From IMG/VR virus record IMGVR_UViG_3300022562_001204, positions 78,551 to 142,550 of that record: DNA of 64,000 bases; one strand, 5' to 3'. The notes beneath the pieces were generated by a model, which was given only the letters and a program-made list of their open reading frames with translations, had not been told where the DNA came from and did no database searches. The position numbers and the translations under genes were made by a program. This DNA is from a virus. Its lineage: Duplodnaviria; Heunggongvirae; Uroviricota; Caudoviricetes. Below are positions 1 through 64,000 of this stretch, in pieces; position 1 is the stretch's first letter, and every line of letters begins with the position of its first letter.

Positions 1-56
1 TATATACAGCCAAGACTCTGACTCTCTTCAAGGAGAGTATATCCGGTTACTGGGGG

Positions 57-521
57 TTAGGAACCGGACCCACGAGCCCTTAAGAACTCCATCATCACGG
101 TATCGTAGACCCGCTTGTTCATACGCCGTTCGTTCGGGACATCCCAGAGCTTGATCTCCGACTCCATGATAGAGTCCTTAATAGCGGTGGCCATCCCGAC
201 GGATCGGGAGATTCCCATGTCGCAGTGGATGAGGAGATCATCGATCTTTCCGTGATAGGCCAAGACGAAGGACACCACCCGGATCGCCATATGCCGATCG
301 AAGAGCACGGGTTCTTTATCGCCCCACCTGGCTTTGTACAGCCAGTCATCAGGGTCGATATCTCCAATGTCCCAGAAGTTCAGGTAGAGTGTATCGGCCC
401 AGCCGATCATCTTGATGGAGCTGGGGTAGTCGTGGTCGGGTGTGCCAATGGAGACGGCGGCTGTCTGGGTGTTTGGCTCCCAATCAACCGCTCTCTCCCG
501 CGACATGGCATGGATCAGCAT
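57..521 (-). CDS. protein-tyrosine / dual-specificity phosphatase (CX5R active-site loop HCDMGISRS)
   Basis: 154-aa ORF ending in TAA. The motif VLAYHGKIDDLLIHCDMGISRSVGMATAI matches the DUSP/PTP P-loop HCxxGxxRS. An A/T box plus SD lies upstream (533..544). Confidence 0.65.
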   Translation of the reverse strand: MLIHAMSRERAVDWEPNTQTAAVSIGTPDHDYPSSIKMIGWADTLYLNFWDIGDIDPDDWLYKARWGDKEPVLFDRHMAIRVVSFVLAYHGKIDDLLIHCDMGISRSVGMATAIKDSIMESEIKLWDVPNERRMNKRVYDTVMMEFLRARGSGS

Positions 522-532
522 CTGGTTCTATT

Positions 533-544
533 CCTTTATATATG
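533..544 (-). promoter_or_regulatory. A/T box + SD gene-start motif (CATATATAAAGGAA) before 57..521
   Basis: Plus strand reads cctttatatatg. One of 11 or more close matches to the CTCCTTTATATATG consensus. Confidence 0.4.
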
Positions 545-1087
545 TCAGGCAACAAGCGCCTGCATTTCTTCTGGACGGAGTTGTCCAGTCAGCTTCAACT
601 CGTACAGCGCAAGAAGGTCCTGGATGGAGAGCTTCTTGAGGCCAGCAAAGTCGGATTCTTCCTCGGCTGACAAATAAATGAGTGCCGCACGCTCTGGCGG
701 GAAGATGTCGGCCAACTTGGGACCCCAGACGGATTCCCGATGACTGCGCCAGCGCTGGCTACGGAAACACTCGGCAGTCCGGACAAAGGTCTGGACGAGC
801 GCCATGTCCGGGTCTTCCCAGGAGCGGGTGGTCTCATAGCGGTGGTAGCCTACCGCCTTGGGGCGGATGGTGGTCATCACCTTGGTTCCCATCTGGACGA
901 CCGTGATACCGGCGGGTAGCTCGACCATGGCCAGGCTGCGCAAGGCTTCAGAGAGGGACTCATGACGTGTTTCGGTGCCGTAGGTCTTTCTGTATCCATC
1001 GGCGGTGGGCATGTAATCCAGTTCAGTCACCTGGATGCCCCGGTAGTTTTTGACCCAACCGAACGTTTTGTCATGAGAGTCAGTCAT
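545..1087 (-). CDS. hypothetical protein (180 aa)
   Basis: Long minus-strand ORF with a TGA stop, in register with its neighbours. No motif recognised. Confidence 0.5.
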   Translation of the reverse strand: MTDSHDKTFGWVKNYRGIQVTELDYMPTADGYRKTYGTETRHESLSEALRSLAMVELPAGITVVQMGTKVMTTIRPKAVGYHRYETTRSWEDPDMALVQTFVRTAECFRSQRWRSHRESVWGPKLADIFPPERAALIYLSAEEESDFAGLKKLSIQDLLALYELKLTGQLRPEEMQALVA

Positions 1088-1184
1088 CTGCTTTCTCGCT
1101 GTGTGTGGTGAATACCAGAGGATTCATAACACTCCGAAGGGTGTCTTCGTATTGAATATGTCGTACTGAGAAACTTTATAAAGA

Positions 1185-1214
1185 CCACCAGGAGCCTCTA
1201 GAGGCTCCTGGTGG
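1185..1214. terminator. perfect 30-nt palindrome (stem-loop) downstream of gene 1235..2533
   Basis: ccaccaggagcctctagaggctcctggtgg read directly. No U-tract follows. Confidence 0.4.
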
Positions 1215-1234
1215 TCCATGCCGTGAGGCGGGTG

Positions 1235-2533
1235 TTACTCGGCGCTGGAGCCTTGAATATTGGCGATCGACATGCCGATGTACTTCGTGGCATTTGCGAA
1301 GCCAGCGTAAGTTTCGGCCGGAAGCCTCATGTAGAAGTTGTTCATGATTCGCACACTCTGAGAGAGTATGAACTTCATGGTGTTCATTTGGGACCTGGAC
1401 AACTTCTTCAAGTCCTTCGAAGTACGATTGAAGTTCTGAAGGATGGTCTTAAGGTCACCCTTATCGGCCTTGACAGAGGCGTTAGCCTTACGAATCTCGG
1501 AGATGGCCGAGAGAAGTTCCTTGGCCAACGGAGCGATTTCGTTGGGTTTCAGAGCCGTCGCCGTCACCACCTGCTTCCGTGAATTACTGGGTCTGATCCA
1601 GGTAACGATAAACGGAATACCGTAAATCGAAGCGGGAATGGCGGATTTCGACAGAACGATACCACCGATCAGAGGACCCCGAGCCTCGTGGGTGGTTGAC
1701 TGAACCGAAGCGGTAGCTTTCGGAATGCCGTTGAAAAGCTTTTCTTCAACAGAGGTAAAGGTTTTGGCGGCTTTGGTCGCGTCGTCTTTCTCCATCGAGC
1801 TCTTCTGAAAGCCTTCGATTGCCGAAACAAGAGACTCTTTGGACGCGCTGACGAGTTTCACGGAGGAGACCGTGCGTTCGATCAGTTCGCTCAACGTTTT
1901 GGCGTTGGCCTGGGTTCCGTCACCGATCGCCCGGGCGATGGCCTTCGATTTGAACTCCGTGGCCTTCATCTCGCCTTTCAGCGACTTGGCCTGGGCTGAG
2001 TACTGCGTCAGCTTCTGCTCGAGATCGACATACTTGGAGTCGAGAGAAGCGAACAACTTGACGAAGGCGTCGCCAATCGCCGCCAGTTTCTTGAAGACAT
2101 TGCCGAGGATCGATTCGGAGGTCTTCTCGACACCGTCTTCCAAGGCCAGCTTGGTGGCGGCCAAACGCGACCGGGGGGACTGGAACGATTCCATACTCGG
2201 CAGGGACTTCCGGAGTTTGGTCGGCATGCCAAGACGATCACGGATCGACTCAATGGCCGTCTCAACCATTTCGGCAGCCTGGGGATCCAGACCTTCACCA
2301 GAATCGATTGCCGGCTGAATGGCCTCTTCGAGGTTTTCCAGAGTGGCCAGTGCTTCGAGACCGACCTCCACACCGGCCATGTTGTCGCTGGCGACAACGG
2401 CATAGCCGTCCATCTCGGCCATGGCGTCATCCAGTTCCGAGTGGGACGACAGGACGTCATCCTGGGCTGCGTCACCTGGGTTGAGTTCTTCCAGATCTGC
2501 GTCTTCGAGTGAAAAGAAAGTATTCTTCGACAT
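1235..2533 (-). CDS. acidic coiled-coil protein, paralog 1 of 3 (family with 2671..4044 and 4058..5257)
   Basis: The ORF track runs to 2635. The probable start is the ATG at 2533 (MSKNTFF), preceded by a GAGG SD. It shares the motif block E(T)AIESIRDRLG with the two plus-strand paralogs. TAA stop. Confidence 0.55.
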   Translation of the reverse strand: MSKNTFFSLEDADLEELNPGDAAQDDVLSSHSELDDAMAEMDGYAVVASDNMAGVEVGLEALATLENLEEAIQPAIDSGEGLDPQAAEMVETAIESIRDRLGMPTKLRKSLPSMESFQSPRSRLAATKLALEDGVEKTSESILGNVFKKLAAIGDAFVKLFASLDSKYVDLEQKLTQYSAQAKSLKGEMKATEFKSKAIARAIGDGTQANAKTLSELIERTVSSVKLVSASKESLVSAIEGFQKSSMEKDDATKAAKTFTSVEEKLFNGIPKATASVQSTTHEARGPLIGGIVLSKSAIPASIYGIPFIVTWIRPSNSRKQVVTATALKPNEIAPLAKELLSAISEIRKANASVKADKGDLKTILQNFNRTSKDLKKLSRSQMNTMKFILSQSVRIMNNFYMRLPAETYAGFANATKYIGMSIANIQGSSAE

Positions 2534-2670
2534 AGCGGCCTCTATGAGGATTGGAGATGAGAAATTCGATGGCGCAGAGCTGCACTCAAAAGATAGTAAG
2601 GTATACTGGTTTAGATATTCTCTGGTAACCAACAACCTGTGTCCACCCTTCCTATAAGGAACTAAAACGT

Positions 2671-4044
2671 ATGAAGCCCTATTTTTCGATGGAAGAGATC
2701 AGTGAAGACCTGGATGTCCTGGACGGTGTGGATCAGGGTAGCTTGGAAAACAACATCCCGATCGATGATGCAGTGCAGGCCGTCGAGTCCATCGAGGAAG
2801 GACTCGGAGTCAACGACGAACTGCTCAAGACCCTGGATGTGATTCAAGGGGCTCCTGAGATCACCGTGGAAACCGCCAGGCTGGTGGACCTCCAACTTCA
2901 GTCCATCCGGAACCGCCTGGGTGCCACTGCTCGCCGTATCCCGGGCGTATCGGTCGAATCCTACAGCAGCAAGAAGGACCTGAAAGTCGCCACCGAAGCC
3001 GGTATTCTCAACACCCTTCAGACAGTTGTTGAGCGCATCATCGAGTGGATCAAGGAATTTATCGCCAAAATTGGTGACTTCTTCTTTGGTTTCGAGAAGC
3101 GCCTCAAGGATGCCCGTGCTCGAATTGACAAACTCAAGATGTCGTTGAACTCTGTCGGTCACAATGCCCCTGTCGACACCGAGAAGTTCACCCCGGCCGA
3201 CCTTGTCAAGAAGACCTTTTATTACCGTACCGCTGTGGACGGTGGATCTATCTTGAATGACCTGAACGCTGGCGGTGCGTACATGGCGAGGGCTCACGAA
3301 GCCCTTGGGTATGTTCGTGAGGTCAAAACACACGCCGCCGCTTTCAAAGACCAAGATAGTGCGGGTCTTATGAAGATCCAAATGGGGGTCAGAAAGCTCA
3401 TCAAGCTTCTCATTGAAGACGAGTCCCTCGTAGCAAGGACGGGTATCAACATTGGGCTTAACCGAACCGATATGCAGATATACGGCCCGGTGGTCTCGAC
3501 ACACTTCTTCATTGTTTCTCAGACGACTGTCAGATTTCTATCGAGTAAAACCGATGTTCTTGACAGTGATAAAAATATCCCGACGGTGCTAGATTTTCGG
3601 CTATTCAACACCGGGGTGCAGAAGCAAGCATATGAGCAAGCGACCGTCAAACCTCTGATCCCATCGAATCTTTCGACATATGCCGATCACCTTGATGATG
3701 TTGTCAAGTCTTATGAACGGCAAACACAGTCCGTCAAAGATCTTCGAAAAGAACTTTCTGATATTCAGTTGACCCTGTCAAAGGAACTTCGTAATGGGTC
3801 CACGCAGAGTGACGACGAAATTAGCATCGATCAGCGTAAGTTCCTTATCAAAGATATTCAGATCTTGCTTAAGGGCCTGATCGGTGGTATTCGGGTCTTG
3901 GTTGTGGACACCCCGATAGCCCTCCTGAAAGCACTCCATGCTGCCATTCTCTATGGTGAAGCAAATGCTATTGCAGTCGGCGCAAAGGTTCACTTCGCCC
4001 CAGAAGGCGGCGGTACCCATGCACTGACGTACAACCCAGCCTAA
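2671..4044 (+). CDS. acidic coiled-coil protein, paralog 2 of 3
   Basis: 457 aa with AAGGAA before the ATG and a TAA stop. Carries the conserved ETARLVDLQLQSIRNRLG block shared with 1235..2533 and 4058..5257. Confidence 0.6.
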   Translation: MKPYFSMEEISEDLDVLDGVDQGSLENNIPIDDAVQAVESIEEGLGVNDELLKTLDVIQGAPEITVETARLVDLQLQSIRNRLGATARRIPGVSVESYSSKKDLKVATEAGILNTLQTVVERIIEWIKEFIAKIGDFFFGFEKRLKDARARIDKLKMSLNSVGHNAPVDTEKFTPADLVKKTFYYRTAVDGGSILNDLNAGGAYMARAHEALGYVREVKTHAAAFKDQDSAGLMKIQMGVRKLIKLLIEDESLVARTGINIGLNRTDMQIYGPVVSTHFFIVSQTTVRFLSSKTDVLDSDKNIPTVLDFRLFNTGVQKQAYEQATVKPLIPSNLSTYADHLDDVVKSYERQTQSVKDLRKELSDIQLTLSKELRNGSTQSDDEISIDQRKFLIKDIQILLKGLIGGIRVLVVDTPIALLKALHAAILYGEANAIAVGAKVHFAPEGGGTHALTYNPA

Positions 4045-4057
4045 CTCAGGAATCTCC

Positions 4058-5257
4058 ATGCTGAAAATCACGGTCGAGGGGGAGGAAATCCCCCTCCCGT
4101 CGATTGACCTCGAGGCTTACAGTGAGGTCCTGCTTCGTGCCGCTCAGCATGAGGAGGACTACGGTAACCTGGTCAATGACGGACTTGACGCCTACGCCAA
4201 CCTCGCGAATGCCCGTGAACACCTCACGGGCTTCAAACAAGCCCCGATCCCCCTGGCGACTCGTGGGCTGATCAACGTCATCATGGAGTCCACCCGACTC
4301 CAACTCGACGGAGAACCCGGCACATTCAGGGGTATCTCCCTCGAGTCTGATGAGGACGTCCTCCCACAGGTCGCCATCGAGGCCTTCACGGACACGATCA
4401 AGAAGATCATCGAGCGACTGATCAAGCTGATCAAGAAGATCTACCAGTCCTACGAGCGTATCCATCATGCCCTAGGCCGGGAGTACGCCCATAACCAGGA
4501 CAAGGTCAGGGATCTCCAGCATTACCTGGAAACTGCGGATGTCCTGGAACGTCCGGAATCCGGTACCGTGGAAGCTGTGGCTGTCAAGTCGTACTTTGGT
4601 TCTACGGACAAAGTGAATGCTCAGCATGTCCTGAAGGTCCTCAGGACCTCCCAGACCCTGGTCACCAACCTCTCCATCGGTTCGGATGCTTTCAGCGGTA
4701 TCATTGACAGCATGAAAACCGGGAAGGGTGAGGACTTCTCTGGGATCCGCACGAACTTGGAGAAAACCATGAGTGTCATGCTCAAGGGTCTCCCCAAGTA
4801 CAGTGAGGATGGCTACGGTCCGTTTGTGAGCTGCCGTGAACTCAAGGTCATCGAGAAGAACATCCCGCCCATGGGCCGGATTGAGACCCTGGAGTTCGTG
4901 CCGATCCTTGTCAAGGATCGGACAACGGTCGCCAGCATGAGCCGGGCAGAGGTCTATACGTTCCTGTCGTCCCTGTCGTCAGCCATGACAGATGCGGAGA
5001 AGTACTCCCTGGAGATGGGCAAGGCCAGGAGTCAGTTGAAGACCATCGAGGCTTTCCTTACGGAGACCAACCGTACGTTGCATCGAAACCAAGATGACAC
5101 GAAGGCCGACTACCTGAAAGCTTGTGCCGAGATCACTCGGCTCTTGGTTCGAGTAATGGACCGTAGCATGAATGATCTCCCAGTCACCCTGGAACGAGGG
5201 TACAAGACGGCGATCGCCTATGCCGTGGTCTGTGTCAAGGAACTGAAAAAGAAGTAA
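4058..5257 (+). CDS. acidic coiled-coil protein, paralog 3 of 3
   Basis: 399 aa with a TAA stop. Shares the MESTRLQLDG block and the overall N-terminal acidic layout. Confidence 0.6.
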   Translation: MLKITVEGEEIPLPSIDLEAYSEVLLRAAQHEEDYGNLVNDGLDAYANLANAREHLTGFKQAPIPLATRGLINVIMESTRLQLDGEPGTFRGISLESDEDVLPQVAIEAFTDTIKKIIERLIKLIKKIYQSYERIHHALGREYAHNQDKVRDLQHYLETADVLERPESGTVEAVAVKSYFGSTDKVNAQHVLKVLRTSQTLVTNLSIGSDAFSGIIDSMKTGKGEDFSGIRTNLEKTMSVMLKGLPKYSEDGYGPFVSCRELKVIEKNIPPMGRIETLEFVPILVKDRTTVASMSRAEVYTFLSSLSSAMTDAEKYSLEMGKARSQLKTIEAFLTETNRTLHRNQDDTKADYLKACAEITRLLVRVMDRSMNDLPVTLERGYKTAIAYAVVCVKELKKK

Positions 5258-5262
5258 AGACC

Positions 5263-5297
5263 CCTCCCCTACCCCGGATAGTCCGGGGTAGGGGAGG
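5263..5297. terminator. bidirectional stem-loop between convergent genes
   Basis: cctcccctaccccgga-tag-tccggggtaggggagg: a 16-bp perfect stem between the stop at 5257 (+) and the stop at 5305 (-). Confidence 0.5.
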
Positions 5298-5304
5298 TAT
5301 GTCG

Positions 5305-6225
5305 TCACACTGAGATCATCTTCCGATAGAGCTCTTCATGGTGAAGGTAAGCCTGATCCGTCACATCCAGCAGAAGCTGGCTATACGGGTAGACCCTCAG
5401 GAATGCCTCACAGCTACTCAGGGGTTTGTCGAAACTCGCCCCGTCCACTGTGAAGTAGGCGTCCTTGTGGATCATGGCCGTCACCCGTTCACCTGAAACA
5501 ATGTCGGTCATGTAGTATCGCGTCATGAGGGGATCCGAGGTATTCTCTCCTTTAATAGAGAGGATCAGTCGAGTCCCTATTGACACATAGAACCGGATCT
5601 TCCCAGCTTCAGGACGATCAATGACGACCGAAAGCCGGGTCTCGTCCGGGGACAGAAGCTCGGCCAGCCTCACCACCTGGAACTGCTCGTTGTAGGTCAC
5701 CAGCATGTCCTGATCAACGAGAGCGTCCAGATCCGACAACTTGAACAACGTCGGCCAGATCAGACGGTCCGTCAGCCAGGCAGATCCTTTCAGAACTCGA
5801 CTGGCTTCATGGGCAGGTGCGTCTATGCGGAACGACTTCGGAGTGATGCCCACGACCGCCGAGGGATCCACCACGATTCCCGATGGGAGGTTGATGGGCT
5901 GGGCTTCCCTGGGCTGAAGCAGTAGCTTGATACCCATTTTCCTGGCTTGATCGCAGGTGGCCTCGATCTGGTTGATCGTCTGCTCCCACTCTCCCCAGGT
6001 CGGACAGATACTGACCTCCCGGGTCTTGACCCGGACATGGACGTCCTGCGTGTTGTACTCGTCCACGTGGTCCTGCTGCTTCGGGATGCCGGTCAAGCGG
6101 CTCCTTTTCTTCAGCTCCTCCAGGGATGTCGTCGGTCTGGATCTCACAGATACCGTGTAGACCCAGTCATCATCTCCGAGCTGATGCCGGACATGCCGAT
6201 CCTTGGCACGTGAATACTGCAACAT
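5305..6225 (-). CDS. hypothetical protein (306 aa)
   Basis: Long ORF with AGGAG 7 nt before the ATG at 6225 and a TGA stop. Confidence 0.55.
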   Translation of the reverse strand: MLQYSRAKDRHVRHQLGDDDWVYTVSVRSRPTTSLEELKKRSRLTGIPKQQDHVDEYNTQDVHVRVKTREVSICPTWGEWEQTINQIEATCDQARKMGIKLLLQPREAQPINLPSGIVVDPSAVVGITPKSFRIDAPAHEASRVLKGSAWLTDRLIWPTLFKLSDLDALVDQDMLVTYNEQFQVVRLAELLSPDETRLSVVIDRPEAGKIRFYVSIGTRLILSIKGENTSDPLMTRYYMTDIVSGERVTAMIHKDAYFTVDGASFDKPLSSCEAFLRVYPYSQLLLDVTDQAYLHHEELYRKMISV

Positions 6226-6282
6226 AGGGTTCTCCTGTTGGGTGGATTAATCACATCCTTGACGCCTGCACCGGGTGATGTG

Positions 6283-7149
6283 CTACATCTGTACAACAAA
6301 AGCTCGGAATATCTCTTCATAGCCTCGGCTCTCTGGGTCCAGACGTGTCTTGCTGTAGGTCCAGTAGTCCCGCAGGAAGATCGAGATGTTCTTGAAAAGC
6401 GATGCATCCGCCCAGTCTCCCGACAGCTCGTATGTCTTCGCGTCCATGTACGTGAGGAGACTGGAGGACGGATCCGAGTTATATTCGATCCGGAGATGGT
6501 AACCCACCAGCTCGCGATGGGTATACTCGCAGACCATCCTCGTCACAAACCTTCGTGTGTTCGACCACTTCTCCCCGACGGAGATCTTGAGATACTCTAG
6601 CTGCCCGGAGGGAGCGTAGTGAAAGGTGATAGTAGACAGCTTATCCTCGATTGAAACGAGACGACCATCCTCGATCCGGACATTGCCGCTCATGATAGCC
6701 GTACCCATGGCTTCGTCAGTGTCGCTAGCCATTATCGCCGGGATGCTGTGCGGGCACTGGAGGTTAGTGAGGTCTTTTCCATCGAAGTGCATCAGGGACT
6801 TCGTACGGAACCCACACTCTGGGTCGAGTAAGGACCAGTCCCCGATGCCACTGACCCCTGAGAAGGTATCTAACAGCAGGATCTCGGTTTCATGAGCCCG
6901 TCCCGTCCCTGAATACAGACCATACCCCATGTCCAGCAGACGCTCGGCAGTGTTCTCGGGGTTTCTCAGTCGATAAGCTGCCAGACCCTCGGGGTCGAGA
7001 GGGGCGGCTTCCCGACCGGTACAGTCATACAACACGCAGAACTTGGTGTTTGCCCGGGGGCGTCGGCAACCGAGGAATGCTTTGTACCCACCGTCCAGCT
7101 TGATGGCCGGCGACCCTACCCAGAAGTACCCTGACTTTACAGCACTCAT
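6283..7149 (-). CDS. hypothetical protein, tandem paralog of 7146..8060
   Basis: The ORF track runs to 7179. The likely start is the ATG at 7149 (MSAVKS), overlapping the upstream stop as ATGA. It shares GYFW..KLDGGYKAFLG and KFCV blocks with its neighbour. It ends in TAG (6283..6285). Confidence 0.5.
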   Translation of the reverse strand: MSAVKSGYFWVGSPAIKLDGGYKAFLGCRRPRANTKFCVLYDCTGREAAPLDPEGLAAYRLRNPENTAERLLDMGYGLYSGTGRAHETEILLLDTFSGVSGIGDWSLLDPECGFRTKSLMHFDGKDLTNLQCPHSIPAIMASDTDEAMGTAIMSGNVRIEDGRLVSIEDKLSTITFHYAPSGQLEYLKISVGEKWSNTRRFVTRMVCEYTHRELVGYHLRIEYNSDPSSSLLTYMDAKTYELSGDWADASLFKNISIFLRDYWTYSKTRLDPESRGYEEIFRAFVVQM

Positions 7150-8060
7150 AAAACGACTCCCTGAGATGAATTGACGCAATACGCTATGCCACTCCGCTGA
7201 GCAACCAGTTTCCGAAGTCGATCAAACTCCTCGTGTTCCGGGTTACCTTTCGGAACTGCCGTCTTTCCGAACTCCCAGATCTTGGTGAAGTAGAGAACCA
7301 GCAACTTGAGAGCATCCGAGGCTGTTTCATCGAGGTCGGTGGTCATGGTTGAAAGATCTACCGTCGCGGCACTGACGTTCATCCTCGCGATACCTTGGTA
7401 TAACCCGTGGTTCCCGAGATCGTTCGCGTATAACACCACCTTGGTCGGAGTCATGAACTCGTTATAAATCAAATCCCCATGGCCACTCATCCAGCCCGGG
7501 ACACTGAAATAAAGCTGTGATAGATAGAGACTGTTCTGGTAGTTAAAATGGATGGTGACTCCATCGGTTACAGTTTCTACGACAACGTTGTGTTTGTTCA
7601 GTCGCAGTTTACCATCCAGACACGCCTGGGTGAAATCCACGTCATCCCGGAAGAGAGACCCGCCTTCGATTTCTCCGGAGATTTCGACCATGTAGTTAAG
7701 AACGGCGAGTTCTGGGGCTTCATGACCGACGTAGACCAATTCTTCTCGTTTTTCGATGAAATAATAGGCCTTCTGGGGAGTTCCGCCAAAGTCATATCCA
7801 TCGTACCCCATTTTCTCCATGGCGATCAAGGTGGCCCTCAGATCCTTGGTACGTTCCTTGATGACCGCGTCTACAACGTCCACGCAGAACCTTTTCTCGT
7901 CCTTTTCGAACACCAGGGCGATGTTGCATTCTTCCGTTTGGATGAAAGAACCCTCGACTGCCAGCTTGTGCCCATCTCCAACCACGTAGGTGGTCGGATT
8001 CTTCTTGATCCAGAAGAACCCCTTCGTGCCGTGGTATGTATCCTGGCCTAGTTTGTACAC
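7146..8060 (-). CDS. hypothetical protein, tandem paralog of 6283..7149
   Basis: 304 aa with a GTG start after a TTTTTTAAAGGAAA box and a TGA stop. Confidence 0.5.
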   Translation of the reverse strand: MYKLGQDTYHGTKGFFWIKKNPTTYVVGDGHKLAVEGSFIQTEECNIALVFEKDEKRFCVDVVDAVIKERTKDLRATLIAMEKMGYDGYDFGGTPQKAYYFIEKREELVYVGHEAPELAVLNYMVEISGEIEGGSLFRDDVDFTQACLDGKLRLNKHNVVVETVTDGVTIHFNYQNSLYLSQLYFSVPGWMSGHGDLIYNEFMTPTKVVLYANDLGNHGLYQGIARMNVSAATVDLSTMTTDLDETASDALKLLVLYFTKIWEFGKTAVPKGNPEHEEFDRLRKLVAQRSGIAYCVNSSQGVVL

Positions 8061-8093
8061 AGTGAGTTTCCTTTAAAAAAGAGATAGCGATGA

Positions 8094-8124
8094 CTCTACA
8101 GAGACGTGTCCGGTCTCTGTAGAG
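8094..8124. terminator. stem-loop ctctacagagac/gtctctgtagag
   Basis: 12-bp perfect inverted repeat in the gap between 8060 and 8144. Confidence 0.35.
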
Positions 8125-8143
8125 TATATGCTGCCATGTTTCT

Positions 8144-8656
8144 TTACAGAAGCCTGGGGTTGCGCAGGACCCGTCTCAGGGCGTCGGTATACCGAACCTT
8201 GACTTTCTTCTGCCGGACTTCTTCCAGGGTTGCCCAGGATAAGGCCTCGGTTTCCGGGTCTTTGAAGATCAGCACCTGGTCGCCTCGGTTCAGCCGACTG
8301 CCCAGTCTGTTCCCCACGTAGAGGGACTGGACGTGGTGATCGATGCGGGTCACGTGGTCTTCCATCGATGCGAAGTTCGTGTATATCGACACATCGACGG
8401 ATCCTCCAGGAATGATATTCCCAACCAGGACCACCCCGAGGTAATGAAACGTCGGTAGCTTGGTGATGTCCACCCGGACTTCGGTCGCAACATTCATGAG
8501 GATGTAACCACCCAGCACGCAGATCAGTGCACCTAGGCTTTTCAACCCGATGCCGTCCAGTAGCCACATCGAAAGCCCGCCAATGCAGAGCATGACGTAG
8601 CCCACATAACCCGTCAGCCACGTGTCGGACGGATCTTCATCTTCGTACATCTTCAT
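8144..8656 (-). CDS. membrane protein with C-terminal soluble domain
   Basis: 170 aa with two hydrophobic helices near the N-terminus and a TAA stop. The start is likely the second ATG (MYEDED), 6 nt after the GGAG. Its C-terminal GDQVLIFKD block resembles GDRVLVFQA in 8662..9216. Confidence 0.5.
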   Translation of the reverse strand: MKMYEDEDPSDTWLTGYVGYVMLCIGGLSMWLLDGIGLKSLGALICVLGGYILMNVATEVRVDITKLPTFHYLGVVLVGNIIPGGSVDVSIYTNFASMEDHVTRIDHHVQSLYVGNRLGSRLNRGDQVLIFKDPETEALSWATLEEVRQKKVKVRYTDALRRVLRNPRLL

Positions 8657-8661
8657 CTCCT

Positions 8662-9216
8662 TTAGAGACCTCGCGCTTTTCTCAGTCCTGGAATTACGCA
8701 GACAGTTGTCAATTGCGGAGTCGTCTGTACCCTGACAACTCCAGAAAGAATCGCTCGATGGGACGCCCAGTAGTAAATCCCAGAGGACGCCTGGAACACC
8801 AAAACCCTGTCACCTGCAAAGGCCTCTTCCTTGAAGCTACCGTTACCGCTGCCGAGTTCATCGCTGCGAACCAGAGACCTCAAGAGCTCGGACGGATAGG
8901 CTGGGAGATCTGCGATATCCACATCTGACCGACATGGGGCAATCCGGACCACGCTACTTTGGGCGGTGGTGCCCTCGATAACCAGGCCTTCGTAGAGGAA
9001 TACCGGAAGTTCGTTCAGGTACTCCTTCCATCGTTGCCATGTCCGGTACTCGACCAAGAAACGTTCCCGAGTCACACCTCCCAGAAAGCCGAACCCTATC
9101 AACCAAATCGGCCAGAGGCTCGGTAAAGCGAACGCCATGCCGGCAACAGCCGTCAGCATGACAGCAATCATGAACCAACCGAACCAGTTCAGCTCCGGTT
9201 TTTCCATCTGTAGCAT
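8662..9216 (-). CDS. membrane protein, distant paralog of 8144..8656
   Basis: The ORF track extends to 9516. The chosen start is the ATG at 9216 (MLQMEKPELNWFGWFMIAV), 6 nt after AAGGAGTGGGAG and directly downstream of the 9239..9262 hairpin. TAA stop. Confidence 0.5.
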   Translation of the reverse strand: MLQMEKPELNWFGWFMIAVMLTAVAGMAFALPSLWPIWLIGFGFLGGVTRERFLVEYRTWQRWKEYLNELPVFLYEGLVIEGTTAQSSVVRIAPCRSDVDIADLPAYPSELLRSLVRSDELGSGNGSFKEEAFAGDRVLVFQASSGIYYWASHRAILSGVVRVQTTPQLTTVCVIPGLRKARGL

Positions 9217-9223
9217 CTCCCAC

Positions 9224-9237
9224 TCCTTTATATATGC
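9224..9237 (-). promoter_or_regulatory. CATATATAAAGGAG gene-start motif before 8662..9216
   Basis: Exact ctcctttatatatg on the plus strand, 3' of the hairpin at 9239..9262. Confidence 0.4.
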
Positions 9238-9238
9238 C

Positions 9239-9262
9239 AGAGCCTGGGAGATCCCAGGCTCT
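9239..9262. terminator. stem-loop agagcctggg-agat-cccaggctct
   Basis: Perfect 10-bp inverted repeat sitting between the stop at 9273 and the A/T box plus SD at 9224..9237. Confidence 0.4.
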
Positions 9263-9272
9263 GTATGCCGAC

Positions 9273-9920
9273 TCAGATCAACTCGAACTTGGCGTTCATC
9301 GGAACACTGTCGAGATTCCGTTCCAGGAGGTCGCACCAGGCGCTGGGTAGGATGTCCCGATCCTTCTTCTGGAAGTTCAAGCGCAGGTGACCGATGTAGA
9401 ACTTGGAGAGGGGGACCCATAGCGGGGTGTCGCAATGTGTCGCCTTCACCAGCAGAATGGGCGCCCCGACCACAGCGAGGGTATACATCCTCGGGAACTC
9501 CCGATGGTTGGGCCACAGCGCGAACTGGAGATCCTCATTCGGGCTACCGTCCGGACGATGACTGACCTTGAAACAGGGGTAGGGTGAATCCTCCATGATC
9601 CTGGAAACCCCGATGATGGTCGGGAGTTTCTGGACGTGCGCCTTCCAGATGGCCCGGTGATACTCATATTCCGAGACTGTGCCGAACACAGCCAGGCCCG
9701 TCGCCAGTACCGCCATCGACGACCAGAACAGGTCGACCTGGGCAAAGAAGCAGCAGATGGTGAGCAGTAGCGCACCAATCGTCAGCTGAACGCCAACGAT
9801 GGAGGGCCTCGGACGACGGATATGGCCAGTGCCATTGTGTTTCTTGATCAGCGACTTGAGTCGATAGTCGATGATGTCGGTATATGAGTATCCGAAGAGG
9901 AAGAAGCTGAGAAGGTTCAT
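9273..9920 (-). CDS. polytopic membrane protein
   Basis: The track ORF (to 10016) overlaps ligA in another frame. The real start is taken as ATG 9920 (MNLLSFFLFGY), after AAATAAAGGAACCCCA. Hydrophobic segments are visible. TGA stop. Confidence 0.55.
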   Translation of the reverse strand: MNLLSFFLFGYSYTDIIDYRLKSLIKKHNGTGHIRRPRPSIVGVQLTIGALLLTICCFFAQVDLFWSSMAVLATGLAVFGTVSEYEYHRAIWKAHVQKLPTIIGVSRIMEDSPYPCFKVSHRPDGSPNEDLQFALWPNHREFPRMYTLAVVGAPILLVKATHCDTPLWVPLSKFYIGHLRLNFQKKDRDILPSAWCDLLERNLDSVPMNAKFELI

Positions 9921-9930
9921 TGGGGTTCCT

Positions 9931-11721
9931 TTATTTGAACGTGAGTCCATTGGAGAGCATGGATTGGATAGCTCTCCGAATGGCGGGTGTGCCGAGGAAG
10001 TACATGAGACGGTCAAAAACCGCGTCCTTGATCCGGAGATCTTGGACGAAGATGGACCGAAGGGTTTCTGGGCTGTCGTAGGTGGATGAGGAGATACGCA
10101 GCACCGCCATGGCCAGGGGGTGGGTATGGAACCGCTGGCCGATTTTGTGATACAGATCCGAGCTGACGCCTGGGGCGTTCAGTCCGGTGAGGAATGCCGT
10201 CAGAGTGACTTCCTTTGAACGCTTGTTAAACTCGAAGAACGCACGAGCCCGGTGCTCGTTGAAACCGGCACGGACCAGCTTCTCTGGGGTCAGGGTGTAG
10301 ATATCCGCGATCGAGGTGATGCTTTTCTGCTCCACCAAGGTCCGGATGGTCGACCGACTCAGGTTCTTGAAGTCCAGTCCCTTCTTACTGACCAGGTTCC
10401 AGACCTTCTTGACCAACTGTTCTGGGCAGGTTTCCGATACACAGGCGATTCGAGTCGGTGTGATCGCCAGAGGGCTTTTGCAGAACGGGCAGACGACCGG
10501 TAGGGTGAACTCTAACTCCCCCTGTTCATCGACGTCTTTGCGTTCTTCCTTGAGGACCCCTGAGATGACTGGGAAGGCATCGCCCTGCAAGCTGACCATC
10601 ACGACGTCGTTCTTCCGCATCTCTTTGAGATTGGAGATAGACGGCATGGAAACCGAAGAGACCGTGACACCCTTGAGTTCGACAGGGTCGACCATGGCTT
10701 TGGCGGACAGTTCACCCTGAGCACTGATGCTCCACTCGACATCTCGGATGACCGTGCGTTTCTTCATGGCCTTGAACTTATGGGCAAACGCCCAGTTCGG
10801 CCCCTTGCTGGTATAACCCAGAATCTCCCGGTGAGCAACATCATTCACCTTGTACACCACCCCGTCCATGTCAAATGGGCAGGTTTCCCGCATGTCGCTG
10901 AGGGTGTTCTGGAACTCGATGAGACCCGTGATGGACACACTCATTCGGCGCTGTTCGGCAATGTTGAATCCGAGATCTTCCAGGAGTGTCCAGGTGGCTG
11001 AATGCAAGTCGCACAGGAAGTTACCCTGCCAGTCACGGGCTTCGTAGGCCATGAACCGAAGGGTCCGCTTGGAGAATTCCTCGGGATCCTTGAGGCCCAT
11101 GGTTCCGCCAGTGGCGTGACGTGGGGTTGCGAACGGCGGCTGACAGATCCGGCGCTGCCTGGCATTCAGTTCAAAGAAGTCATTCCGGGTCATGCACAGC
11201 TCCCCGTCGATCGCCACCTCTTTGTGGTTGCAGTTCTTCAGGACCTTCGGAATATCGTTGATCAGGAGTGCCTGGAGCGTGCGGTCTTGACCGACCATGC
11301 CGTCTCCACGAGTCGCCCCTGTGACCAGGATACCGTCCCGATAGTACAGACGGAACGCAATGCCATCGAACTTCGGCTCAGCTACCCAGGTCGGGAAGAC
11401 TTCCAGTTTCTTCACGATCCGACGTTGGTTCACATAAACGAACTCGTTCTCATAGGTGTTTTCCAGGCTGAGCATGTTGAAGGGATGGGTGAACTGCTGC
11501 TCACTGGGTGCATTGCCGCCGACCACCTGGGTCGGGGAATGAGGATTGACCCAATCTGGGTGCAGTTCCTCGATCTCCTTCAATCGACTGAACTTCTGGT
11601 CGTAGACCTCATCGGTAACCCGAGAAGTGTTTCTCTCGTAGTAGAAGTAGTTCAGCCGACGGATCTCTGCCAGCAAGGTCAGATATTCACTCTTGGTGGC
11701 ACGGGTGATGACTGCGCTCAT
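9931..11721 (-). CDS. ligA: NAD+-dependent DNA ligase (LigA family)
   Basis: 596 aa with the N-terminal Ia-domain pattern YYERNTSRVTDEVYDQKFSRLKEIEELHP, the adenylation motif EPKFDGIA (KxDG), a C4 zinc finger (CPFCKSPL...CVSETC) and a C-terminal helix-hairpin-helix region. TAA stop. Confidence 0.85.
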   Translation of the reverse strand: MSAVITRATKSEYLTLLAEIRRLNYFYYERNTSRVTDEVYDQKFSRLKEIEELHPDWVNPHSPTQVVGGNAPSEQQFTHPFNMLSLENTYENEFVYVNQRRIVKKLEVFPTWVAEPKFDGIAFRLYYRDGILVTGATRGDGMVGQDRTLQALLINDIPKVLKNCNHKEVAIDGELCMTRNDFFELNARQRRICQPPFATPRHATGGTMGLKDPEEFSKRTLRFMAYEARDWQGNFLCDLHSATWTLLEDLGFNIAEQRRMSVSITGLIEFQNTLSDMRETCPFDMDGVVYKVNDVAHREILGYTSKGPNWAFAHKFKAMKKRTVIRDVEWSISAQGELSAKAMVDPVELKGVTVSSVSMPSISNLKEMRKNDVVMVSLQGDAFPVISGVLKEERKDVDEQGELEFTLPVVCPFCKSPLAITPTRIACVSETCPEQLVKKVWNLVSKKGLDFKNLSRSTIRTLVEQKSITSIADIYTLTPEKLVRAGFNEHRARAFFEFNKRSKEVTLTAFLTGLNAPGVSSDLYHKIGQRFHTHPLAMAVLRISSSTYDSPETLRSIFVQDLRIKDAVFDRLMYFLGTPAIRRAIQSMLSNGLTFK

Positions 11722-11788
11722 GATTCCCTCGTTTTAAAATGGACCGAAGATTCGGCCTCTAGCTGAGCGTCCTTGCCTGAATAGTCCT

Positions 11789-12469
11789 TTAAGCAGCTAC
11801 AGCAGGTTTCCGCTTACGAACCGGCGATACTACCGGCACGTTGAAATGGGTATGTGATTTCCTTCCGATAATCTCACATTTCGGCCCTAACCTCTCAACA
11901 TCTTGAGCTCTTGGGCCGTGCACGAGGACAAACTCAACGATGTTCATCGTGTCGCGTTCCCGAAGCGTCAGGACGTAGTAGGAGTTGTTGTCCTTGTATA
12001 TGGGTCTTCCGAGGGCCGTGATGAACTTCTTGCTCTCCACGAGCTCGAACGGTCTGGTGGACTCCTTCCTCAGGGAGGCGATCAATACCTCCACGACCTC
12101 CGTGATCTCTTTCCATCCTGGATTCAGGTGGTGTGATCGACGGTCCCAACGCACCATGTTTCTGTAGTGGGAGATCCGAAAGGGTGCCAAGAACTTCCGA
12201 TTTCGCTCGGTGTACTCCGACATATGGACAGTGAAAGTGTCGAACAACCTCCCGGCATTCAGCGTCATGAGGTAGCTCTGCTGGAATCCGTACCAGCCAG
12301 GCCCTGGACCCGTTCGTCTTGAGTTCAGGAGTTTCAGTGGATACTCTCGACGTTTCCCGTAGTAGAATTCGATTGCATCCAAGACCGCCGTGAACATCGG
12401 GGTCTGGTGGTGGTCTTTGAGATGAAAAGCCCCAGTCAATGCAGCATGCGTCACATACTTCGTCTTCAT
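11789..12469 (-). CDS. hypothetical protein (226 aa)
   Basis: Long ORF with GGGAG before the ATG and a TAA stop. Confidence 0.5.
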   Translation of the reverse strand: MKTKYVTHAALTGAFHLKDHHQTPMFTAVLDAIEFYYGKRREYPLKLLNSRRTGPGPGWYGFQQSYLMTLNAGRLFDTFTVHMSEYTERNRKFLAPFRISHYRNMVRWDRRSHHLNPGWKEITEVVEVLIASLRKESTRPFELVESKKFITALGRPIYKDNNSYYVLTLRERDTMNIVEFVLVHGPRAQDVERLGPKCEIIGRKSHTHFNVPVVSPVRKRKPAVAA

Positions 12470-12484
12470 ACCTGACTCCCTGAC

Positions 12485-12510
12485 GAGAGGGGCGGTTAGC
12501 CGCCCCTCTC
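12485..12510. terminator. stem-loop gagaggggcgg-ttag-ccgcccctctc
   Basis: 11-bp perfect stem following the stop at 12520. Confidence 0.4.
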
Positions 12511-12519
12511 CACTGCTGC

Positions 12520-12705
12520 TCAGTCCTTCTTATCCCGATCGCTCTGTACGGCCATCTGCCAGAGCCAAAAGGGCCAACTCACCACAACAATCACGATCCC
12601 CAACAACCGACCACTGACGTGACTGGGGTCGTTTCTGGATCGGATCAGGTCCAGAATAGCCACCAGCACCCCCACCAGGCCATAAGCCAGTATCCACCCG
12701 TCCAT
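12520..12705 (-). CDS. small two-helix membrane protein (61 aa)
   Basis: MDGWILAYGLVGVLVAILDL...IVIVVVSWPFWLWQ shows two TM segments. GGAG lies 6 nt before the ATG. It is in frame with the upstream gene, separated only by TAG-CAC. Confidence 0.45.
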   Translation of the reverse strand: MDGWILAYGLVGVLVAILDLIRSRNDPSHVSGRLLGIVIVVVSWPFWLWQMAVQSDRDKKD

Positions 12706-12708
12706 GTG

Positions 12709-13044
12709 CTACTCCGTGCTGTCCAAAAGCCGTTGGGTATCCTTCTTGATCTTCTCGATGAGAAGGTAGCTCATATCCAGAGCAGCCCTACGTGTTTCAT
12801 AATCCTTCCGAAGAAGGTCCAGTCGCTCTCGATCTCGTTCAGCCTGCTTCAGGTAGATCAGGTCCCTGAAGCGCAGATGGTTCCGCTTAGCCGTTTCGAT
12901 ACGCAGTTCGAAAATGCTTTCTGCTTCTATGAACTCTTCGAATTCACTGAAGCGTTTGCTACTATACTGTCCGAGCAGTCCAGACAGCTTCACCAGCAGT
13001 GACATCAATGTCGGGCGATCCATGGTATCGGTCTCATCCCACAT
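12709..13044 (-). CDS. coiled-coil protein (111 aa) terminated by TAG
   Basis: Charged heptad-like sequence preceded by TATATTAGTAAGGAGGTGAACG ATG. The stop is TAG at 12709..12711. Confidence 0.5.
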   Translation of the reverse strand: MWDETDTMDRPTLMSLLVKLSGLLGQYSSKRFSEFEEFIEAESIFELRIETAKRNHLRFRDLIYLKQAERDRERLDLLRKDYETRRAALDMSYLLIEKIKKDTQRLLDSTE

Positions 13045-13140
13045 CGTTCACCTCCTTACTAATATAAAGGAGTTGCTGGCTATCTTTTCCTACCACACCG
13101 AGGTTTGTGTCCATACATCACTCGCCGAGACGGCATAAAG

Positions 13141-13172
13141 CCCTCCTACCTGGCCGAAACCAGGTAGGAGGG
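13141..13172. terminator. stem-loop directly 3' of the tRNA
   Basis: ccctcctacctgg-ccgaaa-ccaggtaggaggg: a 13-bp perfect stem 5 nt after the tRNA CCA end. Confidence 0.5.
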
Positions 13173-13177
13173 CAATG

Positions 13178-13252
13178 TGGTGGCGCTAGAGGGACTCGAA
13201 CCCTCGTCTACGTGTTTAGAGCACGTCGCTCTTACCGCTGAGCTATAACGCC
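13178..13252 (-). tRNA. tRNA with anticodon CUA (amber/UAG suppressor), isotype undetermined
   Basis: Folded by hand from the reverse complement GGCGTTATAGCTCAGCGGTAAGAGCGACGTGCTCTAAACACGTAGACGAGGGTTCGAGTCCCTCTAGCGCCACCA. A 7-bp acceptor stem, a GCTC/GAGC D-stem, an ACGTG/CACGT anticodon stem with loop CU-CUA-AA (U33 and A37 present), a T-stem GAGGG/CCCTC with loop TTCGAGT, discriminator A and an encoded CCA are all present. Confidence 0.75.
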
Positions 13253-13266
13253 TAACGGGTATCCTC

Positions 13267-13728
13267 TCAAGCCATTACCTCGATGGCCTGGATGACGTTC
13301 TTCTGGTTTTTCATCTTCCAGCTCTGCTTAGCCTGTTCCACCGCGGGCCCTAACCGAGCAGCCACGTGCGAACCATACTGCTTCTCAACCACTTGCAGTA
13401 CTTTATGCCACTGGGGTTCGGTGTAGCTACGAGGTTCCAGCGCCTCGTAAGGCACTCCTCGCATCAGGCCGTACGCCAGGTGCATCGCCCTGGCCTCCTC
13501 CTTCAGTCTCGTCCTCTCCCAGACAAAATAGAAGTGGTCACTTCGGGAGTAGAAGCCGGTGAGCTTCTCGTGATACGCGAGTCTCCTGGCCTGTACGTCT
13601 TCGATCTGATGGACCTCCCGGTACAGCCTGGAGTACCATTGTTCGATCTTCCTGACTTCATCCCGGTGGATACGGGTCGCGGCGGCATTGGCTTTAATCA
13701 GCGCTTTCAGATAGCGTGTCTTAGACAT
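13267..13728 (-). CDS. hypothetical protein (153 aa)
   Basis: ORF with GAGAGGAAACTACG before the ATG and a TGA stop. Confidence 0.5.
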   Translation of the reverse strand: MSKTRYLKALIKANAAATRIHRDEVRKIEQWYSRLYREVHQIEDVQARRLAYHEKLTGFYSRSDHFYFVWERTRLKEEARAMHLAYGLMRGVPYEALEPRSYTEPQWHKVLQVVEKQYGSHVAARLGPAVEQAKQSWKMKNQKNVIQAIEVMA

Positions 13729-13916
13729 CGTAGTTTCCTCTCGTGTTCAGGTTTGACAACTGTACCTTCACTACGGAGGTTAAGGAGGCTTATAGACCTA
13801 GTGCATTGGTCACCTCCTGATGGTTTGTCAGCTAGAACATGGCAGTTCCTATATTAAAGGAGTGTTTCATTCTATCTAACACCTGAGGGAAGAAAAGTCT
13901 TCCACTCCGGCTCGGA

Positions 13917-14306
13917 CTACGGGACTAGGTTGGTCCCGATACTCGTCCACTTCATCCGGATGTCCTCTATGTCATCCGGGGGTAAGAACCAGCATTCCTT
14001 GAGCAGCTTATCAAGGATGGGGTTTTGCTGGGAGGCAAAGAACCCCATCAGCAACTTCTGGCTCTCTTTCGAGAAGACCCCCTCTTTCAAGCAGGCCTTC
14101 ATGAAATCGTGGGAGGGTAACTGACGTCCTGTCTCGACATGGCTGATCCGGCACTTGCTGTACCCAAGGAGGGGAGCCAGACTGGGCATCGTGTGCCCGG
14201 CATCATGCCGGACCTGTCGTAGCGCTTCCCCAAAGGTCTTCGGATTATCGGGCCGTTTCGTCCCGTGCCGATAGGTAGTCTTCTTGGGGCGTTTCTTTCG
14301 AGGCAT
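13917..14306 (-). CDS. helix-turn-helix DNA-binding protein (Cro/C1-like)
   Basis: A basic N-terminus (MPRKKRPKKTT) is followed by FGEALRQVRHDAGHTMPSLAPLLGYSKCRISHVETG, consistent with an HTH_XRE fold. The stop is TAG. Confidence 0.5.
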   Translation of the reverse strand: MPRKKRPKKTTYRHGTKRPDNPKTFGEALRQVRHDAGHTMPSLAPLLGYSKCRISHVETGRQLPSHDFMKACLKEGVFSKESQKLLMGFFASQQNPILDKLLKECWFLPPDDIEDIRMKWTSIGTNLVP

Positions 14307-14382
14307 ATCTTTTCCCTATCAGAGATGGAACCTCAGTTCCTCATGTAGAATATGTATAACCGAAAAAATCTTGAAGAGACGA

Positions 14383-14408
14383 GGAGAGACCCCCTAGGGG
14401 GTCTCTCC
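14383..14408. terminator. stem-loop ggagagaccccc-tag-ggggtctctcc
   Basis: Perfect 11-bp stem. Confidence 0.4.
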
Positions 14409-14416
14409 TTAGCTGA

Positions 14417-15112
14417 TCACTCTGACGCAGTCGGTTTTCTGAGATGCTCCGGCGGGTCGAAGAGTCGCACGTACGTTTCTTGAGAAATAAAACCAGTACG
14501 ACCCTCTGGTCTCTTTCGTCTCCGAGGAACATACCGCTTGAAACGTACTTCGTCACCCCCGGGTCCGTAGATTCTACAGACCTCGCTCAGTGCGGGTACC
14601 CACCACGAAACGAAACTTCGTTGATTGAGAGGGTCCTGAGCATACGTACACCAGGCCACCAACCCCTCGCTGGTAAAACCCCGCTCATAGCTTTCCGGAT
14701 GTTTCGGATCGTCTTGAACGGTGTGGCTGACCCGACGACCCTGCTTGCTGTACTGGTTCTTGTAGCTAGATGCTGTTGTCGGATCTTTTCCGCAGGTGTG
14801 CTCAAGAACCAGTTTAAGCCGGAGTCTCTGTGCAAACCGGTTCTCGAAGCTGTTAGGATTCTCTGGATCATCGTGGTAAACATGCTTGATGACCACATAG
14901 TTCTTTATATAAGAGAGGCTACTTCCTAGGTTAGTAAGATCCAGCCTCTCAAATGTCTCGTGCACCTGGTATTCTTCGCCAGGACCGAGAACCACAGCCT
15001 CCTCGAGAAAACCAGTAACCGGCTCAACGGGGAGCATCACTGGTTTTGACAGGGTGTCAATAAGGACCTGTTCTTCTTCAGCGCTAATGGCGGAACTTCT
15101 GATTGTACTCAC
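14417..15112 (-). CDS. protein with recurring DPxxPxSY-type motifs, paralog of 15178..16074
   Basis: 231 aa with a GTG start that follows an A10 run, and a TGA stop. Motifs HDDPENPNSFENRF and QDDPKHPESYERGF are visible. Confidence 0.5.
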   Translation of the reverse strand: MSTIRSSAISAEEEQVLIDTLSKPVMLPVEPVTGFLEEAVVLGPGEEYQVHETFERLDLTNLGSSLSYIKNYVVIKHVYHDDPENPNSFENRFAQRLRLKLVLEHTCGKDPTTASSYKNQYSKQGRRVSHTVQDDPKHPESYERGFTSEGLVAWCTYAQDPLNQRSFVSWWVPALSEVCRIYGPGGDEVRFKRYVPRRRKRPEGRTGFISQETYVRLFDPPEHLRKPTASE

Positions 15113-15137
15113 TGTGGTACCTTTTTTTTTTAGAGAC

Positions 15138-15168
15138 GAGAGGAGAGGCCCCCAGGGGGCCTCTCCTC
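15138..15168. terminator. stem-loop gaggagaggcccc-cag-ggggcctctcctc
   Basis: 13-bp perfect stem. The T10 run lies on the plus-strand 5' side, so it is not a canonical intrinsic terminator for minus-strand transcripts. Confidence 0.35.
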
Positions 15169-15177
15169 GTATGACGG

Positions 15178-16074
15178 TTAACCTTTGTTTGGCGGTAGAC
15201 CAAGCAGCTGGACACTTCCGACCGCCACCCGGCTGTACCCTGACTCAAACTCCTCCCTCAGAGAGGGTTCGTCTGCACGCTCGAGGGGGTGTCTGCTCCT
15301 GGGGTCGTTCGGATTCTCACTGTAGACCCGGTACTCGTACCCGTCTTCCCGTTTCACTACGAAGCTGTCCTTATGCTTGGGATCCTCGGCATGGGTGCAA
15401 CTGACAAGCTGCCATCTCAGGCCATAGAGGTTCACATAAGACCGTGAATCTTTCGGGTTGTCGTCCACGATCCTTGAAAGTTGCATCGAAAAGACTGATG
15501 TGACGAAGAAGGTTTCGACGATACGGACGACTTTCTCGAACCCCACCTTCATTTGCATCTCCACAACCTTCAGATTCCCGACAACCGTCGTTTTCTGCTC
15601 TTCAGGGATTGATTCGTTCTCCCCGTACGTCTTAACCCAGTGATTGTCGGCGATGTATCGAACGGTGTAACTCCGGCTGTTCGAAAGTCGATCACCATAA
15701 ACACAGGTGGTCATTCGACCGAGTTCGTCGTACTCCATCCGGTAGCTTTCTGGGTGAAACTGATTACCATCGACCACATAGGTGACGATATTTCCCGCCT
15801 GGTTCAAGCCAATCCTCGCCTGCTGCCCAGGCGTGTTGTCAAACTCCGAACAGTGGTCGTCCGTGTATGAGCTGACAATCCTGTTAAAGTCGATGTTGGA
15901 CATCTTGGTTTCCTTTTGAAGTGTCGATGACAGTGGATGCTTCGAGTAGAGTATGCCTAACTGAAATTTTAACAAACGGCATAAGCCCCCAGGACCAAGC
16001 TTGGTCCTGGGGGAGGGGAGGAAGCAGAGACCTGCTGTCGGGGTAACCAGGCCTTGGTCATTCGTTCCGGGCAA
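15178..16074 (-). CDS. protein with recurring DPxxPxSY-type motifs, paralog of 14417..15112
   Basis: 298 aa with a TAA stop. Motifs GNQFHPESYRMEY, DDNPKDSRSYVNLY, AEDPKHKDSFVVKR and SENPNDPRSRHPLER are visible. Confidence 0.5.
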   Translation of the reverse strand: MPGTNDQGLVTPTAGLCFLPSPRTKLGPGGLCRLLKFQLGILYSKHPLSSTLQKETKMSNIDFNRIVSSYTDDHCSEFDNTPGQQARIGLNQAGNIVTYVVDGNQFHPESYRMEYDELGRMTTCVYGDRLSNSRSYTVRYIADNHWVKTYGENESIPEEQKTTVVGNLKVVEMQMKVGFEKVVRIVETFFVTSVFSMQLSRIVDDNPKDSRSYVNLYGLRWQLVSCTHAEDPKHKDSFVVKREDGYEYRVYSENPNDPRSRHPLERADEPSLREEFESGYSRVAVGSVQLLGLPPNKG

Positions 16075-16148
16075 AAACGAATGGCTGACTCCCTTTCTGC
16101 TAAGGAGTGTCCGAGCTCCTCAGTCTATACAACTCTCTCAATCTTTTT

Positions 16149-16598
16149 TTACATCGAAGAGAACTTAAGTCGTACAGTATCGAGGATGGCCTTGCAGGGG
16201 ATCTCCTCGATGTTGACAATATGGTCTTTGACGAGCGTGTGGGTGGCGTACTCCCCATAGCCCGCCTGTTTGTCACCTTTACTACACTCCTCCCAATCCT
16301 CGGAGGTTTCAATGGTGTACAAGAAGAAGCTCTGCTCTTTGAGAGCCTTGACGTCTGGATACTCCTCCCCTTTCAGGGCTAGGGTCAGTTCGTTACCTCG
16401 AAACTCACAGCGTCCTACCGTCCCTGTGGCCATCGCCACATATGTGAACCCTTGGTAGATCGCTCCCTGTCGGGAGACGGTCGCATACAGACACCTGTCC
16501 TCACCCTCAGGGTGCTCAGTGGCTGCTTTACCAGTGATATCGTAAAGCGGCACCAACTCATCCACTCGGGATAGCGAGGTATGGTACAGGTAGATCAT
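16149..16598 (-). CDS. hypothetical protein (149 aa)
   Basis: ORF with a TAA stop. A stem-loop lies upstream at 16618..16643. Confidence 0.5.
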   Translation of the reverse strand: MIYLYHTSLSRVDELVPLYDITGKAATEHPEGEDRCLYATVSRQGAIYQGFTYVAMATGTVGRCEFRGNELTLALKGEEYPDVKALKEQSFFLYTIETSEDWEECSKGDKQAGYGEYATHTLVKDHIVNIEEIPCKAILDTVRLKFSSM

Positions 16599-16651
16599 GG
16601 CTCCTCCTTGAGACGAAAGAGACCCGGGACGTCCCGGGTCTCTCGTTCTCG

Positions 16652-17110
16652 TTACGCAGCTTTCACGTAAAACCAGACATCACCCACGCCACGCTGGCTG
16701 ATTTGGTGCCAGGTGTAGTTGATGGTTTCCACTTTCGAGACATTGGGGTTGTTGACGTCGAAGATGTAGTCTTCATACTCCAGGATGCAATGGTACTCTG
16801 CGGTGGTCTTGTCGGGACCATTCCAGCAGGTGACTAGGCGGGTACGCTGGAAAGCAGCCTCAGAGATACGGCGGATGAGGGCACGACAGAGAATGGCCAT
16901 GTCCTCGCAGTCCCCCTGAAAGGGGTCGCTAACGACCTGGCCCGTGGCGATGGTGCCGGACTCCACCTCGGCTACCGCGGCTTCCAGCTTGGCGGGGGTC
17001 GGGTAGAGCCAGGTATAGGCGTAGGGCTCGTTCGTGTTTCGAACGAACATCTTCTCGGCCATGTCCCGGACGGCTTGCAGTTGGTCGTGTGTCAGGATCA
17101 GATCGCTCAT
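16652..17110 (-). CDS. transglutaminase-like / papain-fold cysteine protease-like protein
   Basis: The start is taken at ATG 17110 (MSDLILTHDQ), overlapping the upstream stop as ATGA. GDCEDMAILCRALIRRI resembles the transglutaminase-core GxCxxFA motif, with downstream His (EYHCILEY) and Asp residues. Confidence 0.4.
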   Translation of the reverse strand: MSDLILTHDQLQAVRDMAEKMFVRNTNEPYAYTWLYPTPAKLEAAVAEVESGTIATGQVVSDPFQGDCEDMAILCRALIRRISEAAFQRTRLVTCWNGPDKTTAEYHCILEYEDYIFDVNNPNVSKVETINYTWHQISQRGVGDVWFYVKAA

Positions 17111-17352
17111 ACGTAGGTATCCTTGTTCTTCACGTAGTGCTTGTTGGCACCACCGGGCGGCACACAGTACATCTTGCCGTGATCGAAGTGGGAGATGCCC
17201 GTGACACCTTTGGAAGTGACGAAGATGCCGGTCAGGTTCATGAACAGGCACTTCAAGAGGCGGGGGATGCGATACATAATGACTCCACAGTGTAGCAGGA
17301 CCTCTGCACATGATCCCTGGGTGAAACCACACAAAAAGAAAGACATAGCCAT
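17107..17352 (-). CDS. small Cys-rich protein (81 aa)
   Basis: Five Cys and several His residues. Translationally coupled (ATGA) to 16652..17110. It starts right after the 17353..17380 stem-loop. Confidence 0.45.
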   Translation of the reverse strand: MAMSFFLCGFTQGSCAEVLLHCGVIMYRIPRLLKCLFMNLTGIFVTSKGVTGISHFDHGKMYCVPPGGANKHYVKNKDTYV

Positions 17353-17380
17353 ACAGCCCGGGTCTATCCCGGGCTGTATG
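17353..17380. repeat. stem-loop element acagcccgggtctatcccgggctgtatg (near-identical second copy at 49666..49693)
   Basis: Read directly. The two copies differ at one or two positions. Confidence 0.5.
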
Positions 17381-17388
17381 GTGTCATA

Positions 17389-17865
17389 TCACGCGAAGTA
17401 CGGGGACGAGATGACCCCCATTTCGACCAGCAGACGGACGCCCGTCTCGGTCAGGGGCAGGTGAATCACCTCGCTTCCTCGAGGTTCGTTGGTTGAAGTC
17501 CGGCGTTGTACCATGATTTCCACGTAGTGAACTGTCATGTCCGTCACTCGAAACCGCAGACACCCCATGTCCCAGACAGAATCCCTGGAGATGTCAAGCT
17601 TTTCGTTCACGTCCTCATAGGACGAACGATCTTCCCATGGTTGCTCCTTAGGCAGGAGCTCCGCCAGCGGGGCGTAGTACGGACGGCATCCCACATCGAT
17701 CCCGTTGACGTCAGCCGTGACGTGGTAAGCCACGTTACAGGCCGTGGTCAGCCGGATCCCCAGTTCAGCGATGGAGTCCTTGAGACTGAGGGAGGAGCTG
17801 TAGGCATCTACGAACACCGCCTTATCTTCCAGCTTGATGACATTTTCAGCAACAGCCATGTGCAC
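17389..17865 (-). CDS. hypothetical protein (158 aa)
   Basis: The track start is GTG 17865. The ATG at 17859 (MAVAENV), 7 nt after AAGGAG, is more likely. TGA stop. Confidence 0.5.
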   Translation of the reverse strand: MHMAVAENVIKLEDKAVFVDAYSSSLSLKDSIAELGIRLTTACNVAYHVTADVNGIDVGCRPYYAPLAELLPKEQPWEDRSSYEDVNEKLDISRDSVWDMGCLRFRVTDMTVHYVEIMVQRRTSTNEPRGSEVIHLPLTETGVRLLVEMGVISSPYFA

Positions 17866-17866
17866 A

Positions 17867-17880
17867 CTCCTTTATATATG
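17867..17880 (-). promoter_or_regulatory. CATATATAAAGGAG gene-start motif before 17389..17865
   Basis: Exact ctcctttatatatg, 3' of the hairpin at 17891..17916. Confidence 0.4.
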
Positions 17881-17890
17881 TCAGTATAGC

Positions 17891-17916
17891 AGAGTAGGGT
17901 GGATCCACCCTACTCT
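17891..17916. terminator. stem-loop agagtagggtgg-at-ccaccctactct
   Basis: 12-bp perfect stem located between the stop at 17929 and the A/T box plus SD at 17867..17880. Confidence 0.4.
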
Positions 17917-17928
17917 GTAGAGACCCGC

Positions 17929-19527
17929 TCAGTACCCCGTGATCTGATAGTTGATCTGTCGACCGTCCACCATGGCCTGGAGGGTCAATGGAGTCGTGCA
18001 GTTCTTTCCGACCGCCATCATAACAACCGACTCCCCGGGCGTTGAAGGACCAAGCCTCCTGCCATCACTCATTTGTTCGACAACCTTACGGACCGGATAC
18101 AATTCCGGAATGGTGCGTTCCGGAAAGATAGAGCCTGAGGTCTCGAACCTCAGGTAGCCGTCCTTGAGAACCAGAAACCGCTGGCTATCCGTCGAGTCTT
18201 TCCCCCAACAGCTTGGGATCGTGATGACACCTCCCACCTCAACAGGTTCTTCGCGTAACAGCCCCCATGTCTTATGTTCGACTGGGTAGGACAGCGTAAA
18301 ACTGACAAAGTGGTTTCCGTGAGAGAAGATACATGGAGCTTCCGGGTAGACTGCCGTGGTCAGACTGTGGGCGCCCACGAAGTAATCCCCAGTCGGTACA
18401 AACAGCAGCTTCGTCACTCTCGGAAGGATATCTTTCTCGAAATCGCGCCAGATGAGAGACCTGCCGTCGATCGGCCCGCTGTCACCAACGTTGTTGGCAG
18501 ATTTCTTGAGTCCCAGTAAGATGTCCTCCTTCTCCTGGACGACCTCGACAACCGGTTTCCAGACGAACCCTTCTTCCGGGATGTCTGAGAACGTTGCCAG
18601 TCGGCGTTCGAAGGACTTGGCTAGTCCAAGCTCGTCGACTATCTTTGACGCCTGCTCCAGGGTACCGTCGGATGCTACACTTGTGGGGCGCATGTAGACG
18701 GTCGGCTTCGTACGTTCCAGGAAATTCTTCTTGGCCGTACTGTACCCAACCCGGGAACAGTCATCGAGGTAAACCCCTACCACCGACATGGCAATATGGA
18801 TATACGCCGATGATTTTGTACCCACTTCACGCCAGATCAGGTTCTCACGGACGTTCCCCCGCGCTTTCTTCAGTTTGGCTTTGAGCACTTCAAGCCACTG
18901 AACTACCAGCGACTGGAACTCAAACTTCCTGAGCGCTGAGTCGAAAGCAAACTGCTGACTGGCCTGCTTGATGACCAGTTCCGAGGTCGTGTTGATAAAC
19001 CGACTGAGAGTATCGTGAGTCTGGATGGACTCGCGCATGTCGGCGGATGCCGTGCTAATACGGAGGGATGACCTGAAGTAACCATTGACGGGGACCGAGA
19101 GGTGATCGAAGCCACCGCTGGTCTCAACCCCAAGCATTTTCTGTCGGTTCCCAAGCTTATCCGAGCCTTTGATGTAGAAAACTGACCGAATCTTAGCGGA
19201 TTCGACCAGCTTCTTCAGGTTTCGAACGGCGTTCTGGTACTCTTCCGGGCAGGTCTGGGTTTCCGTCTCCAACTGCCACAGCAGAGACACCACCTCACCA
19301 GTCTCAGTGATGGTTGCCAGGCTACCGTACTGCTCCAGGAAGGATAGGCAGCAGGTACAGACGAACTCCGGGCAGGCTTCCTCCGGGAAGCCCAGCAGGT
19401 ACGCGTCGTTCAATACGACCTTCTTGATGTTCATCACAAATACCGGCGTATCGGTCGTCATCTTGCTGTCCAGAACATGCCGGATGTACTGGACGAAGTT
19501 GTGGAAATTGTTGGTTTCGATTGTCAT
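17929..19527 (-). CDS. large hypothetical protein (~532 aa)
   Basis: The ORF track extends to a TTG at 19605. The ATG at 19527 (MTIETNNFHNF) follows GAAAAGGAAAGATCACC. TGA stop. No motif recognised. Confidence 0.5.
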   Translation of the reverse strand: MTIETNNFHNFVQYIRHVLDSKMTTDTPVFVMNIKKVVLNDAYLLGFPEEACPEFVCTCCLSFLEQYGSLATITETGEVVSLLWQLETETQTCPEEYQNAVRNLKKLVESAKIRSVFYIKGSDKLGNRQKMLGVETSGGFDHLSVPVNGYFRSSLRISTASADMRESIQTHDTLSRFINTTSELVIKQASQQFAFDSALRKFEFQSLVVQWLEVLKAKLKKARGNVRENLIWREVGTKSSAYIHIAMSVVGVYLDDCSRVGYSTAKKNFLERTKPTVYMRPTSVASDGTLEQASKIVDELGLAKSFERRLATFSDIPEEGFVWKPVVEVVQEKEDILLGLKKSANNVGDSGPIDGRSLIWRDFEKDILPRVTKLLFVPTGDYFVGAHSLTTAVYPEAPCIFSHGNHFVSFTLSYPVEHKTWGLLREEPVEVGGVITIPSCWGKDSTDSQRFLVLKDGYLRFETSGSIFPERTIPELYPVRKVVEQMSDGRRLGPSTPGESVVMMAVGKNCTTPLTLQAMVDGRQINYQITGY

Positions 19528-19601
19528 GGTGATCTTTCCTTTTCTTTGGTCTTTGTGTGTGTCTACAGATTGACGGCTGCTTGGGATAAAGTCAGGGTTA
19601 A

Positions 19602-20042
19602 TCAAAACTGACGGGTACGAAAGCCCCGTCTGAGCCCCTCATTTGTTCTGGGAATAGCGAACACACCAAGTTGAATGGGGTCGCAGAGGCTGTGCTGCTG
19701 GTGGTGTACGACCAGGTAGAGCATGTCCTTGGTCGCCGAAGCAATGGAGAGGGTGTACCCACCGTAGTGGACCTTCCCCTTATCCTGGATGACATACCCA
19801 GTGGGTAGCTTCCCACTGAGTCTGCGTAGGGCAAGCAACTCTCGGTCATAGAGGGACGTCCTCACCGATACACTCGGTGAGGACGGGAGCCACATCTTGA
19901 TACCGTAACGATGCCCCGTGTGAATCAGGACCGTATCGGACGTCGAGCCCGGGATGACCCAGACCTTGACTGCCCAAATACGGTCCGCCCAACGCCTCCA
20001 TGCGAGGTACAGCCAGTTCAGACAGTAGGCCAGGGTCATCAT
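19602..20042 (-). CDS. hypothetical protein (146 aa)
   Basis: ATGATG start after GGGGAGTAAGGAACC. TGA stop. Confidence 0.45.
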   Translation of the reverse strand: MMTLAYCLNWLYLAWRRWADRIWAVKVWVIPGSTSDTVLIHTGHRYGIKMWLPSSPSVSVRTSLYDRELLALRRLSGKLPTGYVIQDKGKVHYGGYTLSIASATKDMLYLVVHHQQHSLCDPIQLGVFAIPRTNEGLRRGFRTRQF

Positions 20043-20048
20043 GGTTCC

Positions 20049-20669
20049 TTACTCCCCGGGTTCGTTGTTGCCGGGATTGGCCGGGTCGTCTTCAAGACCA
20101 ACCCCAACAAACGGTCCCGTGCGGTTCATGAAGGGACCCTGATTGGTAGCCCACGGCAGGATTCCTGAGCCTGGCCCATACCACGCGGGGGCACCTTCTC
20201 CCGGTGGGACTATGCCGTGGTTGTGACGAAGCGGACGTCCAAACACAGCCGTCTTGTTCAGATAATCGCTGTTCATCAGCTCCCCGATACCCTTGAAACT
20301 CAGGGGAACATTCAGCACATAGGGCTGGTTCCAGTTTTTGGATTCCAGGAGAACCGAGCAGTCGTCTTCATTCAGACGAAGAAGCGTCGTGCGAACACCC
20401 GTTTTCGTTTCGAGCGTTGTCGCGCCGATACCTTCTTCCAACGACAGTATCGATGAGGGATCCTGGGACGGGTCCCGGAAAAGCTCCATTATCTCCCTGT
20501 CGAACAACTGTACCCCGATAGTGGGTACGAAATTGGGGTAAGTCTGCAGTTTCTGTACTTCGAAACAGATCCCGTACCGGAATCCTGACCGACACACCAG
20601 GATGTCACTTTTGATCAAGTCAGCGACCATCGAGATGGTCAACGTGTCTCCGCGTGATTCTTCGAACAT
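20049..20669 (-). CDS. hypothetical protein with Gly/Pro-rich C-terminus
   Basis: 206 aa with TAAATAAAGGAG before the ATG and a TAA stop. Confidence 0.5.
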   Translation of the reverse strand: MFEESRGDTLTISMVADLIKSDILVCRSGFRYGICFEVQKLQTYPNFVPTIGVQLFDREIMELFRDPSQDPSSILSLEEGIGATTLETKTGVRTTLLRLNEDDCSVLLESKNWNQPYVLNVPLSFKGIGELMNSDYLNKTAVFGRPLRHNHGIVPPGEGAPAWYGPGSGILPWATNQGPFMNRTGPFVGVGLEDDPANPGNNEPGE

Positions 20670-20685
20670 GGCGGTACTCCTTTAT

Positions 20686-21678
20686 TTAGAAATCGTTGCT
20701 GAAGGTCGTCCCTTGGATCGATACGAGCCTCGGGGTGGCGGGTGGTGGAGGACATCCTTCTACACCGAACAGCACGTTATGTGGCAGAAGGCACCGTTCT
20801 GTCATCCACATCCCGCTCTCTTCGGTGGTTCTCGGGATCATTACTAACCTGGTTGCATTCCAGGGTTCTAGAGGACAATCTCTCGAAATGCGGAGAACGT
20901 CCCAATTCAGGTGTCTTCCGATAACCTGTACGGCTACCGAGTTCGGAAGAATCGTGAGGTTGTTGGGGAGTTTGATAACGCCCCTCTCATCTGGGGGCAT
21001 CGACCAGAGGGACTCCGGGGCCGTGATGGCATGGTCGCAATGGTGGTCGAACAACCTGGGGAGACTGATTCTGGTACGGACTCCTTCTGGTGACAGGACG
21101 TTCAGACGAGTGTCACCAGCATTCGGCGGGTGAAAGAACAGACCAACCCCTCGTTGAACCATCCCCGCCCGAAACTTGGCCCATTGAGCGCAACAGGTCT
21201 CTTTAATGCCCTGGAGAATAGTTTTCCAGGGTTCTTCAACACTGGTCGTTTGAGACCACGGCTCCCACTGTTCACGATCTGGCTGGATGACACTGGGTAG
21301 GTAATGCAGATCCTTCTCCAGGCATTCTGTATACACCTTACCATTTTGTTCGTACATCCTCAAAATGCGTAGACGGTTGACAGGGTAGCCGGGGTTAACG
21401 AAGACTGCATTTTGTAGAAGATAAAGACTGACCTCCATGTTCTCATTCACCGCATAGCTGAGCATGTGCGGAACCTGGACGGGATAGCCCACCGTATCGA
21501 CGACAGACAGTTCAAGCTGATCGTTGATCCCGACGTTTGGAATAAGTTTGTAGTCACGGGGATTATCGCCGGGCATCTCAAGGAGCTCTCTGAGTAGCTC
21601 ATTGGTTATTCCGTACAGTCCGACAACTACCGGATTTTGAGGAACCAGACCAGGCTCCATGTACATTCCTGCTTCCAC
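20686..21678 (-). CDS. family-A paralog (conserved C-terminal SPEGVRTR...LIPRT domain)
   Basis: 330 aa. The C-terminus reads LSPEGVRTRISLPRLFDHHCDHA...RLVMIPRT. TAA stop. Confidence 0.5.
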   Translation of the reverse strand: MEAGMYMEPGLVPQNPVVVGLYGITNELLRELLEMPGDNPRDYKLIPNVGINDQLELSVVDTVGYPVQVPHMLSYAVNENMEVSLYLLQNAVFVNPGYPVNRLRILRMYEQNGKVYTECLEKDLHYLPSVIQPDREQWEPWSQTTSVEEPWKTILQGIKETCCAQWAKFRAGMVQRGVGLFFHPPNAGDTRLNVLSPEGVRTRISLPRLFDHHCDHAITAPESLWSMPPDERGVIKLPNNLTILPNSVAVQVIGRHLNWDVLRISRDCPLEPWNATRLVMIPRTTEESGMWMTERCLLPHNVLFGVEGCPPPPATPRLVSIQGTTFSNDF

Positions 21679-21691
21679 GGGGGCTTCCTTA

Positions 21692-22234
21692 TTAAAGAGG
21701 TGCTGGGGGTGGTTCTAATGGCGTTAGAGCATTCTGAGCCATACTCTGTTTCCAGGCTCGGTATGCACTTTCAGCGATTGGAGAGACGGCGTTCCAGACC
21801 TTCCTGTCGGTTTCTGATCTGATTGCAGAAGGTGGAAACCAGTTCTGCTCAGTCAGTTTGACGACATATGGCTTCATACTTACGCTGGGGTACGAAACAT
21901 ATGACCTCAAACACCCTGGGCCCTCCATTTGCAATGCCAGAAGGCTAATTGACAGGAAGGGAGTGCCATATGGACTGTAAGGCACACTTGTCAAGGCGTA
22001 TACGACGATACTGCCATCGGCATAGACTGTGTACCATACGCCATATGGCACAGTTACTGAGTAGATGGACGCATCAAAGATGCAGAGTAAAGGTTCGCCA
22101 CTCATCTCGTTGATCAGAACCCCGGCATACTTCCCGAGATACGCACCGTACTGTTCCTTGAAGATCTGGTGCAGTTCACCGGTGAGCTCGAAGAAGCCAG
22201 AGACCACTGGAGGTCCGGATTGGTCACTTCTCAT
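21692..22234 (-). CDS. hypothetical protein (180 aa)
   Basis: ATG at 22234 after CATATTTAAAGGAG. TAA stop. Confidence 0.5.
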   Translation of the reverse strand: MRSDQSGPPVVSGFFELTGELHQIFKEQYGAYLGKYAGVLINEMSGEPLLCIFDASIYSVTVPYGVWYTVYADGSIVVYALTSVPYSPYGTPFLSISLLALQMEGPGCLRSYVSYPSVSMKPYVVKLTEQNWFPPSAIRSETDRKVWNAVSPIAESAYRAWKQSMAQNALTPLEPPPAPL

Positions 22235-22239
22235 AACTA

Positions 22240-22253
22240 CTCCTTTAAATATG
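22240..22253 (-). promoter_or_regulatory. CATATTTAAAGGAG gene-start motif before 21692..22234
   Basis: Plus strand reads ctcctttaaatatg, 3' of the hairpin at 22258..22279. Confidence 0.35.
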
Positions 22254-22285
22254 TAAGGGGTAGTCCCTATGGGACTACCTTGTGG

Positions 22286-23398
22286 TCAGGCCAGCTTCTT
22301 GATCCAGGGCGGGCACTCTTGTTCCGTTACCTTGATGGCGGTCGACGGGTCGAACAGGCATTCATGCAGCAAGATGCTCCCGCCGTGCTGGGCGATCGTT
22401 TCCGATGCTGCCTGGACGGTCCTGGGGATCAGCACTACCCTCAGCCCCAGAGGGGGCTGGGCCAGGATATGACAGATATCCCAGTCAAAGTAGCGTCCTG
22501 TCGAATAGACCGCCACTCCGTTGACCAATGGGGAGGTATCCACCTCAGTGGGTAATGCCCGCCAATCCGAGGAGGACCCATAGGAACTGCGTCGTTCGTC
22601 CTCGGTGATCGGCCAGAGCGACAGCGGGGACATGAAGGCATGGTTCGCATCCCCTCGGAACAACCCAGGAAGGTGGACACGAGTACGGACACCTTCGGGG
22701 GATACGAAGTCCAAGAACTCATGATACTGCATGGCGGGCCTGATGTTCAGAGGGAGCTGTCGAAGGTCGACCGTTTCGTCTTCTGGTTCGGATTTCATTG
22801 TATCGAGATGTTCGGACTTGCTATGCTCTAGACAAATATGTTTCAAGTAGTCGAGCGAGACGCGAGGAATAGTATTACGGTAGAAGCGCCGAAGCCCGGC
22901 ACTGACCTCATAGTTACGCCATCCATGCGCCTCCGTGGGTACCAGGCCTAGCGGGTCGCAGGTTTGCACATCCCTGATTTTAGCGTAGAACCCGGAGCCA
23001 TCAGTCGTTATGTCGTCGATAACCGCGGTCATACGGAGCCATTTAAACTGATACTCGACCCCGGCGAGATGAGACGTTCCCTTTATCAAAACGTAGATGC
23101 TGAACCGATGTTTCGAATCAACCGTGAAATTGACGTCATAGGTGTTACTTTCGACCCTTTTATCGGCGACCATCATGAGTTCCTGGCCATTTCGAATAGC
23201 TAACTTTCCCACATAGTCCGAGGGTTCCTCATGACACTCCTCGAGTATACGGTCATACTCAGACTTAGTGAGTTTGATCGACCCGATGTATGGTAGGGGT
23301 TCTTTGCAAAGCTCGATGACCTCGGGCTCAGCCCTATCACGGACGTCCTTCTGATACTCTTCATACAGCTTCTTAGAGGTGATGAAACTGTTTTCCAC
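22286..23398 (-). CDS. family-A paralog
   Basis: 370 aa with a GTG start after the TATATAAAGGAG box. The C-terminus reads VSPEGVRTRVHLPGLF...CHILAQPPLGLRVVLIPRT. TGA stop. Confidence 0.5.
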   Translation of the reverse strand: MENSFITSKKLYEEYQKDVRDRAEPEVIELCKEPLPYIGSIKLTKSEYDRILEECHEEPSDYVGKLAIRNGQELMMVADKRVESNTYDVNFTVDSKHRFSIYVLIKGTSHLAGVEYQFKWLRMTAVIDDITTDGSGFYAKIRDVQTCDPLGLVPTEAHGWRNYEVSAGLRRFYRNTIPRVSLDYLKHICLEHSKSEHLDTMKSEPEDETVDLRQLPLNIRPAMQYHEFLDFVSPEGVRTRVHLPGLFRGDANHAFMSPLSLWPITEDERRSSYGSSSDWRALPTEVDTSPLVNGVAVYSTGRYFDWDICHILAQPPLGLRVVLIPRTVQAASETIAQHGGSILLHECLFDPSTAIKVTEQECPPWIKKLA

Positions 23399-23404
23399 GA
23401 GCGA

Positions 23405-23417
23405 CTCCTTTATATAG
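23405..23417 (-). promoter_or_regulatory. CTATATAAAGGAG gene-start motif before 22286..23398
   Basis: Plus strand reads ctcctttatatag, 3' of the hairpin at 23427..23459. Confidence 0.35.
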
Positions 23418-23480
23418 CGCTGCTGACTCCCCTCGGACCTATACCGGGTCCGAGGGGAGTATTGGCTGACTTACTGAATG

Positions 23481-24569
23481 TTACAAGGGGGCGCGAGGTG
23501 TTGAACGGAGTTCGTCCGGCAGTTTCGAAGAGAACGCGCCTGCCCCGGGTATGCCGATGATGAATTGTGTTAAGATCCAGTCCGGAATGTCGCGGATGTC
23601 CATGTTCGGATACTCCTGAGATCTCCCAGGTTTGTTATGCTGAAGCAGGACCGACCTGGATCCAAGCAAACCTGTGACTGCTTGGGTAGTCCTTGGGATG
23701 AGGATGACCCGAAGACCTAACGGAGCCGGTGCGTGGATATGGCAGACTTCGTAGTCGTCGTAGGTCGCCACTCGGTAGAACCGGATACCGCCCCACTCAG
23801 ACAGATCCTCGATATCCGAAAGACGCCGCCATTCTTCGGTCAGACCTGCGTCTTCCTCAGCAGAATGGTGGTAGGCGTTGTTCCGGTAGTCATTGAACAC
23901 AGCCGGCAGGTCGATGCGGCTCCAGGTACCTTCAGGGGAGATGACATCCAGGCTTCCTGTCTCGAATCCTTTCGGTTTAAACCGAAAGGTCCCTCTCAGA
24001 GAGCTCGGACTGTGTGGACGGTTCATATCGGCCACTTCCTTGGCTATGACGGGGTTGAGGTCTTCCACGAGCGTGGCGGCGTCTTTCGGATAAAAGTGAA
24101 AGGGCCTGGATCTTCCAAGATCCTCGATGACGAGAGGTCCTGAGGAACCTTTTTCCACCAACCGAACCTGGGTTGACTCAAGGCCACGATGGATGACGAG
24201 CCAGTACGTCTTCGTCAAGTCGAGTGGTGTATCCATAAGTTTCAGAAAGGCTGCTGTATAAAAGGTCCATTCTCCTGGGGACCTGGTCAGCACCACCCCC
24301 TGACAGACATCTTGAATCGCCATTACGACAGACGAATCAAGAGTAGCATGTTTGAAATCGGGGCGTACGATATTGGTAAGGAGTACCGTCTCGTTCTCCA
24401 GAATACCGATTTTGAACGGACAGGGAATGGGACGGATACCAAAATAGACGTAGAAGTTATGAAGAATAGTTTCAATATGGCGTTTGGGAAGGTGGACGGT
24501 GATCAGACTCCCCTTCTCTTTGTCCGGATTGACCACCGTCTTGACAACGCGGATCTCATTACTATTCAT
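23481..24569 (-). CDS. family-A paralog
   Basis: 362 aa. The C-terminus reads ISPEGTWSRIDLPAVF...CHIHAPAPLGLRVILIPRT. TAA stop. Confidence 0.5.
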   Translation of the reverse strand: MNSNEIRVVKTVVNPDKEKGSLITVHLPKRHIETILHNFYVYFGIRPIPCPFKIGILENETVLLTNIVRPDFKHATLDSSVVMAIQDVCQGVVLTRSPGEWTFYTAAFLKLMDTPLDLTKTYWLVIHRGLESTQVRLVEKGSSGPLVIEDLGRSRPFHFYPKDAATLVEDLNPVIAKEVADMNRPHSPSSLRGTFRFKPKGFETGSLDVISPEGTWSRIDLPAVFNDYRNNAYHHSAEEDAGLTEEWRRLSDIEDLSEWGGIRFYRVATYDDYEVCHIHAPAPLGLRVILIPRTTQAVTGLLGSRSVLLQHNKPGRSQEYPNMDIRDIPDWILTQFIIGIPGAGAFSSKLPDELRSTPRAPL

Positions 24570-24644
24570 GATTGCTCTCCCTTAATGGAGGGGCGAACGT
24601 GGTGAACAGCCCCTTAGACCAATCGCTGGTCTGAGGGGCGGTGG

Positions 24645-25529
24645 TTAATCATCGCACCGACAGAGTGCCCGGTTGTAAACTGCATTGAAACTGAGGTGCG
24701 GATAGTCGCGATCGACAATGGCTAACTCGGTCGAGCTGTACAAAGTAGGGAACCCACGTTTTGTGGTCAAGATCCCGATGTCACCAGGGAGTTGATTACC
24801 CACGACCTCTTCACCGACTTCAACAAGCCAGTAGACATTTTCGGCTATATCAACACCCAGACATGCGAAGTTCCCGTAGGGAAGCTTCACAGTCGTCGTG
24901 CGACTCGACCCTGAGATTCTGTCCATCGGGTACGCCACATCCCACGGCGCCTCGGGTATGACGTCTAGCGTAATCCCATTATCACTTGTCGACACGATAA
25001 GGTAGCACTCTTGCAGTTTGTCAATGACCCCCTTATCCATCAGTTTGTTAACGATCTCCTGCACGGGTTCCTCGACATTGAAGCTTTTCCTGAACTCGCG
25101 GAGTTCCGGGAATGCCTTTAGCGTAAAGTTCTTGATGGACCCTCCAGCGTACATCTGTAAAGTGTCATTATCGATGATACGCTGAAGCCCCTTCAGCCGA
25201 GCATACCCCCAGTGACGTTCCTCAATCCCTCCAGGTCGCTTGACCAGGAAGGATACCCAGTAAATGGTATCCCGGGTAATGGGGAGTGTTCCGAGATACA
25301 TGACCTCGAACAGTGTCCCGCTAGTCCGGTCCTGGAAGGAGAACACCATGCCGCCGATACCTTCCCTTGCGGTCACCATCACCCCTCCTTCCTCGGAGGT
25401 CGTGATGTGCGTGGGCTGGAACTGCAAACCGGTCTCGTCGATCTCCTCAAACAACTGTTTACGGAGTCCGCTGATTTCCTGCTCGCAGCCAAGGGACTTA
25501 TAGTCTGCATCTCGATGATGGCAAAACAT
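24645..25529 (-). CDS. hypothetical protein (294 aa)
   Basis: Long ORF with a TAA stop. Confidence 0.5.
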   Translation of the reverse strand: MFCHHRDADYKSLGCEQEISGLRKQLFEEIDETGLQFQPTHITTSEEGGVMVTAREGIGGMVFSFQDRTSGTLFEVMYLGTLPITRDTIYWVSFLVKRPGGIEERHWGYARLKGLQRIIDNDTLQMYAGGSIKNFTLKAFPELREFRKSFNVEEPVQEIVNKLMDKGVIDKLQECYLIVSTSDNGITLDVIPEAPWDVAYPMDRISGSSRTTTVKLPYGNFACLGVDIAENVYWLVEVGEEVVGNQLPGDIGILTTKRGFPTLYSSTELAIVDRDYPHLSFNAVYNRALCRCDD

Positions 25530-25546
25530 GGTATTCTCCTTTTGAC

Positions 25547-26566
25547 TCAGGTGGCGTATTGGCGATACTTGTTGATGAAGAAGACGCCGTCTGTCGTGTT
25601 GTTGGCGATCATTTCACGGGCTCCTTCATCGGAGGTGGGAATGAAGACCATCTTTGGAGGGAGGTTCACCTGGGTCGTAGAAACGACCAGGACAACCAGC
25701 CCCACCTTCAGATCAATCAAATTTGAGATGAACCAACCCGTTTCTTCGAGGTAGAAACTGGTGCTCAGATAGACAATCGTTGCTGGAGAAGACGGCGGTG
25801 CCGTATGCCGGAGGTCTTCCAACTGGAAGTTGGAGGTCAGCAATCCGGGTCTGGCATCCAGATCGACGGTCAGATGGTACAGACCACCCACGCTGAAACC
25901 CACCTTGGTGGGGGCTCCTGGGACTTCGTACACGTGGAGCGCTGTCGGTTCGACCGGGCTGAAGTCAGTTTTGATGGGTTTCACACCCTCACTGAAGTCC
26001 AGCAAGTCGCCTGCTGGCGCCGGAGTGTCGATTTCTCGTTTGATGAGCGTGTAGCTTTCTGCCGACGTATACTTCTGATCAGCGGATGGCTCATAGTACC
26101 TGGCATCCAAGAGGCTCTGACCTGTCATCTTGGCAAAGACCAGATACTTCTTGTCGCCGTATTTACCCCGGGTCTGGTAGTCCCAAACCAGGTCCTCTCC
26201 GTTTCGTTCCAGAAGCGTCAGAGAAAATGAGCCCAGTTCCGTATCGGCCGTGGTAAAGGAGTACGTCTCCCCTGGCCTCACGAGGTGAATCTGAGGGTAG
26301 AGCTTGTTGTTCGGGTGCATGGCTGGAGAGCCAAGCATCACATCAAACTCTCCGATCAGAATGCACCCCGTTATGGCGCCGGAGGGTCTTTCATGACGAG
26401 AGGTCTTCGGACGAGAACTCAGTTCGATCCGGCTGTTCGGGCGCTTGAACGGTATTTTTGACACGTGGGGTTCCTCAGTAGGAATGACGCCAGGCCTCGA
26501 CGGGGGATCGAAGACGTCGCGGAAGACGTCTACGAAGAAATTCTGAAAGTTATCCAGTCTGTACAC
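25547..26566 (-). CDS. family-B paralog (C-terminal FIPTSDEG...DGVFFINK motif)
   Basis: 339 aa with a GTG start after CTAAAGGAGTCTATC and a TGA stop. Confidence 0.5.
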   Translation of the reverse strand: MYRLDNFQNFFVDVFRDVFDPPSRPGVIPTEEPHVSKIPFKRPNSRIELSSRPKTSRHERPSGAITGCILIGEFDVMLGSPAMHPNNKLYPQIHLVRPGETYSFTTADTELGSFSLTLLERNGEDLVWDYQTRGKYGDKKYLVFAKMTGQSLLDARYYEPSADQKYTSAESYTLIKREIDTPAPAGDLLDFSEGVKPIKTDFSPVEPTALHVYEVPGAPTKVGFSVGGLYHLTVDLDARPGLLTSNFQLEDLRHTAPPSSPATIVYLSTSFYLEETGWFISNLIDLKVGLVVLVVSTTQVNLPPKMVFIPTSDEGAREMIANNTTDGVFFINKYRQYAT

Positions 26567-26577
26567 GATAGACTCCT

Positions 26578-27075
26578 TTAGTCGAGTCCTTCTTCGAAAT
26601 GGTGAAATCGTACTCTTAAGCGGTTCGAACCCACCTTCTCGACGTACTGGTTGACAACATCGACGGTTTTGCTGATCTCGAGGTCAGCGCTGACCGGGAA
26701 GTAATTACAGAGATGGAGATACTCCTCGTCAGGAGGGACAACGACGATGCCGACATGTTGCTGGACGCCATCGGTCTCACGGAGAATCCACATTGCGTAC
26801 CCGTTGCGATGCGTGCACAGGGGTTGTATGGAGAACGCCGTTGCTCCCTCTTCCTGAGGTTGATAGACGCAGAAGTGCCGGCTATCGAGGTCGACAGCCT
26901 TATTTGAGGAGAGAAGACCGAGATATGGTTTTTCATTCACCAGAAGCATCCCCTCGTTTCGGAAAAGCACAAACGCCGACATCGGGGTGGCCAGCTTCTG
27001 AATGACCTCGTTGTCACGGTCATCAACCACACCGACGTACTTCATCGGAATGTTCTGGCCTGTAAGATCGGGCAC
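26578..27075 (-). CDS. hypothetical protein (165 aa)
   Basis: GTG start after TGTAAAGGAGTCTACA, a box nearly identical to that of the preceding gene. TAA stop. Confidence 0.5.
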   Translation of the reverse strand: MPDLTGQNIPMKYVGVVDDRDNEVIQKLATPMSAFVLFRNEGMLLVNEKPYLGLLSSNKAVDLDSRHFCVYQPQEEGATAFSIQPLCTHRNGYAMWILRETDGVQQHVGIVVVPPDEEYLHLCNYFPVSADLEISKTVDVVNQYVEKVGSNRLRVRFHHFEEGLD

Positions 27076-27086
27076 TGTAGACTCCT

Positions 27087-27959
27087 TTACATCGGGCGAA
27101 CGTAGTGAAATGGCAAGACGTCGCCGGATTCAGTGAATTGGACGCCATTGGCATTGTGTTGCCCTGGCACGTGTGCGGAACACAAGGCAGACAATCTGCC
27201 TGTCTGGCTGTCTCCAGGGATGACCAGGCTACAGACCCCGTAGGTGTCGTTCATGGTCAGCGAGAACAGTCGGTTAAGGGGCCGTCCGTCCGATGGGGTG
27301 ATGAACGACTTGCTAACGGAATCCCAGTACTTCTTTTCAATCATGCCCTTGGAGTACTGACCTTTCGGGGCGATTTCATAGATGTCCTTGATGCCGTATC
27401 GAGAGATTGCCTTTGAGGGTTTCTCGATGTACTCGATGCAGACCCGCCGCAACATGACACTTCCGTGTGCCAGCACAGACCAGCCTGTGGCATTTCGGAT
27501 CAGGAGGGTCTTGCCTGCCCCGGCCCCGAGGATAGTTTCCCGGGCTTCCTCCAGGGTTTCGTTCGAAAACGTGTCGACGTAGTACCCCTGATCGGGTTCT
27601 CCCAGGGGGTAGCTGGCGCGCATCCGTGGGTGCGGCTTCTTTTCAGAGAGTTTGATGTTGTATACCAGGTCCTGCTCGGACACTGGGAGAAAGCAGAAGA
27701 ATGACTTCTTGAGCTCCTCCGACTGGTGCCGAACCAGTATTTTGGCCATCGCCTCAGAAGAGGTCGGCATGCGTTTCAGCTGCCAATAACCCGAGAGGTC
27801 CTGATACCAGCCAACGTCTGAGACCGTGGGGAGGGTCTCGATCGGGATCGCCGTGCCTTCATCATCGAAGACCCCGGCCTGGACTCTGACGACGCCGGTA
27901 TCCTCCATGATACTGATCCGGGTGTTGTAAAGCCCGGCCTTGATCGTGATGGTATTCAT
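27087..27959 (-). CDS. hypothetical protein (290 aa)
   Basis: ATG overlaps the upstream stop (ATGA). TAA stop. Confidence 0.5.
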   Translation of the reverse strand: MNTITIKAGLYNTRISIMEDTGVVRVQAGVFDDEGTAIPIETLPTVSDVGWYQDLSGYWQLKRMPTSSEAMAKILVRHQSEELKKSFFCFLPVSEQDLVYNIKLSEKKPHPRMRASYPLGEPDQGYYVDTFSNETLEEARETILGAGAGKTLLIRNATGWSVLAHGSVMLRRVCIEYIEKPSKAISRYGIKDIYEIAPKGQYSKGMIEKKYWDSVSKSFITPSDGRPLNRLFSLTMNDTYGVCSLVIPGDSQTGRLSALCSAHVPGQHNANGVQFTESGDVLPFHYVRPM

Positions 27960-28480
27960 TCTGACGCTGGCCCCGTGGACTGCCGCAGGTTGTCGATCCA
28001 GCAGATCTCACGTCCTTCCTGCTTCTCTTTATCGATGAAAAACTGGCCGTCCGCCGTGCCGCTGGCGATGATCGCCTGGATACCTTCATTGTTGGTTGGT
28101 ACGAAGTAGTGCGCGACTCGCAGCTGCGTCTTGTCAACGACCTTCACCACCAGCCCGTTGTTGAGCACCGCCACCGCTCGCGTACGTGTCTTCGATACCG
28201 GGTCTCCGTAGGTCACTCCTGGTTGCAGAGAGACCGACTGGGGTGTGGTCGATTGGGATGCAGGTAGATGCTCCGTTCCGAGCACAGCGGCTTTCGTCTT
28301 GTACTCCGATGGAGTCTTGAAGACGAGCGCACAGCCGGGCAACCGAAGAACCCCACTGTAAAGGAACGGGCCGGTGGCGATGACCAAGTGCCACATCGGG
28401 CTCAGAGGAAACATCAGGTAACCAAACGGGTCGTTTCCGATATGCAGGGACGGGATATCTGGGTAGTTTTCAGTATTCAT
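27956..28480 (-). CDS. family-B paralog (C-terminal FVPTNNEG...DGQFFIDK motif)
   Basis: 174 aa. ATG at 28480 after CTATATAAAAGGAATGTGTC. TGA stop. Confidence 0.5.
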   Translation of the reverse strand: MNTENYPDIPSLHIGNDPFGYLMFPLSPMWHLVIATGPFLYSGVLRLPGCALVFKTPSEYKTKAAVLGTEHLPASQSTTPQSVSLQPGVTYGDPVSKTRTRAVAVLNNGLVVKVVDKTQLRVAHYFVPTNNEGIQAIIASGTADGQFFIDKEKQEGREICWIDNLRQSTGPASE

Positions 28481-28486
28481 GACACA

Positions 28487-28500
28487 TTCCTTTTATATAG
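28487..28500 (-). promoter_or_regulatory. CTATATAAAAGGAA gene-start motif before 27956..28480
   Basis: Plus strand reads ttccttttatatag, 3' of the hairpin at 28514..28546. Confidence 0.35.
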
Positions 28501-28513
28501 ACGGTAAGACAAC

Positions 28514-28546
28514 ATAGACGCCATGGGACTACCCCATGGCGTCTAT
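28514..28546. terminator. stem-loop atagacgccatggg-actacc-ccatggcgtctat
   Basis: 14-bp perfect stem. Confidence 0.4.
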
Positions 28547-28550
28547 GGAC

Positions 28551-28943
28551 TCATTTATTCAGGTACACGGGCTCAGCCAGGTAGAACGGACCGTCGTCAC
28601 GCTCCCAGACCTTGACATTCATGTTCAAAGGTTCGCCAACGACGGGCTCATAGTCGACTCGATGGCGGTAGCGCCCGCCACGGACGTGCTTGAAGGTCCC
28701 AGATTCCAGGACCAGCTTGGGTTCTTCCTTGGTGACCATGCCCAGATAGGTCATGTCCATGTCCATGAGGGACTTCGCATTCGACCGCTTCTTCCTGAAG
28801 ACGGTCATGTCGGTTTCCTCTTCGTGAGGTCCCCGGTACTCGTAGGTGGTGTCACCACCCGCTGGCCCTGTGTGCGCGTAGATCGCTTTCTTCTGTGCGG
28901 AATAGAAGAAGTGAACCGCCCCATGCGTATATTCTTCTGTCAT
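28551..28943 (-). CDS. hypothetical protein (130 aa)
   Basis: ATGA overlap with the upstream gene. TGA stop. Confidence 0.5.
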   Translation of the reverse strand: MTEEYTHGAVHFFYSAQKKAIYAHTGPAGGDTTYEYRGPHEEETDMTVFRKKRSNAKSLMDMDMTYLGMVTKEEPKLVLESGTFKHVRGGRYRHRVDYEPVVGEPLNMNVKVWERDDGPFYLAEPVYLNK

Positions 28944-29317
28944 CCGTCCTGCTCCGTCTTGATCAAGAGATCGAGACAGTCACCCGTGATACTGGGGTCC
29001 AAGACTTCCGTTGTCATAATGCAGGTGTCCTTCCTGCCGAGTACCCCCCGGATCGCGTCTTTGACCGTCCCAGCTGAGGGTTTCCTCAGAAGATACCGGA
29101 GAATCAGACGACGGCCCCGGGTCTCCCGACGAATCGTCAGGAGTTCGCGGATCATGCTGGGTGAGATCAACTCCATTGGGATGCCATACAGGTTATGAAT
29201 CGCCAACTTCACCAGAAACACGGTGTGGCGCGTCAGCATCTTGGTCGACTTGATCACTATAAACCCTTTCATTATAACGAAGGTGGGGATACCTCCAAGT
29301 AGAGTATACCTAATCAA
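28940..29317 (-). CDS. hypothetical protein (125 aa; start uncertain, TTG 29317 or ATG 29272)
   Basis: Minus-strand ORF with a TGA stop. A stem-loop lies just upstream at 29326..29345. Confidence 0.4.
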   Translation of the reverse strand: MIRYTLLGGIPTFVIMKGFIVIKSTKMLTRHTVFLVKLAIHNLYGIPMELISPSMIRELLTIRRETRGRRLILRYLLRKPSAGTVKDAIRGVLGRKDTCIMTTEVLDPSITGDCLDLLIKTEQDG

Positions 29318-29353
29318 AAAAAGAAAGGAGGGGATAACCCCTCCTCTATTCAG

Positions 29354-29680
29354 TTAGAAGTGACGACGTCTGACGATTTTGGTCATATCCTCGTTATATT
29401 CCAGGACGATGACGTGGGATATCGGCAGCTCCATACTGTTCTTCGGCGTATATACGAACCTGAGGGTCTTTTGCCGGGGCTTGGATTCAATCAGCGTGAT
29501 GGAACTGGCCGCCTCTAATGGACCCTTAGGGTCCTCCTTCAGGAGTCGGAGCCAGTTCTCTACCATTGCTTTGAAGAACTTCCAGTCGCCTTGCAGAGCT
29601 TCGAAGGTTTCTGCGTCAGCTTCCTTCTCAAGAATCCGGAAAATGTCTTGGTATCGAGTCGTCAGGGGTCGGTTCATCAC
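29354..29680 (-). CDS. hypothetical protein (108 aa)
   Basis: TAA stop. Confidence 0.45.
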   Translation of the reverse strand: MMNRPLTTRYQDIFRILEKEADAETFEALQGDWKFFKAMVENWLRLLKEDPKGPLEAASSITLIESKPRQKTLRFVYTPKNSMELPISHVIVLEYNEDMTKIVRRRHF

Positions 29681-30161
29681 TTGGTTCCTTGTGAGGGATT
29701 ACCACTGGTACTTCCTTCTTATCCCAGGGTCGAACTTCGATCAGCTGATCAGCACGGCTACCATGATTCGGGGGAATGCTTGGGATAAAGTAAATCGGGA
29801 ATGCCCAGAATAAGAGGATGAAGGTAAACAACACCAGGGTCTGTAGGTTGGCCCTGCCTCGTCTGATCGTGATCCCGCTGTTCAGGATGTACAGAATAAG
29901 GGGTGGGTATACCGTGAAGACCAGCCCCGAGATCGTCAGACCCGCCACGATCAGGGTACTGCCAAAGGTACCGAGGCTCCAGAGGAAAGGGAAGTATATG
30001 AGCAGGATCCCCCCAAGCCCTGTCCCTATCAATACAACTACTGGGTTCCTTAGTCTTGAGGGTTTCCATACACCGAAGTACAGCCAGTACATGGAGTAAA
30101 GCACCACGACCGTAGTGAGGGTCGTGGTGAACTCCACCAAGGTTGCGTTACTGACAGCCAT
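29628..30161 (-). CDS. polytopic membrane protein (177 aa)
   Basis: Several hydrophobic helices (VVVLYSMYWLYFGV, VVVLIGTGLGGILLIYFPFLW, LIVAGLTISGLVF, LVLFTFILLFWAFPIYFI). GGATATAAGGAAACCAC before the ATG. TGA stop. Confidence 0.5.
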   Translation of the reverse strand: MAVSNATLVEFTTTLTTVVVLYSMYWLYFGVWKPSRLRNPVVVLIGTGLGGILLIYFPFLWSLGTFGSTLIVAGLTISGLVFTVYPPLILYILNSGITIRRGRANLQTLVLFTFILLFWAFPIYFIPSIPPNHGSRADQLIEVRPWDKKEVPVVIPHKEPSDEPTPDDSIPRHFPDS

Positions 30162-30177
30162 GTGGTTTCCTTATATC

Positions 30178-30729
30178 CTAATGCAGTCTCCCCTTAGAAC
30201 GCAACTGAACTACCGTGGACGGGTTAGGCATGTACACGGGTCGTTCGTTCATGAATGCGTACGTCGGATGAGGCGTGCGGGAGTTGATGTGGACCCTGGT
30301 GAACAGAGTGCGATCTGGAGAGACCTCCAGGACCAGGGAGTACACCAGAGTGGCGTGCTCAGTTTCGTCAGAGGGCTGATAATAGAAGTTCAAACCCATG
30401 CCTGGGGTAGCCGGATCGTGGGTCGTTCGAGGTCCCGGAGGGACGTAGTACCTTGGTCTCTCCAGGAGGATCGTCAGATTAACCAGCCTGCGCGTAGCTT
30501 CTGGGGTCAGCTTTCCTCTTGAGATCTCCCCTCGGTTCGGGAGATCATTCAATATGAACGCGATCACCTCAGCACAGCGGTCGCTTATTTCTTTTCGAAT
30601 GGGTGGGGGTGAGTGATCCATAACGTAAACCAGGGCGGCGTTGCCTTTCAGGCAGACGCGGTCTTCCAGGTTGAGGTCGTGTACCACAGGGTCGGCGTCA
30701 ATGCCGTACTTCACAATCATGTCGTCCAT
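30178..30729 (-). CDS. hypothetical protein (183 aa), TAG stop
   Basis: ORF ending in TAG at 30178..30180. The next in-frame stop (TAA) lies 9 codons further on. Confidence 0.5.
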   Translation of the reverse strand: MDDMIVKYGIDADPVVHDLNLEDRVCLKGNAALVYVMDHSPPPIRKEISDRCAEVIAFILNDLPNRGEISRGKLTPEATRRLVNLTILLERPRYYVPPGPRTTHDPATPGMGLNFYYQPSDETEHATLVYSLVLEVSPDRTLFTRVHINSRTPHPTYAFMNERPVYMPNPSTVVQLRSKGRLH

Positions 30730-30790
30730 GGGGTTGCTCCAATTACAAGTGTAGGTGGTCCGTCTTCCATAACGGCAAACATCAAAAAAA

Positions 30791-30822
30791 GAGTCCCTGC
30801 TCCCAATAGGGGCAGGGACTCC
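30791..30822. terminator. stem-loop gagtccctgc...gcagggactc
   Basis: 10-bp stem with a 12-nt loop. Confidence 0.35.
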
Positions 30823-30841
30823 TCTTTGTCACGCAGAGGTA

Positions 30842-31504
30842 TTATTCCTCAGGTCCGATGAACTGGACCTTGGTTCGGTACTTCGGGTAGATTCGGAGGA
30901 AGTCCTCCAAGTACAGAGAGATCTCTCTCCTGAGCTCGAAGCTCTCTACCCGAATCATGATCTGGCTGGGCATCTTGGCGTGTCCGATCATGACTTTGTC
31001 CAGAATCCACTTCAGAGCGTCGAAGGCATCGTCCTGTAGGGACATCCCGAATTTCCTGAGAGAGGGGGAGTCTGGCGTACTGCTGTCCAGGTACACGATC
31101 TCGAACACGTCGTTCAGATAGAGTCGAGTCATGTGCCGGTAGGACCGAAAAATGGTCCACTCACTGGGTGCAGATAGTACCCGAAAGAGACTCTCCTTGT
31201 CTCTCTGGGTGCCGAAGTACATCGCCTTAATGGCAGTCTCCTTGACCGGTTTGATGAAGGGGGTGAGATCGGAGCGACGGAAGCTGTCCTTGTGTTCCAG
31301 GGACCCGGCTACGACTTTTGCGTAAACCTCTTCCGTCTCAGAGTGGATGATGTACACGCTGGAGAGCGCATGATGCGGATCAGCCGCGGTGAGGAACCGA
31401 CGGACTTCGCAGTCCGTGCCGTACCCCAGAATGTTTAACAGTTTCTCATCATCTAACAGGATCTCCTGAGGGATCTTGCTGGATGCAGTCGCGACATCGT
31501 CCAT
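30842..31504 (-). CDS. hypothetical protein (220 aa)
   Basis: TAA stop. Confidence 0.5.
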   Translation of the reverse strand: MDDVATASSKIPQEILLDDEKLLNILGYGTDCEVRRFLTAADPHHALSSVYIIHSETEEVYAKVVAGSLEHKDSFRRSDLTPFIKPVKETAIKAMYFGTQRDKESLFRVLSAPSEWTIFRSYRHMTRLYLNDVFEIVYLDSSTPDSPSLRKFGMSLQDDAFDALKWILDKVMIGHAKMPSQIMIRVESFELRREISLYLEDFLRIYPKYRTKVQFIGPEE

Positions 31505-31546
31505 ATGATCCTCCTAGATCTCTACCCCATTACGAGACTTCCCCGG

Positions 31547-32407
31547 TCAGTTGACCGATTTGACCGGTGTGACACCAGGTTGGCCGATGAAGAACGTGCA
31601 GTTTGACTTGCCATCGCCGCAGATGGTGTTCATCATCTTGATGCGTTCCAGCTCAATGAACTGCTCGGTCGACATGTTCATGGCTTCACGATAGGCATTG
31701 TCCGCCGCAGCACGGCTTTCTTCGGCATCCCGTCGCCCGTCTTCCGCCAGCTTGCGCTGCTTTTCCGTCATGATGCGTTGCTGTTCCTGGGCCGTCTGGA
31801 CACGCTGCGTCAGAATGGCATCCGGGGGATTGGCTTTGCCGACGGTCACGTTCAGGAGTTTCACCGGGATCTTGGTCTCTGCCAGATAGCTAGAGAGGGA
31901 TTCGGTGATCTCGTTGTCGATGGCCTCCACGGCGGTGGTGTCGATGGCCGTCTCGTTCATGCCGTGTTTCTTGACCGCGTCACGGACACGATTGGCGAAG
32001 GCCTGTTCGACGTTCTGCTTGTACCAGTCCGGACCAAAGTCCCGGATCAGCCCGACAGAGTCAGTCACCTGCAAGCGGATGGCCGTATGGAAGTCCAGCG
32101 GCACACCGTCCGAGGTCATGATGTCCTTGAACTCGGCGTCCATCTGCTGCGGGTAGATCGTCACATACACCGATTTGGTCGAAGCCCAAGTGAAGGAACG
32201 ACCCGTTTCCACCGGGAACTTCTGGATACCGCCATGTCCAAAGAAGTACGGCTTGTCGATCAGCACCGCTTCCTGGCCCTGGTCTGGCGCCACGACCTTG
32301 AAGGAGCACAGGAGAACGATGAAGCCAATCACTGCGAGAATGGCGATACTGATATTCCGCATCGTGCAGTACTTGTCGAAGAACGACGGTTCATCATAAC
32401 GAGACAT
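31547..32407 (-). CDS. SPFH / band-7 (HflK/C-stomatin-prohibitin-like) membrane-anchored protein
   Basis: One N-terminal TM helix (ISIAILAVIGFIVLLCSF) is followed by AVLIDKPYFFG... and a C-terminal AE-rich coiled segment (QRVQTAQEQQRIMTEKQRKLAEDGRRDAEESRAAADNAYREA), typical of SPFH domains. TTCTATAAAAGGAAAGAACCAGATGTCT before the ATG. TGA stop. Confidence 0.55.
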   Translation of the reverse strand: MSRYDEPSFFDKYCTMRNISIAILAVIGFIVLLCSFKVVAPDQGQEAVLIDKPYFFGHGGIQKFPVETGRSFTWASTKSVYVTIYPQQMDAEFKDIMTSDGVPLDFHTAIRLQVTDSVGLIRDFGPDWYKQNVEQAFANRVRDAVKKHGMNETAIDTTAVEAIDNEITESLSSYLAETKIPVKLLNVTVGKANPPDAILTQRVQTAQEQQRIMTEKQRKLAEDGRRDAEESRAAADNAYREAMNMSTEQFIELERIKMMNTICGDGKSNCTFFIGQPGVTPVKSVN

Positions 32408-32414
32408 CTGGTTC

Positions 32415-32428
32415 TTTCCTTTTATAGA
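32415..32428 (-). promoter_or_regulatory. CTCTATAAAAGGAA gene-start motif before 31547..32407
   Basis: Plus strand reads ttccttttatagag. Confidence 0.3.
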
Positions 32429-32492
32429 GTCGTGAATGAAACCGGGCTGGCTTCATGTAGAGTGTATCTGACTCAGTTTTTATTAGAACGGT

Positions 32493-32906
32493 TTAGGCAG
32501 CTTTGGCAGGGTCTAGCGGTACGACCACCCAGGTATACGCCACCTCGGAGATCCCCTCCTTCGAGGGATGGGGATCCCAGACCAGGCTACCTGCCCTGTA
32601 GACGACCATGTGGTAATGTCCCCTCGAGGTAGGACCCGACGCCAGGTACAGCCCGTCGTAGACCCGATCCCCATGTTGCATGACCGCCTGATAGCCCTTG
32701 GAGAGGAACCATGTCTCGAACATCTCCCAGAACACCCCGGCATCCTTCGTGAGGTTGGCAAAGTCAGGAACCTCTGAGAGTGGAATACCCATGATGGTCG
32801 CCACAGAGGCCTGTGTACAGTTACCATCCAGCCCTTCACTGCCATGGAGAATGGTCTGGGGCTGGCAACGGTCCTGAGGAAGCAAGTAAGAAGGAGTCTC
32901 GTTCAT
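32493..32906 (-). CDS. putative papain-like (Cys/His) peptidase-fold protein
   Basis: 137 aa. GNCTQASVATIMG carries the candidate nucleophile Cys, and GHYHMVVY supplies a downstream His. Low confidence. ATGA overlap with the vWA gene. Confidence 0.35.
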   Translation of the reverse strand: MNETPSYLLPQDRCQPQTILHGSEGLDGNCTQASVATIMGIPLSEVPDFANLTKDAGVFWEMFETWFLSKGYQAVMQHGDRVYDGLYLASGPTSRGHYHMVVYRAGSLVWDPHPSKEGISEVAYTWVVVPLDPAKAA

Positions 32907-34126
32907 GTGATCGCATCCATGAGTTCGCCGATAAAGGTGGTCAGCTCAGCCGCGGTCGGGGAAGCAATGAAGATACCGTCGGTCTGTGTCGCCAGTGCGC
33001 TAAGGGACGTGGTATTGATACCATCACTGAATCCCAGGGCGTAGATGGAAATATCATTAGCCTGGCAATAGGCGATGACCTCCGCCTGGGTGTGAGTACC
33101 ATCACCTTGACCGTCCGTCATGATCAGGATCGCCCTACGGTTACCACGACCTGTCAGGTCAGTCGCTGCCTGATAGAGTGCGTCCATCACAACCGTTCCG
33201 TAGATCAGACTGGTGACCGTGGCGAGACTGGTGAGGGCGGTGGTCTTGTCATCCGTAAAGTCTTGGATCTGCGTGACGCTGCCATTCAGGGTATACAGAG
33301 CGACCTCGTCGTCATAATCCAGAGCATTGATTGCCGAGGAGGCGGCACTGCGCTCACTGGTCAATTCTGAAGAGGTCAGAGACTGACTGTTGTCAATAAT
33401 GATCGCTAGGGATGCTGGTCCGATGGGCTGGCTGCTGACGATGGTGATGTCCGCGACTGTATCGCCAGCGACACACCCGCCCCAGATCTTCGTGATACTG
33501 AGGGTAAAGTCCTCATCGACCTCCCCTGTGTTGGTATCGGCGATGATGTTGATGGGGACCAGCTTATCGCCTTCTTCCCCATCTGCCCAGACAATGGTCT
33601 GGGTCGTGGAGACGTAGTCCTCACCCTGGATGGCCGTCCCATCTGCGGTGACCACCATGGCTTTCGCTTCCCCATTGCTACCGCCAGAGCGGCGAATGGT
33701 GACATTCATGGTGCCGACATCATCAGAGGTGCTGTAAGAAGTCTCGGGAAACCCGAGCATACCCTGGTAGCTGAACTTGTTCAGTAGGGGGAAGGTGACA
33801 TTGGACAGTACTGAGATACTGACCCAGACGTTCCCCTCGGTTCCTGAGAGTCCCTGCTTGTTCTCGAGCCGGTAGGGGTGGATGTCCCCGACTTCTGAGA
33901 ACTCCGTCACGTACATCCTTAACCTTAGATACCGGCCTTCGCTGGTGTCCGTGATCTCAAACCCGTACCGCATCCCCGTACGCGGGGTAATGAATCGATA
34001 GGTGATGCTGCTGGTGTCCAGCCGAATCCTTTCGTAGAGGTAGAAATACTCGATCATGAGATCCACCAGGTACTGGGTCTCATTTTGGTCTGGGTAAAAC
34101 TTGTTAAACCCGGTCAGTGAGTACAT
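32903..34126 (-). CDS. von Willebrand factor A (MIDAS) domain protein with Calx-beta-like domain
   Basis: 407 aa. A central Calx-beta-like stretch (NVTIRRSGGSNGEAKAMVVTADGTAIQGEDYV...GEVDEDFTLSI) precedes a C-terminal vWA domain with the DxSxS MIDAS motif (LAIIIDNSQSLTSSE) and ILIMTDGQGDG. TGA stop. Confidence 0.6.
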   Translation of the reverse strand: MYSLTGFNKFYPDQNETQYLVDLMIEYFYLYERIRLDTSSITYRFITPRTGMRYGFEITDTSEGRYLRLRMYVTEFSEVGDIHPYRLENKQGLSGTEGNVWVSISVLSNVTFPLLNKFSYQGMLGFPETSYSTSDDVGTMNVTIRRSGGSNGEAKAMVVTADGTAIQGEDYVSTTQTIVWADGEEGDKLVPINIIADTNTGEVDEDFTLSITKIWGGCVAGDTVADITIVSSQPIGPASLAIIIDNSQSLTSSELTSERSAASSAINALDYDDEVALYTLNGSVTQIQDFTDDKTTALTSLATVTSLIYGTVVMDALYQAATDLTGRGNRRAILIMTDGQGDGTHTQAEVIAYCQANDISIYALGFSDGINTTSLSALATQTDGIFIASPTAAELTTFIGELMDAIT

Positions 34127-34232
34127 GGTATTATTAAAGGAGTAGGGTCATACCATCTCCTCCTGGATTCGACGAAAAATATAGCAGTCTGATATACCCT
34201 CCTCTGGCCAGGCCAGAGGAGGGTATATACCG

Positions 34233-34910
34233 TCAGAGCAGCCAGTGCTTCGGGATGTTCCGCAGGTTGGCCTTCTTCTGAACCTCGGGACGCGGGTCCA
34301 GTGCTGCCGAGAGTGCTGCCAGCCCAGGGCGGGCGTCACCAATCAGAGGACCACCGGCATGGAGCTCGGCCCAGACCTCATCCCACTTCAACTTCTGACC
34401 CTTGCCGAAGTCGGAAGCATAGAGCTGAAGCAGCGGAACGCCAATGAGTTCGATCTCTCGCCTCACGAGGTGTGAGAAGTTGCTGTTCCGCATGGCGGCC
34501 AGCAAGGTCGGGAGTTTCTTATTGACCTGCGCCTTCTCGGCAGACTGCTCGGCCAGACGGATATAGAGGCGATCGGCCTCAAGTTCCTCGGCCAGCCGGT
34601 TCTCGGCCTCGATGGCCTGGGCTGTCTTGATCACCTTGTAGTTGACGACGACCATCTTCCTCGCGTGAGGCGGGGCTTTTGGTACGTCGATCACCTTGTA
34701 AAGACTGTCAATCTCGACAATGTCCCCGACGGAGGCGGTATCGCGCGGCAGAAGCGGATACCAGGACGACGACACTTCCTTACCGAACCGAGGATCGACC
34801 TCGATCCGGATCTGAGGGACCTGCAACGCGGCCTCTTTCCAGGCCTCGTGTCCCTCGACGGGATACAGCTCGGGACGACCTTTGTAACCACTGACGATAC
34901 GAAACTGCAT
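34233..34910 (-). CDS. hypothetical protein (225 aa)
   Basis: ATG after the CATATATAAAGGAGTGGC box. TGA stop. Confidence 0.5.
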   Translation of the reverse strand: MQFRIVSGYKGRPELYPVEGHEAWKEAALQVPQIRIEVDPRFGKEVSSSWYPLLPRDTASVGDIVEIDSLYKVIDVPKAPPHARKMVVVNYKVIKTAQAIEAENRLAEELEADRLYIRLAEQSAEKAQVNKKLPTLLAAMRNSNFSHLVRREIELIGVPLLQLYASDFGKGQKLKWDEVWAELHAGGPLIGDARPGLAALSAALDPRPEVQKKANLRNIPKHWLL

Positions 34911-34917
34911 GATGCCA

Positions 34918-34931
34918 CTCCTTTATATATG
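34918..34931 (-). promoter_or_regulatory. CATATATAAAGGAG gene-start motif before 34233..34910
   Basis: Exact ctcctttatatatg. Confidence 0.4.
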
Positions 34932-35010
34932 TCGTTCAAAAAGAGAGCCGGAAATGGAAGTTCTCGTCAGGAATCGAGACCGAACCTCTCTTCGTGTTTC
35001 ACCAACTTCC

Positions 35011-35412
35011 CTAGATCTCATACCCGATGAGGTTGTGGCCGTCATCAAGGAGCTTCGCCAGTTCGATGAGCTCTCGCATGTCGATGGTGAAGTCAAAATC
35101 GATGTGCTTCAACCATTCGTCAATGTTGGCACCGAGGTGCTGCGCAAGGGCCCTGAGCACATCCGCTGGGTCGTTCGTGAAAGCGATCGAGAGGTTGAGG
35201 TACTTCCTGGCTGTTTCAACGAGGGCCTCAGTGTAACTCTCCCAATCGACAGGTGTCTCCTCATCGATGATAGCAAAGTAGTACTCATCGGGGAAGATAG
35301 GCTGCTCCTCTTCAAATGAAAATGGATTGAAGAGGGTCCGGATCATCGGGGTGATGACCGCAGGGGTACCGAAACTCAAGAGGCCTGTGGTGATGTTGGT
35401 GCTATAAGACAC
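35011..35412 (-). CDS. acidic protein, short tandem paralog of 35594..36247 (TAG stop)
   Basis: 133 aa with a GTG start. It is about 60% identical to the N-terminal 130 aa of its neighbour (GTPAVITPMIRTLF, DEYYFAII, DGHNLIGY). The TAG stop falls exactly where the longer paralog continues. Confidence 0.5.
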   Translation of the reverse strand: MSYSTNITTGLLSFGTPAVITPMIRTLFNPFSFEEEQPIFPDEYYFAIIDEETPVDWESYTEALVETARKYLNLSIAFTNDPADVLRALAQHLGANIDEWLKHIDFDFTIDMRELIELAKLLDDGHNLIGYEI

Positions 35413-35593
35413 GGTGTTATTCCTCTGTATAGCGTCAATAAAAATAGAGCCAGCTCCTTGCCGAGCTGGCTCAGTCCACCTACCCAGGATCGGGCGGTGG
35501 TTGCGGAATAAAAAGCGGCGACGGGCTCGGGATTAGAAGCTTCGACGCCGAAGAGCATCCGGTCTCGTGGAGAGTATATCTCGCCGTAGTTCT

Positions 35594-36247
35594 TTAAGAG
35601 CTGAGGTTGAACTTCTTCAGGACCTCCTTACGGATACCCTCATCGAAGATACTGTCGGTGATGGACTTGAAGTGAGCGTCCAGCACCTTCACGACCTCGT
35701 CGAGCCCGGTACCCAGCGCAACGTCGAGGTCTTCGGCGAGCTCCTTCCCGGTGTAAGTTGAGGTTGTTCGCAGAAGGTGTTGGGAGTAGTGCTGACTCCA
35801 ACCCCCGAACCCGAGGTATTCAGGCTGAGAGCTCCACCAGCTTCCCTGAATGCTGTACCCGATGAGGTTGTGGCCGTCGTTGAGGAGCTTCGCCAGGTCA
35901 AGAACCCAGTGCATTTCGATGCTGTAGTCGAAATCGATTTTCTTCAACCATTCGTCGATGTTGACGCCGACGTGCTGCGCAAGGGCCCTGAACACATCTG
36001 CGAAGTCATCCGTGAGGGTGATCGAGAGCTTGAGGTGTTCCTTGGCTGTTTCGACGAGAGCTTCAGCATAGCCCTCCCACTCGACAGGCGTCTCCTCTCC
36101 GATGATGGCGAAATAATATTCGTCTGGGCTGATGGTCTCCCCTTCTTCAAACAAAAACGGTGTGAAGAGAGTTCGGATCATCGGGGTGATGACCGAAGGG
36201 GTGCCAAACTTAAGAGCGCCGGTGGCGGTGTTATAGCTGTCAGACAT
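35594..36247 (-). CDS. acidic protein, long tandem paralog of 35011..35412
   Basis: 217 aa. ATG after CATATATAAAGGAGTAACACC. TAA stop. Confidence 0.5.
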   Translation of the reverse strand: MSDSYNTATGALKFGTPSVITPMIRTLFTPFLFEEGETISPDEYYFAIIGEETPVEWEGYAEALVETAKEHLKLSITLTDDFADVFRALAQHVGVNIDEWLKKIDFDYSIEMHWVLDLAKLLNDGHNLIGYSIQGSWWSSQPEYLGFGGWSQHYSQHLLRTTSTYTGKELAEDLDVALGTGLDEVVKVLDAHFKSITDSIFDEGIRKEVLKKFNLSS

Positions 36248-36254
36248 GGTGTTA

Positions 36255-36268
36255 CTCCTTTATATATG
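36255..36268 (-). promoter_or_regulatory. CATATATAAAGGAG gene-start motif before 35594..36247
   Basis: Exact ctcctttatatatg, 3' of the hairpin at 36274..36307. Confidence 0.4.
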
Positions 36269-36273
36269 TCAGC

Positions 36274-36307
36274 ATACCCCCACGAGACCTATTCTCGTGG
36301 GGGTATG
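36274..36307. terminator. stem-loop catacccccacgaga-cctatt-ctcgtgggggtatg
   Basis: 14-bp perfect stem. Confidence 0.4.
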
Positions 36308-36311
36308 AATG

Positions 36312-36788
36312 TCAGTAGAAACTTTGAGGGTTCTTGAAGCTCTGGTAGTTCAGCAACATCGCAGCGGCAGCATAGACCACCAGGATCCATCCAGACCCGG
36401 CTAATGTCAGGACTCCTGCCAGGACAACCAGGGTATTTCGCATGTACCGTGTCGGGGAATTGTACAGACAGATCACGGAGACTGCCGTCACCATGGCTAC
36501 CACGCGGGCGGTAATGTCCATCGCCACGGCCAGGGGTCCCCAGATGTCTTCACCCACCGTTTGGACCAGAAGCCAGGGAACCATAGCCAGGATCACGGTT
36601 GTCGTGATGAACATCCCGGCGCTGCTGTACAGGGTGGACACCCCGTAGCATCGCTCGTCCAGATAGGCTGACATGGCAGATTTCTGGGAGAAGACGTACT
36701 GGCGCCCGTAGGCCCAGGTCATCAGGACTCCCGACAGGAACAACACCAGCGAGAAACCATTCAACAGAAGCTCAAGAAGCGTGAACAT
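36312..36788 (-). CDS. small polytopic membrane protein 1 of 8 (158 aa)
   Basis: About four hydrophobic helices. TACTATAAGGGAGTATCGCC before the ATG. TGA stop. Confidence 0.5.
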   Translation of the reverse strand: MFTLLELLLNGFSLVLFLSGVLMTWAYGRQYVFSQKSAMSAYLDERCYGVSTLYSSAGMFITTTVILAMVPWLLVQTVGEDIWGPLAVAMDITARVVAMVTAVSVICLYNSPTRYMRNTLVVLAGVLTLAGSGWILVVYAAAAMLLNYQSFKNPQSFY

Positions 36789-36813
36789 GGCGATACTCCC
36801 TTATAGTAATCGC

Positions 36814-37302
36814 TTATGATTCTTTCCACGTGGCGGATTGCCAGCGGAACAGTTGGAGCCGTCCGAGGATGAGGACGGCGATGCTAATGAAGATCAAAGC
36901 GGCGTTAAACGCCAGTAACAAAACCGAACATAACACAACAGCGATTCGACCTTGGCGGGAGAGGTCGAAGTTCAAGCCGACCACAATCCCCGCAATGAGA
37001 GTGGGGATGAGTCGACTCCCCAGAAGCACAGCCTCGACCACGGGGTCGTAGGCCCGCCCACCCAGCAGCTTCCCTGTTGCGTAACACAGTGCGGTCAGAA
37101 ACACCATAGCCCCACACAGCTTGGAGTGGTCCTCCACGATTCGACCAGTCCCCAAAGTCACGTGACCTTCCTTGGTCCGATAAGGGTCTCTCGACACTAC
37201 GTAGGTCATGGTCAGTCCATAGAGCCAGTGAAGCTCAATATAGAGCACCATAGACGCCAGGACTGTGTAGACCACGTAGCTGTTCGAGAAACACTCGTTC
37301 AT
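36814..37302 (-). CDS. small polytopic membrane protein 2 of 8 (162 aa)
   Basis: About four hydrophobic helices. GGAGGGG SD. TAA stop. Confidence 0.5.
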   Translation of the reverse strand: MNECFSNSYVVYTVLASMVLYIELHWLYGLTMTYVVSRDPYRTKEGHVTLGTGRIVEDHSKLCGAMVFLTALCYATGKLLGGRAYDPVVEAVLLGSRLIPTLIAGIVVGLNFDLSRQGRIAVVLCSVLLLAFNAALIFISIAVLILGRLQLFRWQSATWKES

Positions 37303-37303
37303 G

Positions 37304-37780
37304 TCACCCCTCCGTTGTTTGCTTTACCTTACGCCCAATGAGCCCCAAGAACACCACAGCAATGATGGCATTGAGCCAGCTGTATCCCAGTAACCCTATC
37401 GCACAGAACGTTACCAGAATTACCATTCGATTCGGGACTGCCAGGGTGACGTACCAAACCCAGACAATGATGGTCGCGATGCAAGCGATCAGAAGTATGG
37501 TGCTGTACTCGGCAGCCAGTAGAAACCCAGGACTTCCCACGGTAGGATGACCGTAATCAATGACGAGGTAGATCGCGAAATACCCCACGATACAGGCAAG
37601 TAACTGAGGGGCTTTCTTGTATATGTTCTCCCAGCACGCCTGCCTTTGTTTCTCTGGGAATACGACGAGGCTAAACATGTTGTCGAGTCCCGCTTTCAGA
37701 GTGGCTTTCGCTGTAACCAGTGCCGATATGACAAGCAGCAAGCAGAAGAAGTTGACGCTATAATCAAGAACGATGTTCAT
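37304..37780 (-). CDS. small polytopic membrane protein 3 of 8 (~158 aa)
   Basis: The track start lies inside the upstream gene. The ATG at 37780 (MNIVLDYS) follows GGGGAG. TGA stop. Confidence 0.5.
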   Translation of the reverse strand: MNIVLDYSVNFFCLLLVISALVTAKATLKAGLDNMFSLVVFPEKQRQACWENIYKKAPQLLACIVGYFAIYLVIDYGHPTVGSPGFLLAAEYSTILLIACIATIIVWVWYVTLAVPNRMVILVTFCAIGLLGYSWLNAIIAVVFLGLIGRKVKQTTEG

Positions 37781-38243
37781 TTTGCTCCCCAGATCTAAGT
37801 TTTGCGTCGTCTTCACACGACCACGCGAGCACACAGAACCCGACCCCTACCACCAGTACGGTCAGATTCAAGTTAAACATTATCAACGCCCCGACCAGGA
37901 AGACGAACCGAATGAAACGGAACGTCATGAGGTACATGGAGAGAATCGACGCTACCGTGACCCCTGAGAGTAGGTATGCCGACAGTACGGCCACCCTACG
38001 GACGCCCTCGCTCCCGTACCCGGTACCCAGAAGGTTGAGCATCCCAACAGCCGCCAGTGGTAAGAGCATGGATGCGAGAAGCGACCAGCGGGCGTCACTG
38101 ACCAGGGAGTATCCAGGGATACGGAGGTTGAACCGCCCCAACCAGGGTTCTTCTGGAACCAGGTAGTACCGGGTCGCTAGGTATGTAAAGCTCAATGAGC
38201 TCATGAGCAGCATCAAGTACAGCAGGTTAGCGATACTGTCCAT
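37764..38243 (-). CDS. small polytopic membrane protein 4 of 8 (159 aa)
   Basis: The ATG directly abuts the TAG of the upstream gene, in the same frame. AAAAAAAGGAACCGATAG precedes it. TGA stop. Confidence 0.5.
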   Translation of the reverse strand: MDSIANLLYLMLLMSSLSFTYLATRYYLVPEEPWLGRFNLRIPGYSLVSDARWSLLASMLLPLAAVGMLNLLGTGYGSEGVRRVAVLSAYLLSGVTVASILSMYLMTFRFIRFVFLVGALIMFNLNLTVLVVGVGFCVLAWSCEDDAKLRSGEQNEHRS

Positions 38244-38660
38244 CTATCGGTTCCTTTTTTGTGTTGCGAGGTTGTTTTCGATAAACAGGATGGGTAAAAC
38301 GACGGAGAGAGCGATCCCTACGGGGTTACCCAACCACCCAAGAATCACACCAGCCGGCATGAGGAGTATTTTGGTCGAGGTTTTAACCTCGAATTCAGAA
38401 CCCACGACAGCGATACTGACCAAGAATCCCTGAACACACGTCACGATGCCAACGAAGTGAAGGAAAGGCGTGTGTCCTGCCAGGTCGGTGACCAGTGCGA
38501 TGGCCAGTAGTGGAAGACCACCCACTAAGAGACAAACGACCTGATGTTTGTTACGCCGAACCTCAAAGTTGAAGAAGATCCCGTTGAGGACCACCCAGAA
38601 CGTTCCAAGCAGACTCACTGCTTGGAACGTCAGAAGTACCATGCTTTCTTGCTGGGTCAC
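38244..38660 (-). CDS. small polytopic membrane protein 5 of 8 (138 aa), TAG stop
   Basis: The stop is TAG at 38244..38246, immediately followed in frame by the next ATG. Confidence 0.5.
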   Translation of the reverse strand: MTQQESMVLLTFQAVSLLGTFWVVLNGIFFNFEVRRNKHQVVCLLVGGLPLLAIALVTDLAGHTPFLHFVGIVTCVQGFLVSIAVVGSEFEVKTSTKILLMPAGVILGWLGNPVGIALSVVLPILFIENNLATQKRNR

Positions 38661-39091
38661 GAGATCTTTGACCTGGTCTTGAAGTTCTCCATACTGACGG
38701 CTATCAGCATCGCTGATGCGATGAGCGCCAGTGTCACGGGATTCGAACCCGCTGCGAAGTGGGTGTAGTAGGACAGGGGCAGGCTAGCGATAACCAGCCC
38801 CGCACCGACGATCCGAAGACCCCGACTGTAGACACATCTGACGGTAAGTAGGGCCAACATGGTCGCGAACGAAAGGGAAATGCTGAACGCACCCAGCATC
38901 AGCGACAAGTTGGCAGCTGGGTCCTTGACCTGAAGGTAAATCAGCCAGTAGGCAGGATACAGGCCAACAACGACCAGCGCGGACAGCACGATGTTGGGTT
39001 TTGAGATCTGGGGACTGATGATCGCCATGGAGACCACGCTGACAAGAGCCAGCATGGCGACACCCAGTGCGAGGTGATGAAGATCATTCAT
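38657..39091 (-). CDS. small polytopic membrane protein 6 of 8 (~144 aa)
   Basis: The track ORF has a long Arg/Pro-rich N-terminal extension that is not believable. The ATG at 39091 (MNDLHHLALGV) follows CCAAGGAGTACCAGC. TGA stop. Confidence 0.5.
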   Translation of the reverse strand: MNDLHHLALGVAMLALVSVVSMAIISPQISKPNIVLSALVVVGLYPAYWLIYLQVKDPAANLSLMLGAFSISLSFATMLALLTVRCVYSRGLRIVGAGLVIASLPLSYYTHFAAGSNPVTLALIASAMLIAVSMENFKTRSKIS

Positions 39092-39512
39092 GCTGGTACT
39101 CCTTGGATTTGGTCCAACCGAAAAACACAACAATACAGACACAGACAAGGACGGGGACTGGGATGCCCTTGATGGCAAACACCAGGGAGACCCCCAGCCC
39201 AATGACTCGATACACAACAGCCAGCCGCTCTCGCGTGGCGAATACGGCAACCGCCATGGCGCCGCTGGTCCAGATACCGACCTGGGTCGTGGCCGACGCC
39301 AGCGAGGCGACCCCTGTACCGAGGTCATACATCCCACCCAGAGCCATCAAGGGACTCAGTACGCCCCCTATGTTCAGCCGTTCGATGATTGTGAACCTGG
39401 GTTTCTGGCTGGCGGGTCTCAAAATGTAAAAGACGGTCAGATAGATCAAGCTCGCAGTCATCACCACCAGCAGCACAGCATCTATCACGAAGAAGAGGGC
39501 GGTATCGTCCAT
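39084..39512 (-). CDS. small polytopic membrane protein 7 of 8 (~142 aa)
   Basis: The ATG at 39512 (MDDTALFFVID) follows CAAAAGGAAACTCACC. TGA stop. Confidence 0.5.
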   Translation of the reverse strand: MDDTALFFVIDAVLLVVMTASLIYLTVFYILRPASQKPRFTIIERLNIGGVLSPLMALGGMYDLGTGVASLASATTQVGIWTSGAMAVAVFATRERLAVVYRVIGLGVSLVFAIKGIPVPVLVCVCIVVFFGWTKSKEYQHE

Positions 39513-39988
39513 GGTGAGTTTCCTTTTGTCAGGCACTTACGGTTCTTGAAAGACCAGGCTGTAAGGCCCAGTAGTGGAAAAGGTGCCGCAATGAAGAGAT
39601 CGTTACACTGGGTGAACGCCAGTACGCCCATCATGATCAGACGGGCATACGTAGGGAGGGGTAACCAGGCATTGAACAGAATCGTGATCCCGATCGCCAC
39701 CGTCAGGGCAGAGATGTTTCGAACGATGTGTTCACAACCGGATACCCACGCCTCGCTGTGGCTAATGCTGAGCCAGCTGAACGCCCCAGCGGTGGTAATC
39801 AACTCGAAGAACCCAGACCCTCCGATCAGCAGCAGCACCATGACCCAGAGGTTCTTTTTGAACATGGGTTTCGATAAAGGGTAGTAGATGCCCTCCAGGA
39901 ACATCCGACAGCCATAGATGAAGATACCCCCCTGCATGAGCAGGAGGGTATAACACATCACTTCACGCACATACAGAGAGATCACCAC
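39485..39988 (-). CDS. small polytopic membrane protein 8 of 8 (167 aa)
   Basis: GTG start after AGGAGGACCCAA. TGA stop. Confidence 0.5.
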   Translation of the reverse strand: MVISLYVREVMCYTLLLMQGGIFIYGCRMFLEGIYYPLSKPMFKKNLWVMVLLLIGGSGFFELITTAGAFSWLSISHSEAWVSGCEHIVRNISALTVAIGITILFNAWLPLPTYARLIMMGVLAFTQCNDLFIAAPFPLLGLTAWSFKNRKCLTKGNSPWTIPPSSS

Positions 39989-40470
39989 TTGGGTCCTCCT
40001 GAGATGGGTTCATACGTGACCACAGGGCCGATGAGATCCCGAGGGGTCACTACTGGAGTGACCCTGAGACGCATCTGGCATGCCGTATACAGCCTGAAGT
40101 AGATCAGCTCCTGCGGGGAGGTCCCATGAAGATCCCACCCGTAGAGGTGAGCCTTCACAAAGAACGCTGAGAGATTCTTACGATAGACCCCGATGGGACC
40201 ATCGTTCTTCATCAGCATGATGCCATTGTACTCGTCGCTCTGGATCCACTCATGGCCATGGCGGTCGATATACGTCGGCGTAGGGCTGATCGCGGTCAGC
40301 CCCTCGTTTGCGGTTCCTTCGCGGTAGGCCACTGTCAACATCAGTGGCAACTCGGCCAGGTTTCCCATCCCCTCGCAGGGGAATTCGTTATACTTCTGCC
40401 CTTTGAAAGCATAGAAGTATTCCGGTCTGGCCCGATGGAGTTTGTTACCCAGGATTCTGCGAAGGTTCAT
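39982..40470 (-). CDS. hypothetical protein (~162 aa)
   Basis: The ATG at 40470 (MNLRRILGN) follows TGTCATAAAGGGAACCAAC. TGA stop. Confidence 0.5.
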   Translation of the reverse strand: MNLRRILGNKLHRARPEYFYAFKGQKYNEFPCEGMGNLAELPLMLTVAYREGTANEGLTAISPTPTYIDRHGHEWIQSDEYNGIMLMKNDGPIGVYRKNLSAFFVKAHLYGWDLHGTSPQELIYFRLYTACQMRLRVTPVVTPRDLIGPVVTYEPISGGPKW

Positions 40471-40521
40471 GTTGGTTCCCTTTATGACAACATAGAGGAG
40501 AGGCATCCCTCTCCCGAAGAA

Positions 40522-40764
40522 TTAGAAGACGATCACCGTGGGGTGTCGTTGCTGTGCGTCCCGTTCGGCAGCCTTTATGGCCGCTCTGTCGGTCTGATGC
40601 CCTGACTTGGGGCGCCAGTCCTTGTCTTGTTCGGTTTTGACGTAGAGAACAAACCCTGTACTCAGATCGTCATTCTTATCGAAGGCCTCGTCTGTATCAA
40701 TGATCCGATACGCTACGTGGTCGTTACTTTTGCACTTGAACGTCGAAACGATTCTTTGTTCCAT
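40522..40764 (-). CDS. hypothetical protein (80 aa)
   Basis: TAA stop. A stem-loop lies upstream at 40786..40809. Confidence 0.4.
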   Translation of the reverse strand: MEQRIVSTFKCKSNDHVAYRIIDTDEAFDKNDDLSTGFVLYVKTEQDKDWRPKSGHQTDRAAIKAAERDAQQRHPTVIVF

Positions 40765-41040
40765 AGTCCCTGTTCACCTATCAAATCCCCAGGACCTCTA
40801 GGTCCTGGGGCTATGCCATCTATTTTATTTTCTGGCGGGAAACCCTAGCCGAATCTAGGGCACCCGGTTATGCTAAGGAAACCCCCAGGTACAGTACCCG
40901 TACCCGGGGTCGGGCTTTAGTAGGTGGCGTTCCCAGGCGAGGGAAATGCGAGGGACTGGCAAAGTTTCATAATAGCCATTCGGGGCGCAGGCCAGGCTCG
41001 CAAGTTGCCACCTCAGGAAGAGGAGCTCAAGCATCGAGGT

Positions 41041-41478
41041 TTATTTCACGGAGTTGGGATCCAGCACATAGGCGGCTGGGCGGCTGTACCACTCGGCAGT
41101 ACCGCATTGACAGTAGGCAAATGGCCCTTCACTGTCGAACGTGTAAGGAGCTTTACACTCCGTACAGTACGGCCAGTGGGGGAGTTCTGTCTGACTGAAG
41201 TCCGGAGAGTTCTTGGGATTCGCTGTGAGAAGCCCGTGCTTCATCAGTTCGGGGAACAGCTCACCGAAGTACTGGAACTTCTTCAGGGTCTTGCTGACAC
41301 CCTCTCGGGTCTCGGCATCCCTGGCGATGCTCTCGTAATACTGGATCGTCGGAACCGCCCGGGCATCCTTGGCGCGAAGAATGAAGACGGGTTCGGTCGG
41401 GGGAATGACCTCCCCGGTAGCCCGGTTCACCAGGGCTTCACCCACAATGGTGTACTTCTCACACTGGTGGGGTTCCAT
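41041..41478 (-). CDS. hypothetical protein with C-terminal Cys-cluster (CTEC...CQC; possible zinc ribbon)
   Basis: 145 aa with a TAA stop. The overlapping plus-strand ORF 40924..41517 is judged an antisense shadow. Confidence 0.5.
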   Translation of the reverse strand: MEPHQCEKYTIVGEALVNRATGEVIPPTEPVFILRAKDARAVPTIQYYESIARDAETREGVSKTLKKFQYFGELFPELMKHGLLTANPKNSPDFSQTELPHWPYCTECKAPYTFDSEGPFAYCQCGTAEWYSRPAAYVLDPNSVK

Positions 41479-41488
41479 AGGTCACCTC

Positions 41489-42133
41489 TTAATGACGGGT
41501 CGATGAGGGTTGATTGATAACGGTTTTGATAGACTCGGGGGTCTTACGACCATCGGCTGCCAACGGCATATCCGTGGGTCCACCCATGGTCTTCTGGACG
41601 GACACCAGGCTGTCGCAAAGCGTCTTGTAGCTCTTGAACCCCGGATTACTCTCGTAGTTCCGGAGCTTCATGTACGCCAAACGACAGCCATTGGTGGTCA
41701 GTTCTTCATGGACGAGGATGGCCGCCGCTGCTTTGGCACGCATCTCCGGTCCGCCAGAGGTCTGGATCTTCCGGGTGTTATCCATGAAGGTGTTCATGTC
41801 TCGCAGACAGAACTTGACTATCGGGGCACCCAGGATGTCCAGCTCAGCGACACCTTCCGGAACATTGGTGTTTCGCCAGCGTACCAGCGTATCCCACATG
41901 TCCAAGATGTCATCGAGGACTCCCACCAGCTGCCGGACATAGTCCTGCGGTTTGGTCAGGGGGTTTCGAGCCAGGCGGTTACCTTCCATGGCCTGCAACA
42001 GACACCGGTCGTTCACGTTGTAGAAGAATTGCTCTTCCTCCGTGCTGCCGGGTGTCAGTTTGGCTGCCAGGTAGGCGTCTCTCCAGTGGGAGAGCGACTT
42101 GGCGATCGGAAAGCTCTTCTCGGGCTCGCTCAT
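41489..42133 (-). CDS. hypothetical protein (214 aa)
   Basis: TAA stop. Confidence 0.5.
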   Translation of the reverse strand: MSEPEKSFPIAKSLSHWRDAYLAAKLTPGSTEEEQFFYNVNDRCLLQAMEGNRLARNPLTKPQDYVRQLVGVLDDILDMWDTLVRWRNTNVPEGVAELDILGAPIVKFCLRDMNTFMDNTRKIQTSGGPEMRAKAAAAILVHEELTTNGCRLAYMKLRNYESNPGFKSYKTLCDSLVSVQKTMGGPTDMPLAADGRKTPESIKTVINQPSSTRH

Positions 42134-42618
42134 GGTGGTCCTTGGTTCAGTACAATTGATCGTTCAATCCGGAAACAAAACTCCACGCCATGCAGGAAGG
42201 TACGCACGTCCTGGATGCGATGGAGGTCGTATTCTCCGGGTATTTTCTTAATGACGGAATAGCCGGCATTCAGGGGATGGCTGCGCTCCATCAGGTACGC
42301 TCGCCAGATAACCCCAACTTCATACATCCGAAACGAGGCTAAAACCTTGAGATCGATCTCTAAAGACCGGTAGTCCTGGCCGCGTCTTAGCAGGACTCGG
42401 ACCTTGGAAGATCCAGAGGAATCGGAGATGTCATACGACTCCCCGACTAAAAATCGTTCCTGTCTGTCCAGGATGAAGACGGTCACTTCCTCCAGGACGA
42501 CCCGTACCATAGGCGGATCTCGGGGTATCGCCTGTGTGACAAAGACCCCATGTTTATCTGATCGAAGAATAATCTTCTCTACACCTTCCCCCACTCCCTG
42601 GGGTACCCTCATGTCCAT
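42130..42618 (-). CDS. hypothetical protein (162 aa)
   Basis: ATGA overlap with the downstream gene. TGA stop. Confidence 0.5.
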   Translation of the reverse strand: MDMRVPQGVGEGVEKIILRSDKHGVFVTQAIPRDPPMVRVVLEEVTVFILDRQERFLVGESYDISDSSGSSKVRVLLRRGQDYRSLEIDLKVLASFRMYEVGVIWRAYLMERSHPLNAGYSVIKKIPGEYDLHRIQDVRTFLHGVEFCFRIERSIVLNQGPP

Positions 42619-42666
42619 TTGAAAACTCAGTGCATGTCCATAAGAAGTATATAGTGCCGAGATTCC

Positions 42667-43197
42667 TTAGGAAAGGTCAAGCTTCAGGCGATATTCCCCG
42701 TTCTTGATCCGAAGCGTCAGGAGACTCCCGATATGGGCAGGTAGCGGCTCTCCTTTAATATAGAACCGTAGTCGACCCTTATGGCAGAGCCTGGGCTCTA
42801 CCTCGGTCAGGTCGATGTTCTGGAGAAGCCGATCCTGTTCACTGTAGGACAGCGTCAGGGAATGACTACTGGGGGTCTCGTACCAAAGAAGGTCTTTCAC
42901 ATCGCTCTGGTAGTCCACGATAGTGAACGACCGGCACTCAAAGTCCTCCGGAATGGTCCGGTAGTCCCGCTTATAGAGACCAGAAGCCGCTAAGAACGTA
43001 CGTCCCACCCCACTGTTGTGAAAGACATTCCGGGTTCCGATATACCCAAGCTGACCGTTCTGGTAGATCAAGCTGTGTCGCTTATCGATGGGAATGTCCA
43101 GTGATTCGTTCTGTCCACGGTATCGTTGTTCCCAGGATAGGACGGACTTCAGTACCAGCCCCATGTGTTCTTCAGGTACTTTGATAATGATTTTCAC
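42667..43197 (-). CDS. hypothetical protein (176 aa)
   Basis: TAA stop. Confidence 0.5.
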   Translation of the reverse strand: MKIIIKVPEEHMGLVLKSVLSWEQRYRGQNESLDIPIDKRHSLIYQNGQLGYIGTRNVFHNSGVGRTFLAASGLYKRDYRTIPEDFECRSFTIVDYQSDVKDLLWYETPSSHSLTLSYSEQDRLLQNIDLTEVEPRLCHKGRLRFYIKGEPLPAHIGSLLTLRIKNGEYRLKLDLS

Positions 43198-43205
43198 GCA
43201 GCATG

Positions 43206-43242
43206 CTCCCCTGTCTGTCCCTAGATAGGACAGACAGGGGAG
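43206..43242. terminator. stem-loop ctcccctgtctgtcc-ctagata-ggacagacaggggag
   Basis: 15-bp perfect stem. Confidence 0.4.
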
Positions 43243-43247
43243 AAATG

Positions 43248-43505
43248 TCAGCTGGCCAGGTAGACCCGCTTCAATGTCGAGGTTTCACCTACATTACTGT
43301 ACATGGTCACCAACTTCTGGGTGGTCAAGTCGTAATAAAGATAGGCTTTTGATGTGTCCCCAGTAACGTCATTCTGATCGGTGATGGTATACACCCCTGA
43401 TCCAGAGCTCAACGGAACCATGGTAAAACGTTTCACTGTGAAACTCACTGGGTTCGGAGCGATGGTGATGTCCTGAACCAGCGAAGTATAACCGAGCGTA
43501 TCCAT
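43248..43505 (-). CDS. small protein downstream of fibre gene, copy 1 (candidate fibre assembly/chaperone)
   Basis: 85 aa. It is about 65% identical to 44561..44818 (shared MDTLGY...GDTSKAYLYYDLTTQ.LVT.YSNV.ETSTLKRVYLA) and is coupled to the upstream gene through GGAGGTGAT-ATG. Confidence 0.5.
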   Translation of the reverse strand: MDTLGYTSLVQDITIAPNPVSFTVKRFTMVPLSSGSGVYTITDQNDVTGDTSKAYLYYDLTTQKLVTMYSNVGETSTLKRVYLAS

Positions 43506-43506
43506 A

Positions 43507-44553
43507 TCACCTCCAGGGTCCGGTGATGTCGATCATGGCGTATCCTTGACCGACCCCTACATTCGAACTCGAATTGGTAACCCAGGTGCTTGTGTTGATA
43601 TAGCTAGATATCCCAACGATCATGAAGACCCGGTCTGTCATCCCTGTCACGTTAGTGAGGAGAATGTCGGTACCTGGCGACGCAGTAAGTTGGTCGTATA
43701 ATCCAGGGACAGCACCTACAATACGAGTGGTGGCCTCGGTTGGGATCTCTACCACATACACGGGTCTCGCAATGACACCAACGCCTTGTGAGTTCGGAAC
43801 TCCTAGTGAGTACCGTCGATATCCAAGACCGTTGTTGAGATAATCATCAATGTCAGTTGATGTGTTAATTAAACCTCTTGCAAAATCACTGGTGAGGTGC
43901 GCGTAGGGATTTACGCTAGAGCCGTCATACAGTTTCCAGGTCCTAGCGACTCTAGAATTAGTGCTGCTATTACTGATATAGGAAAGTCGCCCGTACCGAT
44001 TGTAAACACCCGGGAGGTTAGCTGCCGGGTCGAGATCGGTAATATCCCCATAAGTAGTTGCTGCATATGGGTGATCCCCAAAGGCAACCAAATCCCCGAA
44101 GAAGTACCCAGCGGCGAGTGTTGGGACGTCGGCATCCGGGTATGTGAAGAGATGAAAGCAATACTCGTCAGCGAATAACTTCCAGGGTCTCGTGGTCGTT
44201 GAGAGCTCGTCTGACTTGGTGATCGGAGACCCCTGGGTGTAGAGGGCGAGACCGTAGGCATTGGTGCCTGTGTCGATATCGGTCATCGTCTCATACGCGA
44301 TCCAACCCGCTTTCATGGCAGTATACGTGGCAGAAAATGCCGCGTCATCCTGAACACGGAGGTAGTGACGGTAACCCAGCAACGGTCTGAAGACCGCTAC
44401 GTTCGTCCCGGTGAACTCCTCGGACCAGCCGACAGGAGACTTTGACCCATACCCGTCTATCAGGCAGGCCCTGAGCACATCGAGTAGCGTACCGGCGGTA
44501 CCGCTGAGGGTAGGCGCGTCAGTGTCATCAGAATAATAGGCATATACCGTCAT
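43507..44553 (-). CDS. tail-fibre / receptor-binding-like protein, copy 1
   Basis: 348 aa. The N-terminal ~150 aa is near-identical to that of 44820..45863, with a divergent centre and a conserved C-terminal IDITGPWR. TGA stop. Confidence 0.55.
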   Translation of the reverse strand: MTVYAYYSDDTDAPTLSGTAGTLLDVLRACLIDGYGSKSPVGWSEEFTGTNVAVFRPLLGYRHYLRVQDDAAFSATYTAMKAGWIAYETMTDIDTGTNAYGLALYTQGSPITKSDELSTTTRPWKLFADEYCFHLFTYPDADVPTLAAGYFFGDLVAFGDHPYAATTYGDITDLDPAANLPGVYNRYGRLSYISNSSTNSRVARTWKLYDGSSVNPYAHLTSDFARGLINTSTDIDDYLNNGLGYRRYSLGVPNSQGVGVIARPVYVVEIPTEATTRIVGAVPGLYDQLTASPGTDILLTNVTGMTDRVFMIVGISSYINTSTWVTNSSSNVGVGQGYAMIDITGPWR

Positions 44554-44560
44554 AGTCGCT

Positions 44561-44818
44561 TCATCCTGCTAGGTAAACACGTTTAAGTGTGGAGGTCTCA
44601 GCGACGTTGCTGTAGATCGTCACCAGTTGTTGGGTGGTCAGGTCATAGTAGAGGTACGCCTTGGACGTATCTCCGGTCCCTGAGTCCACGTCCTTGGCCG
44701 AGAAAGCCAGTGATCCATCCGCCAACGGCACCACGGTCGGCACCTTTCTCAGAAATTCCACGGGACACTCTGACTGGAGTGGTTGGATAAAGAGTGAGTC
44801 GTACCCAAGCGTATCCAT
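44561..44818 (-). CDS. small protein downstream of fibre gene, copy 2
   Basis: 85-aa paralog of 43248..43505. Confidence 0.5.
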   Translation of the reverse strand: MDTLGYDSLFIQPLQSECPVEFLRKVPTVVPLADGSLAFSAKDVDSGTGDTSKAYLYYDLTTQQLVTIYSNVAETSTLKRVYLAG

Positions 44819-44819
44819 A

Positions 44820-45863
44820 TCACCTCCAGGGTCCGGTGATGTCGATCATGGCTGAACACTCCGCATTCGTTAAAGAGGCAGAGCCCTCCATAGCCCAATT
44901 ACTAGCATTGTAATAACCGCTGACCCCTATTGTCAGAAACACCCGGTCCGTCATACCGGTCACATTGGTAATCAAGGTTCGGTGAGCTGGGGCTACAGTG
45001 AGTTGATCATAGAGTCCAGGAATCGCACCAGTAATTCGACTCGTAGCCTCTGTAGGGGTCTCCACCGCGTAAACGGGTCTTGCAATGACGCCTACACCGC
45101 TCGAGTTTGGAGTACCTATCATCCAACGACGTTTACCCAGCGAGCTTTCAACGTTATAGATTGCGTTCACTGAGCTAGTCACATATCCTCGGACGAACGT
45201 ACTGGTCAGCTTTATGGGCATATTAACGGTCGTCCCATCAAAATTCCCAGCTGCCCTAGCCCAGAACATCCCATCCCCAGTCGCACTCAGTGAACACATG
45301 GGCGAGTACCGGTTATAGACAACCGGCTGCCCCGTGGGGTCTCCATCAACGACATCGCCGTAAAGCAGTGTTGAATACAGATGTCCGCCATAAGCGACGG
45401 CATCTCCAAAGAAGTATCCAGCCCCAGAAGTTGGATTATCAGCATCTGGATAGGTAAACAGGTGGAAACAATACTCATCACCAACGAGGATCCAGGGACG
45501 TGTCGTGGTAGAGAGTTCATCCGACTTGCTGATGGTCGACCCTTGGGTGTACGTGGCGAGACCGAAGGCGTCGGTGCCTGTGTCGATATCGGTCATGGAC
45601 TGATACCCGATCCACACGGCCTTCATCTCGGTATAGGTGGTCGATACAGCACCATCATCCTGGATTCTCAGGTAATACCGACGTCCTTGAGGAGCACGAA
45701 ACACCGAGACGTTCGTCCCAGTGAACTCCTCCGACCAGCCCAGAGGGTCGATGCTGCCATACCCGTTGACCAGGCAGGCTTTCAGAACGTCCAGAAGGGC
45801 ACCAGCGGTTCCGGACAGTACCGGAGCCCCGGAGTCGTCGGAGTAGTAGACGCGTACAGTCAT
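44820..45863 (-). CDS. tail-fibre / receptor-binding-like protein, copy 2
   Basis: 347-aa paralog of 43507..44553. Confidence 0.55.
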   Translation of the reverse strand: MTVRVYYSDDSGAPVLSGTAGALLDVLKACLVNGYGSIDPLGWSEEFTGTNVSVFRAPQGRRYYLRIQDDGAVSTTYTEMKAVWIGYQSMTDIDTGTDAFGLATYTQGSTISKSDELSTTTRPWILVGDEYCFHLFTYPDADNPTSGAGYFFGDAVAYGGHLYSTLLYGDVVDGDPTGQPVVYNRYSPMCSLSATGDGMFWARAAGNFDGTTVNMPIKLTSTFVRGYVTSSVNAIYNVESSLGKRRWMIGTPNSSGVGVIARPVYAVETPTEATSRITGAIPGLYDQLTVAPAHRTLITNVTGMTDRVFLTIGVSGYYNASNWAMEGSASLTNAECSAMIDITGPWR

Positions 45864-45898
45864 GAGTCACCTGGTTCTTATACAGTAGGATTTGAAGG

Positions 45899-46369
45899 CT
45901 ATATGATCTTGAGGTCTTTCATACGAACATACACGGAGAGTTCCGACATCTGAAAGATGGTGCCTAACTCTCTGGCGCTATGGGTCCCGTTCTTGATTCG
46001 GTTCTTCAGATGCGTGGAGGGGATCATCAGCGCTAGCGCAAAGGCGTTAGCCTCTGCTTCCATGGGGTCCACGGTGTTGCTGGAGAGATGGTAGGCCATC
46101 TCCTTCGGGGGATTGATGTGTTTCAGCTCGATATGGCCGAGGCAGTGAGCGATGACGAATCGCTGTCGAGTGGGGATCAGCCTGGGGTTGACGTAGATGA
46201 CCTCACGTCCCATGGACGTGATGGCGTGGCCTTGGTAGCGATCTCGATCCTCTTCTGGGAGGTCGATGACCTGGATATGGCGAGCCCTGGCGATCACTTC
46301 AGGTTCTACGGGAAGTGCCCGGTCCTGCCAGTGTGTTGCGAGTATGGCGTTAGCCAGTGCCTGGAACAT
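45899..46369 (-). CDS. ImmA/IrrE-family (DUF955) metallopeptidase-like protein with HCxxH in place of HExxH
   Basis: FVIAHCLGHIELKH aligns with the ImmA HEL(G)H zinc motif, but Cys replaces the catalytic Glu. EANAFALALMIP matches the downstream E..AN.FA..LLMP ligand motif. The stop is TAG, with a backup TAA 6 codons on. Confidence 0.5.
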   Translation of the reverse strand: MFQALANAILATHWQDRALPVEPEVIARARHIQVIDLPEEDRDRYQGHAITSMGREVIYVNPRLIPTRQRFVIAHCLGHIELKHINPPKEMAYHLSSNTVDPMEAEANAFALALMIPSTHLKNRIKNGTHSARELGTIFQMSELSVYVRMKDLKII

Positions 46370-46376
46370 GTGGGGA

Positions 46377-46389
46377 TTCCTTATATAGG
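46377..46389 (-). promoter_or_regulatory. CCTATATAAGGAA gene-start motif before 45899..46369
   Basis: Plus strand reads ttccttatatagg. Confidence 0.3.
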
Positions 46390-46493
46390 GGTGTAATCCT
46401 TGACACCATTGGATCCCTGGTCAAGACTGATGAAAAAAAAAGAATGAGAGAGGAGCCTAGGCTCCTCTCTCTCTCTCTCACTACACCCGCTAC

Positions 46494-46835
46494 TCAATCG
46501 AGCGGCGGGTAGGGGATCGTCATATGTCCCAAGTATGCCACTACGTCCGGGTTACCTCCAGACGCCACGAACAACTCATTGGCGATCTTGCGGCGACGGC
46601 GGGTGTTCTTGATTCCTTTCAAGAGCTTCCCTTCGATCCAGAGGTTGGCCACGTACGTGGCCTCCTCCTTGTATTGGTGACACCCGGACCAGTAGTTCTG
46701 GGCCGCACAGCTGGTATCGCCCCACTCGGGGGTCCAGCTCTCACCGTAAACTTCTTCAATATACTTATCCATCCACGCCAAAACAGCTGTCAGTTCCGGC
46801 TTCGGGGCAGGGATTGCGATATTACCTTTGATCAT
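46494..46835 (-). CDS. hypothetical protein (113 aa)
   Basis: TGA stop. Confidence 0.5.
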   Translation of the reverse strand: MIKGNIAIPAPKPELTAVLAWMDKYIEEVYGESWTPEWGDTSCAAQNYWSGCHQYKEEATYVANLWIEGKLLKGIKNTRRRRKIANELFVASGGNPDVVAYLGHMTIPYPPLD

Positions 46836-46967
46836 GATAAACTCCTTAGATAGTTGATTGAGCGTCTGGGGGAACAGAGCGCTCGATGTGACAGATTCCT
46901 CTGTCTTTCTTCAAGTTGAATATATCTAACTGAAATTTTCTCAAAAGGGGAAATGTCCCTCCAGACC

Positions 46968-46995
46968 CCGGATAGGCTCTTAGGAGCCTATCCGG
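46968..46995. terminator. stem-loop ccggataggctc-ttag-gagcctatccgg
   Basis: 12-bp perfect stem immediately 3' of the candidate small ORF 47003..47161. Confidence 0.4.
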
Positions 46996-47002
46996 GACTT
47001 TG

Positions 47003-47161
47003 TCACTTCAACATCCACGTCCCTCGACGCTGCAGCTTACGCTTGTTACGGGCCTTGCGGTTGGTTTGCAGCGGCCTGTACGAGACCCTGTACCGCACAA
47101 CAGGAGAACCCAGGGTGTGGTAACAGCTAACGACATCGCAGTCGGTAAAGAAGACGGTCAC
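47003..47161 (-). CDS. candidate small basic protein (52 aa) missed by the 60-aa ORF cutoff
   Basis: Hand-translated from the reverse complement as GTG-TVFFTDCDVVSCYHTLGSPVVRYRVSYRPLQTNRKARNKRKLQRRGTWMLK-TGA. TAGGAGAACGCT precedes the GTG. The gene is flanked by the stop of 47182..47598 on one side and a stem-loop on the other. Confidence 0.3.
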   Translation of the reverse strand: MTVFFTDCDVVSCYHTLGSPVVRYRVSYRPLQTNRKARNKRKLQRRGTWMLK

Positions 47162-47181
47162 AGCGTTCTCCTACAAGTGGG

Positions 47182-47598
47182 TTAGGTGGAGTACTTCTTT
47201 TCTTCGTAAACGGGTGTAGGGGTGCGATCTTCGCTATTGGCACGCTTCTGTGTCGAAATGACCAGCGTCAGCGGGCTACGCGGGTGCATCTGCCAGAAGG
47301 ACTTGATCATCCCCAGGGTCTTGAAGTAGGGGATCTCATCCCGACCCAGGTCGGTCATGTCTGTGAAGTGGCTGGTGCCGCCCGAGACCTTCTGGGCATG
47401 AAAGAGTCCTTTCAGCTCCAGGGACTGGGCGTCACGGCGGGTATATTGAAGGAGCAGGCGGGTGCTGGGCTGGTTTTCGGACTTGATCTCAACCAGTCCG
47501 CGATCAGCCGCGGTCAGTACGCTCAGGCGTTCCCGGGCTGTCGCGAGGAAATCCTCGGCGAGACGCTGGCAGGGATCGGAGGCGGTGCTGGGGGTCAT
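47182..47598 (-). CDS. hypothetical protein (138 aa)
   Basis: TAA stop. Confidence 0.5.
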   Translation of the reverse strand: MTPSTASDPCQRLAEDFLATARERLSVLTAADRGLVEIKSENQPSTRLLLQYTRRDAQSLELKGLFHAQKVSGGTSHFTDMTDLGRDEIPYFKTLGMIKSFWQMHPRSPLTLVISTQKRANSEDRTPTPVYEEKKYST

Positions 47599-47673
47599 GG
47601 GGGTTCCTTCTATGGATTGACAGTATAAGCATGCCAGGGACTACTCCCTAGCATGCCCAGTATTTGGAATTGT

Positions 47674-48135
47674 TTACAGTTTACAGCTGGCCAGTTCAGG
47701 GCCGAGGATCAACACCACCGAGACCTTCTTGGTCCCCGCGTCATACAACTTCTTCAATCGGTGGTTTCCGTCCAGGACGTAGTACTTCCCGGACTCCTTG
47801 ACCGCGATGATGGGGATACTGGGATCCGCCTTGGTTACCCTGGCAGTATCCAGATCCTCCATGACGTTCCACTTCAGGTCGTCCATTGAGACCTGCGTGG
47901 GCGTTCTGCCTTCGACCAGCTCGAAGACTTTATTCAGGGAGTACGGCTTCCCGTGATGTGTGAAAATTGAATCTTCTTCCTGATAGGCTTCATGAGCCTT
48001 TTCCCGCTTGGCTTTCTTGGCTTTCTCGATCTTGGCCATGGTCCCGTAGATATACGCATTCTTGCGATCCCCGGTCAGACCCTTTTCGTCGGCTTCCTTC
48101 TCTAACTTGTCATGCAGTTCCTTGGGCATCTTCAT
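47674..48135 (-). CDS. ParB-like nuclease (ParB/Srx-fold) domain protein
   Basis: The likely start is ATG 48135 or 48129 (MKMPKELHDK). The C-terminal IIAVKESGKYYVLDGNHRLKKLYDAGTKKVSVVLI fits the ParB N-terminal domain consensus (y.lidG.hRl.Aa..G...vpv.v). TAA stop. Confidence 0.45.
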   Translation of the reverse strand: MKMPKELHDKLEKEADEKGLTGDRKNAYIYGTMAKIEKAKKAKREKAHEAYQEEDSIFTHHGKPYSLNKVFELVEGRTPTQVSMDDLKWNVMEDLDTARVTKADPSIPIIAVKESGKYYVLDGNHRLKKLYDAGTKKVSVVLILGPELASCKL

Positions 48136-48187
48136 TCCTCGACATAAAAACAGGCATTGGGCTTCCCACCCAATGCCTGTCATGACG

Positions 48188-48670
48188 TCATTCGACATCC
48201 AAGATACGGTACGGACCCATGTAAGTGGGTCTGAGTATGTCATCGACGATCGGGGCGGTCAGCAGTTTACCGTAATCCTTCACCAGGATGGTGAGATGGG
48301 TTTGCTTGCTGTCGTGCCAGAACGTCTTCATGAACTTGAAGCTGGACGGCCGACCCAGCTCCTGACCGATACGCTCCAGTTCACTCAGAACCTCGAGTGA
48401 TTTCTCAACCTGGCACGGATACTCCAGTTTCTTGAGAGACAGCTTGAGGTGATTGATGAGATCTTCAAACGAGTTGAAGTGCGTATAATCCCGCGTAACT
48501 ACGTATCCCTGAGACATGTTAAAGCCCACTGAAATTGGAAGAGGTGACAGACTACCCTTCGTCCATGAGCGAGTCAAATCCCATTTACCCCGGCCTACAC
48601 ACGGCCGTGACTCTGTCAACCGACGACCTTGTCGTACCGCTATACTACGGCATTTCCGACATCCACGCAT
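48188..48670 (-). CDS. hypothetical protein
   Basis: The ORF track gives 160 aa, but an internal ATG near 48517 (MSQGYVVTRDY) is plausible. TGA stop. Confidence 0.45.
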   Translation of the reverse strand: MRGCRKCRSIAVRQGRRLTESRPCVGRGKWDLTRSWTKGSLSPLPISVGFNMSQGYVVTRDYTHFNSFEDLINHLKLSLKKLEYPCQVEKSLEVLSELERIGQELGRPSSFKFMKTFWHDSKQTHLTILVKDYGKLLTAPIVDDILRPTYMGPYRILDVE

Positions 48671-48793
48671 CTACTTAGGCCATCGTACTGCTGATTCAGC
48701 TTACCTTGTACGTATACAGCTCCTTCGTCAAATGGATGTAACCCATAGTATCCTACCCAGGACTCTACTTAGAGGTCCTGGGTAGGAGAGTTT

Positions 48794-49207
48794 TCACTTG
48801 TCGAGATTGGAGAGATACGCTGAGATGGCTTCTTCCGTACGACTATCCGAACGGACGATGGCGTCGATGGTCTCCTCGTCATAACCCAGTGACGGACCGC
48901 AGATGACCAACAAAGCCTTGATCTCGGGGAGATACACCGGGTCCTTGATCATGAGGTATTCCCTACCGAGAACCTCCACGACCTGAGAGAAACTGGCAGA
49001 TATCGTCGGCAAGGCAGTCGGTAGGTCCGTAGGGAGCATGTCGCATCTCTTAAGCCCTACCAAGGATTCGCTGACGACGAAATAGCACATCTCCATCAAC
49101 CACTTGAAGTAATCGGGGATCTGAAGCTGGTCGATCTGCTCCTTGGTGTAGAGTGGATAGTCTTCCCAATACTTCTCACTGAGCTCAGACATGGGTCTCT
49201 CAGTCAA
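48794..49207 (-). CDS. hypothetical protein (137 aa, TTG track start)
   Basis: TGA stop. Confidence 0.45.
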   Translation of the reverse strand: MTERPMSELSEKYWEDYPLYTKEQIDQLQIPDYFKWLMEMCYFVVSESLVGLKRCDMLPTDLPTALPTISASFSQVVEVLGREYLMIKDPVYLPEIKALLVICGPSLGYDEETIDAIVRSDSRTEEAISAYLSNLDK

Positions 49208-49643
49208 AGATTGAACGGATGATATCGACAGCGGACTCGGCCACCTGACCGGTCAGGGTCTTACGGTCCTTTCGTTCAGGTCGCTTGTCGAAGATCTCGG
49301 TCACGGTATCCAGCAGTACGTCCACACCTTCGATGCAGTCTTGGACGGGTGTGCCGACTGCCACGTCAACTGTCGTCCTGACGGCAGCTTCTGTGAAAGA
49401 GGTCTGTCGGGGCGGCGTGGGAGCGGGGCGTTTTGGCTGCTTCTTGGGGACGGATGCGATGACATTGTCCAGTTTCCGTTGAGTGGCGTCGATCTTGTCA
49501 CAGAGTTCCAACAGTCGATGACGACGTTCGGCGTCGGTTCGAAGAGCCTTGATGGATTCCCTCAGAGCTTCGATGGCCCCCGGATACCCTTTGACATCCT
49601 TGAGGTGCCTCAACTCCATGGGTCGAATCTTTGGATCAGCCAC
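49200..49643 (-). CDS. hypothetical protein (147 aa)
   Basis: GTG start after TATATATAAGGAGTCAC. TGA stop. Confidence 0.5.
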   Translation of the reverse strand: MADPKIRPMELRHLKDVKGYPGAIEALRESIKALRTDAERRHRLLELCDKIDATQRKLDNVIASVPKKQPKRPAPTPPRQTSFTEAAVRTTVDVAVGTPVQDCIEGVDVLLDTVTEIFDKRPERKDRKTLTGQVAESAVDIIRSIFD

Positions 49644-49648
49644 AGTGA

Positions 49649-49661
49649 CTCCTTATATATA
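49649..49661 (-). promoter_or_regulatory. TATATATAAGGAG gene-start motif before 49200..49643
   Basis: Plus strand reads ctccttatatata, 3' of the hairpin at 49666..49693. Confidence 0.35.
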
Positions 49662-49665
49662 CAGC

Positions 49666-49693
49666 ATACAGTCCGGGTCTATCCCGGGCTGTA
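49666..49693. repeat. second copy of stem-loop element acagtccgggtctatcccgggctgtatg
   Basis: Near-identical to 17353..17380. Confidence 0.5.
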
Positions 49694-49701
49694 TGTATGA
49701 C

Positions 49702-50847
49702 TCAGCCCCAGGGGCCGTTCTTCATGGTCAGCCGCATGGCGTTGCCGAGGGTATTGCCCTCTTCACGCACCTTCTTCTTGCGTTTGATCTCGTCAGCCCG
49801 ACGAATGCTGACTTCCTTGGTGAGAAGGTCCACCAGGTCGATGTCCTTCATGGTCTCGCCCACCTGCTCGGCCGTCAGGAGCTTCTCGAGCTTCTTGCTG
49901 ACTTCCTTGGTGAGTTGTTCGATCAGGCGTTCCGAGACGGTCTTCTCGGTCAGGGTGACCAGTAGTTCCGAGTTCTGGTCTGTCGGACTGGGTACGGCCA
50001 CCTTTATCTTGAAGAGGTCGCCAAGGGAGGATGCCTGCTCGGCGGCCCTCTGAGCAACGAAGTCCATCACCTCTTTGACATATTCCTTTCCAAAAGCTGG
50101 GATGGCGGCTTCCTGGAGAGGCTCTGAGGGGGACGCGATATTCAAGAACGGTGTGTACTTGGGTTCACTGAACTGGATCTGCTCGCCCTGACGCGGATGG
50201 ATGTGGTCACTGAGGGTGATCGAGATCGGTGCCGTTTGCTTGGTCTGGTTCAATCCAGGATACGGTGTTCCGGTCTGACTCACCAACTGACCTGTATGGG
50301 GGTCTCGGGCCACCTCGGTCCTGTTCTGATCAAATGGCCCGTACGTCCCCACGTACCCGGCATTTGAGTCACGGACTTCTACGACAGGCATCGAGTTTTT
50401 CAGCAAGTTTCTGACATGAAAGGAAATCTTGTCCAGGCCGATGAGGTCCAGGTTGGTTTTGGAAACGGTATCTTCGTGTGTCATGGGGGGAAGTTCCATT
50501 GGGGAGAGGGCAATGCTCATGAGACGATCGAAACTGTACAACCGGCCAGAGAAGCTCATGACCTGGTCTCGAACTTCCAGAAACTTCCTGGAAGCGAACG
50601 CCTTTGGCCAGGCCAATACTTCAGCCAGATTGTGGCCATGGACCAGATGGTTGATCACCGGGTCGTTGGTCGGGCCATTGCCCTCGATTGAGCCGGGGGG
50701 ACTCTTGAGTTCGAGCGACTTGAACTTTGCAATCGTCTTGGCTTGCTCGGCCTTGTGGTTGTGACGAGCGAAGATCGACTCGAGCAGACTCAGGTTCGAG
50801 GCCTTCCAGATACCTTGGTCCCCTGAATCAAAGAATTTCAAACCCAT
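49702..50847 (-). CDS. hypothetical protein (381 aa), possibly virion-associated
   Basis: Long ORF at the proximal end of the structural block. TGA stop. Confidence 0.5.
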   Translation of the reverse strand: MGLKFFDSGDQGIWKASNLSLLESIFARHNHKAEQAKTIAKFKSLELKSPPGSIEGNGPTNDPVINHLVHGHNLAEVLAWPKAFASRKFLEVRDQVMSFSGRLYSFDRLMSIALSPMELPPMTHEDTVSKTNLDLIGLDKISFHVRNLLKNSMPVVEVRDSNAGYVGTYGPFDQNRTEVARDPHTGQLVSQTGTPYPGLNQTKQTAPISITLSDHIHPRQGEQIQFSEPKYTPFLNIASPSEPLQEAAIPAFGKEYVKEVMDFVAQRAAEQASSLGDLFKIKVAVPSPTDQNSELLVTLTEKTVSERLIEQLTKEVSKKLEKLLTAEQVGETMKDIDLVDLLTKEVSIRRADEIKRKKKVREEGNTLGNAMRLTMKNGPWG

Positions 50848-50946
50848 AAATCACCTAGTTCCTTATTACAGCAGTTTAAAGGTTACCACTTCCGTGATAC
50901 GATCAGATTCAGAGGACTCGGAGACCCGTTGGTACGATCGTTAAAA

Positions 50947-51255
50947 CTACGGGGTGTAGACGAGGGTCAGCACCCAGTAGTCGTCACCACCCTTGACACC
51001 TTTGTGGTTGGCTGCAACAGCTTGGGTCCAGCCAGCGCTGTCGGTAAATTCTGACTCAAGGAAGGCGATCTCGCCGACCGTGAGGACGCCGTCATACTTG
51101 AAACGGTACTCGACTTCCGGGGAGGTCCGGTAGTTGATAGCGCTGTCGATGAACCCCTGGTCTGCCAAGAGGTCATTGATGGTCGGGACCATGGCCGTGA
51201 TGTCGTTACGGACGTACTGGCTAGCCTGGCCAAGTTCTGCGGGGGAGACGGGCAT
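50947..51255 (-). CDS. hypothetical protein (102 aa), TAG stop followed by Phe-TAA
   Basis: ORF ending in TAG, then TTT, then TAA. Confidence 0.5.
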   Translation of the reverse strand: MPVSPAELGQASQYVRNDITAMVPTINDLLADQGFIDSAINYRTSPEVEYRFKYDGVLTVGEIAFLESEFTDSAGWTQAVAANHKGVKGGDDYWVLTLVYTP

Positions 51256-51301
51256 ATCAGTTCCTAAGGTGGGGTTTCAAAATATGCCCGTTTCCGGAGT
51301 G

Positions 51302-52021
51302 TTAACCGCGACGGAAGAGTGCGATGTCATACCCCAGTGTTTCTGTACCGTCACCCAGAGCGTCGATCAGTGGTTGATTCACTTCTTGACCGTTATGCTC
51401 GGCTAGGTGCACACTGGTCAAATTGACGACCACTTCGCCCAGGTCCCTGCGAAGCAGTACCTCGACATTCAACTGAATAAAGTGCACGTGATGATCACAT
51501 ACCAGTGAGCGCAATCGAGGGTCTGTCAGCAGGCTACCATTTATCTGACGGGTCTTGGCGGATAGACCGACTACCACATAGTCGAAAGTATCGGACTCAA
51601 GCGAAAAGACATTGGTGAACATATCGGGCATCGAAGAACGGGCACTGCTGAATGCGACGACATTGTCACCGATCTTCATGTAGATCGTCATAAAGGCCCC
51701 ACACGTCATCAGCCCGTCAATAGACGAATGAAGTCTATCCCGGGCGGTGTCCTCGGTCATGGACACCGCGAGCATGTCGTATTTGACACCGAACTTCATG
51801 GGGGCGGTCGTTACGACATGGCCCGAGTCCAGTCTGACTCGCTTGGCCGGGACAAACGACTCATCAACGAAGAGGTGTCTGGTGGATTCGGTGACGACGG
51901 GGACGCAGAGCCTTGGGAGGCTTCGATTGAAGGGGAGCCGTTCGGTCGTATCTTGAAGTGACAACGGATCTTTCAGCGCATCCGCCAGGTTAGTTTCGCT
52001 GAACTGGATTGTCTGGGCCAT
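51302..52021 (-). CDS. hypothetical protein (239 aa)
   Basis: GAATAAGGAATAACA before the ATG. TAA stop. Confidence 0.5.
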   Translation of the reverse strand: MAQTIQFSETNLADALKDPLSLQDTTERLPFNRSLPRLCVPVVTESTRHLFVDESFVPAKRVRLDSGHVVTTAPMKFGVKYDMLAVSMTEDTARDRLHSSIDGLMTCGAFMTIYMKIGDNVVAFSSARSSMPDMFTNVFSLESDTFDYVVVGLSAKTRQINGSLLTDPRLRSLVCDHHVHFIQLNVEVLLRRDLGEVVVNLTSVHLAEHNGQEVNQPLIDALGDGTETLGYDIALFRRG

Positions 52022-52030
52022 TGTTATTCC

Positions 52031-52249
52031 TTATTCGAAGATCCAGAGGCGTCCGCCCCTGTAATGATTGCTGGTCTTTTTCACCTTGAGGCTGTGACGG
52101 ACAAGGACTTTGACGTCCATACCCTGTCGAAACTCCACGATCTTGTCGGTGACGCGCCCCAGTTTCCCGGAGCATGGCCCTGACTCGATCTGGCGATCGG
52201 AAGCAAACTCGGCATAATCGCCCTCTTGAAAATCGTGATCCATGAGCAC
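52031..52249 (-). CDS. hypothetical protein (72 aa)
   Basis: TAA stop. Confidence 0.4.
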   Translation of the reverse strand: MLMDHDFQEGDYAEFASDRQIESGPCSGKLGRVTDKIVEFRQGMDVKVLVRHSLKVKKTSNHYRGGRLWIFE

Positions 52250-52303
52250 TCCTTGTAAAGTCAGAGTATGACAGCCTCAAATAAAATATATCGAACCTAA
52301 AAG

Positions 52304-52333
52304 AGATAGGGAGGGCTTTCGCCCTCCCTATCT
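52304..52333. terminator. stem-loop agatagggagggc-tttc-gccctccctatct
   Basis: 13-bp perfect stem. Confidence 0.4.
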
Positions 52334-52340
52334 CAGTTTG

Positions 52341-52946
52341 TCACAAAGATTCCGCGTCGGTCACGGCGCTAGCTTCATTGGTGCCGCCACCCACCACCGT
52401 GACATCCCCGCTATTGCTGGTGTCAGTATCGCCCGATGTATCATCCAGGCTGGTGTCGGTGTCGACATCGGTCGTGATGAGATCATCATCACTGGTCATA
52501 TCGCTATCCGAGAGCGTCCCTGGGAAGGTGTACTCTGATCCAGCGAAGGTGGGTTCCACTGCAAGCAGGGTATTGATGTCATCCCAGGTCTTGTAGGGGT
52601 TGATGTAGTAGATGAAGGGGAGACCTTGCGAAGCCAGGTCGTATCTCACGACAGCCAGGCAGTACGTGGGGTCTTCCAGCTGGGTTTGTCGAGTTGACGC
52701 ACGGACGACGATCTGATAACCATCCATGGTCAGCTCGGGTGTCACGAGTACCGACTCGTCAGTCAGGAGGTCTTGAGTGTAGACCGCCTTGACGATGATG
52801 TATCGAGCCGGCATCATTGACAACTCGCCGATGGTCCAGCTACCTGGGAGTGGGAGGGCGTTACCCTCCTCATCCAGGGCGTCTGGGAAAGGGAGTACCG
52901 CACGAGCGGCATCCTCATCTGTGAATCGCAGCAGTGCGTCGAACAT
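52341..52946 (-). CDS. hypothetical protein with Asp/Thr/Ser-rich acidic C-terminus (201 aa)
   Basis: TGA stop. Confidence 0.5.
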   Translation of the reverse strand: MFDALLRFTDEDAARAVLPFPDALDEEGNALPLPGSWTIGELSMMPARYIIVKAVYTQDLLTDESVLVTPELTMDGYQIVVRASTRQTQLEDPTYCLAVVRYDLASQGLPFIYYINPYKTWDDINTLLAVEPTFAGSEYTFPGTLSDSDMTSDDDLITTDVDTDTSLDDTSGDTDTSNSGDVTVVGGGTNEASAVTDAESL

Positions 52947-52947
52947 G

Positions 52948-55302
52948 TTAGGTCACCCTGGCCATGAGAGTCGTGAGATCTTCAGGGGCTCGAACAAAAG
53001 CCACTTTCTTGATGTACCCGCCCAGAGGACTCGCCCCATTCTCAGACCCCAGATACATGGTGTCGATATAGGCATACTCAGAGTCCGTGAATGCCTGGGT
53101 CTGCACGGTACCAGACACAGATTCGGCGTAGATGTTGTTGTGATACCAGTTCATCGCCAACACCGCTTCTTCCCCTGAGGTCAGTGCCCCCAGGGACTTC
53201 GTGGTGACCGTGTCCACGTTGTTGGTCTTGTAGACGGCTGCGGCACCACCAGACTGACGGTAGAGGACGATACGTTGGGTACTGGCTGCTGATCGACGGA
53301 CCGCGAGGTACTGACTGACGTCCGTCGAGTAGCCTGGGACGATCTTCCCAGCGAAGGCCCCTACGGCCTTATCGTAGAGGAAGGTGTTGTTCAACGTCAC
53401 GACATCGGCTAGACGAGCTGTCGTAGACCCCTCGCTGATGATTGGCGAGTTGATGCTGGTGACGCCTTCCTCGTACTGGGCTCCCCAGACATAGAACCCA
53501 GAAACCCCGTCGCCTAGGTAGGTGTTACCGCTGGTGACATCGGTACCGTTCATGATCGTGAAGCGGAATGACGAACTCGATGCAGAGACACCCGTTGCCA
53601 CACACCAGTACCATCCATCGTTCAATGGGACAATACGAGCTGTATTCCAGGTGGTACCCACACGAGCCACGACCCCCGTGTTCAGGTCAAAGATGGGGTA
53701 GTTACCCCCGATACCCATGCCACGGAAACCCAAGTAACGGGTAGCGGAGCCTGGAATGACCTTCGCAAAGATCGAGCAAGCGAAGTTGACACCGTTCGTA
53801 GTGACCGCAGAGCAGATGTTCTCACGAACGTTTGTGGTATCGTCCTCAACAATCGAACAGGCCATACTGGTGTCTCCCAGTGGGGAGACAGCGGCATCGG
53901 CGGTTACAGTGGAGTAATTGGTCGTCCAGCTACTATCCGTGAGCAGGTTGCTGTAAGTGATGAGGTTGGTTCTGGCGCTACCCTGCATGAACCCATTGGC
54001 ATTGATAGCCGGCTGTCCTGCTGGGTACAGCACCACGCGTCCACTGACAATATCCCAGGCTGAACTGGACCTTGAGAAGGTCGCGTACGGAGGATGGGAC
54101 TTATGGACAGTGTAGTCGTGGGTATACGACGTCGGGGCCACGGCCTTCAGCATGTGGTTCAAACCAACGACATCTTTGGAGTACGCCATCGAGCAGATGG
54201 TCGAATTCCAGAAACTACCGGAGGTCGCTGTACAACCAATGGTCAGGGTATCAAAGTTCGCGATGTTGGGAAGCGTCGTCATGGATTGCTCCGACGCCCC
54301 CTGAAGCATTGCGAAAAACCCCCGGGTAGACCAGTTCGCAGCTACGGAAACCATGGTGTTTCCAGTGACGGCTCCGAGCGTCGTGTTCGTGATCGTTCCA
54401 TCGATGGACGTCTGCATCACCATGTACCCTGCGGCGGTGACGTAAATGATCAGTCGGTCGGTGTTGTCATTTGACAGGGAGAGCTGCCACAGTACCCTGG
54501 AGTAGGTACCGATGGCTGGGGTGACTGCCGTAAACGCCAGAGACCCCGAATATAGTCCGAACATGTTGGACGACGACATATAGACGGACTCCGCCTTTCT
54601 AGAAGTCGTCGCTCCAGTCGTGTTCAGGATCACACTCGTTACACCCACCCCTTCTTCAAAGGACGGGAGTACCGCATAGAGGACTGTGCCGGCGCTGGCC
54701 TGTACGCGCATGACGTCTGCAGCGTTGTAATCACCACTGTTCAGAACAGAGGTGTCTACAGAGTACCTGGCGTATTGGCTACCTACAGTTACGGCTGAGT
54801 TTGGAGGGTTTGTATACCCCGTACGCAAACGAATGGACCCGATTCCTCGGGCGTAGACGGATAGCGTGTGTACGTTGGTGTCACCAGTCAGCCCAGTGTA
54901 CTGGATATAGGCAGGGGTTGTGCCGAGTCTATTGTCCAGCATTACTGCGTTATTGTTCGTCAAGATACCGGAAAGTCCAGCCTCCGCAATGCAGGTACTG
55001 TCAGTTATCATTGACAGCACCGCCGCGGAGTCCCCAACAGACGTAATGCCCGTTAAGTCGGTTGGGTTCGAGAGGGGTAGTGTTTTATTGGCACGACCTC
55101 CCTCGATAACGATCCCGTAGTCATTGACACGGATGGTACCGGCAGCGGCTACCAGTAGCTCACCGTTCAGCCGGTAGGTGGACGGATCCGTACCCGTGTA
55201 AGTGGCCCAGGCGGGTAAGCCGTCTCGGAAGTCGACAGTGTGAATGATGGGCGTGCGGCTAGCGCCTCGGCTGACCGAGGTGCTCGTGGCGCTACTCTTC
55301 AT
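52948..55302 (-). CDS. tail fibre protein with LamG/concanavalin-like region, paralog A (784 aa)
   Basis: Shares the blocks GSATRYLGFRG, NDGWYWC, GAQYEEGVTSI and TARLADVVT with 56563..58917. Rich in Thr/Ser/Gly/Asn, typical of beta-rich fibre proteins. TAA stop. Confidence 0.6.
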   Translation of the reverse strand: MKSSATSTSVSRGASRTPIIHTVDFRDGLPAWATYTGTDPSTYRLNGELLVAAAGTIRVNDYGIVIEGGRANKTLPLSNPTDLTGITSVGDSAAVLSMITDSTCIAEAGLSGILTNNNAVMLDNRLGTTPAYIQYTGLTGDTNVHTLSVYARGIGSIRLRTGYTNPPNSAVTVGSQYARYSVDTSVLNSGDYNAADVMRVQASAGTVLYAVLPSFEEGVGVTSVILNTTGATTSRKAESVYMSSSNMFGLYSGSLAFTAVTPAIGTYSRVLWQLSLSNDNTDRLIIYVTAAGYMVMQTSIDGTITNTTLGAVTGNTMVSVAANWSTRGFFAMLQGASEQSMTTLPNIANFDTLTIGCTATSGSFWNSTICSMAYSKDVVGLNHMLKAVAPTSYTHDYTVHKSHPPYATFSRSSSAWDIVSGRVVLYPAGQPAINANGFMQGSARTNLITYSNLLTDSSWTTNYSTVTADAAVSPLGDTSMACSIVEDDTTNVRENICSAVTTNGVNFACSIFAKVIPGSATRYLGFRGMGIGGNYPIFDLNTGVVARVGTTWNTARIVPLNDGWYWCVATGVSASSSSFRFTIMNGTDVTSGNTYLGDGVSGFYVWGAQYEEGVTSINSPIISEGSTTARLADVVTLNNTFLYDKAVGAFAGKIVPGYSTDVSQYLAVRRSAASTQRIVLYRQSGGAAAVYKTNNVDTVTTKSLGALTSGEEAVLAMNWYHNNIYAESVSGTVQTQAFTDSEYAYIDTMYLGSENGASPLGGYIKKVAFVRAPEDLTTLMARVT

Positions 55303-56444
55303 TATGCCAGCTCAGAGATGTACAGAACCGCCGACGCTGCAGACTCGCCATCCGCGATGATCGCGGAGATGGTGCTGTTGGCCGGTACTCGGAAGTCCTT
55401 GCTACCACCATCCAAGCAGACATGCCCGGTAGTGCTCGTTACCGTCGCCGTGGCGCTGGTCTCCACCATGAACATAACCTTGGCACCGGAGGCTGTGATG
55501 CTTACGCGGGTGGTGGTCGTGGTCAGTGTCACATAGGCTGCCACGGTGGTGCAGGCAATCTGGCTCCCCGCTCCCAGCAGACCCAGGGGTTCTGAGCTGA
55601 CCCGGCCGCCCAGCAACTGATCCGTGGCTACCGCGACACTCAGAGATGCCGAGGCTGCCTTGGCGCCCAGAGTGCTAGGCAGCTGGCCAGCAATCGCCGC
55701 CAGAGTCGTATTACCCGTGGTCTGAAGTGCTGATGTGGATGCACCACTCGGAAGCGGAAGGGCTGCGGCAGAGACAGGGACCGCTGATTGGTCGTTGGCC
55801 ACGACCACCGACATAGACGCCGTCATGGCCTTCTGACCAATGGTCGTCGGGAGCTGGGCTCGCATGTTAGTGATATTGGTGTTCACTGTAGTGACACCAG
55901 CCGCGGTAGCTGCTCCCGTGGGAAGCGGTAGCGCAGCTGCCGAGATCGGCAACGTACTTTGATCTGACGACACCACGACCGGGAGGGACAGTGCCATGGT
56001 CTTTTGACCGACGGACCCAGGGAGTTTCCCGTCGATTTCGGTGACTGCGGTGATCAGCGTCGACTGATGTGTCGCAGTAGCGTAGTCAGACAGACTCACC
56101 GGTACGGAAGTCTGGTCAGATGCCAGCGTCACGGAGAGGGAGCTGACAGAGGTCTGGCTACCCAGGGAGCTTGGGAGCTTCCCGCTCATCGTCGTGATCG
56201 CGGAGATCACTGACGTCAGTGAAGCCAGCGCTCGCTTGAAAAGCGAGATAAAGGTGAAACTTCCACTATCTGACGTCGCAGCAGCGTCATCCTTCGAGCC
56301 GAAGGCCACATCCGCACCATCTGCAACGGTCACGGCACCGGAACTACCACTGCCGCTGCCACTACCGGTACCTCCACCCTTGACGACTACACCAATGTAG
56401 TACTCGCCATCATCGCCCTTTACCACTTTAAATTCATCGGACAT
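55302..56444 (-). CDS. Gly/Ala/Thr/Ser-rich tandem-repeat fibre protein, short paralog (380 aa)
   Basis: The N-terminus (MSDEFKVVKGDDGEYY...GSGSGSGSS) is followed by repeats of GKLP.S.G.KT.A.SLSV..ASDQ...PVS..ALPLPTGA and a C-terminal ...YISELA. The start is coupled to the upstream gene through a TAATG overlap. Confidence 0.55.
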   Translation of the reverse strand: MSDEFKVVKGDDGEYYIGVVVKGGGTGSGSGSGSSGAVTVADGADVAFGSKDDAAATSDSGSFTFISLFKRALASLTSVISAITTMSGKLPSSLGSQTSVSSLSVTLASDQTSVPVSLSDYATATHQSTLITAVTEIDGKLPGSVGQKTMALSLPVVVSSDQSTLPISAAALPLPTGAATAAGVTTVNTNITNMRAQLPTTIGQKAMTASMSVVVANDQSAVPVSAAALPLPSGASTSALQTTGNTTLAAIAGQLPSTLGAKAASASLSVAVATDQLLGGRVSSEPLGLLGAGSQIACTTVAAYVTLTTTTTRVSITASGAKVMFMVETSATATVTSTTGHVCLDGGSKDFRVPANSTISAIIADGESAASAVLYISELA

Positions 56445-56562
56445 ACGTGTTTCCTCGAATCCAATCCCGAATAAATAAAGATTCCAAAAGATTGCCCGAC
56501 CCCTGCCCTGACATAAAGACAGTCACACACCCGGACTATTGGGTGTGTGACTGTCCCTGTCG

Positions 56563-58917
56563 TTATATTACGCGGACCAGCAGGGCGTCTATGGCCTCTG
56601 GATAACGAGAAAACACCACCTTGTAAACTCGTCCATTCCAATACGCATTGCCGTTCTCACTACCGAGCAGCACTGTCACATAGTTCGCAGACTGGCTCAG
56701 TGTCAATGTTCCCGTTGCTTGGGTACCATTGTACTGCTTGCCATACATCTTCTCATTCTTCCAGGTCATGCCGATGTTCGTCACTGTGCCGTTCGCCACG
56801 GTGACGATACTCGTGGTCGCACCGCCATCGACGGTGTTTGTACGATACATACTCATGTTCCCGGCAGCGGTTCGGTACAACAAGAACCTATCAGAGCCGG
56901 TAGACCCTCGTCTTGAGAAGAGGTATTGGTTCAGCTGTGGATCCGTGGTGGTTAGTGCTTTCGCAGCAAACCCACCCGTGTAGTCTGAGTACAGCTGACT
57001 GTAATCCACAGTGACTACATCCGCCAAACGATTCGTGGTCGCACCCACACTGAACACCGGTGTCAGGATACTAGTGACGCCCTCTTCGTATTGAGCGCCT
57101 GCCAAGTAGAACCCTGAAGCCGTATCCCCAGTATAGGATTGCGCCCCTGACGGCGACGTGCTGGTGAGATAAACAAAGGAGAGTGGAGTGGTGCTAGCAG
57201 TGGTGCAGGTGGCAGTACACCAATACCAGCCGTTGTTGAAGCCCTTGATACTGGCGGCGGTCCATTGGGACCCCGTCCTGAGGACGGTTCCGTTGACGAT
57301 GTCAAAGACCGGGTAGTCTGTATCGACGCCTAGGCCACGGAAACCCAGGTACCGAGTGGCGCTCCCTGTGACGACCTTCACAAAGACACCGACAGCTGCC
57401 AGTACCCCGGAGGTTGGTACTTTGGCGCACTGGGCGCTGTGTACCGAGGTATCCGTGGTCTCCATCAGGGTCTTGACAAACAGACCATTTAAAGGAGTCT
57501 CGATAGTACCTGTACCCACAGACAGACCCGTCTTGGTCCAGGTACTCTGACTAAAGTCATGGCTGTACGTCAGTAGGTTGGTTCGAGCTTCGAAGATCTC
57601 GATCCCCGTGGCGGCTACGGCGGGGGTACCTGCAGCATATTGGAAGATACGGCCGTCGGTGGCCGTCATCGCAATGCTGTTTCGAGAGATCGAGAGGTAG
57701 GGTGGTAGGGACTTGTGGTTTCGGAAGTCGAAGACCTGATACGGAATCTCCACTCCTTTTAATAGAGTCTTGACATCCGCAAAGAGTTTCGAGTAGGCCA
57801 TGCACCGAATGGCCCCACCCCAGCCATAGCTGCCGTCAGAGAGCGCCCCGACATACAGAGCGTTATAACTGCTGACGTTGGAGGGCTGAGTGATCTGGTA
57901 CGTGGTACCGCCCAGGAGTTTAATACGGATCAGCCCGCTACCCCAGGTAATCGCTACCGAGATGAAGGCCCCGCCCGTGACGGTCCCGATTACCGTGTTG
58001 GTAGTTGTCCCTGAGAGGACAGTTTGAGCAATGACCGATCCCGTCGTACCGACGCCGATACTGATTCGGTTATTGACGTCTCCTGAGATGGAGTACTGGA
58101 ATAACAGGGCGTTGTTTCCCAAAGTAGGGGTCAGAGCTGTGAAAGCCAAACCTCCCTTGGTGGGATTAAACATCTTGGTTGGATCCAGCAGAAGACTGTC
58201 TGCTGACCGGGTCACTGTGCTGGTGGTGCTGTTCGCAATGGGTGTAGAGGCAACAACCGCCTCCTCAAAGCACATGAGGATCGCATAAACCACCGCACCA
58301 GGCTGGGCCTGTATCCAAATGTAGTCGTTACTGACCTTACTGCCAGCTGAGAGGGTGCTTTGATTGGAGACACACCTGCGGTACGTGGTATTCAGCGTGA
58401 AGAGGCTATTGCTGGGGTCTGTGAAGGCAGTCCTCAGCTTGACATCCCCATATCCCCGGACATAGGCCGAGATACAGTGCGTCGCTGCATTACCTGTGGT
58501 CCCAGTGAAAGCCATACTCGCAACGGTCGTACCGGCACTGTTGTCCAGTTTGTAAACATAGCTGTTCGAACAGACCCCGCTCAGCCCAGCCTCATTAAGG
58601 TAATAGACATCGGTCACTACAGAGAGCACTGAGTTAGCATCACCGACCTTCGTAACCCCTGTCGTATCGACCGGGTTATAGTTGACGACGGTGATCTTGT
58701 TCGTACGGGCTTCCTGCATCACGAGCCCGTAGCTATTCTTTTTGATGGTGTTCGCGGCTACAATAGAAGAAACACCCTCCACCCGCATGACTGCGGATGA
58801 AGGGGTCGAGTACGTTCCAAAACTCGGGATTCCTGAGTTCAGGAAGTCATGCTTGTAGACCGGGACCGAGGTCGGCGGAGCGACCGGTGAGTTGATACGT
58901 GTCCCGAACAGCTTCAT
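56563..58917 (-). CDS. tail fibre protein with LamG/concanavalin-like region, paralog B (784 aa)
   Basis: Paralog of 52948..55302. TAA stop. Confidence 0.6.
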   Translation of the reverse strand: MKLFGTRINSPVAPPTSVPVYKHDFLNSGIPSFGTYSTPSSAVMRVEGVSSIVAANTIKKNSYGLVMQEARTNKITVVNYNPVDTTGVTKVGDANSVLSVVTDVYYLNEAGLSGVCSNSYVYKLDNSAGTTVASMAFTGTTGNAATHCISAYVRGYGDVKLRTAFTDPSNSLFTLNTTYRRCVSNQSTLSAGSKVSNDYIWIQAQPGAVVYAILMCFEEAVVASTPIANSTTSTVTRSADSLLLDPTKMFNPTKGGLAFTALTPTLGNNALLFQYSISGDVNNRISIGVGTTGSVIAQTVLSGTTTNTVIGTVTGGAFISVAITWGSGLIRIKLLGGTTYQITQPSNVSSYNALYVGALSDGSYGWGGAIRCMAYSKLFADVKTLLKGVEIPYQVFDFRNHKSLPPYLSISRNSIAMTATDGRIFQYAAGTPAVAATGIEIFEARTNLLTYSHDFSQSTWTKTGLSVGTGTIETPLNGLFVKTLMETTDTSVHSAQCAKVPTSGVLAAVGVFVKVVTGSATRYLGFRGLGVDTDYPVFDIVNGTVLRTGSQWTAASIKGFNNGWYWCTATCTTASTTPLSFVYLTSTSPSGAQSYTGDTASGFYLAGAQYEEGVTSILTPVFSVGATTNRLADVVTVDYSQLYSDYTGGFAAKALTTTDPQLNQYLFSRRGSTGSDRFLLYRTAAGNMSMYRTNTVDGGATTSIVTVANGTVTNIGMTWKNEKMYGKQYNGTQATGTLTLSQSANYVTVLLGSENGNAYWNGRVYKVVFSRYPEAIDALLVRVI

Positions 58918-61900
58918 TAGGTCAGTTCCGATATGTAGAGAGTGGCCGCCGTGGCGGTCTCACCACTGGCGATGACGTACGAAATGTAGCTGTTGGCTGG
59001 GATTCGGATGTCCTTGTCGCGGCCGTCCAGGATGATGTGCCCTGAGGCAGCTGCGGCTGTCGGGGTAGACGTCGTGTCGATCATGAAGATCACACGAGCC
59101 CCGTAGGCCGTCAAGCCGAGTCGGGTCGTGGTGGTGGTCAACTGTGTGCTGGTCGAGGTGGTCGTTACATCGAGTACGCGCGCGGTGCCCAGTGAGCTAA
59201 GGGGTTCTGTGCTAACGCGGGTACCGAGCAACTGATCCGTCGCGACCGCTACGGACAGAGACGCTGAGGCAGCTTTGACCCCGATGGTAGTCGGCAGCTG
59301 GGCTCGCAGGTTGGTGATGTTCGTATTAAGCGTCGTCTGGTTGGCTGAGGTCGCGGCACCTGACGGGAGTGGCAGGGCTGATGCGCTGATTGCCACCGTC
59401 TGGTCCGATGGGAGGACCACAGGCAGAGACGCTGCGGATGTCTTTTGGCCCACGCTTGCTGGAAGCTGCCCAGAAATCGTGGTGAGTGTGGAGTTTCCTG
59501 TGGTCTGGAGTGTAGCGGTCGCAGCACCTGAGGGCAAGGGGAGTGAGGCTGCCGACACTGCCAGGGTCGCGATATCCGTAGCAAACCCAATGGACAGTGA
59601 TGCCGCTGTGCTCTTAGCTCCCAACGTGGCTGGGAGCTTATTGCTCATTGCCGCTACGGTCGTCTCTGTTGCTGCGCCGCTGGGTAGCGGTAGAGAAGCA
59701 ACCGAGGTCGGTACGGTAGCCTGGTCAGAAGCCAACACCACCGAGAACGAGTTAGCTGACGTCTTGGCGCCCACGGACGTCGGGAGTTTCCCCGACATCG
59801 CGGACAGCGTGGTTTCCGTAGCGGCGCCTGTCGGGAGCGGCTGGGATGCCAGGCTGACAGGGACTGTCGACTGATCAGAGGCCAAAACCACGGACATGGA
59901 AGCAGTAGATGCCTTCTGTCCCAGGGTGGCAGGGAGCTTTCCATTGATCCCAGAGAGGGTCGTATTACCCGTGGTCTGGAGATCCGAGGTCGCCGCATTG
60001 GTCGGAAGGGGCAGAGCCGTCGCCGAGATCGGCACCACGCTCTGGTCCGACGCGATCACCACCGCCATGGAGTTAGCGGAAGTTTTCTGACCAATGGTTG
60101 AAGGGATCTGCCCCGTCAGGTTGCTGAGAATACTGTTTCCAGTACTCTGCAACGCTGCAGTCGAAGCACCTGTGGGAAGCGGCAGAGCCGAGGCAGAGAT
60201 CGGCACAGCCGCCTGGTCATTAGCGATAACAACTGGGAGAGATGCTGACGAAGCCTTGGCACCCAACGAAGATGGCAACTTTGTATTGATCGTCGAGAGG
60301 GTCGTGTTCGCCGTCGTCTGGTTAGCCGCAGTAGCGGCACCTGACGGAAGTGGGGACGCTGCGATCGACACCGGCAGGGTGTCGATATTGCTGGCAAAGG
60401 TCACTGACAACGAAGCCGCTGAGGTATTTTGCCCGATAGTAGCAGGAAGCTGACCGGCGATAGCTGCCAGGGTGTTGTTACCCGTGGTCTGCAATGCCGA
60501 GGTTGACGCACCTGTGGGTGGTGACGCCATCGACACCGGCAGGGTCGCTGTATCCGTAGCTAGGGTCACCGACATCGAGTTTGCCGCGGTCTTGGCACCC
60601 AGGGTCGTCGGGATCTGCGCTCTCAGATTGGTGATGTTGGTATTGACCGTCGTCTGGTTCGCTGCGGTAGCTGCACCCGTGGGGAGCGGCAGCGCAGTCG
60701 CAGAGATCGGTAGTGTCGAGGTATCGGTAGCCAGAGCGACTGAGATACTCTCAGCAGCTGTCTTTGCGCCCAGAGATGCTGGGAGCTGATCTGCGATAGC
60801 CTCAAGGGTAGCTTCAGTCGCCAAACCGTCAGGGAATGTAAACCCAGTCATCGTGACCGGGAGTGCGGCTTGGTCGCTGGCGAAGGTGACCGAGATGCTA
60901 TTCTCAGTTGTCAAGCTACCCAGAGTTGCGGGCAACTGACCTGCAATTCCCTCCAGCGTAGCCTCCGTGGCCAGCCCGTCAGGGAATGTGAATCCGTCCA
61001 CTGAGACAGGAATCGTCGCCTGATCACTGGCGATCGTTACGGACATCGACGCAGCAGCCGTCTTGGTCCCTACCGAAGTAGGAAGACGACCCGCTATCGT
61101 CGACAGACTCGTGTTTCCTGTCGTCTGCAATGCTGCGGTTGACGCCCCTGTGGGGAGCGGCAAAGATGCGGCAGATACGGGGAGGGTCCCCAAGTCTGTC
61201 GCAAACGTCACTGACACACTGTTAGCAGAGGTCTGGGCACCCAGTGACGCGGGGAGTTGTCCAGCGATACCTTCCAGCGTGGCCTCCGTGGCCAAACCGT
61301 CAGGAAAGGTAAACCCATCGATGCTAACCGGAATGGTCGCCTGATCTGACGCCATCACAACTGAAAGCGATGCTGCCGACAGCTGAGACCCCACCGACGT
61401 CGGAAGACGTCCTGCGATGGTGGACAGGGTAGCGTTCCCTGTGGTCTGGTTCGCTGAGGTAGCTGCCCCTGTCGCTAGGGGTACGGAACTCAATGATACC
61501 GGAAGAGTCCCGAGGTCTGAGGCCCACGTCACTGAGAGTGAGTTGACCGATGTCTGTGTTCCTCGTGCACTAGGTAGCTGTCCTGAGATCGCCGAGAGCG
61601 TTGAATTCCCGGTCGTCTGGAGAGCTGACGTCGCGGCGCCACTCGCCAGAGGAAGTGCCGCGCTATCCGAAGCAAAGGTCACCGAGAGACTGCCTGCCGC
61701 AGTCTTGGTCCCTACCGATGCCGGAAGTTTGGTATCGATGTTCGACAACGAGGTATTCCCCGCCGTCTGAAGTGTCGCTGTGGCTGCATCGGCCACTGCC
61801 GGGAATGTCGCGTCCGAGGCAAAGACAACCGACAGGGATTCACTCCCTGTCTTCTGACCGAGCGTGGTGGGAAGTTTCCCGCTCATCGTGTTGATGGCGG

Positions 61901-62168
61901 TAACTGTACTGGTGCTGAGTGTCAAACCTCGCTTATACAGCGCCATGAAACTGAACGAACCCGTGTCACTGGTGGCGACGTTGTCTGCTTTCGCCCCAAA
62001 TGTCACGAACCCACCATCGTTGATACCGACAACATCGGCAACACCACCAGTCCCCCCGGAACTTCCTCCTCCATTGACTGCATAGAAGGCCGGGTACCAC
62101 TGGTCGTCACTGCCTTTTACAAGGGGTGCTTCAATCAACATTTCCATCCTCCTGGACAGAACAACCAA
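58917..62168 (-). CDS. Gly/Ala/Thr/Ser-rich tandem-repeat fibre protein, long paralog (1083 aa, ~23 repeats of ~37 aa)
   Basis: Repeat unit: LP(L)PTGAAT.A.QTTGN.TLS.I.G.LP.S.G.KT.A.S.SV..ASDQ...PVS. The C-terminus reads ...YISELT. TAATG overlap with the upstream gene. Confidence 0.6.
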   Translation of the reverse strand: MVVLSRRMEMLIEAPLVKGSDDQWYPAFYAVNGGGSSGGTGGVADVVGINDGGFVTFGAKADNVATSDTGSFSFMALYKRGLTLSTSTVTAINTMSGKLPTTLGQKTGSESLSVVFASDATFPAVADAATATLQTAGNTSLSNIDTKLPASVGTKTAAGSLSVTFASDSAALPLASGAATSALQTTGNSTLSAISGQLPSARGTQTSVNSLSVTWASDLGTLPVSLSSVPLATGAATSANQTTGNATLSTIAGRLPTSVGSQLSAASLSVVMASDQATIPVSIDGFTFPDGLATEATLEGIAGQLPASLGAQTSANSVSVTFATDLGTLPVSAASLPLPTGASTAALQTTGNTSLSTIAGRLPTSVGTKTAAASMSVTIASDQATIPVSVDGFTFPDGLATEATLEGIAGQLPATLGSLTTENSISVTFASDQAALPVTMTGFTFPDGLATEATLEAIADQLPASLGAKTAAESISVALATDTSTLPISATALPLPTGAATAANQTTVNTNITNLRAQIPTTLGAKTAANSMSVTLATDTATLPVSMASPPTGASTSALQTTGNNTLAAIAGQLPATIGQNTSAASLSVTFASNIDTLPVSIAASPLPSGAATAANQTTANTTLSTINTKLPSSLGAKASSASLPVVIANDQAAVPISASALPLPTGASTAALQSTGNSILSNLTGQIPSTIGQKTSANSMAVVIASDQSVVPISATALPLPTNAATSDLQTTGNTTLSGINGKLPATLGQKASTASMSVVLASDQSTVPVSLASQPLPTGAATETTLSAMSGKLPTSVGAKTSANSFSVVLASDQATVPTSVASLPLPSGAATETTVAAMSNKLPATLGAKSTAASLSIGFATDIATLAVSAASLPLPSGAATATLQTTGNSTLTTISGQLPASVGQKTSAASLPVVLPSDQTVAISASALPLPSGAATSANQTTLNTNITNLRAQLPTTIGVKAASASLSVAVATDQLLGTRVSTEPLSSLGTARVLDVTTTSTSTQLTTTTTRLGLTAYGARVIFMIDTTSTPTAAAASGHIILDGRDKDIRIPANSYISYVIASGETATAATLYISELT
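59170..61840. repeat. coding tandem direct repeats (~111-nt units) inside gene 58917..62168
   Basis: Recurrent DNA blocks such as ggcagctg.c..gcgat and ggtctg.a.tgc...g..c repeat at a ~111-nt period, mirroring the 37-aa protein repeat. Confidence 0.6.
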
Positions 62169-62208
62169 TCCTTAGCTATATGATCGTTTTGTAAAAGAAC
62201 AGTCAAAA

Positions 62209-62238
62209 TACCTACCAGAACTTCGGTTCTGGTAGGTA
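62209..62238. terminator. stem-loop tacctaccagaa-cttcgg-ttctggtaggta
   Basis: 12-bp perfect stem between the stop at 62261 and the start at 62168. Confidence 0.4.
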
Positions 62239-62260
62239 TCTATATCTATTAACTTTTTCG

Positions 62261-64000
62261 TTATGAACCCTTCGGGTAGTACCCAAGAGGGACCATAAAG
62301 TCGCTGGTGTACCGACAGACGCCTCGTGTGATACGAAGGCCCTTGAGGTACCCCTTCATGTAGCGAGAGGTGAATGATGAGTTCTGCCACCCAATGCGAA
62401 TCGCGGTCCCATTGTCGGCGTTGACACCTGTTTCGGTACCAGAAGCCTCGAGGTGTCCATTCAGGAACAGGTACCAGTTACCGGAAGCGTCACGGGTTGC
62501 GGCAACATGACACCAGGTGTCAAGCGTCACCGCAGTGGTTGAGAGCAGGTTGATTGCCGTGGTACCTGCTGGCGAGTAGTGAATGAAACTCACTAGCCCA
62601 CTCGAAGATACCGAGAGGTTCCACCCCGTAGCCCCGCCAGTATCTGTCTCTCGTCGAGAGACCAGGGTACTATTGTCAGAGAAGGAAGTGATATTGGCGA
62701 AGATCTCGATGGTAAACGCGACGTCTGGTACCCAGTTAGTTGAGGTCGGGATGGTGACGTAACTACTGGCGCTACAAGTATAGGCCGTTCCAAAGTCGCC
62801 ATAGGGACCGTCAACCAGGGTAGAGGTCGGGGATCCCACCGTTGTCAGCGTTCCAACCACTTCGTCAGCAAAAGTTGTAGTCCCGACTCGCATATCCAGA
62901 CTGGAGAACGACACCACGCTGGCCCAATAAGGATCCTTCCAGGGCTGGTTGTCCTTATATAGGTGGTCATCTGCGAAGTTGCCAGTGAGTCCGTACTTGT
63001 GTGCCAGGTACCCTTCTACACGACGGGGGTCGTAAAGGTTGGGTTTGCTCTTACCAAAGACCGTTTCGGCTAGTTTCCCAGGGAAGTAGTTCACGGAAGC
63101 CGGGGTAGCCGAGTTACTGGCACCGATACGGCTGTAGTCCAGGGCGGACGTACTCGAACCACTACCCGTTCCTGAGAAGGTTCCAGTTACATAGTCGACC
63201 TGAATACCGTCTTGGTAAGCCTCGATCGTTCTGGAGTTTGTACTGACGTTGACCCCAGAAATGGTCCAGGTATCTGCGACGGCGTTGAAATCACCCGTGT
63301 AGATACTTCCAGTATCGGAGGTTCTAACCCCGATGTGGAAGGGCGTCAGCGTAATACGAGCCGCTCCAGCGCTGTTTGCAGATGCAAAACTGACCAGAGG
63401 GTACCCGTCTGTAGCGACATCCACGCTATAAAGCATGTACCCCCAGAACTGGTTTAGGGAGTTCCAAAGCGCAGCTGCCCCAGTGATCTTCAAAAACTGA
63501 TCGGTACCATTGAAGACCAGGACATCGTGACCATTGAGGGCGTCTGCCTCGTAAGTCGGTGCCGTCCCCGTCGTGCCTGTTGCTGTGTAGCCACTTCCGG
63601 CCACATCCGCCCACGAGAGGATCTCAGTGCCGCTGTAAGTGAAACTCTCGTCACCGTTGTACCAGATAACGGGCTTAGCCAGCTGCATAGAAGCAGGGGT
63701 CCACTCCTCATTGATACGAACCAAGGCGGTGGCGTTATCGCCAAGGTATCCATCTCCCTGGTAGTTGGACAATACGACCGTAAGCGTCTTTGGCCAGTCC
63801 TCAGACGCAAAGATCTGGAACTCAATGAACTGATCCTCCGCATCCCCGTCTGCCCAGGTAAGGGTGCCGGCGATACCGGCATACTCGTTACCCAGGGTGG
63901 CCGTACCGTCAACAAAGGCATAGTCGACCGATACGGTACCAAAGGTGTCCTCTGTGCGAGTGACCCTGAGGGTAGCCGTATCACCTGCGACGTCATATTC
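62261..64000 (-). CDS. large structural protein (partial, N-terminus beyond window) with Calx-beta-like and LamG-like domains
   Basis: The ORF-track start at 63772 is an internal TTG. Hand-translating 63773..64000 in the same frame gives 76 further codons without a stop (…VSVDYAFVDGTATLGNEYAGIAGTLTWADGDAEDQFIEFQIFASEDWPKTLTVVLSNYQ…), a Calx-beta-like motif. The C-terminal part reads …GYLKGLRITRGV, LamG-like. TAA stop. Confidence 0.6.
   Translation of the reverse strand, partial: EYDVAGDTATLRVTRTEDTFGTVSVDYAFVDGTATLGNEYAGIAGTLTWADGDAEDQFIEFQIFASEDWPKTLTVVLSNYQGDGYLGDNATALVRINEEWTPASMQLAKPVIWYNGDESFTYSGTEILSWADVAGSGYTATGTTGTAPTYEADALNGHDVLVFNGTDQFLKITGAAALWNSLNQFWGYMLYSVDVATDGYPLVSFASANSAGAARITLTPFHIGVRTSDTGSIYTGDFNAVADTWTISGVNVSTNSRTIEAYQDGIQVDYVTGTFSGTGSGSSTSALDYSRIGASNSATPASVNYFPGKLAETVFGKSKPNLYDPRRVEGYLAHKYGLTGNFADDHLYKDNQPWKDPYWASVVSFSSLDMRVGTTTFADEVVGTLTTVGSPTSTLVDGPYGDFGTAYTCSASSYVTIPTSTNWVPDVAFTIEIFANITSFSDNSTLVSRRETDTGGATGWNLSVSSSGLVSFIHYSPAGTTAINLLSTTAVTLDTWCHVAATRDASGNWYLFLNGHLEASGTETGVNADNGTAIRIGWQNSSFTSRYMKGYLKGLRITRGVCRYTSDFMVPLGYYPKGS

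Follow-up and report, generated by a model that had tools for sequence, protein, structure and literature searches.

In phiKZ, late promoters of the non-virion RNA polymerase (nvRNAP) consist of 5'-TATG-3' with G as +1 (PMC4666361, PMC12809450, PMC7598289), which is a precedent for promoter elements overlapping the start site (PMC4666361, PMC12809450), and the nvRNAP genes themselves are early genes (PMC4666361). The early promoters of phiKZ (TATATTAC) and AR9 (AAATATATATTAT-N6-G) are read by the virion RNA polymerase (vRNAP), which starts 6 nt downstream of the element in AR9 and phiKZ, or, at promoters of this type and like T4 late ones, about 6-7 nt past the AT-rich element, and which was reported to be intolerant of single consensus deviations (PMC5312081). 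The intrinsic terminator of phiKZ is a GC-rich hairpin followed by YTTATKYYGT (PMC10914365). In T4-like phages, promoter-early stem-loop cassettes (PeSLs) are composite terminator/promoter units (PMC2839356, PMC4122927). According to a review, bioinformatic prediction of middle and late promoters in phiKZ-type phages is not possible.

The DNA studied here comes from an uncultured orphan jumbo phage of ~257 kb, which is phiKZ-related (chimallivirus-type). We covered a window of 64,000 nt and an extra 10 kb beyond its position 1, that is, 74 kb of the genome. It carries orthologues of phiKZ gp59 and gp65-gp69 in conserved order; gp68 among these is the fifth nvRNAP subunit. Chimallin and RNA polymerase beta/beta' fragments are present in close relatives. 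Thus, the phage has multisubunit polymerases of its own and a phiKZ-type transcription apparatus. Even the nearest relatives show only ~40% protein identity.

Two motifs recur at gene boundaries: M1, a TATATAA box with a ribosome site, and M2, with the consensus (T-rich)TTAGA-TATAYTCWAC-N2-GARG. The k-mers most enriched in intergenic over genic DNA are TATATA and its extensions. The exact 14-mer CTCCTTTATATATG occurs four times (9223, 17867, 34918, 36255), while shuffled sequences are expected to give none, and eight sites match it with up to two mismatches against 0.11 expected. The composite TATATAA-N(0-2)-GGAR occurs nine times in the window against 0.05 expected, always on the minus strand, which is the coding sense. 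Base composition falls far short of explaining this degree of conservation. These counts bear out the initial annotation, which had recognised at gene starts a regulatory signature that is phage-specific and strongly conserved, and all 11 coordinates given there for a near-invariant box hold (533, 9224, 17867, 22240, 23405, 28487, 32415, 34918, 36255, 46377, 49649). In total, 13 gene-proximal M1 sites are present in the 74 kb (nine strict, two near variants and two in the extra 10 kb, one of them lying across window positions 1-4 and the other at -4703); an M1 box fused to a ribosome-binding site precedes about one seventh of the genes. The sites within the window, all on the minus strand, are as follows.

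1..4, minus strand, first bases of an M1 site (CTGTATATATAAGGAGTCTTATG) continuing beyond the window edge, before the phiKZ gp59 orthologue and ~30 nt downstream of M2 at 32-41
531..546, minus strand, M1 with SD, TGACATATATAAAGGAA, 9 nt, then ATG of gene 521-57; the TGA in the site sequence terminates the gene upstream; without hairpin
9223..9236, minus strand, M1 with SD, CATATATAAAGGAG, 6 nt, then ATG of gene 9216-8662 (184 aa, without known relatives)
17867..17882, minus strand, M1 with SD, GACATATATAAAGGAG, 7 nt, then ATG of gene 17859-17389
22240..22253, minus strand, M1 variant, CATATTTAAAGGAG, 5 nt, then ATG of gene 22234-21692
23405..23418, minus strand, M1 with SD, GCTATATAAAGGAG, 6 nt, then GTG of gene 23398-22286
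28487..28501, minus strand, M1 with SD, TCTATATAAAAGGAA, 6 nt, then ATG of gene 28480-27956, head of a five-gene run
32415..32427, minus strand, M1 variant, CTATAAAAGGAA, 8 nt, then ATG of gene 32407-31547 (Band_7/SPFH protein); upstream hairpin weak
34918..34933, minus strand, M1 with SD, GACATATATAAAGGAG, 7 nt, then ATG of gene 34910-34233; CTCTCTTTTT before the box, no strong hairpin
36255..36270, minus strand, M1 with SD, GACATATATAAAGGAG, 7 nt, then ATG of gene 36247-35594
46377..46389, minus strand, M1 with SD, CCTATATAAGGAA, 7 nt, then ATG of gene 46369-45899 (M78 peptidase-like)
49649..49661, minus strand, M1 with SD, GTATATATAAGGAG, 5 nt, then GTG of gene 49643-49200

The exact heptamer TATATAA is found at 11 of the 13 sites, two to four A lie between TATAT and GGA, and the SD is correctly spaced at all 13, with GGAR standing 4-9 nt ahead of the start codon (ATG or GTG) of an ORF on the minus strand. 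From the end of the box to the start codon there are 8-14 nt, and GGAG falls inside the first 6 nt of these. The conserved length is 14-17 bp.

A hairpin often precedes the box, as the initial annotation had stated for most of the exact cases. A perfect stem of 9-15 bp without T-run stands 1-15 nt before the box at six of the 11 in-window sites; at one site the hairpin is imperfect (49665-49695), and at the remaining four (542, 34929, 32426, 46387) it is weak or absent.

9238..9263, minus strand, perfect 11-bp hairpin without T-run, 1-2 nt before the box
17890..17917, minus strand, perfect 12-bp hairpin with tail CTATACTGAC, ~10 nt before the box
22259..22279, minus strand, perfect 9-bp hairpin, 5 nt before the box
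23426..23460, minus strand, perfect 14-bp hairpin without T-run, ~10 nt before the box
28513..28547, minus strand, perfect 15-bp hairpin; its 3' end and tail, CTATGTTGTC, give the phiKZ-type terminator tail TTATKYYGT (PMC10914365)
36273..36307, minus strand, perfect 15-bp hairpin, ...GTATG then CTGAC, a phiKZ-type tail (TATGCTG), 5-6 nt before the box
46446-46471, minus strand, 11-bp hairpin with a T9 run, further upstream of M1 at 46377..46389
49665..49695, minus strand, imperfect hairpin, CATACAGCCCGGGATAGACCCGGACTGTATG, tail CTGT, giving the terminator tail TATGCTGT

Since the distance from hairpin to box varies, the two are separate modules. Many hairpins of the window end in or precede (T)TATG(C/T)(C/T)G, like the phiKZ terminator, and the same signature is found in the sequences of phiKZ, FLC9 and Xoo-sp14. 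Of the seven strong hairpins upstream of M1, three that directly precede the box carry this tail, as TATG(C/T)TG (28513-28547, 36273-36307, 49665-49695), and it is also present elsewhere in the window, for example at 56518-56555, 48150-48180, 13140-13173 and 15986-16013. In contrast to the phiKZ terminator, roughly one in two hairpins upstream of M1 (9263, 22279, 23460, 17917) have neither this tail nor a T-run.

The second motif, M2, is located as follows.

46915..46924, minus strand, M2, aaatttcagttagaTATATTCAACttgaag, phiKZ-type early-promoter-like motif
32-41, 1151-1160, 8119-8128, 14345-14354, 15946-15955, 29299-29308, 35569-35578 and 42642-42651, further copies of M2

M2 agrees with early promoters of the phiKZ type in its sequence, its position and its synteny. 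It is like the phiKZ TATATTAC promoters even in the upstream aatttcag...tt context, it stands upstream of the gp68 orthologue at the same place as in phiKZ and the Burkholderia phage FLC9, and it is kept in four related phages. Its leaders are 30-100 nt long. M2 thus already accounts for the early-promoter class of this phage. M1 resembles the early promoters of phiKZ and AR9 in being AT-rich, highly conserved, phage-specific and often placed right after a terminator, but it has neither a TATATTAC-like element nor a preceding T/A-rich tract, both of which M2 has, and it also differs from them in its position relative to the SD. Moreover, the gp68 orthologue is behind M2, not M1. M1 was not found in 43 kb of a relative (52-53% GC) that retains M2; because related phages keep M2 and are without M1, M1 is lineage-specific.

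The two motifs occupy the same slot after hairpins. Among 28 intergenic hairpins, M1 comes next in eight, M2 in eight and neither in 12, and both occur together in one case only. First genes led by M2 have an ordinary SD without the M1 box, and thus M1 is not a general ribosome feature of first genes.

Besides its phiKZ-type early promoters, the phage most likely has in M1 another, phage-specific class of promoter. We give about even chances to the explanation that the whole unit combines terminator, non-early promoter and ribosome site in one gene-boundary cassette. Here the GC-rich hairpin would be a putative terminator or attenuator of the upstream unit, the TATATAA box would drive a second class of transcription, distinct from the early one, and AAGGAG would serve as the ribosome-binding site. 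Because of the terminator tails, incoming transcription from upstream is expected to be reduced just before M1. A multisubunit RNA polymerase of the phage itself, most plausibly nvRNAP, would read the box; no sigma-70-like promoter was detected at any M1 site (7 matches in 20 kb against 11.4 expected). We infer that transcription starts within or immediately after the box, because only two to four A separate the box from the SD, which has to be part of the message. M1 would then be of the initiator type, comparable to the late TATG(+1) of phiKZ, and leaders would be very short, about 12-16 nt, beginning at the SD. Against such short leaders, 5'UTRs of phiKZ are mostly 31-40 nt (PMC8244752), leaders of AR9 are 26-491 nt (PMC5312081) and the phiKZ P119L leader is ~48 nt.

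The phiKZ late promoter resembles M1 as a short A/T-rich element without a -35-like partner in the same phage group, and both would overlap the transcription start, as far as this can be inferred for M1. On the other hand, M1 reads TATA(T/A) without G, not TATG, and the TATG copies near M1 are part of the terminator tails. The conserved stretch is 7-14 nt in M1 compared with four in phiKZ, so that M1 is visible by sequence analysis alone. M1 also differs in being fused to the SD. In addition, strict M1 was absent before the recognisable virion genes of the window (tail proteins, internal head proteins, a capsid-like fragment), and hence it is not a general late structural promoter. No sequence likeness was seen between M1 and the phiKZ middle motif (AAanTTACc) or the AR9 late motif (AACA-N6-TA/G).

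Alternatively, the box may act at the RNA level: transcribed in the leader or intercistronic region, it would, together with the SD, either enhance translation or form an operator for an RNA-binding regulator, a ribosome-associated factor or a nuclease encoded by the phage. M1 genes, most of them small and accessory, would then form a translational regulon, and the hairpin would do no more than stabilise the 3' end of the upstream message or terminate it. We regard this as possible rather than probable. The box is always joined to a well-spaced SD, never standing without one in the intergenic DNA of the 74 kb, and it is predicted to be unpaired. Fusion to the SD at every M1 box is equally predicted by a purely RNA-level ribosome-site element, which counts against a promoter. 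Site 542 is inside an operon with no terminator upstream, and site 4 is downstream of an M2 promoter, with a leader of normal length. Several hairpins (48180, 16643, 12510, 43242, 38630) are followed by a start codon after 8-22 nt, which leaves no promoter room; read-through is therefore common here, being needed at many hairpins of this genome, and M1 genes do not require a promoter of their own. Moreover, a GAAAC box unrelated to M1, GAAACAAGGAG, is fused to the SD in the same position at 7 of 42 genes in FLC9, which hints that boxes of this kind could work at the level of translation in these phages.

Enhancers that are A/U-rich and stand 5' of the SD are well known (T7 gene 10 leader, S1 binding), and target sites of T4 RegA and RegB reportedly overlap the SD. 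M1 is similar to the enhancers in having an unstructured A/U-rich tract directly 5' of a strong SD, and to this extent the translational enhancer considered in the initial annotation agrees with the data. However, S1-type enhancers need A/U richness only and are loose in sequence, whereas M1 is nearly invariant, with the exact TATATAA at all but two sites, so that an RNA-level role would require a sequence-specific factor. The enhancer idea is further weakened by the M2-led first genes, which do without the box. A paralogue pair is also instructive: gene 36247-35594 has a perfect M1, and its 70%-identical copy 35412-35011 is behind M2 with the box decayed to GCTATACAGAGGAA. This pattern resembles the interchangeability of promoters. 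In addition, the box is joined to the weaker GGAA instead of GGAG at 5 of the 13 sites.

It is quite unlikely that hairpin and box are primarily a recombination linker, in which short homology patches shuffle accessory-gene cassettes and regulation is secondary. The order of stem-loop, conserved box, SD and ATG is as in the description of PeSLs (PMC2839356, PMC4122927), which run from stop codon through stem-loop terminator or attenuator, conserved promoter (for M1, a putative one) and SD to start codon and are repeated many times, for the most part ahead of small, functionally uncharacterised genes in variable regions. M1 likewise prefers small genes without known relatives (no PHROG match for 7 of the 10 M1 genes tested), the region is nearly without homologues elsewhere, and the hairpins at two distant boundaries, 17349-17381 and 49665-49695, are nearly identical. 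PeSLs, however, contain sigma-70 consensus early promoters for the host polymerase and ~100 bp of conserved sequence, in contrast to the conserved 14-17 bp of M1, whose box is not sigma-70-like and whose phage group transcribes with its own polymerases. Hairpin sequences mostly differ, and the other contigs of this phage are 99.97-100% identical, so that no strain variation shows exchanges. Furthermore, GC and GC3 of M1 genes equal those of the rest of the genome, and two M1 genes, the gp59 and gp66 orthologues, belong to the conserved core.

The promoter interpretation in the initial annotation is thus partly supported: its middle/late suggestion agrees with the second promoter class favoured here, but its analogy to the -10 element of T4 late promoters fails on geometry, because the start would lie past the SD. 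The T4 late promoter is the 8-bp TATAAATA; it depends on gp55, gp33 and the clamp, and transcription begins 6-7 nt downstream of it. Although TATATAA(A) resembles this element and the AT-rich vRNAP elements of AR9 and phiKZ, and M1 and M2 have the (A)CATATA 5' half in common, a T4-late or vRNAP-type '-10' element giving near-leaderless messages is very unlikely, as the start would fall at variable distances of 1-8 nt before the start codon and never at AUG, the SD, well spaced at every site, would be taken out of the message, none of the 13 sites reads TATAAATA, M1 departs from M2 at most positions 3' of TATA despite the intolerance of vRNAP, no gp55-like factor was seen in the 74 kb (PHROG scans of 30 proteins gave no sigma-like match), and no leaderless transcripts were found in phiKZ (PMC8244752).

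Gene duplication was also considered as a source of the recurrence of M1 and was rejected; M1 genes are not mutual paralogues, and conservation ends at the box edges. The more degenerate sites that had been listed besides the near-invariant ones (20675, 8065, 9925, 30165, 40475, 52025) do exist, but they have only ATAA(A)GGA in common, barely beyond the general ribosome-site consensus of this genome, (T)AAAGGAG. Finally, 10 of the 13 M1 units, each comprising one to five genes, have hairpins at both ends.

A TATATAA box fused to an AAGGAG-type ribosome site (Shine-Dalgarno, SD; the box motif is called M1 here) recurs at minus-strand gene starts in the window, and all 11 box coordinates of the initial annotation were found again. 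The 14-mer CTCCTTTATATATG (CATATATAAAGGAG in minus sense) is present in four exact copies, against zero expected from shuffles, and eight sites match it with up to two mismatches (0.11 expected). The composite TATATAA-N(0-2)-GGAR occurs nine times, always in the minus (coding) sense, where 0.05 occurrences are expected, which bears out the earlier claim of a strongly conserved signature at gene starts; near variants stand at 22240 (TATTTAA) and 32415 (CTATAAAA). Together with two sites in or into the 10 kb beyond window position 1 (L135), this makes 13 M1 sites in 74 kb, 11 of them with exact TATATAA. The spacer between TATAT and GGA consists of 2-4 A residues, the distance from GGAR to the start is 4-9 nt, and ATG or GTG follows at every site. 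A crude gene call gave about 82 genes in the window, nearly all on the minus strand.

Motif discovery on the intergenic regions, which had been proposed earlier, was productive in part: a de novo expectation-maximisation search yielded nothing but the SD and a T/A-rich flank 5' of it, whereas TATATA and its extensions were the k-mers most enriched in intergenic over genic sequence. M1 and a second intergenic motif, M2, were defined by k-mer enrichment and targeted patterns after the de novo search, M2 having first been recognised by reading all intergenic regions. A codon-shuffle test of TATATAA in coding sequence gave expected counts of only about 1 in both orientations, and an apparent depletion of TATG was dropped because it reflects general TAT/TA avoidance. 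Since sequence conservation ends at the box edges and the M1 genes are mutually non-paralogous, the recurrence of M1 is not a by-product of duplication. An M1-like copy with a 3-nt insertion (CATATAGCTAAGGA; 62165-62185, minus strand) lies just after a terminator in front of the 1074-aa tail gene, whose real SD follows about 27 nt downstream, and is the sole box-like copy unfused to a working ribosome site. For gene 39982-40506, simple ORF rules probably give a wrong start: the terminator tail TCTATGTTGTC of a hairpin and then ATAAAGGGAACCAACATG (window 40464-40510) suggest that the ATG near 40464, implied by the initial annotation, is the true start.

With regard to the source, megablast found no DNA-level relatives in the phage collection, and the window sequence is also carried on JGI and Logan metagenome contigs, including a 257,149-bp contig with the protein of 17929-19527. 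The phage's other contigs agree at 99.97-100% identity, which leaves no informative strain variation around M1. Pfam matches in the window comprise three homologues of phiKZ internal head proteins and one fragment of a phiKZ capsid domain, and L135 encodes syntenic orthologues of phiKZ gp59, gp65 (SbcD-like), gp66, gp67, gp68 and gp69. In phiKZ, gp68 is the fifth subunit of nvRNAP, the non-virion RNA polymerase (PMC4666361). The remaining subunits are gp55, gp71-73, gp74 and gp123. In metagenomic relatives with 36-43% gp68 identity, this neighbourhood also encodes chimallin and fragments of RNA-polymerase beta/beta'. Judged from these matches, the synteny and the genes of the relatives, the source is an orphan phiKZ-like, nucleus-forming jumbo phage. 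Phages of this type use their own polymerases, the virion enzyme (vRNAP) for early genes and nvRNAP for middle and late genes (PMC7598289). For the DUF8224 protein, the relatives were itself and one 28% match only, and the tail protein has only distant domain matches. The 239-aa protein of 51302-52021 has a phiKZ major-capsid-protein domain, and its alignment to phiKZ gp120 covers only residues 233-344 of the latter; we rejected a split capsid gene and regard it as a fragment-sized paralogue. Tandem duplications are found at 43248-45863, 52948-58917 and 55302-62141; a pair of 85-aa and ~348-aa genes is duplicated (copies 61-63% identical), there are two 784-aa tail-protein paralogues with 39% identity, and one domain recurs in several copies between the 380-aa and the 1074-aa protein.

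M2 consists of a T-rich tract and then TTAGA-TATA(C/T)TC(T/A)AC-N2-GA(A/G)G, with about 13 intergenic copies in 74 kb. As a rule a hairpin with a T-run directly precedes it, and the leader behind it, of 30-100 nt, has an ordinary SD.

Copies of M2 in the window (minus strand) and outside it
32-41, minus strand, M2
1151-1160, minus strand, M2
8119-8128, minus strand, M2
14345-14354, minus strand, M2
15946-15955, minus strand, M2
29299-29308, minus strand, M2
35569-35578, minus strand, M2
42642-42651, minus strand, M2
46915-46924, minus strand, M2
L135 ~11236, outside the window, M2
L135 ~16854, outside the window, M2

The early promoter of phiKZ resembles M2 in both sequence and context (aatttcagattTATATTACtaagg in phiKZ, aatttcagttagaTATATTCAACttgaag in this phage), and the position upstream of gp68 that is occupied by M2 here has TATATTAC in phiKZ and in Burkholderia phage FLC9. 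Moreover, four metagenomic relatives of 36-53% GC retain M2 in the form ACATATACTYTAC...TG. The nvRNAP genes of phiKZ are early genes (PMC4666361), and in the published architecture of vRNAP promoters transcription starts 6 nt downstream of a conserved, extended AT-rich element (PMC5312081). On the phiKZ match, the gp68 position, the early nvRNAP genes and this architecture, that is, by homology and synteny, M2 is tentatively assigned to the early class. Two M2 leaders are unusual: at 35413-35593, M2 is followed by a terminator-like hairpin (35447-35472, with a T-run) within about 100 nt before the gene, and at 8061-8143 it is overlapped by the hairpin 8093-8125. Both resemble the premature-termination leaders and short non-coding RNAs described for phiKZ 5'UTRs.

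M1 and M2 take up the same slot after hairpins and are distributed in a complementary manner. The 28 intergenic hairpins are followed by M1 in eight cases, by M2 in eight and by neither in 12, and the two motifs co-occur once only, before the gp59 orthologue. Hairpins stand on both sides of 10 of the 13 M1 units, each of 1-5 genes. First genes behind M2 have no box, so the box is not a general ribosome-site feature of first genes. Within a paralogue pair of 70% identity, 36247-35594, which has no M2, carries a perfect M1, and 35412-35011, behind M2, a decayed box (GCTATACAGAGGAA). No sigma-70-like promoter was called at the M1 sites. From this complementary distribution, the high information content of the box and the lack of a sigma-70 signal, we favour M1 as the promoter of a second, non-early class, a reading to which we give about half of our confidence. 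Since each of the 13 sites has an SD at the correct spacing, only 2-4 nt past the box, transcription would start within or just after the box, making M1 an initiator-type element. The late promoter of phiKZ, TATG, in which G is +1 and which is bound under the beta-lobe of gp123 (PMC4666361, PMC12809450), is a precedent for an initiator overlapping the start, though M1 differs in sequence, length and leader geometry. More specifically, M1 could be the nvRNAP promoter (middle or late) of this chimallivirus lineage, with the 7-bp initiator TATATAA, its messages starting at the SD with a 5'UTR of about 12-16 nt; we put this forward tentatively, as possible rather than probable.

The main alternative is that M1 works in RNA, where it would enhance translation or be the operator for a factor of the phage. 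The box is never found apart from an SD, one copy (542) is internal to an operon, another (site 4) belongs to a normal leader downstream of M2, and several hairpins leave so little room before a start codon that transcription has to continue through them. In addition, seven of 42 genes of phage FLC9 carry a conserved box of unrelated sequence, GAAACAAGGAG, likewise fused to the SD (GAAAC(A/C)AGGA(G/A); L137 5185, 7276, 15265, 20923, 25056 and 33829) and in one case directly after a hairpin; this box is possibly a counterpart of M1 with a different sequence. On the other hand, the near-invariant heptamer and the mutual exclusion of M1 and M2 speak against an RNA-level role, which we regard as doubtful and rank below the promoter reading, itself about evenly poised. 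The earlier idea of a middle or late promoter is partly supported, in its general form but not in its -10 geometry: if the box were a -10 element like the T4 late TATAAATA, starts 6-7 nt downstream would give leaders of 1-8 nt without an SD, and a -10 reading of either T4-late or vRNAP type is unlikely. An antisense phiKZ-type TATG (TATATATG, the reverse complement of CATATATA) was rejected because the C is present in only six of the 13 sites, and a host sigma-70 promoter because there was no sigma-70 call at M1.

The initial annotation also placed a hairpin without a U-tract upstream of the box. Perfect stems of 9-15 bp that end 1-15 nt before M1, with no T-run after them, are present at six of the 11 sites in the window and an imperfect stem at a seventh, but the adjacent hairpin is weak or absent at the other four. 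As the distance from hairpin to box varies, the two are separate modules. The phiKZ terminator mapped by ONT-cappable-seq is a GC-rich hairpin followed by YTTATKYYGT (PMC10914365). A similar signature, (T)TATG(C/T)(C/T)G, stands at the end of, or after, 8-10 of the 26 strong intergenic hairpins in the window, and is also found in phiKZ, FLC9 and Xoo-sp14.

Hairpins with the phiKZ-type terminator tail; the first three lie directly upstream of M1, and the rest, among others, have the tail (T)TTATG(C/T)(C/T)G
28513-28547, hairpin upstream of M1
36273-36307, hairpin upstream of M1
49665-49695, hairpin upstream of M1
56518-56555, hairpin and tail
48150-48180, hairpin and tail
13140-13173, hairpin and tail
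15986-16013, hairpin and tail
17349-17381, hairpin and tail
1183-1216, hairpin and tail

The hairpins before M1 that lack a U-tract are thus, at least in part, predicted phiKZ-type terminators; those other than the three show no such tail and no T-run, and are putative terminators. The box as the U/A tract of an upstream terminator was rejected in view of the variable distance and the three sites with tail and box in series, and N4-type hairpin promoters because the hairpins lack conservation in both sequence and spacing. Two distant intergenic hairpins, 17349-17381 and 49665-49695, are near-identical (CCATACAGCCCGGGATAGACCCGGGCTGTATGG and CATACAGCCCGGGATAGACCCGGACTGTATG), and a second hairpin family, GGAGAG(A/G)CCCC...GGGG(T/C)CTCTCC with the tail (T)CGTCTC, is found at 14382-14409, 15140-15168 and 16618-16643.

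The genes behind M1 are of ordinary composition, mostly small and without known relatives, and include Band_7 and M78-peptidase-like genes and the gp59 and gp66 orthologues. Strict M1 is absent from the recognisable virion genes (tail 62141-52948, internal head 5257-1235 and the capsid-like fragment), so M1 is not the general late structural promoter; our best, tentative guess is a middle-type or accessory-gene class. In phiKZ the genes of the vRNAP subunits are middle genes, and gp54, the counterpart of chimallin, has early and middle promoters (PMC8244752). No chimallin orthologue of this phage was found among the 120 matches listed, and a literature search found no phiKZ temporal class for PHIKZ059 or PHIKZ066.

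M1 is lineage-specific: the TATATAA-SD box was found neither in 43 kb of a relative of 52-53% GC (L144, L145) nor in 43 kb from two AT-rich relatives, all of which keep M2. When public viral and metagenome contigs were scanned for exact 17-mers, the matches listed were only single chance ones, and no further genome with clustered M1 copies was among them. The closest whole-unit system is PeSL (promoter-early stem-loop), the composite terminator/promoter cassettes of T4-like phages (PMC2839356, PMC4122927), which share with the M1 unit the series of stop codon, stem-loop, conserved (in M1 putative) promoter, SD and ATG, repeated before genes without known relatives, but have sigma-70 promoters and about 100 bp of homology. 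PeSLs also have a role in recombination. The closest likeness as a promoter is the phiKZ late element overlapping the start site. Poxviruses and African swine fever virus also have A/T-rich late initiators that overlap the start site just before the start codon, to which M1 may be compared as a functional analogy only. M1 is a candidate for a phage-specific promoter or regulatory cassette.

How the sigma-less nvRNAPs of jumbo phages find their promoters is an open question. In phiKZ only TATG is conserved, the specificity determinants are likewise open, and it is said that sequence does not allow middle and late promoters to be predicted (PMC7598289, PMC12809450). The value of M1 is that it offers a candidate, legible in the sequence, for jumbo-phage promoters of the non-early classes, which are poorly understood. 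If the nvRNAP reading is true, M1 would be the first class of jumbo-phage nvRNAP promoters with enough information content to be predicted bioinformatically, start recognition (TATG in phiKZ) would have been retuned and lengthened in a sister lineage, and the terminator, promoter and ribosome site would form an unusually compact cassette. A long near-invariant element of a second promoter class would be a tractable substrate for biochemistry and structures of promoter recognition, and a promoter M1 would help to annotate the transcription units of jumbo phages that have not been cultured. How nucleus-forming phages have their own messages translated selectively is under active study, and a box acting on RNA would point to a sequence-specific translational regulon in this group. 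On either reading, a regulatory grammar of phiKZ-type terminators, an early-type motif and M1 is legible in the window of an orphan jumbo phage.

Four long intergenic regions (174-370 nt; 40765-41040, 29258-29627, 14091-14416 and 48620-48793) are highly structured (RNAfold, e.g. -111 kcal/mol for 276 nt), had no Rfam match and are possibly non-coding RNAs or missed small genes; at 14091-14416 the gene calls disagree between sources, one having an HTH_31 gene. Finally, a tRNA with the anticodon CTA (amber suppressor) lies at 13178-13252 (minus strand; tRNA-Pyl in ARAGORN, Rfam tRNA 72.7 bits). TAG is the rarest stop codon in the window (8/80), and two gene pairs are in frame across a single TAG, 13044-12709 with 12705-12520, which adjoins the tRNA, and 38594-38244 with 38243-37764. 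Taken together, these features suggest programmed amber read-through or partial stop-codon reassignment.

Follow-up and report, generated by a model that had tools for sequence, protein, structure and literature searches.

What does an amber-suppressor tRNA do in a phage that still stops at UAG? The question was already raised, without a target, by the jumbo phages XacN1 (2018) and RsoM2USA (2021), and it is raised again by a tRNA gene at 13178..13252 of a 64-kb stretch of phage DNA (the window; positions are counted from its first letter). Phage suppressors are best studied as agents of TAG-to-Gln recoding in the late and lysis genes of low-GC gut phages (bioRxiv 10.1101/2021.08.26.457843; PMC13037316). 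That role does not fit here, with a window GC of 54%, unbroken structural genes and a tRNA that does not resemble tRNA-Gln. The explanation that we consider probable, from comparison of sequences, is an accessory amber suppressor in a standard-code, phiKZ-related jumbo phage, of the kind found in XacN1 and RsoM2USA, rather than a tRNA that serves a recoded genome. Partial recoding, a local switch, and a non-decoding or decaying gene each stand well below it. CUA tRNAs in standard-code jumbo phages have been published before; the present case is a further example, clean and well supported and without surprise, in a lineage that lacks sequenced relatives, and its only mildly unusual aspects are its apparently solitary position (the sole tRNA in at least 76 kb) and its non-Gln body.

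The tRNA gene

ARAGORN finds a single tRNA in the window, on the minus strand, and places CTA at position 34. The Rfam tRNA model RF00005 aligns end to end (model positions 1-71 of 71) with 13181..13252, at 72.7 bits against a gathering score of 29, an E-value of 5.7e-14 and a posterior of 1.00.

13178..13252, minus strand: tRNA gene, anticodon CUA (reads UAG), 75 nt, CCA encoded (ARAGORN, Rfam, MFE fold)

In the Rfam alignment the acceptor stem has 7 bp (GGCGUUA/UAGCGCC, with one U5-G68 wobble), the D arm is GCUC/AGCGGUAA/GAGC with an 8-nt D loop containing GG, the anticodon arm is ACGUG/CUCUAAA/CACGU with a 5-bp stem, the variable loop is the 4-nt AGAC, and the T arm GAGGG/UUCGAGU/CCCUC is followed by A73 and the encoded CCA. 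Stems of 7/4/5/5 bp, a 7-nt anticodon loop, U33 and a purine at 37 are thus all present by Rfam, by MFE folding and by the sequence itself. The tertiary positions U8, A14, G18, G19, A21, U33, G53, U54, U55, C56, A58 and C61 are all kept, as are the tertiary pairs G15-C48 and G26-A44 read from the sequence. When 13130..13260 is folded without constraint, the MFE structure is the cloverleaf plus a downstream hairpin, at -60.2 kcal/mol (z = -5.3; 0/200 shuffles as good). The tRNA is far beyond chance. Its sequence is identical in three JGI contigs (L001, L137 and L138); L138 differs from the window by one SNP, which lies outside the tRNA, and the other assemblies are near-identical.

The sequence-only reading had described a 75-nt cloverleaf with these stems and a CUA anticodon and had proposed ARAGORN as a check; ARAGORN, Rfam and the MFE fold all agree with it, exactly one tRNA being called and with the anticodon as stated. 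Its label of amber suppressor stands as a structural reading, a CUA anticodon in a canonical body, whereas suppression itself (expression, charging and readthrough) we only infer. The gene encodes a genuine, canonical elongator-type tRNA, which is probably a functional amber suppressor.

The locus and its gene-end hairpins

Reading along the minus strand, the neighborhood of the tRNA is as follows.

13917..14306, minus strand: HTH_31 (Xre-type) regulator (Pfam PF13560, 38.3 bits), upstream of the ORF153-tRNA unit; ends in TAG
13267..13728, minus strand: ORF153, an all-helical ORFan ending 14 nt upstream of the tRNA
13141..13172, minus strand: GC-rich perfect hairpin of 13 bp (sequence, fold), beginning 5 nt past the CCA and then followed by CUUUAU
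12709..13044, minus strand: ORF111, an ORFan and the first gene past the hairpin, with TTTATATTAG and a strong Shine-Dalgarno (SD) sequence upstream; ends in TAG, in frame with ORF61
12520..12705, minus strand: ORF61, encoding a small two-TM protein; its ATG is one codon past the TAG of ORF111 and is served by a separate SD (ACGGAG)

The order is therefore ORF153, tRNA, terminator-like hairpin, and then a new unit that opens with TTTATATTAG, the strong SD and ORF111; we found no other RNAs at the tRNA locus. ORF153 is probably co-transcribed with the tRNA, which would be the last element of the ORF153 unit, ahead of the hairpin, and would be released from the transcript by RNase P and 3′ trimming. 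No family match to ORF153 was found in Pfam, PHROG, NCBIfam or PADLOC, and among 5.8 billion proteins it matched only itself. Its AF2 model is a helical hairpin (pLDDT 79.6) for which there was no significant structural match. A role for ORF153 as a code-change factor was considered and rejected, the protein having neither a family match nor a significant fold match. The HTH_31 gene has a second in-frame TAG 14 codons past its TAG stop, and its protein is weakly similar to HTH components of defence or antitoxin systems (PADLOC HTH_VI, capH).

The hairpin arms (13160..13172 and 13141..13153) form 13 perfect pairs, just as the sequence-only reading had it, around a 6-nt loop, and are seen in both sequence and fold. 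The structure narrowly fails the U-tract rule of our terminator scan; it probably ends the ORF153-tRNA transcript as an intrinsic terminator or stabilises its 3′ end. The same reading had called this stem-loop the tRNA's own. The hairpin is there, yet it is one of about 30 similar ones: when the 39 intergenic regions of at least 45 nt were folded, ~30/39 had a long, perfect, GC-rich hairpin directly past the upstream gene, so that nothing makes this one special to the tRNA, and we rejected it as a tRNA-specific element. These gene-end hairpins have 11-21 bp and different sequences, unlike the members of a repeat family. They resemble terminators, or punctuation for RNA stability, used across the genome. 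Examples are:

34192-34228: gene-end hairpin
1183-1216: gene-end hairpin
5263-5297: gene-end hairpin
14382-14409: gene-end hairpin
15140-15168: gene-end hairpin
17890-17917: gene-end hairpin
9238-9263: gene-end hairpin

After many of the hairpins the motif TATATAAAGGAG(T) precedes the next gene, with 16 matches at no more than 2 mismatches versus 1.7 expected. In form it resembles a Shine-Dalgarno sequence joined to an AT-rich promoter box, and the related TTTATATTAG sits ahead of ORF111, downstream of the tRNA. Exact copies are listed here; the other 11 are near matches.

9223-9234, minus strand: TATATAAAGGAG(T)
17867-17878, minus strand: TATATAAAGGAG(T)
23405-23416, minus strand: TATATAAAGGAG(T)
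34918-34929, minus strand: TATATAAAGGAG(T)
36255-36266, minus strand: TATATAAAGGAG(T)

The carrier genome

The window belongs to a 257,149-bp metagenomic contig, which is of jumbo-phage size, and covers about one fourth of the genome of a phiKZ-related jumbo phage. Exact-protein look-ups placed the same sequence on contigs of JGI sample 3300015263 and run SRR14699976. Altogether we examined ~76 kb of the ~257 kb, namely the 64-kb window with flanks of 10 kb and 1.8 kb. Nearly all window genes lie on the minus strand. Those with recognisable products include the following, and the remaining window proteins are mostly ORFans.

1235..5257: phiKZ-type internal head proteins (phiKZ_IP, family match), three genes
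9931..11721: NAD-dependent DNA ligase
elsewhere in the window: tail protein; PhiKZ_MCP-like domain; VWA/Calx-beta protein; Band_7 protein; Peptidase_M78

The three internal-head-protein genes, the tail protein and the PhiKZ_MCP-like domain bear out the earlier claim that the tRNA is phage-encoded. No release factor (including RF2), aminoacyl-tRNA synthetase or tRNA-processing enzyme was found among the window proteins in searches of Pfam, NCBIfam and other collections; no lysis cassette was identified in the window, and no further tRNA in the window and its 11.8 kb of flanks.

Relatives were sought at several levels. A 5 kb megablast query gave no hit among 50,697 phage genomes, and the best tblastn identities were 25-27%. 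Searching IMG/VR for the exact tRNA pattern gained no relative, nor were relatives of the ligase found in IMG/VR and JGI metagenomes; nearest to the ligase in the set of 5.8 billion proteins were only the cellular LigA of Beta- and Gammaproteobacteria, at 32-36% identity, which gives a weak hint of a host in these classes. The phage represents a lineage without sequenced relatives among the phage genomes, IMG/VR, JGI metagenomes and the 5.8 billion proteins.

Several apparent duplications were noted in passing. About nine consecutive ORFs of 140-225 aa at 36312-40506, each with several predicted TM segments and without a family match, form an apparent array of paralogous membrane proteins, within which the TAG at 38244-38246 is in frame with the next member. 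A gene pair (85 aa + 348 aa) occurs twice in tandem, at 43248-44553 and 44561-45863, with clearly similar sequences; two 784-aa proteins (52948-55302 and 56563-58917) are an apparent duplication, as are several neighbouring ORFs at 20686-24569 that have the motif 'SPEGVRTR..LP.LF' in common. The last ORF (62261-64000) exits the window and on a Logan contig (L130) its product has 1416 aa and carries Laminin_G_3 and Calx-beta domains. The gene before it encodes at least 1472 aa, and the two proteins may be giant fibre or adhesin-like structural proteins.

CUA tRNAs of other phages

The best match to the tRNA among the 50,697 phage genomes is a CUA tRNA of Synechococcus phage BUCT-ZZ01 (ON615601.1), with 81% identity over 92% of the length (E 4e-9). 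In both, the anticodon arm is flanked by GCGAC...GUAGAC, the variable loop reads AGAC and position 73 is A. In contrast, BUCT-ZZ01 is a cyanophage (Kyanoviridae, 156 kb) whose locus has 38% GC, and its CUA tRNA lies in a tRNA cluster beside a tmRNA-like gene, with a different acceptor stem and a bulged anticodon stem. Two jumbo phages of Xanthomonas gave matches as well: XacN1, with two tandem copies that are annotated tRNA-Sup, and Xoo-sp13. ARAGORN places a tmRNA-like gene ~1 kb from the CUA tRNA(s) in both BUCT-ZZ01 (L003:4117-4535) and XacN1 (L004:7148-7568), so in these two phages stop-codon readthrough adjoins a ribosome-rescue function.

The jumbo phages provide the closest parallels in biology. 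In-silico readthrough of 18 amber stops of XacN1 revealed no target (PMC5852040), and the Ralstonia jumbo phage RsoM2USA has one CUA tRNA, for which no readthrough target was identified (PMC8504454); Atu_ph07 has a UCA suppressor tRNA (PMC6102473). Like our phage, XacN1, RsoM2USA and Xoo-sp13 are jumbo phages, with a (probably) proteobacterial host, that keep TAG as a stop, and their tRNAs share the canonical class I body, the D arm UAGCUCAGCGGUNAGAGC and the loop CUCUAAA. However, CUA tRNAs of the XacN1/RsoM2USA type are only ~74% identical to ours and belong to arrays of 29-44 tRNAs, whereas ours is solitary over the 76 kb; moreover the XacN1 and Xoo-sp13 copies look Lys-derived, being closest to the Lys-UUU of their own genomes, whereas ours is closest to a phiKZ-type Thr(UGU).

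That nearest sense relative, found with the anticodon masked, is the tRNA-Thr(UGU) of the phiKZ-like phages PhiPA3 and BRkr (62/69 positions), a kinship that agrees with the presence of phiKZ-type genes in the window. It shares with our tRNA the acceptor 5′ strand except position 2, the D stem, and the T stem GAGGG/CCCUC, and differs in the anticodon stem, all three anticodon bases and the ThrRS determinant C2-G71, which is G2-C71 in ours. This also distinguishes the gene from laboratory amber suppressors: E. coli supE, supF and engineered CUA tRNAs likewise have a CUA that competes with RF1 at UAG, but they are host tRNAs with one mutation in the anticodon, whereas ours is a phage gene that differs from its nearest sense relative at all three positions. 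CUA tRNAs of many backgrounds are charged by GlnRS or LysRS via U35 (PMC1483225).

Suppressors of the code 15 phages (crAss-like, Lak) resemble ours in being phage-encoded CUA tRNAs that are presumed to be charged by the host. Unlike our phage, those phages have many in-frame TAGs, mostly in structural and lysis genes, low GC, sometimes RF2, and TAG read as Gln, and our tRNA is without the Gln hallmarks U1-A72, G73 and U38.

In IMG/VR only ten contigs carry a CUA tRNA with the same D arm and loop, three of them contigs of 148-360 kb. Six of the ten tRNAs are the sole tRNA in loci of ~12-15 kb, and none of the ten loci gave a TAG-specific gain in coding density. A jumbo viral contig of 360 kb, IMGVR_UViG_3300024331_000007, encodes tRNA-Lys(UUU), a CUA (amber) tRNA and a UUA (ochre) tRNA within 500 nt (L132:183-661).

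These comparisons bear on whether the gene is a working suppressor at all. It might instead be a relic or a recent anticodon mutant, poorly charged or unexpressed, or it might serve some end other than decoding, for example by diverting host anticodon nucleases or by marking the ORF153 mRNA for processing. The 76 kb holds no target gene that we could find, and a body nearest to tRNA-Thr(UGU) yet without the ThrRS determinants fits no synthetase set well. Even so we regard these options as unlikely: a decaying gene would not be expected to keep all its structural and tertiary positions and a score like that of functional tRNAs, as this one does, and similar CUA tRNAs recur in unrelated phages. 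That recurrence, with its six solitary cases, and the seemingly solitary place of the present suppressor, which is not one of dozens, argue for selection on the CUA anticodon itself.

Use of TAG in the visible genome

In the 76 kb that are visible, the genetic code is the standard one. Under code 11, 90% of the window's minus strand lies within ORFs of 100 aa or more, and treating TAG as sense adds no more coding than treating TAA or TGA so. Eight of 81 genes (9.9%) stop at TAG versus 15% expected from off-frame triplets, a difference that is not significant (p = 0.22), and readthrough would not end sooner past TAG than past TAA or TGA (median 10 versus 15 codons to the next in-frame stop, p = 0.37). 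The flanks (10 kb before the window's start and 1.8 kb past its end) have dense standard-code genes, and gene calls are dense under code 11 in all retrievable contigs. Thus the statements of the sequence-only reading that TAG is still a stop, that the long structural ORFs are intact and that the genome is not fully recoded all hold, the last of them in that TAG as sense brings no specific coding gain.

We scanned for in-frame stops with at least 40 open, coding-like codons required on both sides. Only two genuine coding-strand TAG cases were found: 12709..12711, between ORF111 and ORF61, and 38244..38246, which separates two members of the multi-TM paralogue array. At both junctions the second ORF is provided with a Shine-Dalgarno sequence and an ATG of its own. 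With spacers allowed, in-frame junctions are about equally frequent after TAA and TGA, and we rejected an enrichment of TAG junctions on that ground. The search for ORFs that are intact only with TAG translated, proposed earlier for the rest of the phage genome, was run on these 76 kb of ~257 kb and found none; nor did TAG readthrough anywhere in the 76 kb lead into recognisable sequence, the neighbouring genes being ORFans. An association with readthrough of late or lysis genes, which had been suggested, is unsupported in the 76 kb, where the two in-frame TAG junctions look like ordinary gene boundaries. Of the traits by which code 15 phages are recognised, then, the 76 kb shows the CUA tRNA, and both the many in-frame TAGs and the TAG-specific density gain are absent.

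Since no gene in the visible 76 kb depends on the tRNA, the preferred explanation is an accessory suppressor. Once charged, the tRNA would contend with RF1 for UAG codons, so that these would be read through in part; candidate benefits are partial readthrough of a few UAG-terminated phage or host genes, or tolerance of amber mutations.

Partial recoding has a slightly lower chance than a gene that does not suppress. In-frame TAGs would then lie in late, structural or lysis genes in the ~180 kb outside the window, and the suppressor would switch on late genes. There is indeed a strong correlation between suppressor tRNAs and TAG recoding in phages, and recoding falls mainly in particular modules (bioRxiv 10.1101/2021.08.26.457843; PMC13037316); ~70% of the genome is outside the inspected part, and the window is without an identified lysis cassette. 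However, the structural genes in the window (tail, internal head, and ORFs of 784 to 1083 aa), a class that is usually recoded, have no in-frame TAG, and TAG is a genuine stop at normal frequency. Furthermore, the proposed route to recoding begins from low GC whereas GC here is 54%, the window has no RF2 gene, and the retrievable contigs are dense under code 11.

A more local possibility is that the tRNA reads the TAG between ORF111 and ORF61, giving a membrane-anchored 173-aa fusion beside the separate proteins, for instance in lysis timing. Past the tRNA, the first transcription unit to follow is this TAG-linked, in-frame pair; ORF61 is small, with two hydrophobic segments and a charged C-terminus; and two of the eight genes that stop at TAG lie around the tRNA, within ~1.2 kb, although this last is a post hoc observation. 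Against it, ORF61 has the SD and ATG of a normal coupled-gene arrangement, in-frame junctions are about as common after TAA or TGA, ORF111 and ORF61 matched only themselves, so that no homologue offers a fused form or a conserved TAG in support, and there is no endolysin nearby. We consider it improbable. Equally improbable is its fuller form, a suppressor kept for its own sake as part of a two-part switch, in which the accumulating tRNA would produce the ORF111-ORF61 fusion, probably by inserting lysine, and so shift the timing of a membrane event such as lysis. If such a switch did operate, stand-alone CUA tRNAs, including the six other solitary ones in IMG/VR, would be regulators of programmed readthrough.

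The inserted amino acid

Under the preferred explanation, that of an accessory suppressor, a host aminoacyl-tRNA synthetase would charge the tRNA, no phage synthetase being visible in the window. The sequence-only reading held that the isotype could not be assigned from G1-C72, A73 and a 4-nt variable loop; these features are present, and isotype profiles likewise give no winner. The short variable loop excludes the bacterial Tyr, Leu and Ser bodies, and A73 with G1-C72 disfavours Gln and Trp types. What remains reads as a generic class I scaffold with A73. BLAST neighbours are ambiguous (Sup, Thr, Gly, Met, Asn), no E. coli tRNA matches, and in an IMG/VR census of tRNAs with the same D arm and loop frame the anticodons CAU and GUU dominate.

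Isotype HMMs were built with the anticodon masked from 301 bystander viral tRNAs, and in leave-one-out trials ranked the correct isotype first in 60% and among the top three in 73%. With this 60% top-1 classifier the best scores, none a winner, were Val 33.3, Gly 30.7, Ile 29.5, Thr 29.4 and Lys 28.4 bits, and the Gln profile scored 17.8 bits versus 28-33 for the best isotypes. For the isotypes whose anticodons are one mutation from CUA, Lys gave 28.4 bits, Glu, Trp and Gln 18-20, and Leu, Ser and Tyr 9-13. Nine of 14 other phage CUA tRNAs score best as Lys with the same HMMs.

The identity rules of E. coli offer another approach. Its LysRS identity set is U34, U35, U36 and A73, and its GlnRS set U1-A72, G2-C71, G3-C70, G10, Y34, U35, G36, A37, U38 and G73; the two enzymes compete for CUA tRNAs via U35, C34 is tolerated by LysRS in transcripts, and G31-C39 moderately reduces lysine acceptance (PMC1483225). 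By these rules, which may not be those of the host, our tRNA has U35 and A73 of the Lys set, an A36 that is forced by CUA, and G31-C39; of the Gln set it has 5/10 (G2-C71, G10, C34, U35, A37), by the same rules and with the same qualification, and lacks U1-A72, G3-C70, G36, U38 and G73. LysRS and GlnRS are favoured because both key on U35. As the charging enzyme we infer LysRS as most likely and GlnRS second, with E. coli rules standing in for those of the host. On the same E. coli footing, lysine would be the leading candidate for the inserted residue, at a little under an even chance, glutamine a clear second, and all other residues together next. Lysine insertion, if true, would be new for phages, in which recoding has so far been TAG to Gln.

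Pyrrolysine can be dismissed. A tRNA-Pyl has a 3-nt variable loop, a 6-bp anticodon stem, a short D loop without G18 and G19, and one base separating acceptor and D stems. Our tRNA has a canonical body, with G18 and G19, a 5-bp anticodon stem, a 4-nt variable loop, the U8 A9 spacer and a TPsiC loop, and no pylS- or pylBCD-like protein was found among the window proteins with Pfam and NCBIfam; the structure refutes the true tRNA-Pyl that ARAGORN's printed label would imply, and we give it next to no weight. ARAGORN gives 'tRNA-Pyl' to any CTA anticodon, and since it reflects the anticodon only, the label is nominal.

GenBank annotations of the related tRNAs differ in places from the calls made here. 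The CUA tRNAs of BUCT-ZZ01 (L003:2995-3070; ON615601.1) and Xoo-sp13 (L007:2501-2576; MN047793.1) are unannotated. The PhiPA3 tRNA at HQ630627.1 294861-294937 (L006:2499-2575) is annotated 'tRNA-Cys, codon recognized UGU', whereas ARAGORN reads UGU as its anticodon, making it a tRNA-Thr; the BRkr equivalent is annotated Thr, and the PhiPA3 anticodon was seemingly taken as the codon.

Follow-up and report, generated by a model that had tools for sequence, protein, structure and literature searches.

Eight consecutive genes for small polytopic membrane proteins in a metagenomic phiKZ-like jumbo phage

Small membrane proteins are among the least understood of phage gene products, and the small number studied so far control the entry of rival phages, the timing of lysis or the defences of the host. 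T4 Imm and Sp are small membrane proteins of a virulent phage that stop the entry of superinfecting-phage DNA, and no exclusion system known to us comprises more than two proteins. Class I holins, of which lambda S is one, have three helices in about 100 residues and are normally encoded beside an endolysin. PRD1 and PM2 build an internal virion membrane from small integral-membrane proteins whose genes lie in one operon, the US12 family of cytomegalovirus comprises ten adjacent genes for seven-spanning membrane proteins that are recognisably homologous, and the immunity arrays of bacteriocins and polymorphic toxins hold tandem genes for small, diverged polytopic proteins, each of which neutralises a different membrane-acting partner. 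P22 SieA, an inner-membrane protein of 162-164 residues for which 3-4 helices are predicted, prevents the injection of DNA from inside the membrane, where it obstructs the conduit that delivers it; its sequence types are less than 30% identical and yet alike in topology, and a conserved cytoplasmic motif, FxRYPxEAxxFNK, has been described (PMC10883804). Orphan toxin/immunity modules have also been described (PMC3150448).

We analysed a stretch of 64,000 nucleotides, here called the window (IMGVR_UViG_3300022562_001204:78551-142550), from a metagenomic phage of about 257 kb. The window is that of a phiKZ-like jumbo phage, which carries phiKZ-type head and tail genes and for which no close relative was found among GenBank phages or in IMG/VR. 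Eight successive minus-strand ORFs of 138-167 aa occupy positions 36312..39988, exactly where a sequence-only reading of the window had placed them. Named here from the last gene to be transcribed, they are, in the direction of transcription, m8 (39485..39988, 167 aa, with a GTG start and an AGGAGG Shine-Dalgarno sequence), m7 (39084..39512, 142 aa), m6 (38657..39091, 144 aa), m5 (38244..38660, 138 aa), m4 (37764..38243, 159 aa), m3 (37304..37780, 158 aa, GRAVY 1.01), m2 (36814..37302, 162 aa) and m1 (36312..36788, 158 aa). All encode polytopic membrane proteins and, as had been noted from the sequence, nothing is interleaved among them. Only about three other membrane-protein ORFs lie in the remaining 60 kb of the window, and if 11 membrane genes were placed at random among some 77, eight in a row would be very improbable (union bound 5e-7).

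Several observations indicate that these are genuine genes. The JGI caller predicts all eight with the same lengths as ours, and the Logan caller predicts seven, replacing m5 with a 74-aa antisense ORF. In synonymous-codon score the called frame ranks first of the six for each gene, and GC3 lies between 0.59 and 0.74, against 0.65 +/- 0.05 in 24 long genes of the window; the long plus-strand ORFs that cross the array, for example that at 39090..39884 (264 aa), are therefore antisense shadows. Each gene had been thought to carry its own Shine-Dalgarno sequence, and this holds for seven of the eight. The exception is m5, whose GTG start at 38660 has no clear Shine-Dalgarno sequence and lies within a GTGA overlap with the m6 stop, so that its translation probably depends on this stop/start overlap; an alternative start, ATG at 38642, likewise has no good Shine-Dalgarno sequence. 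The TAG stop of m5 is followed immediately by the in-frame ATG of m4. Because it was missed by the Logan caller and has the lowest GC3 (0.59) and the smallest codon-score margin, m5 is the weakest gene call among the eight.

The array appears to form part of a single transcription unit together with two soluble orphans that precede it, an 80-aa ORF (40522..40764, minus strand), which from its position is the probable first gene, and a 174-aa ORF (39982..40506, minus strand), the end of which lies within the first 7 nt of m8. Counted from this 174-aa gene onward to m1, the successive spacings are -7, -28, -8, -4, 0, -17, +1 and +25 nt. Upstream of the unit a terminator-like hairpin with a 12-bp stem (40883..40909, minus strand) is likely the 3' end of the preceding transcription unit, and the 276-nt intergenic region in which it lies (40765..41040) contains, after this hairpin, two further hairpins and an AT-rich stretch. 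At the other end, a perfect 15-bp hairpin with a 5-nt loop (36273..36307, minus strand; dG -28.8 kcal/mol, z = -6.0 against shuffles) starts 5 nt past the m1 stop codon and probably marks the 3' boundary of the unit, with the GACATATATAAAGGAGT motif of the next gene immediately behind it. This combination of hairpin and GACATATATAAAGGAGT borders many other genes of the phage and none inside the array, where a degenerate form of the recurrent TATATAAAGGAG-type motif sits in the 25-nt spacer ahead of m1. We infer from this arrangement that all ten genes share one transcript and are coupled in translation.

Each protein is nearly all hydrophobic (GRAVY 0.70-1.03). The hydrophobic helices seen in the sequence-only reading are present, although there are five hydrophobic segments in each protein rather than the four or so that had been counted; in m6 the five are clearly separated, and the last hydrophobic stretch of every protein, 30-40 residues long, is a hairpin of two helices that turns at G/N/P. 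Basic residues prevail in loop 1, loop 3 and the C-terminal tail (tail charge from +1 to +4, the highest value being found in m8), whereas the N-terminus and loop 2 are neutral or acidic, and this pattern, combined with the hydropathy, predicts an N-out/C-in topology in the inner membrane for all eight. In several members the third segment includes polar or charged residues, as in MDITAR of m1 and EAVLLGSR of m2. Structure predictions were overall too poor to use: the AF2 model of m1 has five helices at low confidence, and that of the 174-aa protein has a pLDDT of 35 and is unusable.

Homology searches returned little. None of the eight had a match among about 15 billion public proteins, their 90% clusters are single-member, and neither m1 nor the 174-aa protein had a relative in 5.8 billion clusters. 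An exhaustive search of 1.84 billion representatives with an eight-sequence profile returned only the eight themselves, the profile being weak enough that distant single-member relatives could escape it. Megablast with the 35-41 kb region and tblastn with the concatenated eight gave no match among GenBank phages, and in IMG/VR the proteins tried as synteny anchors, namely m1, the VWA protein, the acidic protein of 217 aa and the 174-aa protein encoded upstream, were likewise without relatives. Three contigs carry the array and all are identical: those of JGI match the window at 100%, and an m8 'variant' in the Logan data differs solely in how its GTG start is written. As far as sequence comparison can tell, then, the eight proteins are true orphans and the array is absent from all other genomes and metagenomes searched. 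Nothing significant was found for the eight in Pfam, PHROGs, NCBIfam, PADLOC or PDB; the sole PADLOC-DB match (PDC-M02B to m6, E 0.036) and the best match to immunity families of Pfam and NCBIfam (BlpZ, E 0.039) were non-significant, and the literature yielded nothing relevant on comparable phage arrays.

Whether the eight are diverged paralogs or distinct proteins had been left undecided, and a weak signal now connects m1 with m2, m4 and m6. Against block shuffles that preserve hydropathy each of these three pairs gave p of about 0.003, and although none of the 28 pairs passes Bonferroni correction, three pairs at p<0.01 compare with 0.28 expected; the combined Fisher value is 0.005, over pairs that are non-independent. 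Leave-one-out HMMs across the eight gave no signal, and of four profile-profile splits with hhalign one reached z 3.2, most showing nothing. Hydropathy profiles correlate with a mean r of 0.50 within the eight, against 0.43-0.44 to unrelated small membrane proteins, and the common length range and five-segment positive-inside pattern are weakly discriminating. The genes do show the features of a tandem family in being contiguous, on the same strand and close to local duplications (61-71% identity). Taken together, these alignments marginally support hidden paralogy of m1 with m2, m4 and m6; the pairwise shuffle test gave no signal for m3, m5, m7 or m8.

Among the described systems, P22 SieA comes near the array proteins, which by hydropathy and charge are likewise predicted to be polytopic inner-membrane proteins of about 160 aa with no soluble domain. 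Kinship with it was nevertheless rejected, since FxRYPxEAxxFNK is missing from all eight and hhalign of the eight-sequence profile gave a probability of 0.07% (E 0.72); moreover, SieA is one gene, expressed from a prophage, whereas the present array comprises eight genes of a jumbo phage. The genes for T4 Imm and Sp are single as well, and their products are much smaller than the eight (about 83 and 97 aa, with 1-2 helices); no Pfam or PHROGs match to Imm or superinfection-immunity families was found. As in the US12 family, contiguous and co-oriented polytopic genes of similar size lie in a large viral genome and have weak mutual similarity, but the realm and host are different and homology is marginal for four of the eight. 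PRD1 and PM2 likewise have several consecutive small integral-membrane genes in one phage operon, whereas the present phage has a phiKZ-type head and tail and gives no indication of a lipid-containing virion. Unlike the immunity arrays, the eight have no toxin gene or fragment alongside, no toxin-like neighbour being seen, and their carrier is apparently a virulent jumbo phage.

We tentatively favour the reading that the eight are inner-membrane proteins expressed together and acting as a set in superinfection exclusion or anti-defence, which we hold to be possible rather than probable. Inserted in the cytoplasmic membrane of the host, each protein would span it with five segments, keep a short N-terminus in the periplasm and expose basic loops and a basic C-terminal tail to the cytoplasm. 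As they have no soluble domain, the eight must act within the membrane, by binding membrane proteins or by altering the bilayer. They may be a lineage-specific set that arose at least partly by tandem duplication and rapid divergence, and they would occupy or block the inner-membrane sites used by the DNA of competing phages or by membrane-anchored host defence effectors, much as P22 SieA and T4 Imm do, each as one small inner-membrane protein; having several diverged copies would widen the range of targets. This reading is favoured by the native character of the genes, the consistent charge pattern, the operon structure, the hints of paralogy, the tandem duplication active nearby and the precedent of SieA, and extreme lineage specificity is as expected of fast-evolving genes of conflict. 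Against it stand the missing homology to SieA, to Imm-type proteins, to Pfam, PHROGs and NCBIfam families and to PADLOC proteins, a hydropathy architecture barely more alike within the eight than to unrelated proteins, and the size of the set, for which we know of no parallel among exclusion systems.

The same operon structure could instead reflect one hetero-oligomeric inner-membrane assembly, a channel, a transporter-like complex or a scaffold, of which the eight would be subunits kept in proportion by translational coupling. Stop/start overlap or near-abutment at every junction, a single unit free of internal terminator or promoter elements, the similar sizes and predicted topologies, which are compatible with a pseudo-symmetric ring or bundle, and the polar or charged residues of the third segment all agree with such an assembly. 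Tight packing is, however, usual in phage genomes and therefore non-specific, the proteins have no similarity to a known multi-subunit membrane complex, and the unit contains neither an ATPase nor a soluble partner of known type; we regard this explanation as rather unlikely. Going further, the eight, perhaps with the two coupled soluble orphans, might be an inner-membrane device built by the phage and without known counterpart, either a hetero-oligomeric channel or scaffold or a group of diversified blockers, each directed against a different entry route or defence effector, and this we judge unlikely.

Unlikely too is that the eight are unrelated or barely functional orphan ORFs that share no function and have gathered in an accessory region permissive to them. 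Most of them have no demonstrable homology to one another, none has a homolog anywhere searched, and the whole 34-43 kb region consists of orphans, all of which would fit. Such a gathering is hard to reconcile with the improbability of the run under random placement, with native codon usage, intact frames and the positive-inside pattern in all eight, and with the tight coupling, which points to selection for co-expression.

One or more of the proteins might act in lysis, as a holin, antiholin, pinholin or other regulator of its timing. In outline they do resemble class I holins, being small, N-out/C-in and basic in the cytoplasmic tail, and because jumbo phages often have scattered lysis genes the missing adjacent lysin is not decisive. 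However, five segments and 138-167 aa are at or past the upper end for holins, no holin family of Pfam, PHROGs or NCBIfam matched any of the eight at E<=1, and we know of no precedent for eight holin-like genes in a row. No lysin, spanin or holin family was found among the ORFs of at least 120 aa between about 26.5 and 53 kb, and no lysin lies within about 10 kb of the array; the earlier view that the array fits no standard phage module stands. We consider a role in lysis improbable.

Just as improbable, in our judgement, is a joint role with two proteins encoded downstream on the same strand, an SPFH/Band-7 scaffold protein (31547..32407, 4 kb away) and a VWA/Calx-beta protein (32903..34126, 2 kb away), in reorganising the inner membrane of the host during infection, to yield vesicles or assembly platforms for instance. 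The proximity of these genes and the phiKZ-like nature of the phage are in its favour. The SPFH and VWA genes are nonetheless in separate units, each with its own hairpin and promoter-like motif, and the eight give no hint of elements that are amphipathic or induce curvature. Relatives of the SPFH protein at 45-46% identity occur on four IMG/VR loci of unrelated phages (three of them, L003-L005, near-identical, and L006), and no membrane-protein array lies near any of them.

That the array consists of spurious ORFs, or of pieces of one decayed large transporter gene, can be practically discounted: although m5 has the weakest codon signal and one of the two gene callers omits it, the frames, GC3, Shine-Dalgarno sequences and gene calls described above speak against the former, and against the latter there is no transporter similarity in Pfam or NCBIfam and the N-out/C-in pattern is complete in every ORF by itself.

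The array is thus a well-defined candidate for expression experiments and not the discovery of a function. If functional, a single operon of eight such genes would be a compact test case, from which one might learn by what means large phages manipulate the membrane of their host and how a membrane-protein family expands and diverges beyond recognition. Should the genes prove to be an exclusion or anti-defence set, the one-gene model of SieA and Imm would be extended to a multi-gene arsenal; should they form a new device, they would represent a new class of phage membrane system and an expanded family of five-helix proteins.

Other genes of the phage likewise failed as synteny anchors. No match to a 784-aa tail protein or to the DNA ligase exceeds about 33% identity, and the only matches of a 348-aa tail-assembly-like neighbour, at about 30%, are in siphoviruses of Xanthomonas, Stenotrophomonas and Xylella. 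Serratia phage Moabite, a nucleus-forming jumbo phage, is among the closest ligase matches. The first 50 kb of Moabite contain one isolated 4-helix protein and no array, a sample too small to gauge rarity.

Tandem duplication is active next to the array, where the adjoining duplicates are 71%, 61% and 63% identical. A pair of acidic paralogs (35011..36247), which had been placed upstream, in fact lies downstream (3') in the direction of transcription, behind the 15-bp hairpin and with a promoter-like motif of its own, and its second copy is a truncated duplicate. Extension of the short copy by stop-codon recoding was considered and rejected: its TAG aligns with a CAG of the long copy, but three codons on a TGA stands for TGG and the similarity ends, as in a plain truncation.

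The eight small membrane-protein genes m1 to m8 lie on the minus strand at 36312..36788 (m1), 36814..37302 (m2), 37304..37780 (m3), 37764..38243 (m4), 38244..38660 (m5), 38657..39091 (m6), 39084..39512 (m7) and 39485..39988 (m8), exactly as the sequence-only reading had drawn them. We compared gene calls on a 31.9-kb contig of JGI metagenome 3300015263 and on the Logan assembly of SRR14699976, both of which are identical in sequence here; the JGI caller gave the same eight genes and the Logan caller seven of them, with a short antisense ORF in place of m5. At third codon positions the array genes have a GC content of 0.59-0.74, compared with 0.65 +/- 0.05 in 24 long genes of the window; when these 24 genes served to train a model of synonymous codon use, the called frame ranked first of six for all eight. 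Because of this ranking and the native third-position GC, the long, hydrophilic plus-strand ORFs over the array are antisense shadows, as expected for NTN-rich coding sequence, and the plus strand has a positive AT skew between 36 and 40 kb, consistent with this reading. The eight are real genes with very hydrophobic products, and the idea that they are non-genes, for which the antisense call replacing m5 might speak, is hardly credible. It had also been claimed that each carries its own Shine-Dalgarno sequence; a clear one precedes seven, and m5, which starts inside a GTGA overlap with the m6 stop, has no clear one.

In the 5' to 3' direction of the minus strand, the gene order is an 80-aa soluble ORF (40522..40764), a 174-aa soluble ORF (39982..40506), and then m8 through m1. 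A terminator-like hairpin (40909..40883, minus strand) lies 5' of this series, and 276 nt of intergenic sequence come next. Going from the 174-aa gene via m8 to m1, the spacings are -7, -28, -8, -4, 0, -17, +1 and +25 nt, and 5 nt past the m1 stop there is a hairpin of 15 perfectly matched bp (dG -28.8 kcal/mol, z -6.0). Directly 3' of this hairpin comes the 17-mer GACATATATAAAGGAGT, after which the 217-aa acidic gene starts on the same strand, so that the tandem acidic pair, formerly placed upstream of the array, in fact follows it. Allowing up to three mismatches, the window has eight copies of the 17-mer, versus 0.07 expected (530..546, 9222..9238, 13057..13073, 17866..17882, 22239..22255, 23404..23420, 34917..34933 and 36254..36270), always just 5' of a start codon and usually behind a strong hairpin. 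Many genes of this phage are therefore arranged in short hairpin-plus-motif units, and GACATATATAAAGGAGT is probably a phage-specific promoter or leader paired with the preceding gene's terminator. Looser TATATAA(A)GGA forms are found 5' of other genes, for example at 28481..28550, 32408..32492, 46370.. and 49644..49701. The ten-gene stretch 40764..36312 contains no internal hairpin-plus-motif unit except for a degenerate motif copy before m1. While m1 to m8 are tightly packed within a bounded unit, we infer from the sequence that all ten genes form one co-transcribed, translationally coupled unit, which would belong to a regulatory class different from that of its neighbours.

The proteins were said to have about four hydrophobic helices each. 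They are indeed polytopic and hydrophobic (GRAVY 0.70-1.03), but a finer analysis of hydropathy and charge gave five segments, with one layout common to all eight and a soluble domain in none. The N-terminus is 0-9 residues long, neutral or acidic, and leads into helix 1; the loop between helices 1 and 2 is basic (+1 in m6, +2 to +5 in the other seven); a short neutral or acidic loop separates helices 2 and 3; and one or two Arg/Lys residues then precede a 30-40-residue hydrophobic stretch, interrupted by a G/N/P turn, and a basic tail of 6-24 residues. By the positive-inside rule the predicted topology is five-segment, N-out/C-in, in the inner membrane. A low-confidence AF2 model of m1 (pLDDT 61.7) likewise has five helices. 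Outside the array only about three ORFs in the 64-kb window resemble membrane proteins, and if such genes were placed at random among about 77 genes, the union bound on the probability of eight in a row would be 5e-7.

Whether the eight are related by descent was approached in several ways. BLASTP among them gave weak alignments only, several of these collinear and near full length. Against shuffles in which residues were permuted inside 7-10-residue blocks, keeping the hydropathy profile, m1-m2, m1-m4 and m1-m6 each reached p about 0.003 and m3-m5 p 0.03, the remaining pairs being at chance. Three of the 28 pairs thus have p<0.01 where 0.28 are expected, although none passes Bonferroni; the Fisher combination is 0.005 over pairs that are not independent. 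In profile-profile comparison by hhalign, proposed as a test of hidden paralogy, the split of m1 versus m2, m4 and m6 stood out (z 3.2) and the other three splits did not. In leave-one-out HMMs the omitted member scored no higher than its decoys. Hydropathy architecture cannot carry the argument for paralogy, since the mean correlation within the eight (r 0.50) barely exceeds that to unrelated small membrane proteins (0.43-0.44). The neighbourhood clearly undergoes tandem duplication, its duplicates being 71%, 61% and 63% identical. Common descent of m1, m2, m4 and m6 is plausible and marginally supported by these comparisons, and that of m3, m5, m7 and m8 is undemonstrated.

Searched individually, m1 to m8 had no significant match in Pfam, PHROGs, NCBIfam or PADLOC, nor did an eight-sequence profile among PDB sequences, and phmmer with m1 against 5.8 billion clusters recovered m1 alone. 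The same kind of profile, run with full HMMER at E<=0.001 against 1.84 billion sequences representing about 15 billion proteins, returned exactly eight matches, m1 to m8 themselves, though it is a weak profile that remote single-member relatives could escape. Each protein falls in a 90%-identity cluster holding only its own sequence, on at most three contigs, and all contigs carrying the array are identical in sequence. On these searches and clusters, the public data now available contain the array in this phage and nowhere else.

The proteins m1 to m8 would be co-expressed, insert in the host inner membrane in a uniform N-out/C-in orientation and act within the membrane plane. By analogy, we tentatively suggest a role in superinfection exclusion or anti-defence. 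The closest functional precedent is SieA of P22. This inner-membrane protein has 162-164 aa and 3-4 helices and blocks the conduit through which related phages deliver their DNA; its sequence types are <30% identical yet alike in topology (PMC10883804). However, m1 to m8 are not homologous to SieA and lack its conserved motif. Sequence tests likewise placed them in no holin, Imm-type, defence-component or bacteriocin immunity family, which bears out the view that they match no standard phage module; the likeness to single-gene phage exclusion proteins and to class I holins is in outline only. Assembly into one hetero-oligomeric membrane complex would suit eight co-expressed proteins of one layout, and seems a doubtful alternative beside exclusion or anti-defence. 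It is rather unlikely that unrelated or barely functional orphans have simply accumulated here: most pairs are at chance and nearly all genes from 34 to 43 kb are orphans, and the common layout and the improbable run of eight speak against it. Lysis control is improbable, the resemblance to class I holins being set against the failure of the holin test, and no lysin or spanin family being found near the array; no nuclease or ATPase family was found there either, as had been noted. Membrane remodelling together with the nearby SPFH protein is improbable too. The SPFH/Band-7 gene (31547..32407, minus) lies 3' of the array on the same strand, with a VWA/Calx-beta gene (32903..34126, minus), and appears from its sequence relatives to be a mobile accessory gene, because these sit on contigs of very different GC. 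Its relatives, at four IMG/VR loci, are 45-46% identical, on contigs of 66% and 45% GC.

Large eukaryotic viruses have tandem multi-spanning gene families and membrane-containing phages have small-membrane-protein operons, which the array resembles in outline only, and in jumbo phages orphan genes are the rule, so that their occurrence here is less surprising. We regard the array as accessory membrane proteins specific to this phage lineage, or as a viral tandem gene family, and not as categorically new, and nothing so far shows a new mechanism. It is nevertheless uncommon for one coupled unit to encode eight adjacent membrane proteins of the same size with five segments each, and the array is easily tested by expression.

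The window is a portion of a phiKZ-like jumbo phage, as marked by a partial PhiKZ_MCP match, a tail protein, an NAD-dependent DNA ligase, a tRNA, and three paralogs of the phiKZ internal head protein family (1235..2635, minus; 2671..4044, plus; 4058..5257, plus). The two plus-strand paralogs are the sole clear plus-strand genes of the window, whose other genes run on the minus strand. The longest contig with these proteins is 257,149 bp; megablast found no close relative among GenBank phages, and the DNA ligase is at most 33% identical to its relatives. The capsid match belongs to a 239-aa ORF (51302..52021, minus) covering only positions 124-357 of 635 of the PhiKZ major capsid protein profile (E 1.7e-11), and the ORFs on either side (52341..52946 and 49702..50847) have no Pfam match and are read in other frames; the capsid-like gene could be split, interrupted or truncated. 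On the 5' side of the array lie a Peptidase_M78 gene and a tandemly duplicated module of a 348-aa tail-assembly-like and an 85-aa protein (43248..44553 and 44561..45863, minus; 348/347-aa and 85-aa proteins, 61% and 63% identity). The 348/347-aa protein matches the PHROG 'tail assembly protein', and its nearest relatives, at about 30% identity, come from phages with siphovirus morphology that infect Xanthomonas, Stenotrophomonas and Xylella, which may hint at host range or at horizontal acquisition. The Peptidase_M78 (IrrE-like) protein (45899..46369, minus) and an HTH_31 protein (13917..14306, minus), domains typical of regulatory switch pairs, are encoded 32 kb apart. The acidic paralogs (35011..35412 and 35594..36247, minus), both orphans, share 71% identity over 133 aa; the downstream copy is cut short, with TAG for CAG of the long copy and TGA for TGG three codons on, past which DNA similarity stops.

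A tRNA with anticodon CUA, of amber-suppressor type, is found at 13178..13252 on the minus strand (Rfam tRNA, 72.7 bits; labelled Pyl by ARAGORN). TAG is the rarest stop (6 of 69 genes) and is the stop of m5 (38244..38246), with the m4 ATG directly after and in frame, so that suppression would yield a 298-aa m5-m4 fusion. Perhaps this is coincidence, since m4 would have its predicted topology inverted in such a fusion. The other five TAG-ended genes would gain only 3-14 residues by suppression.
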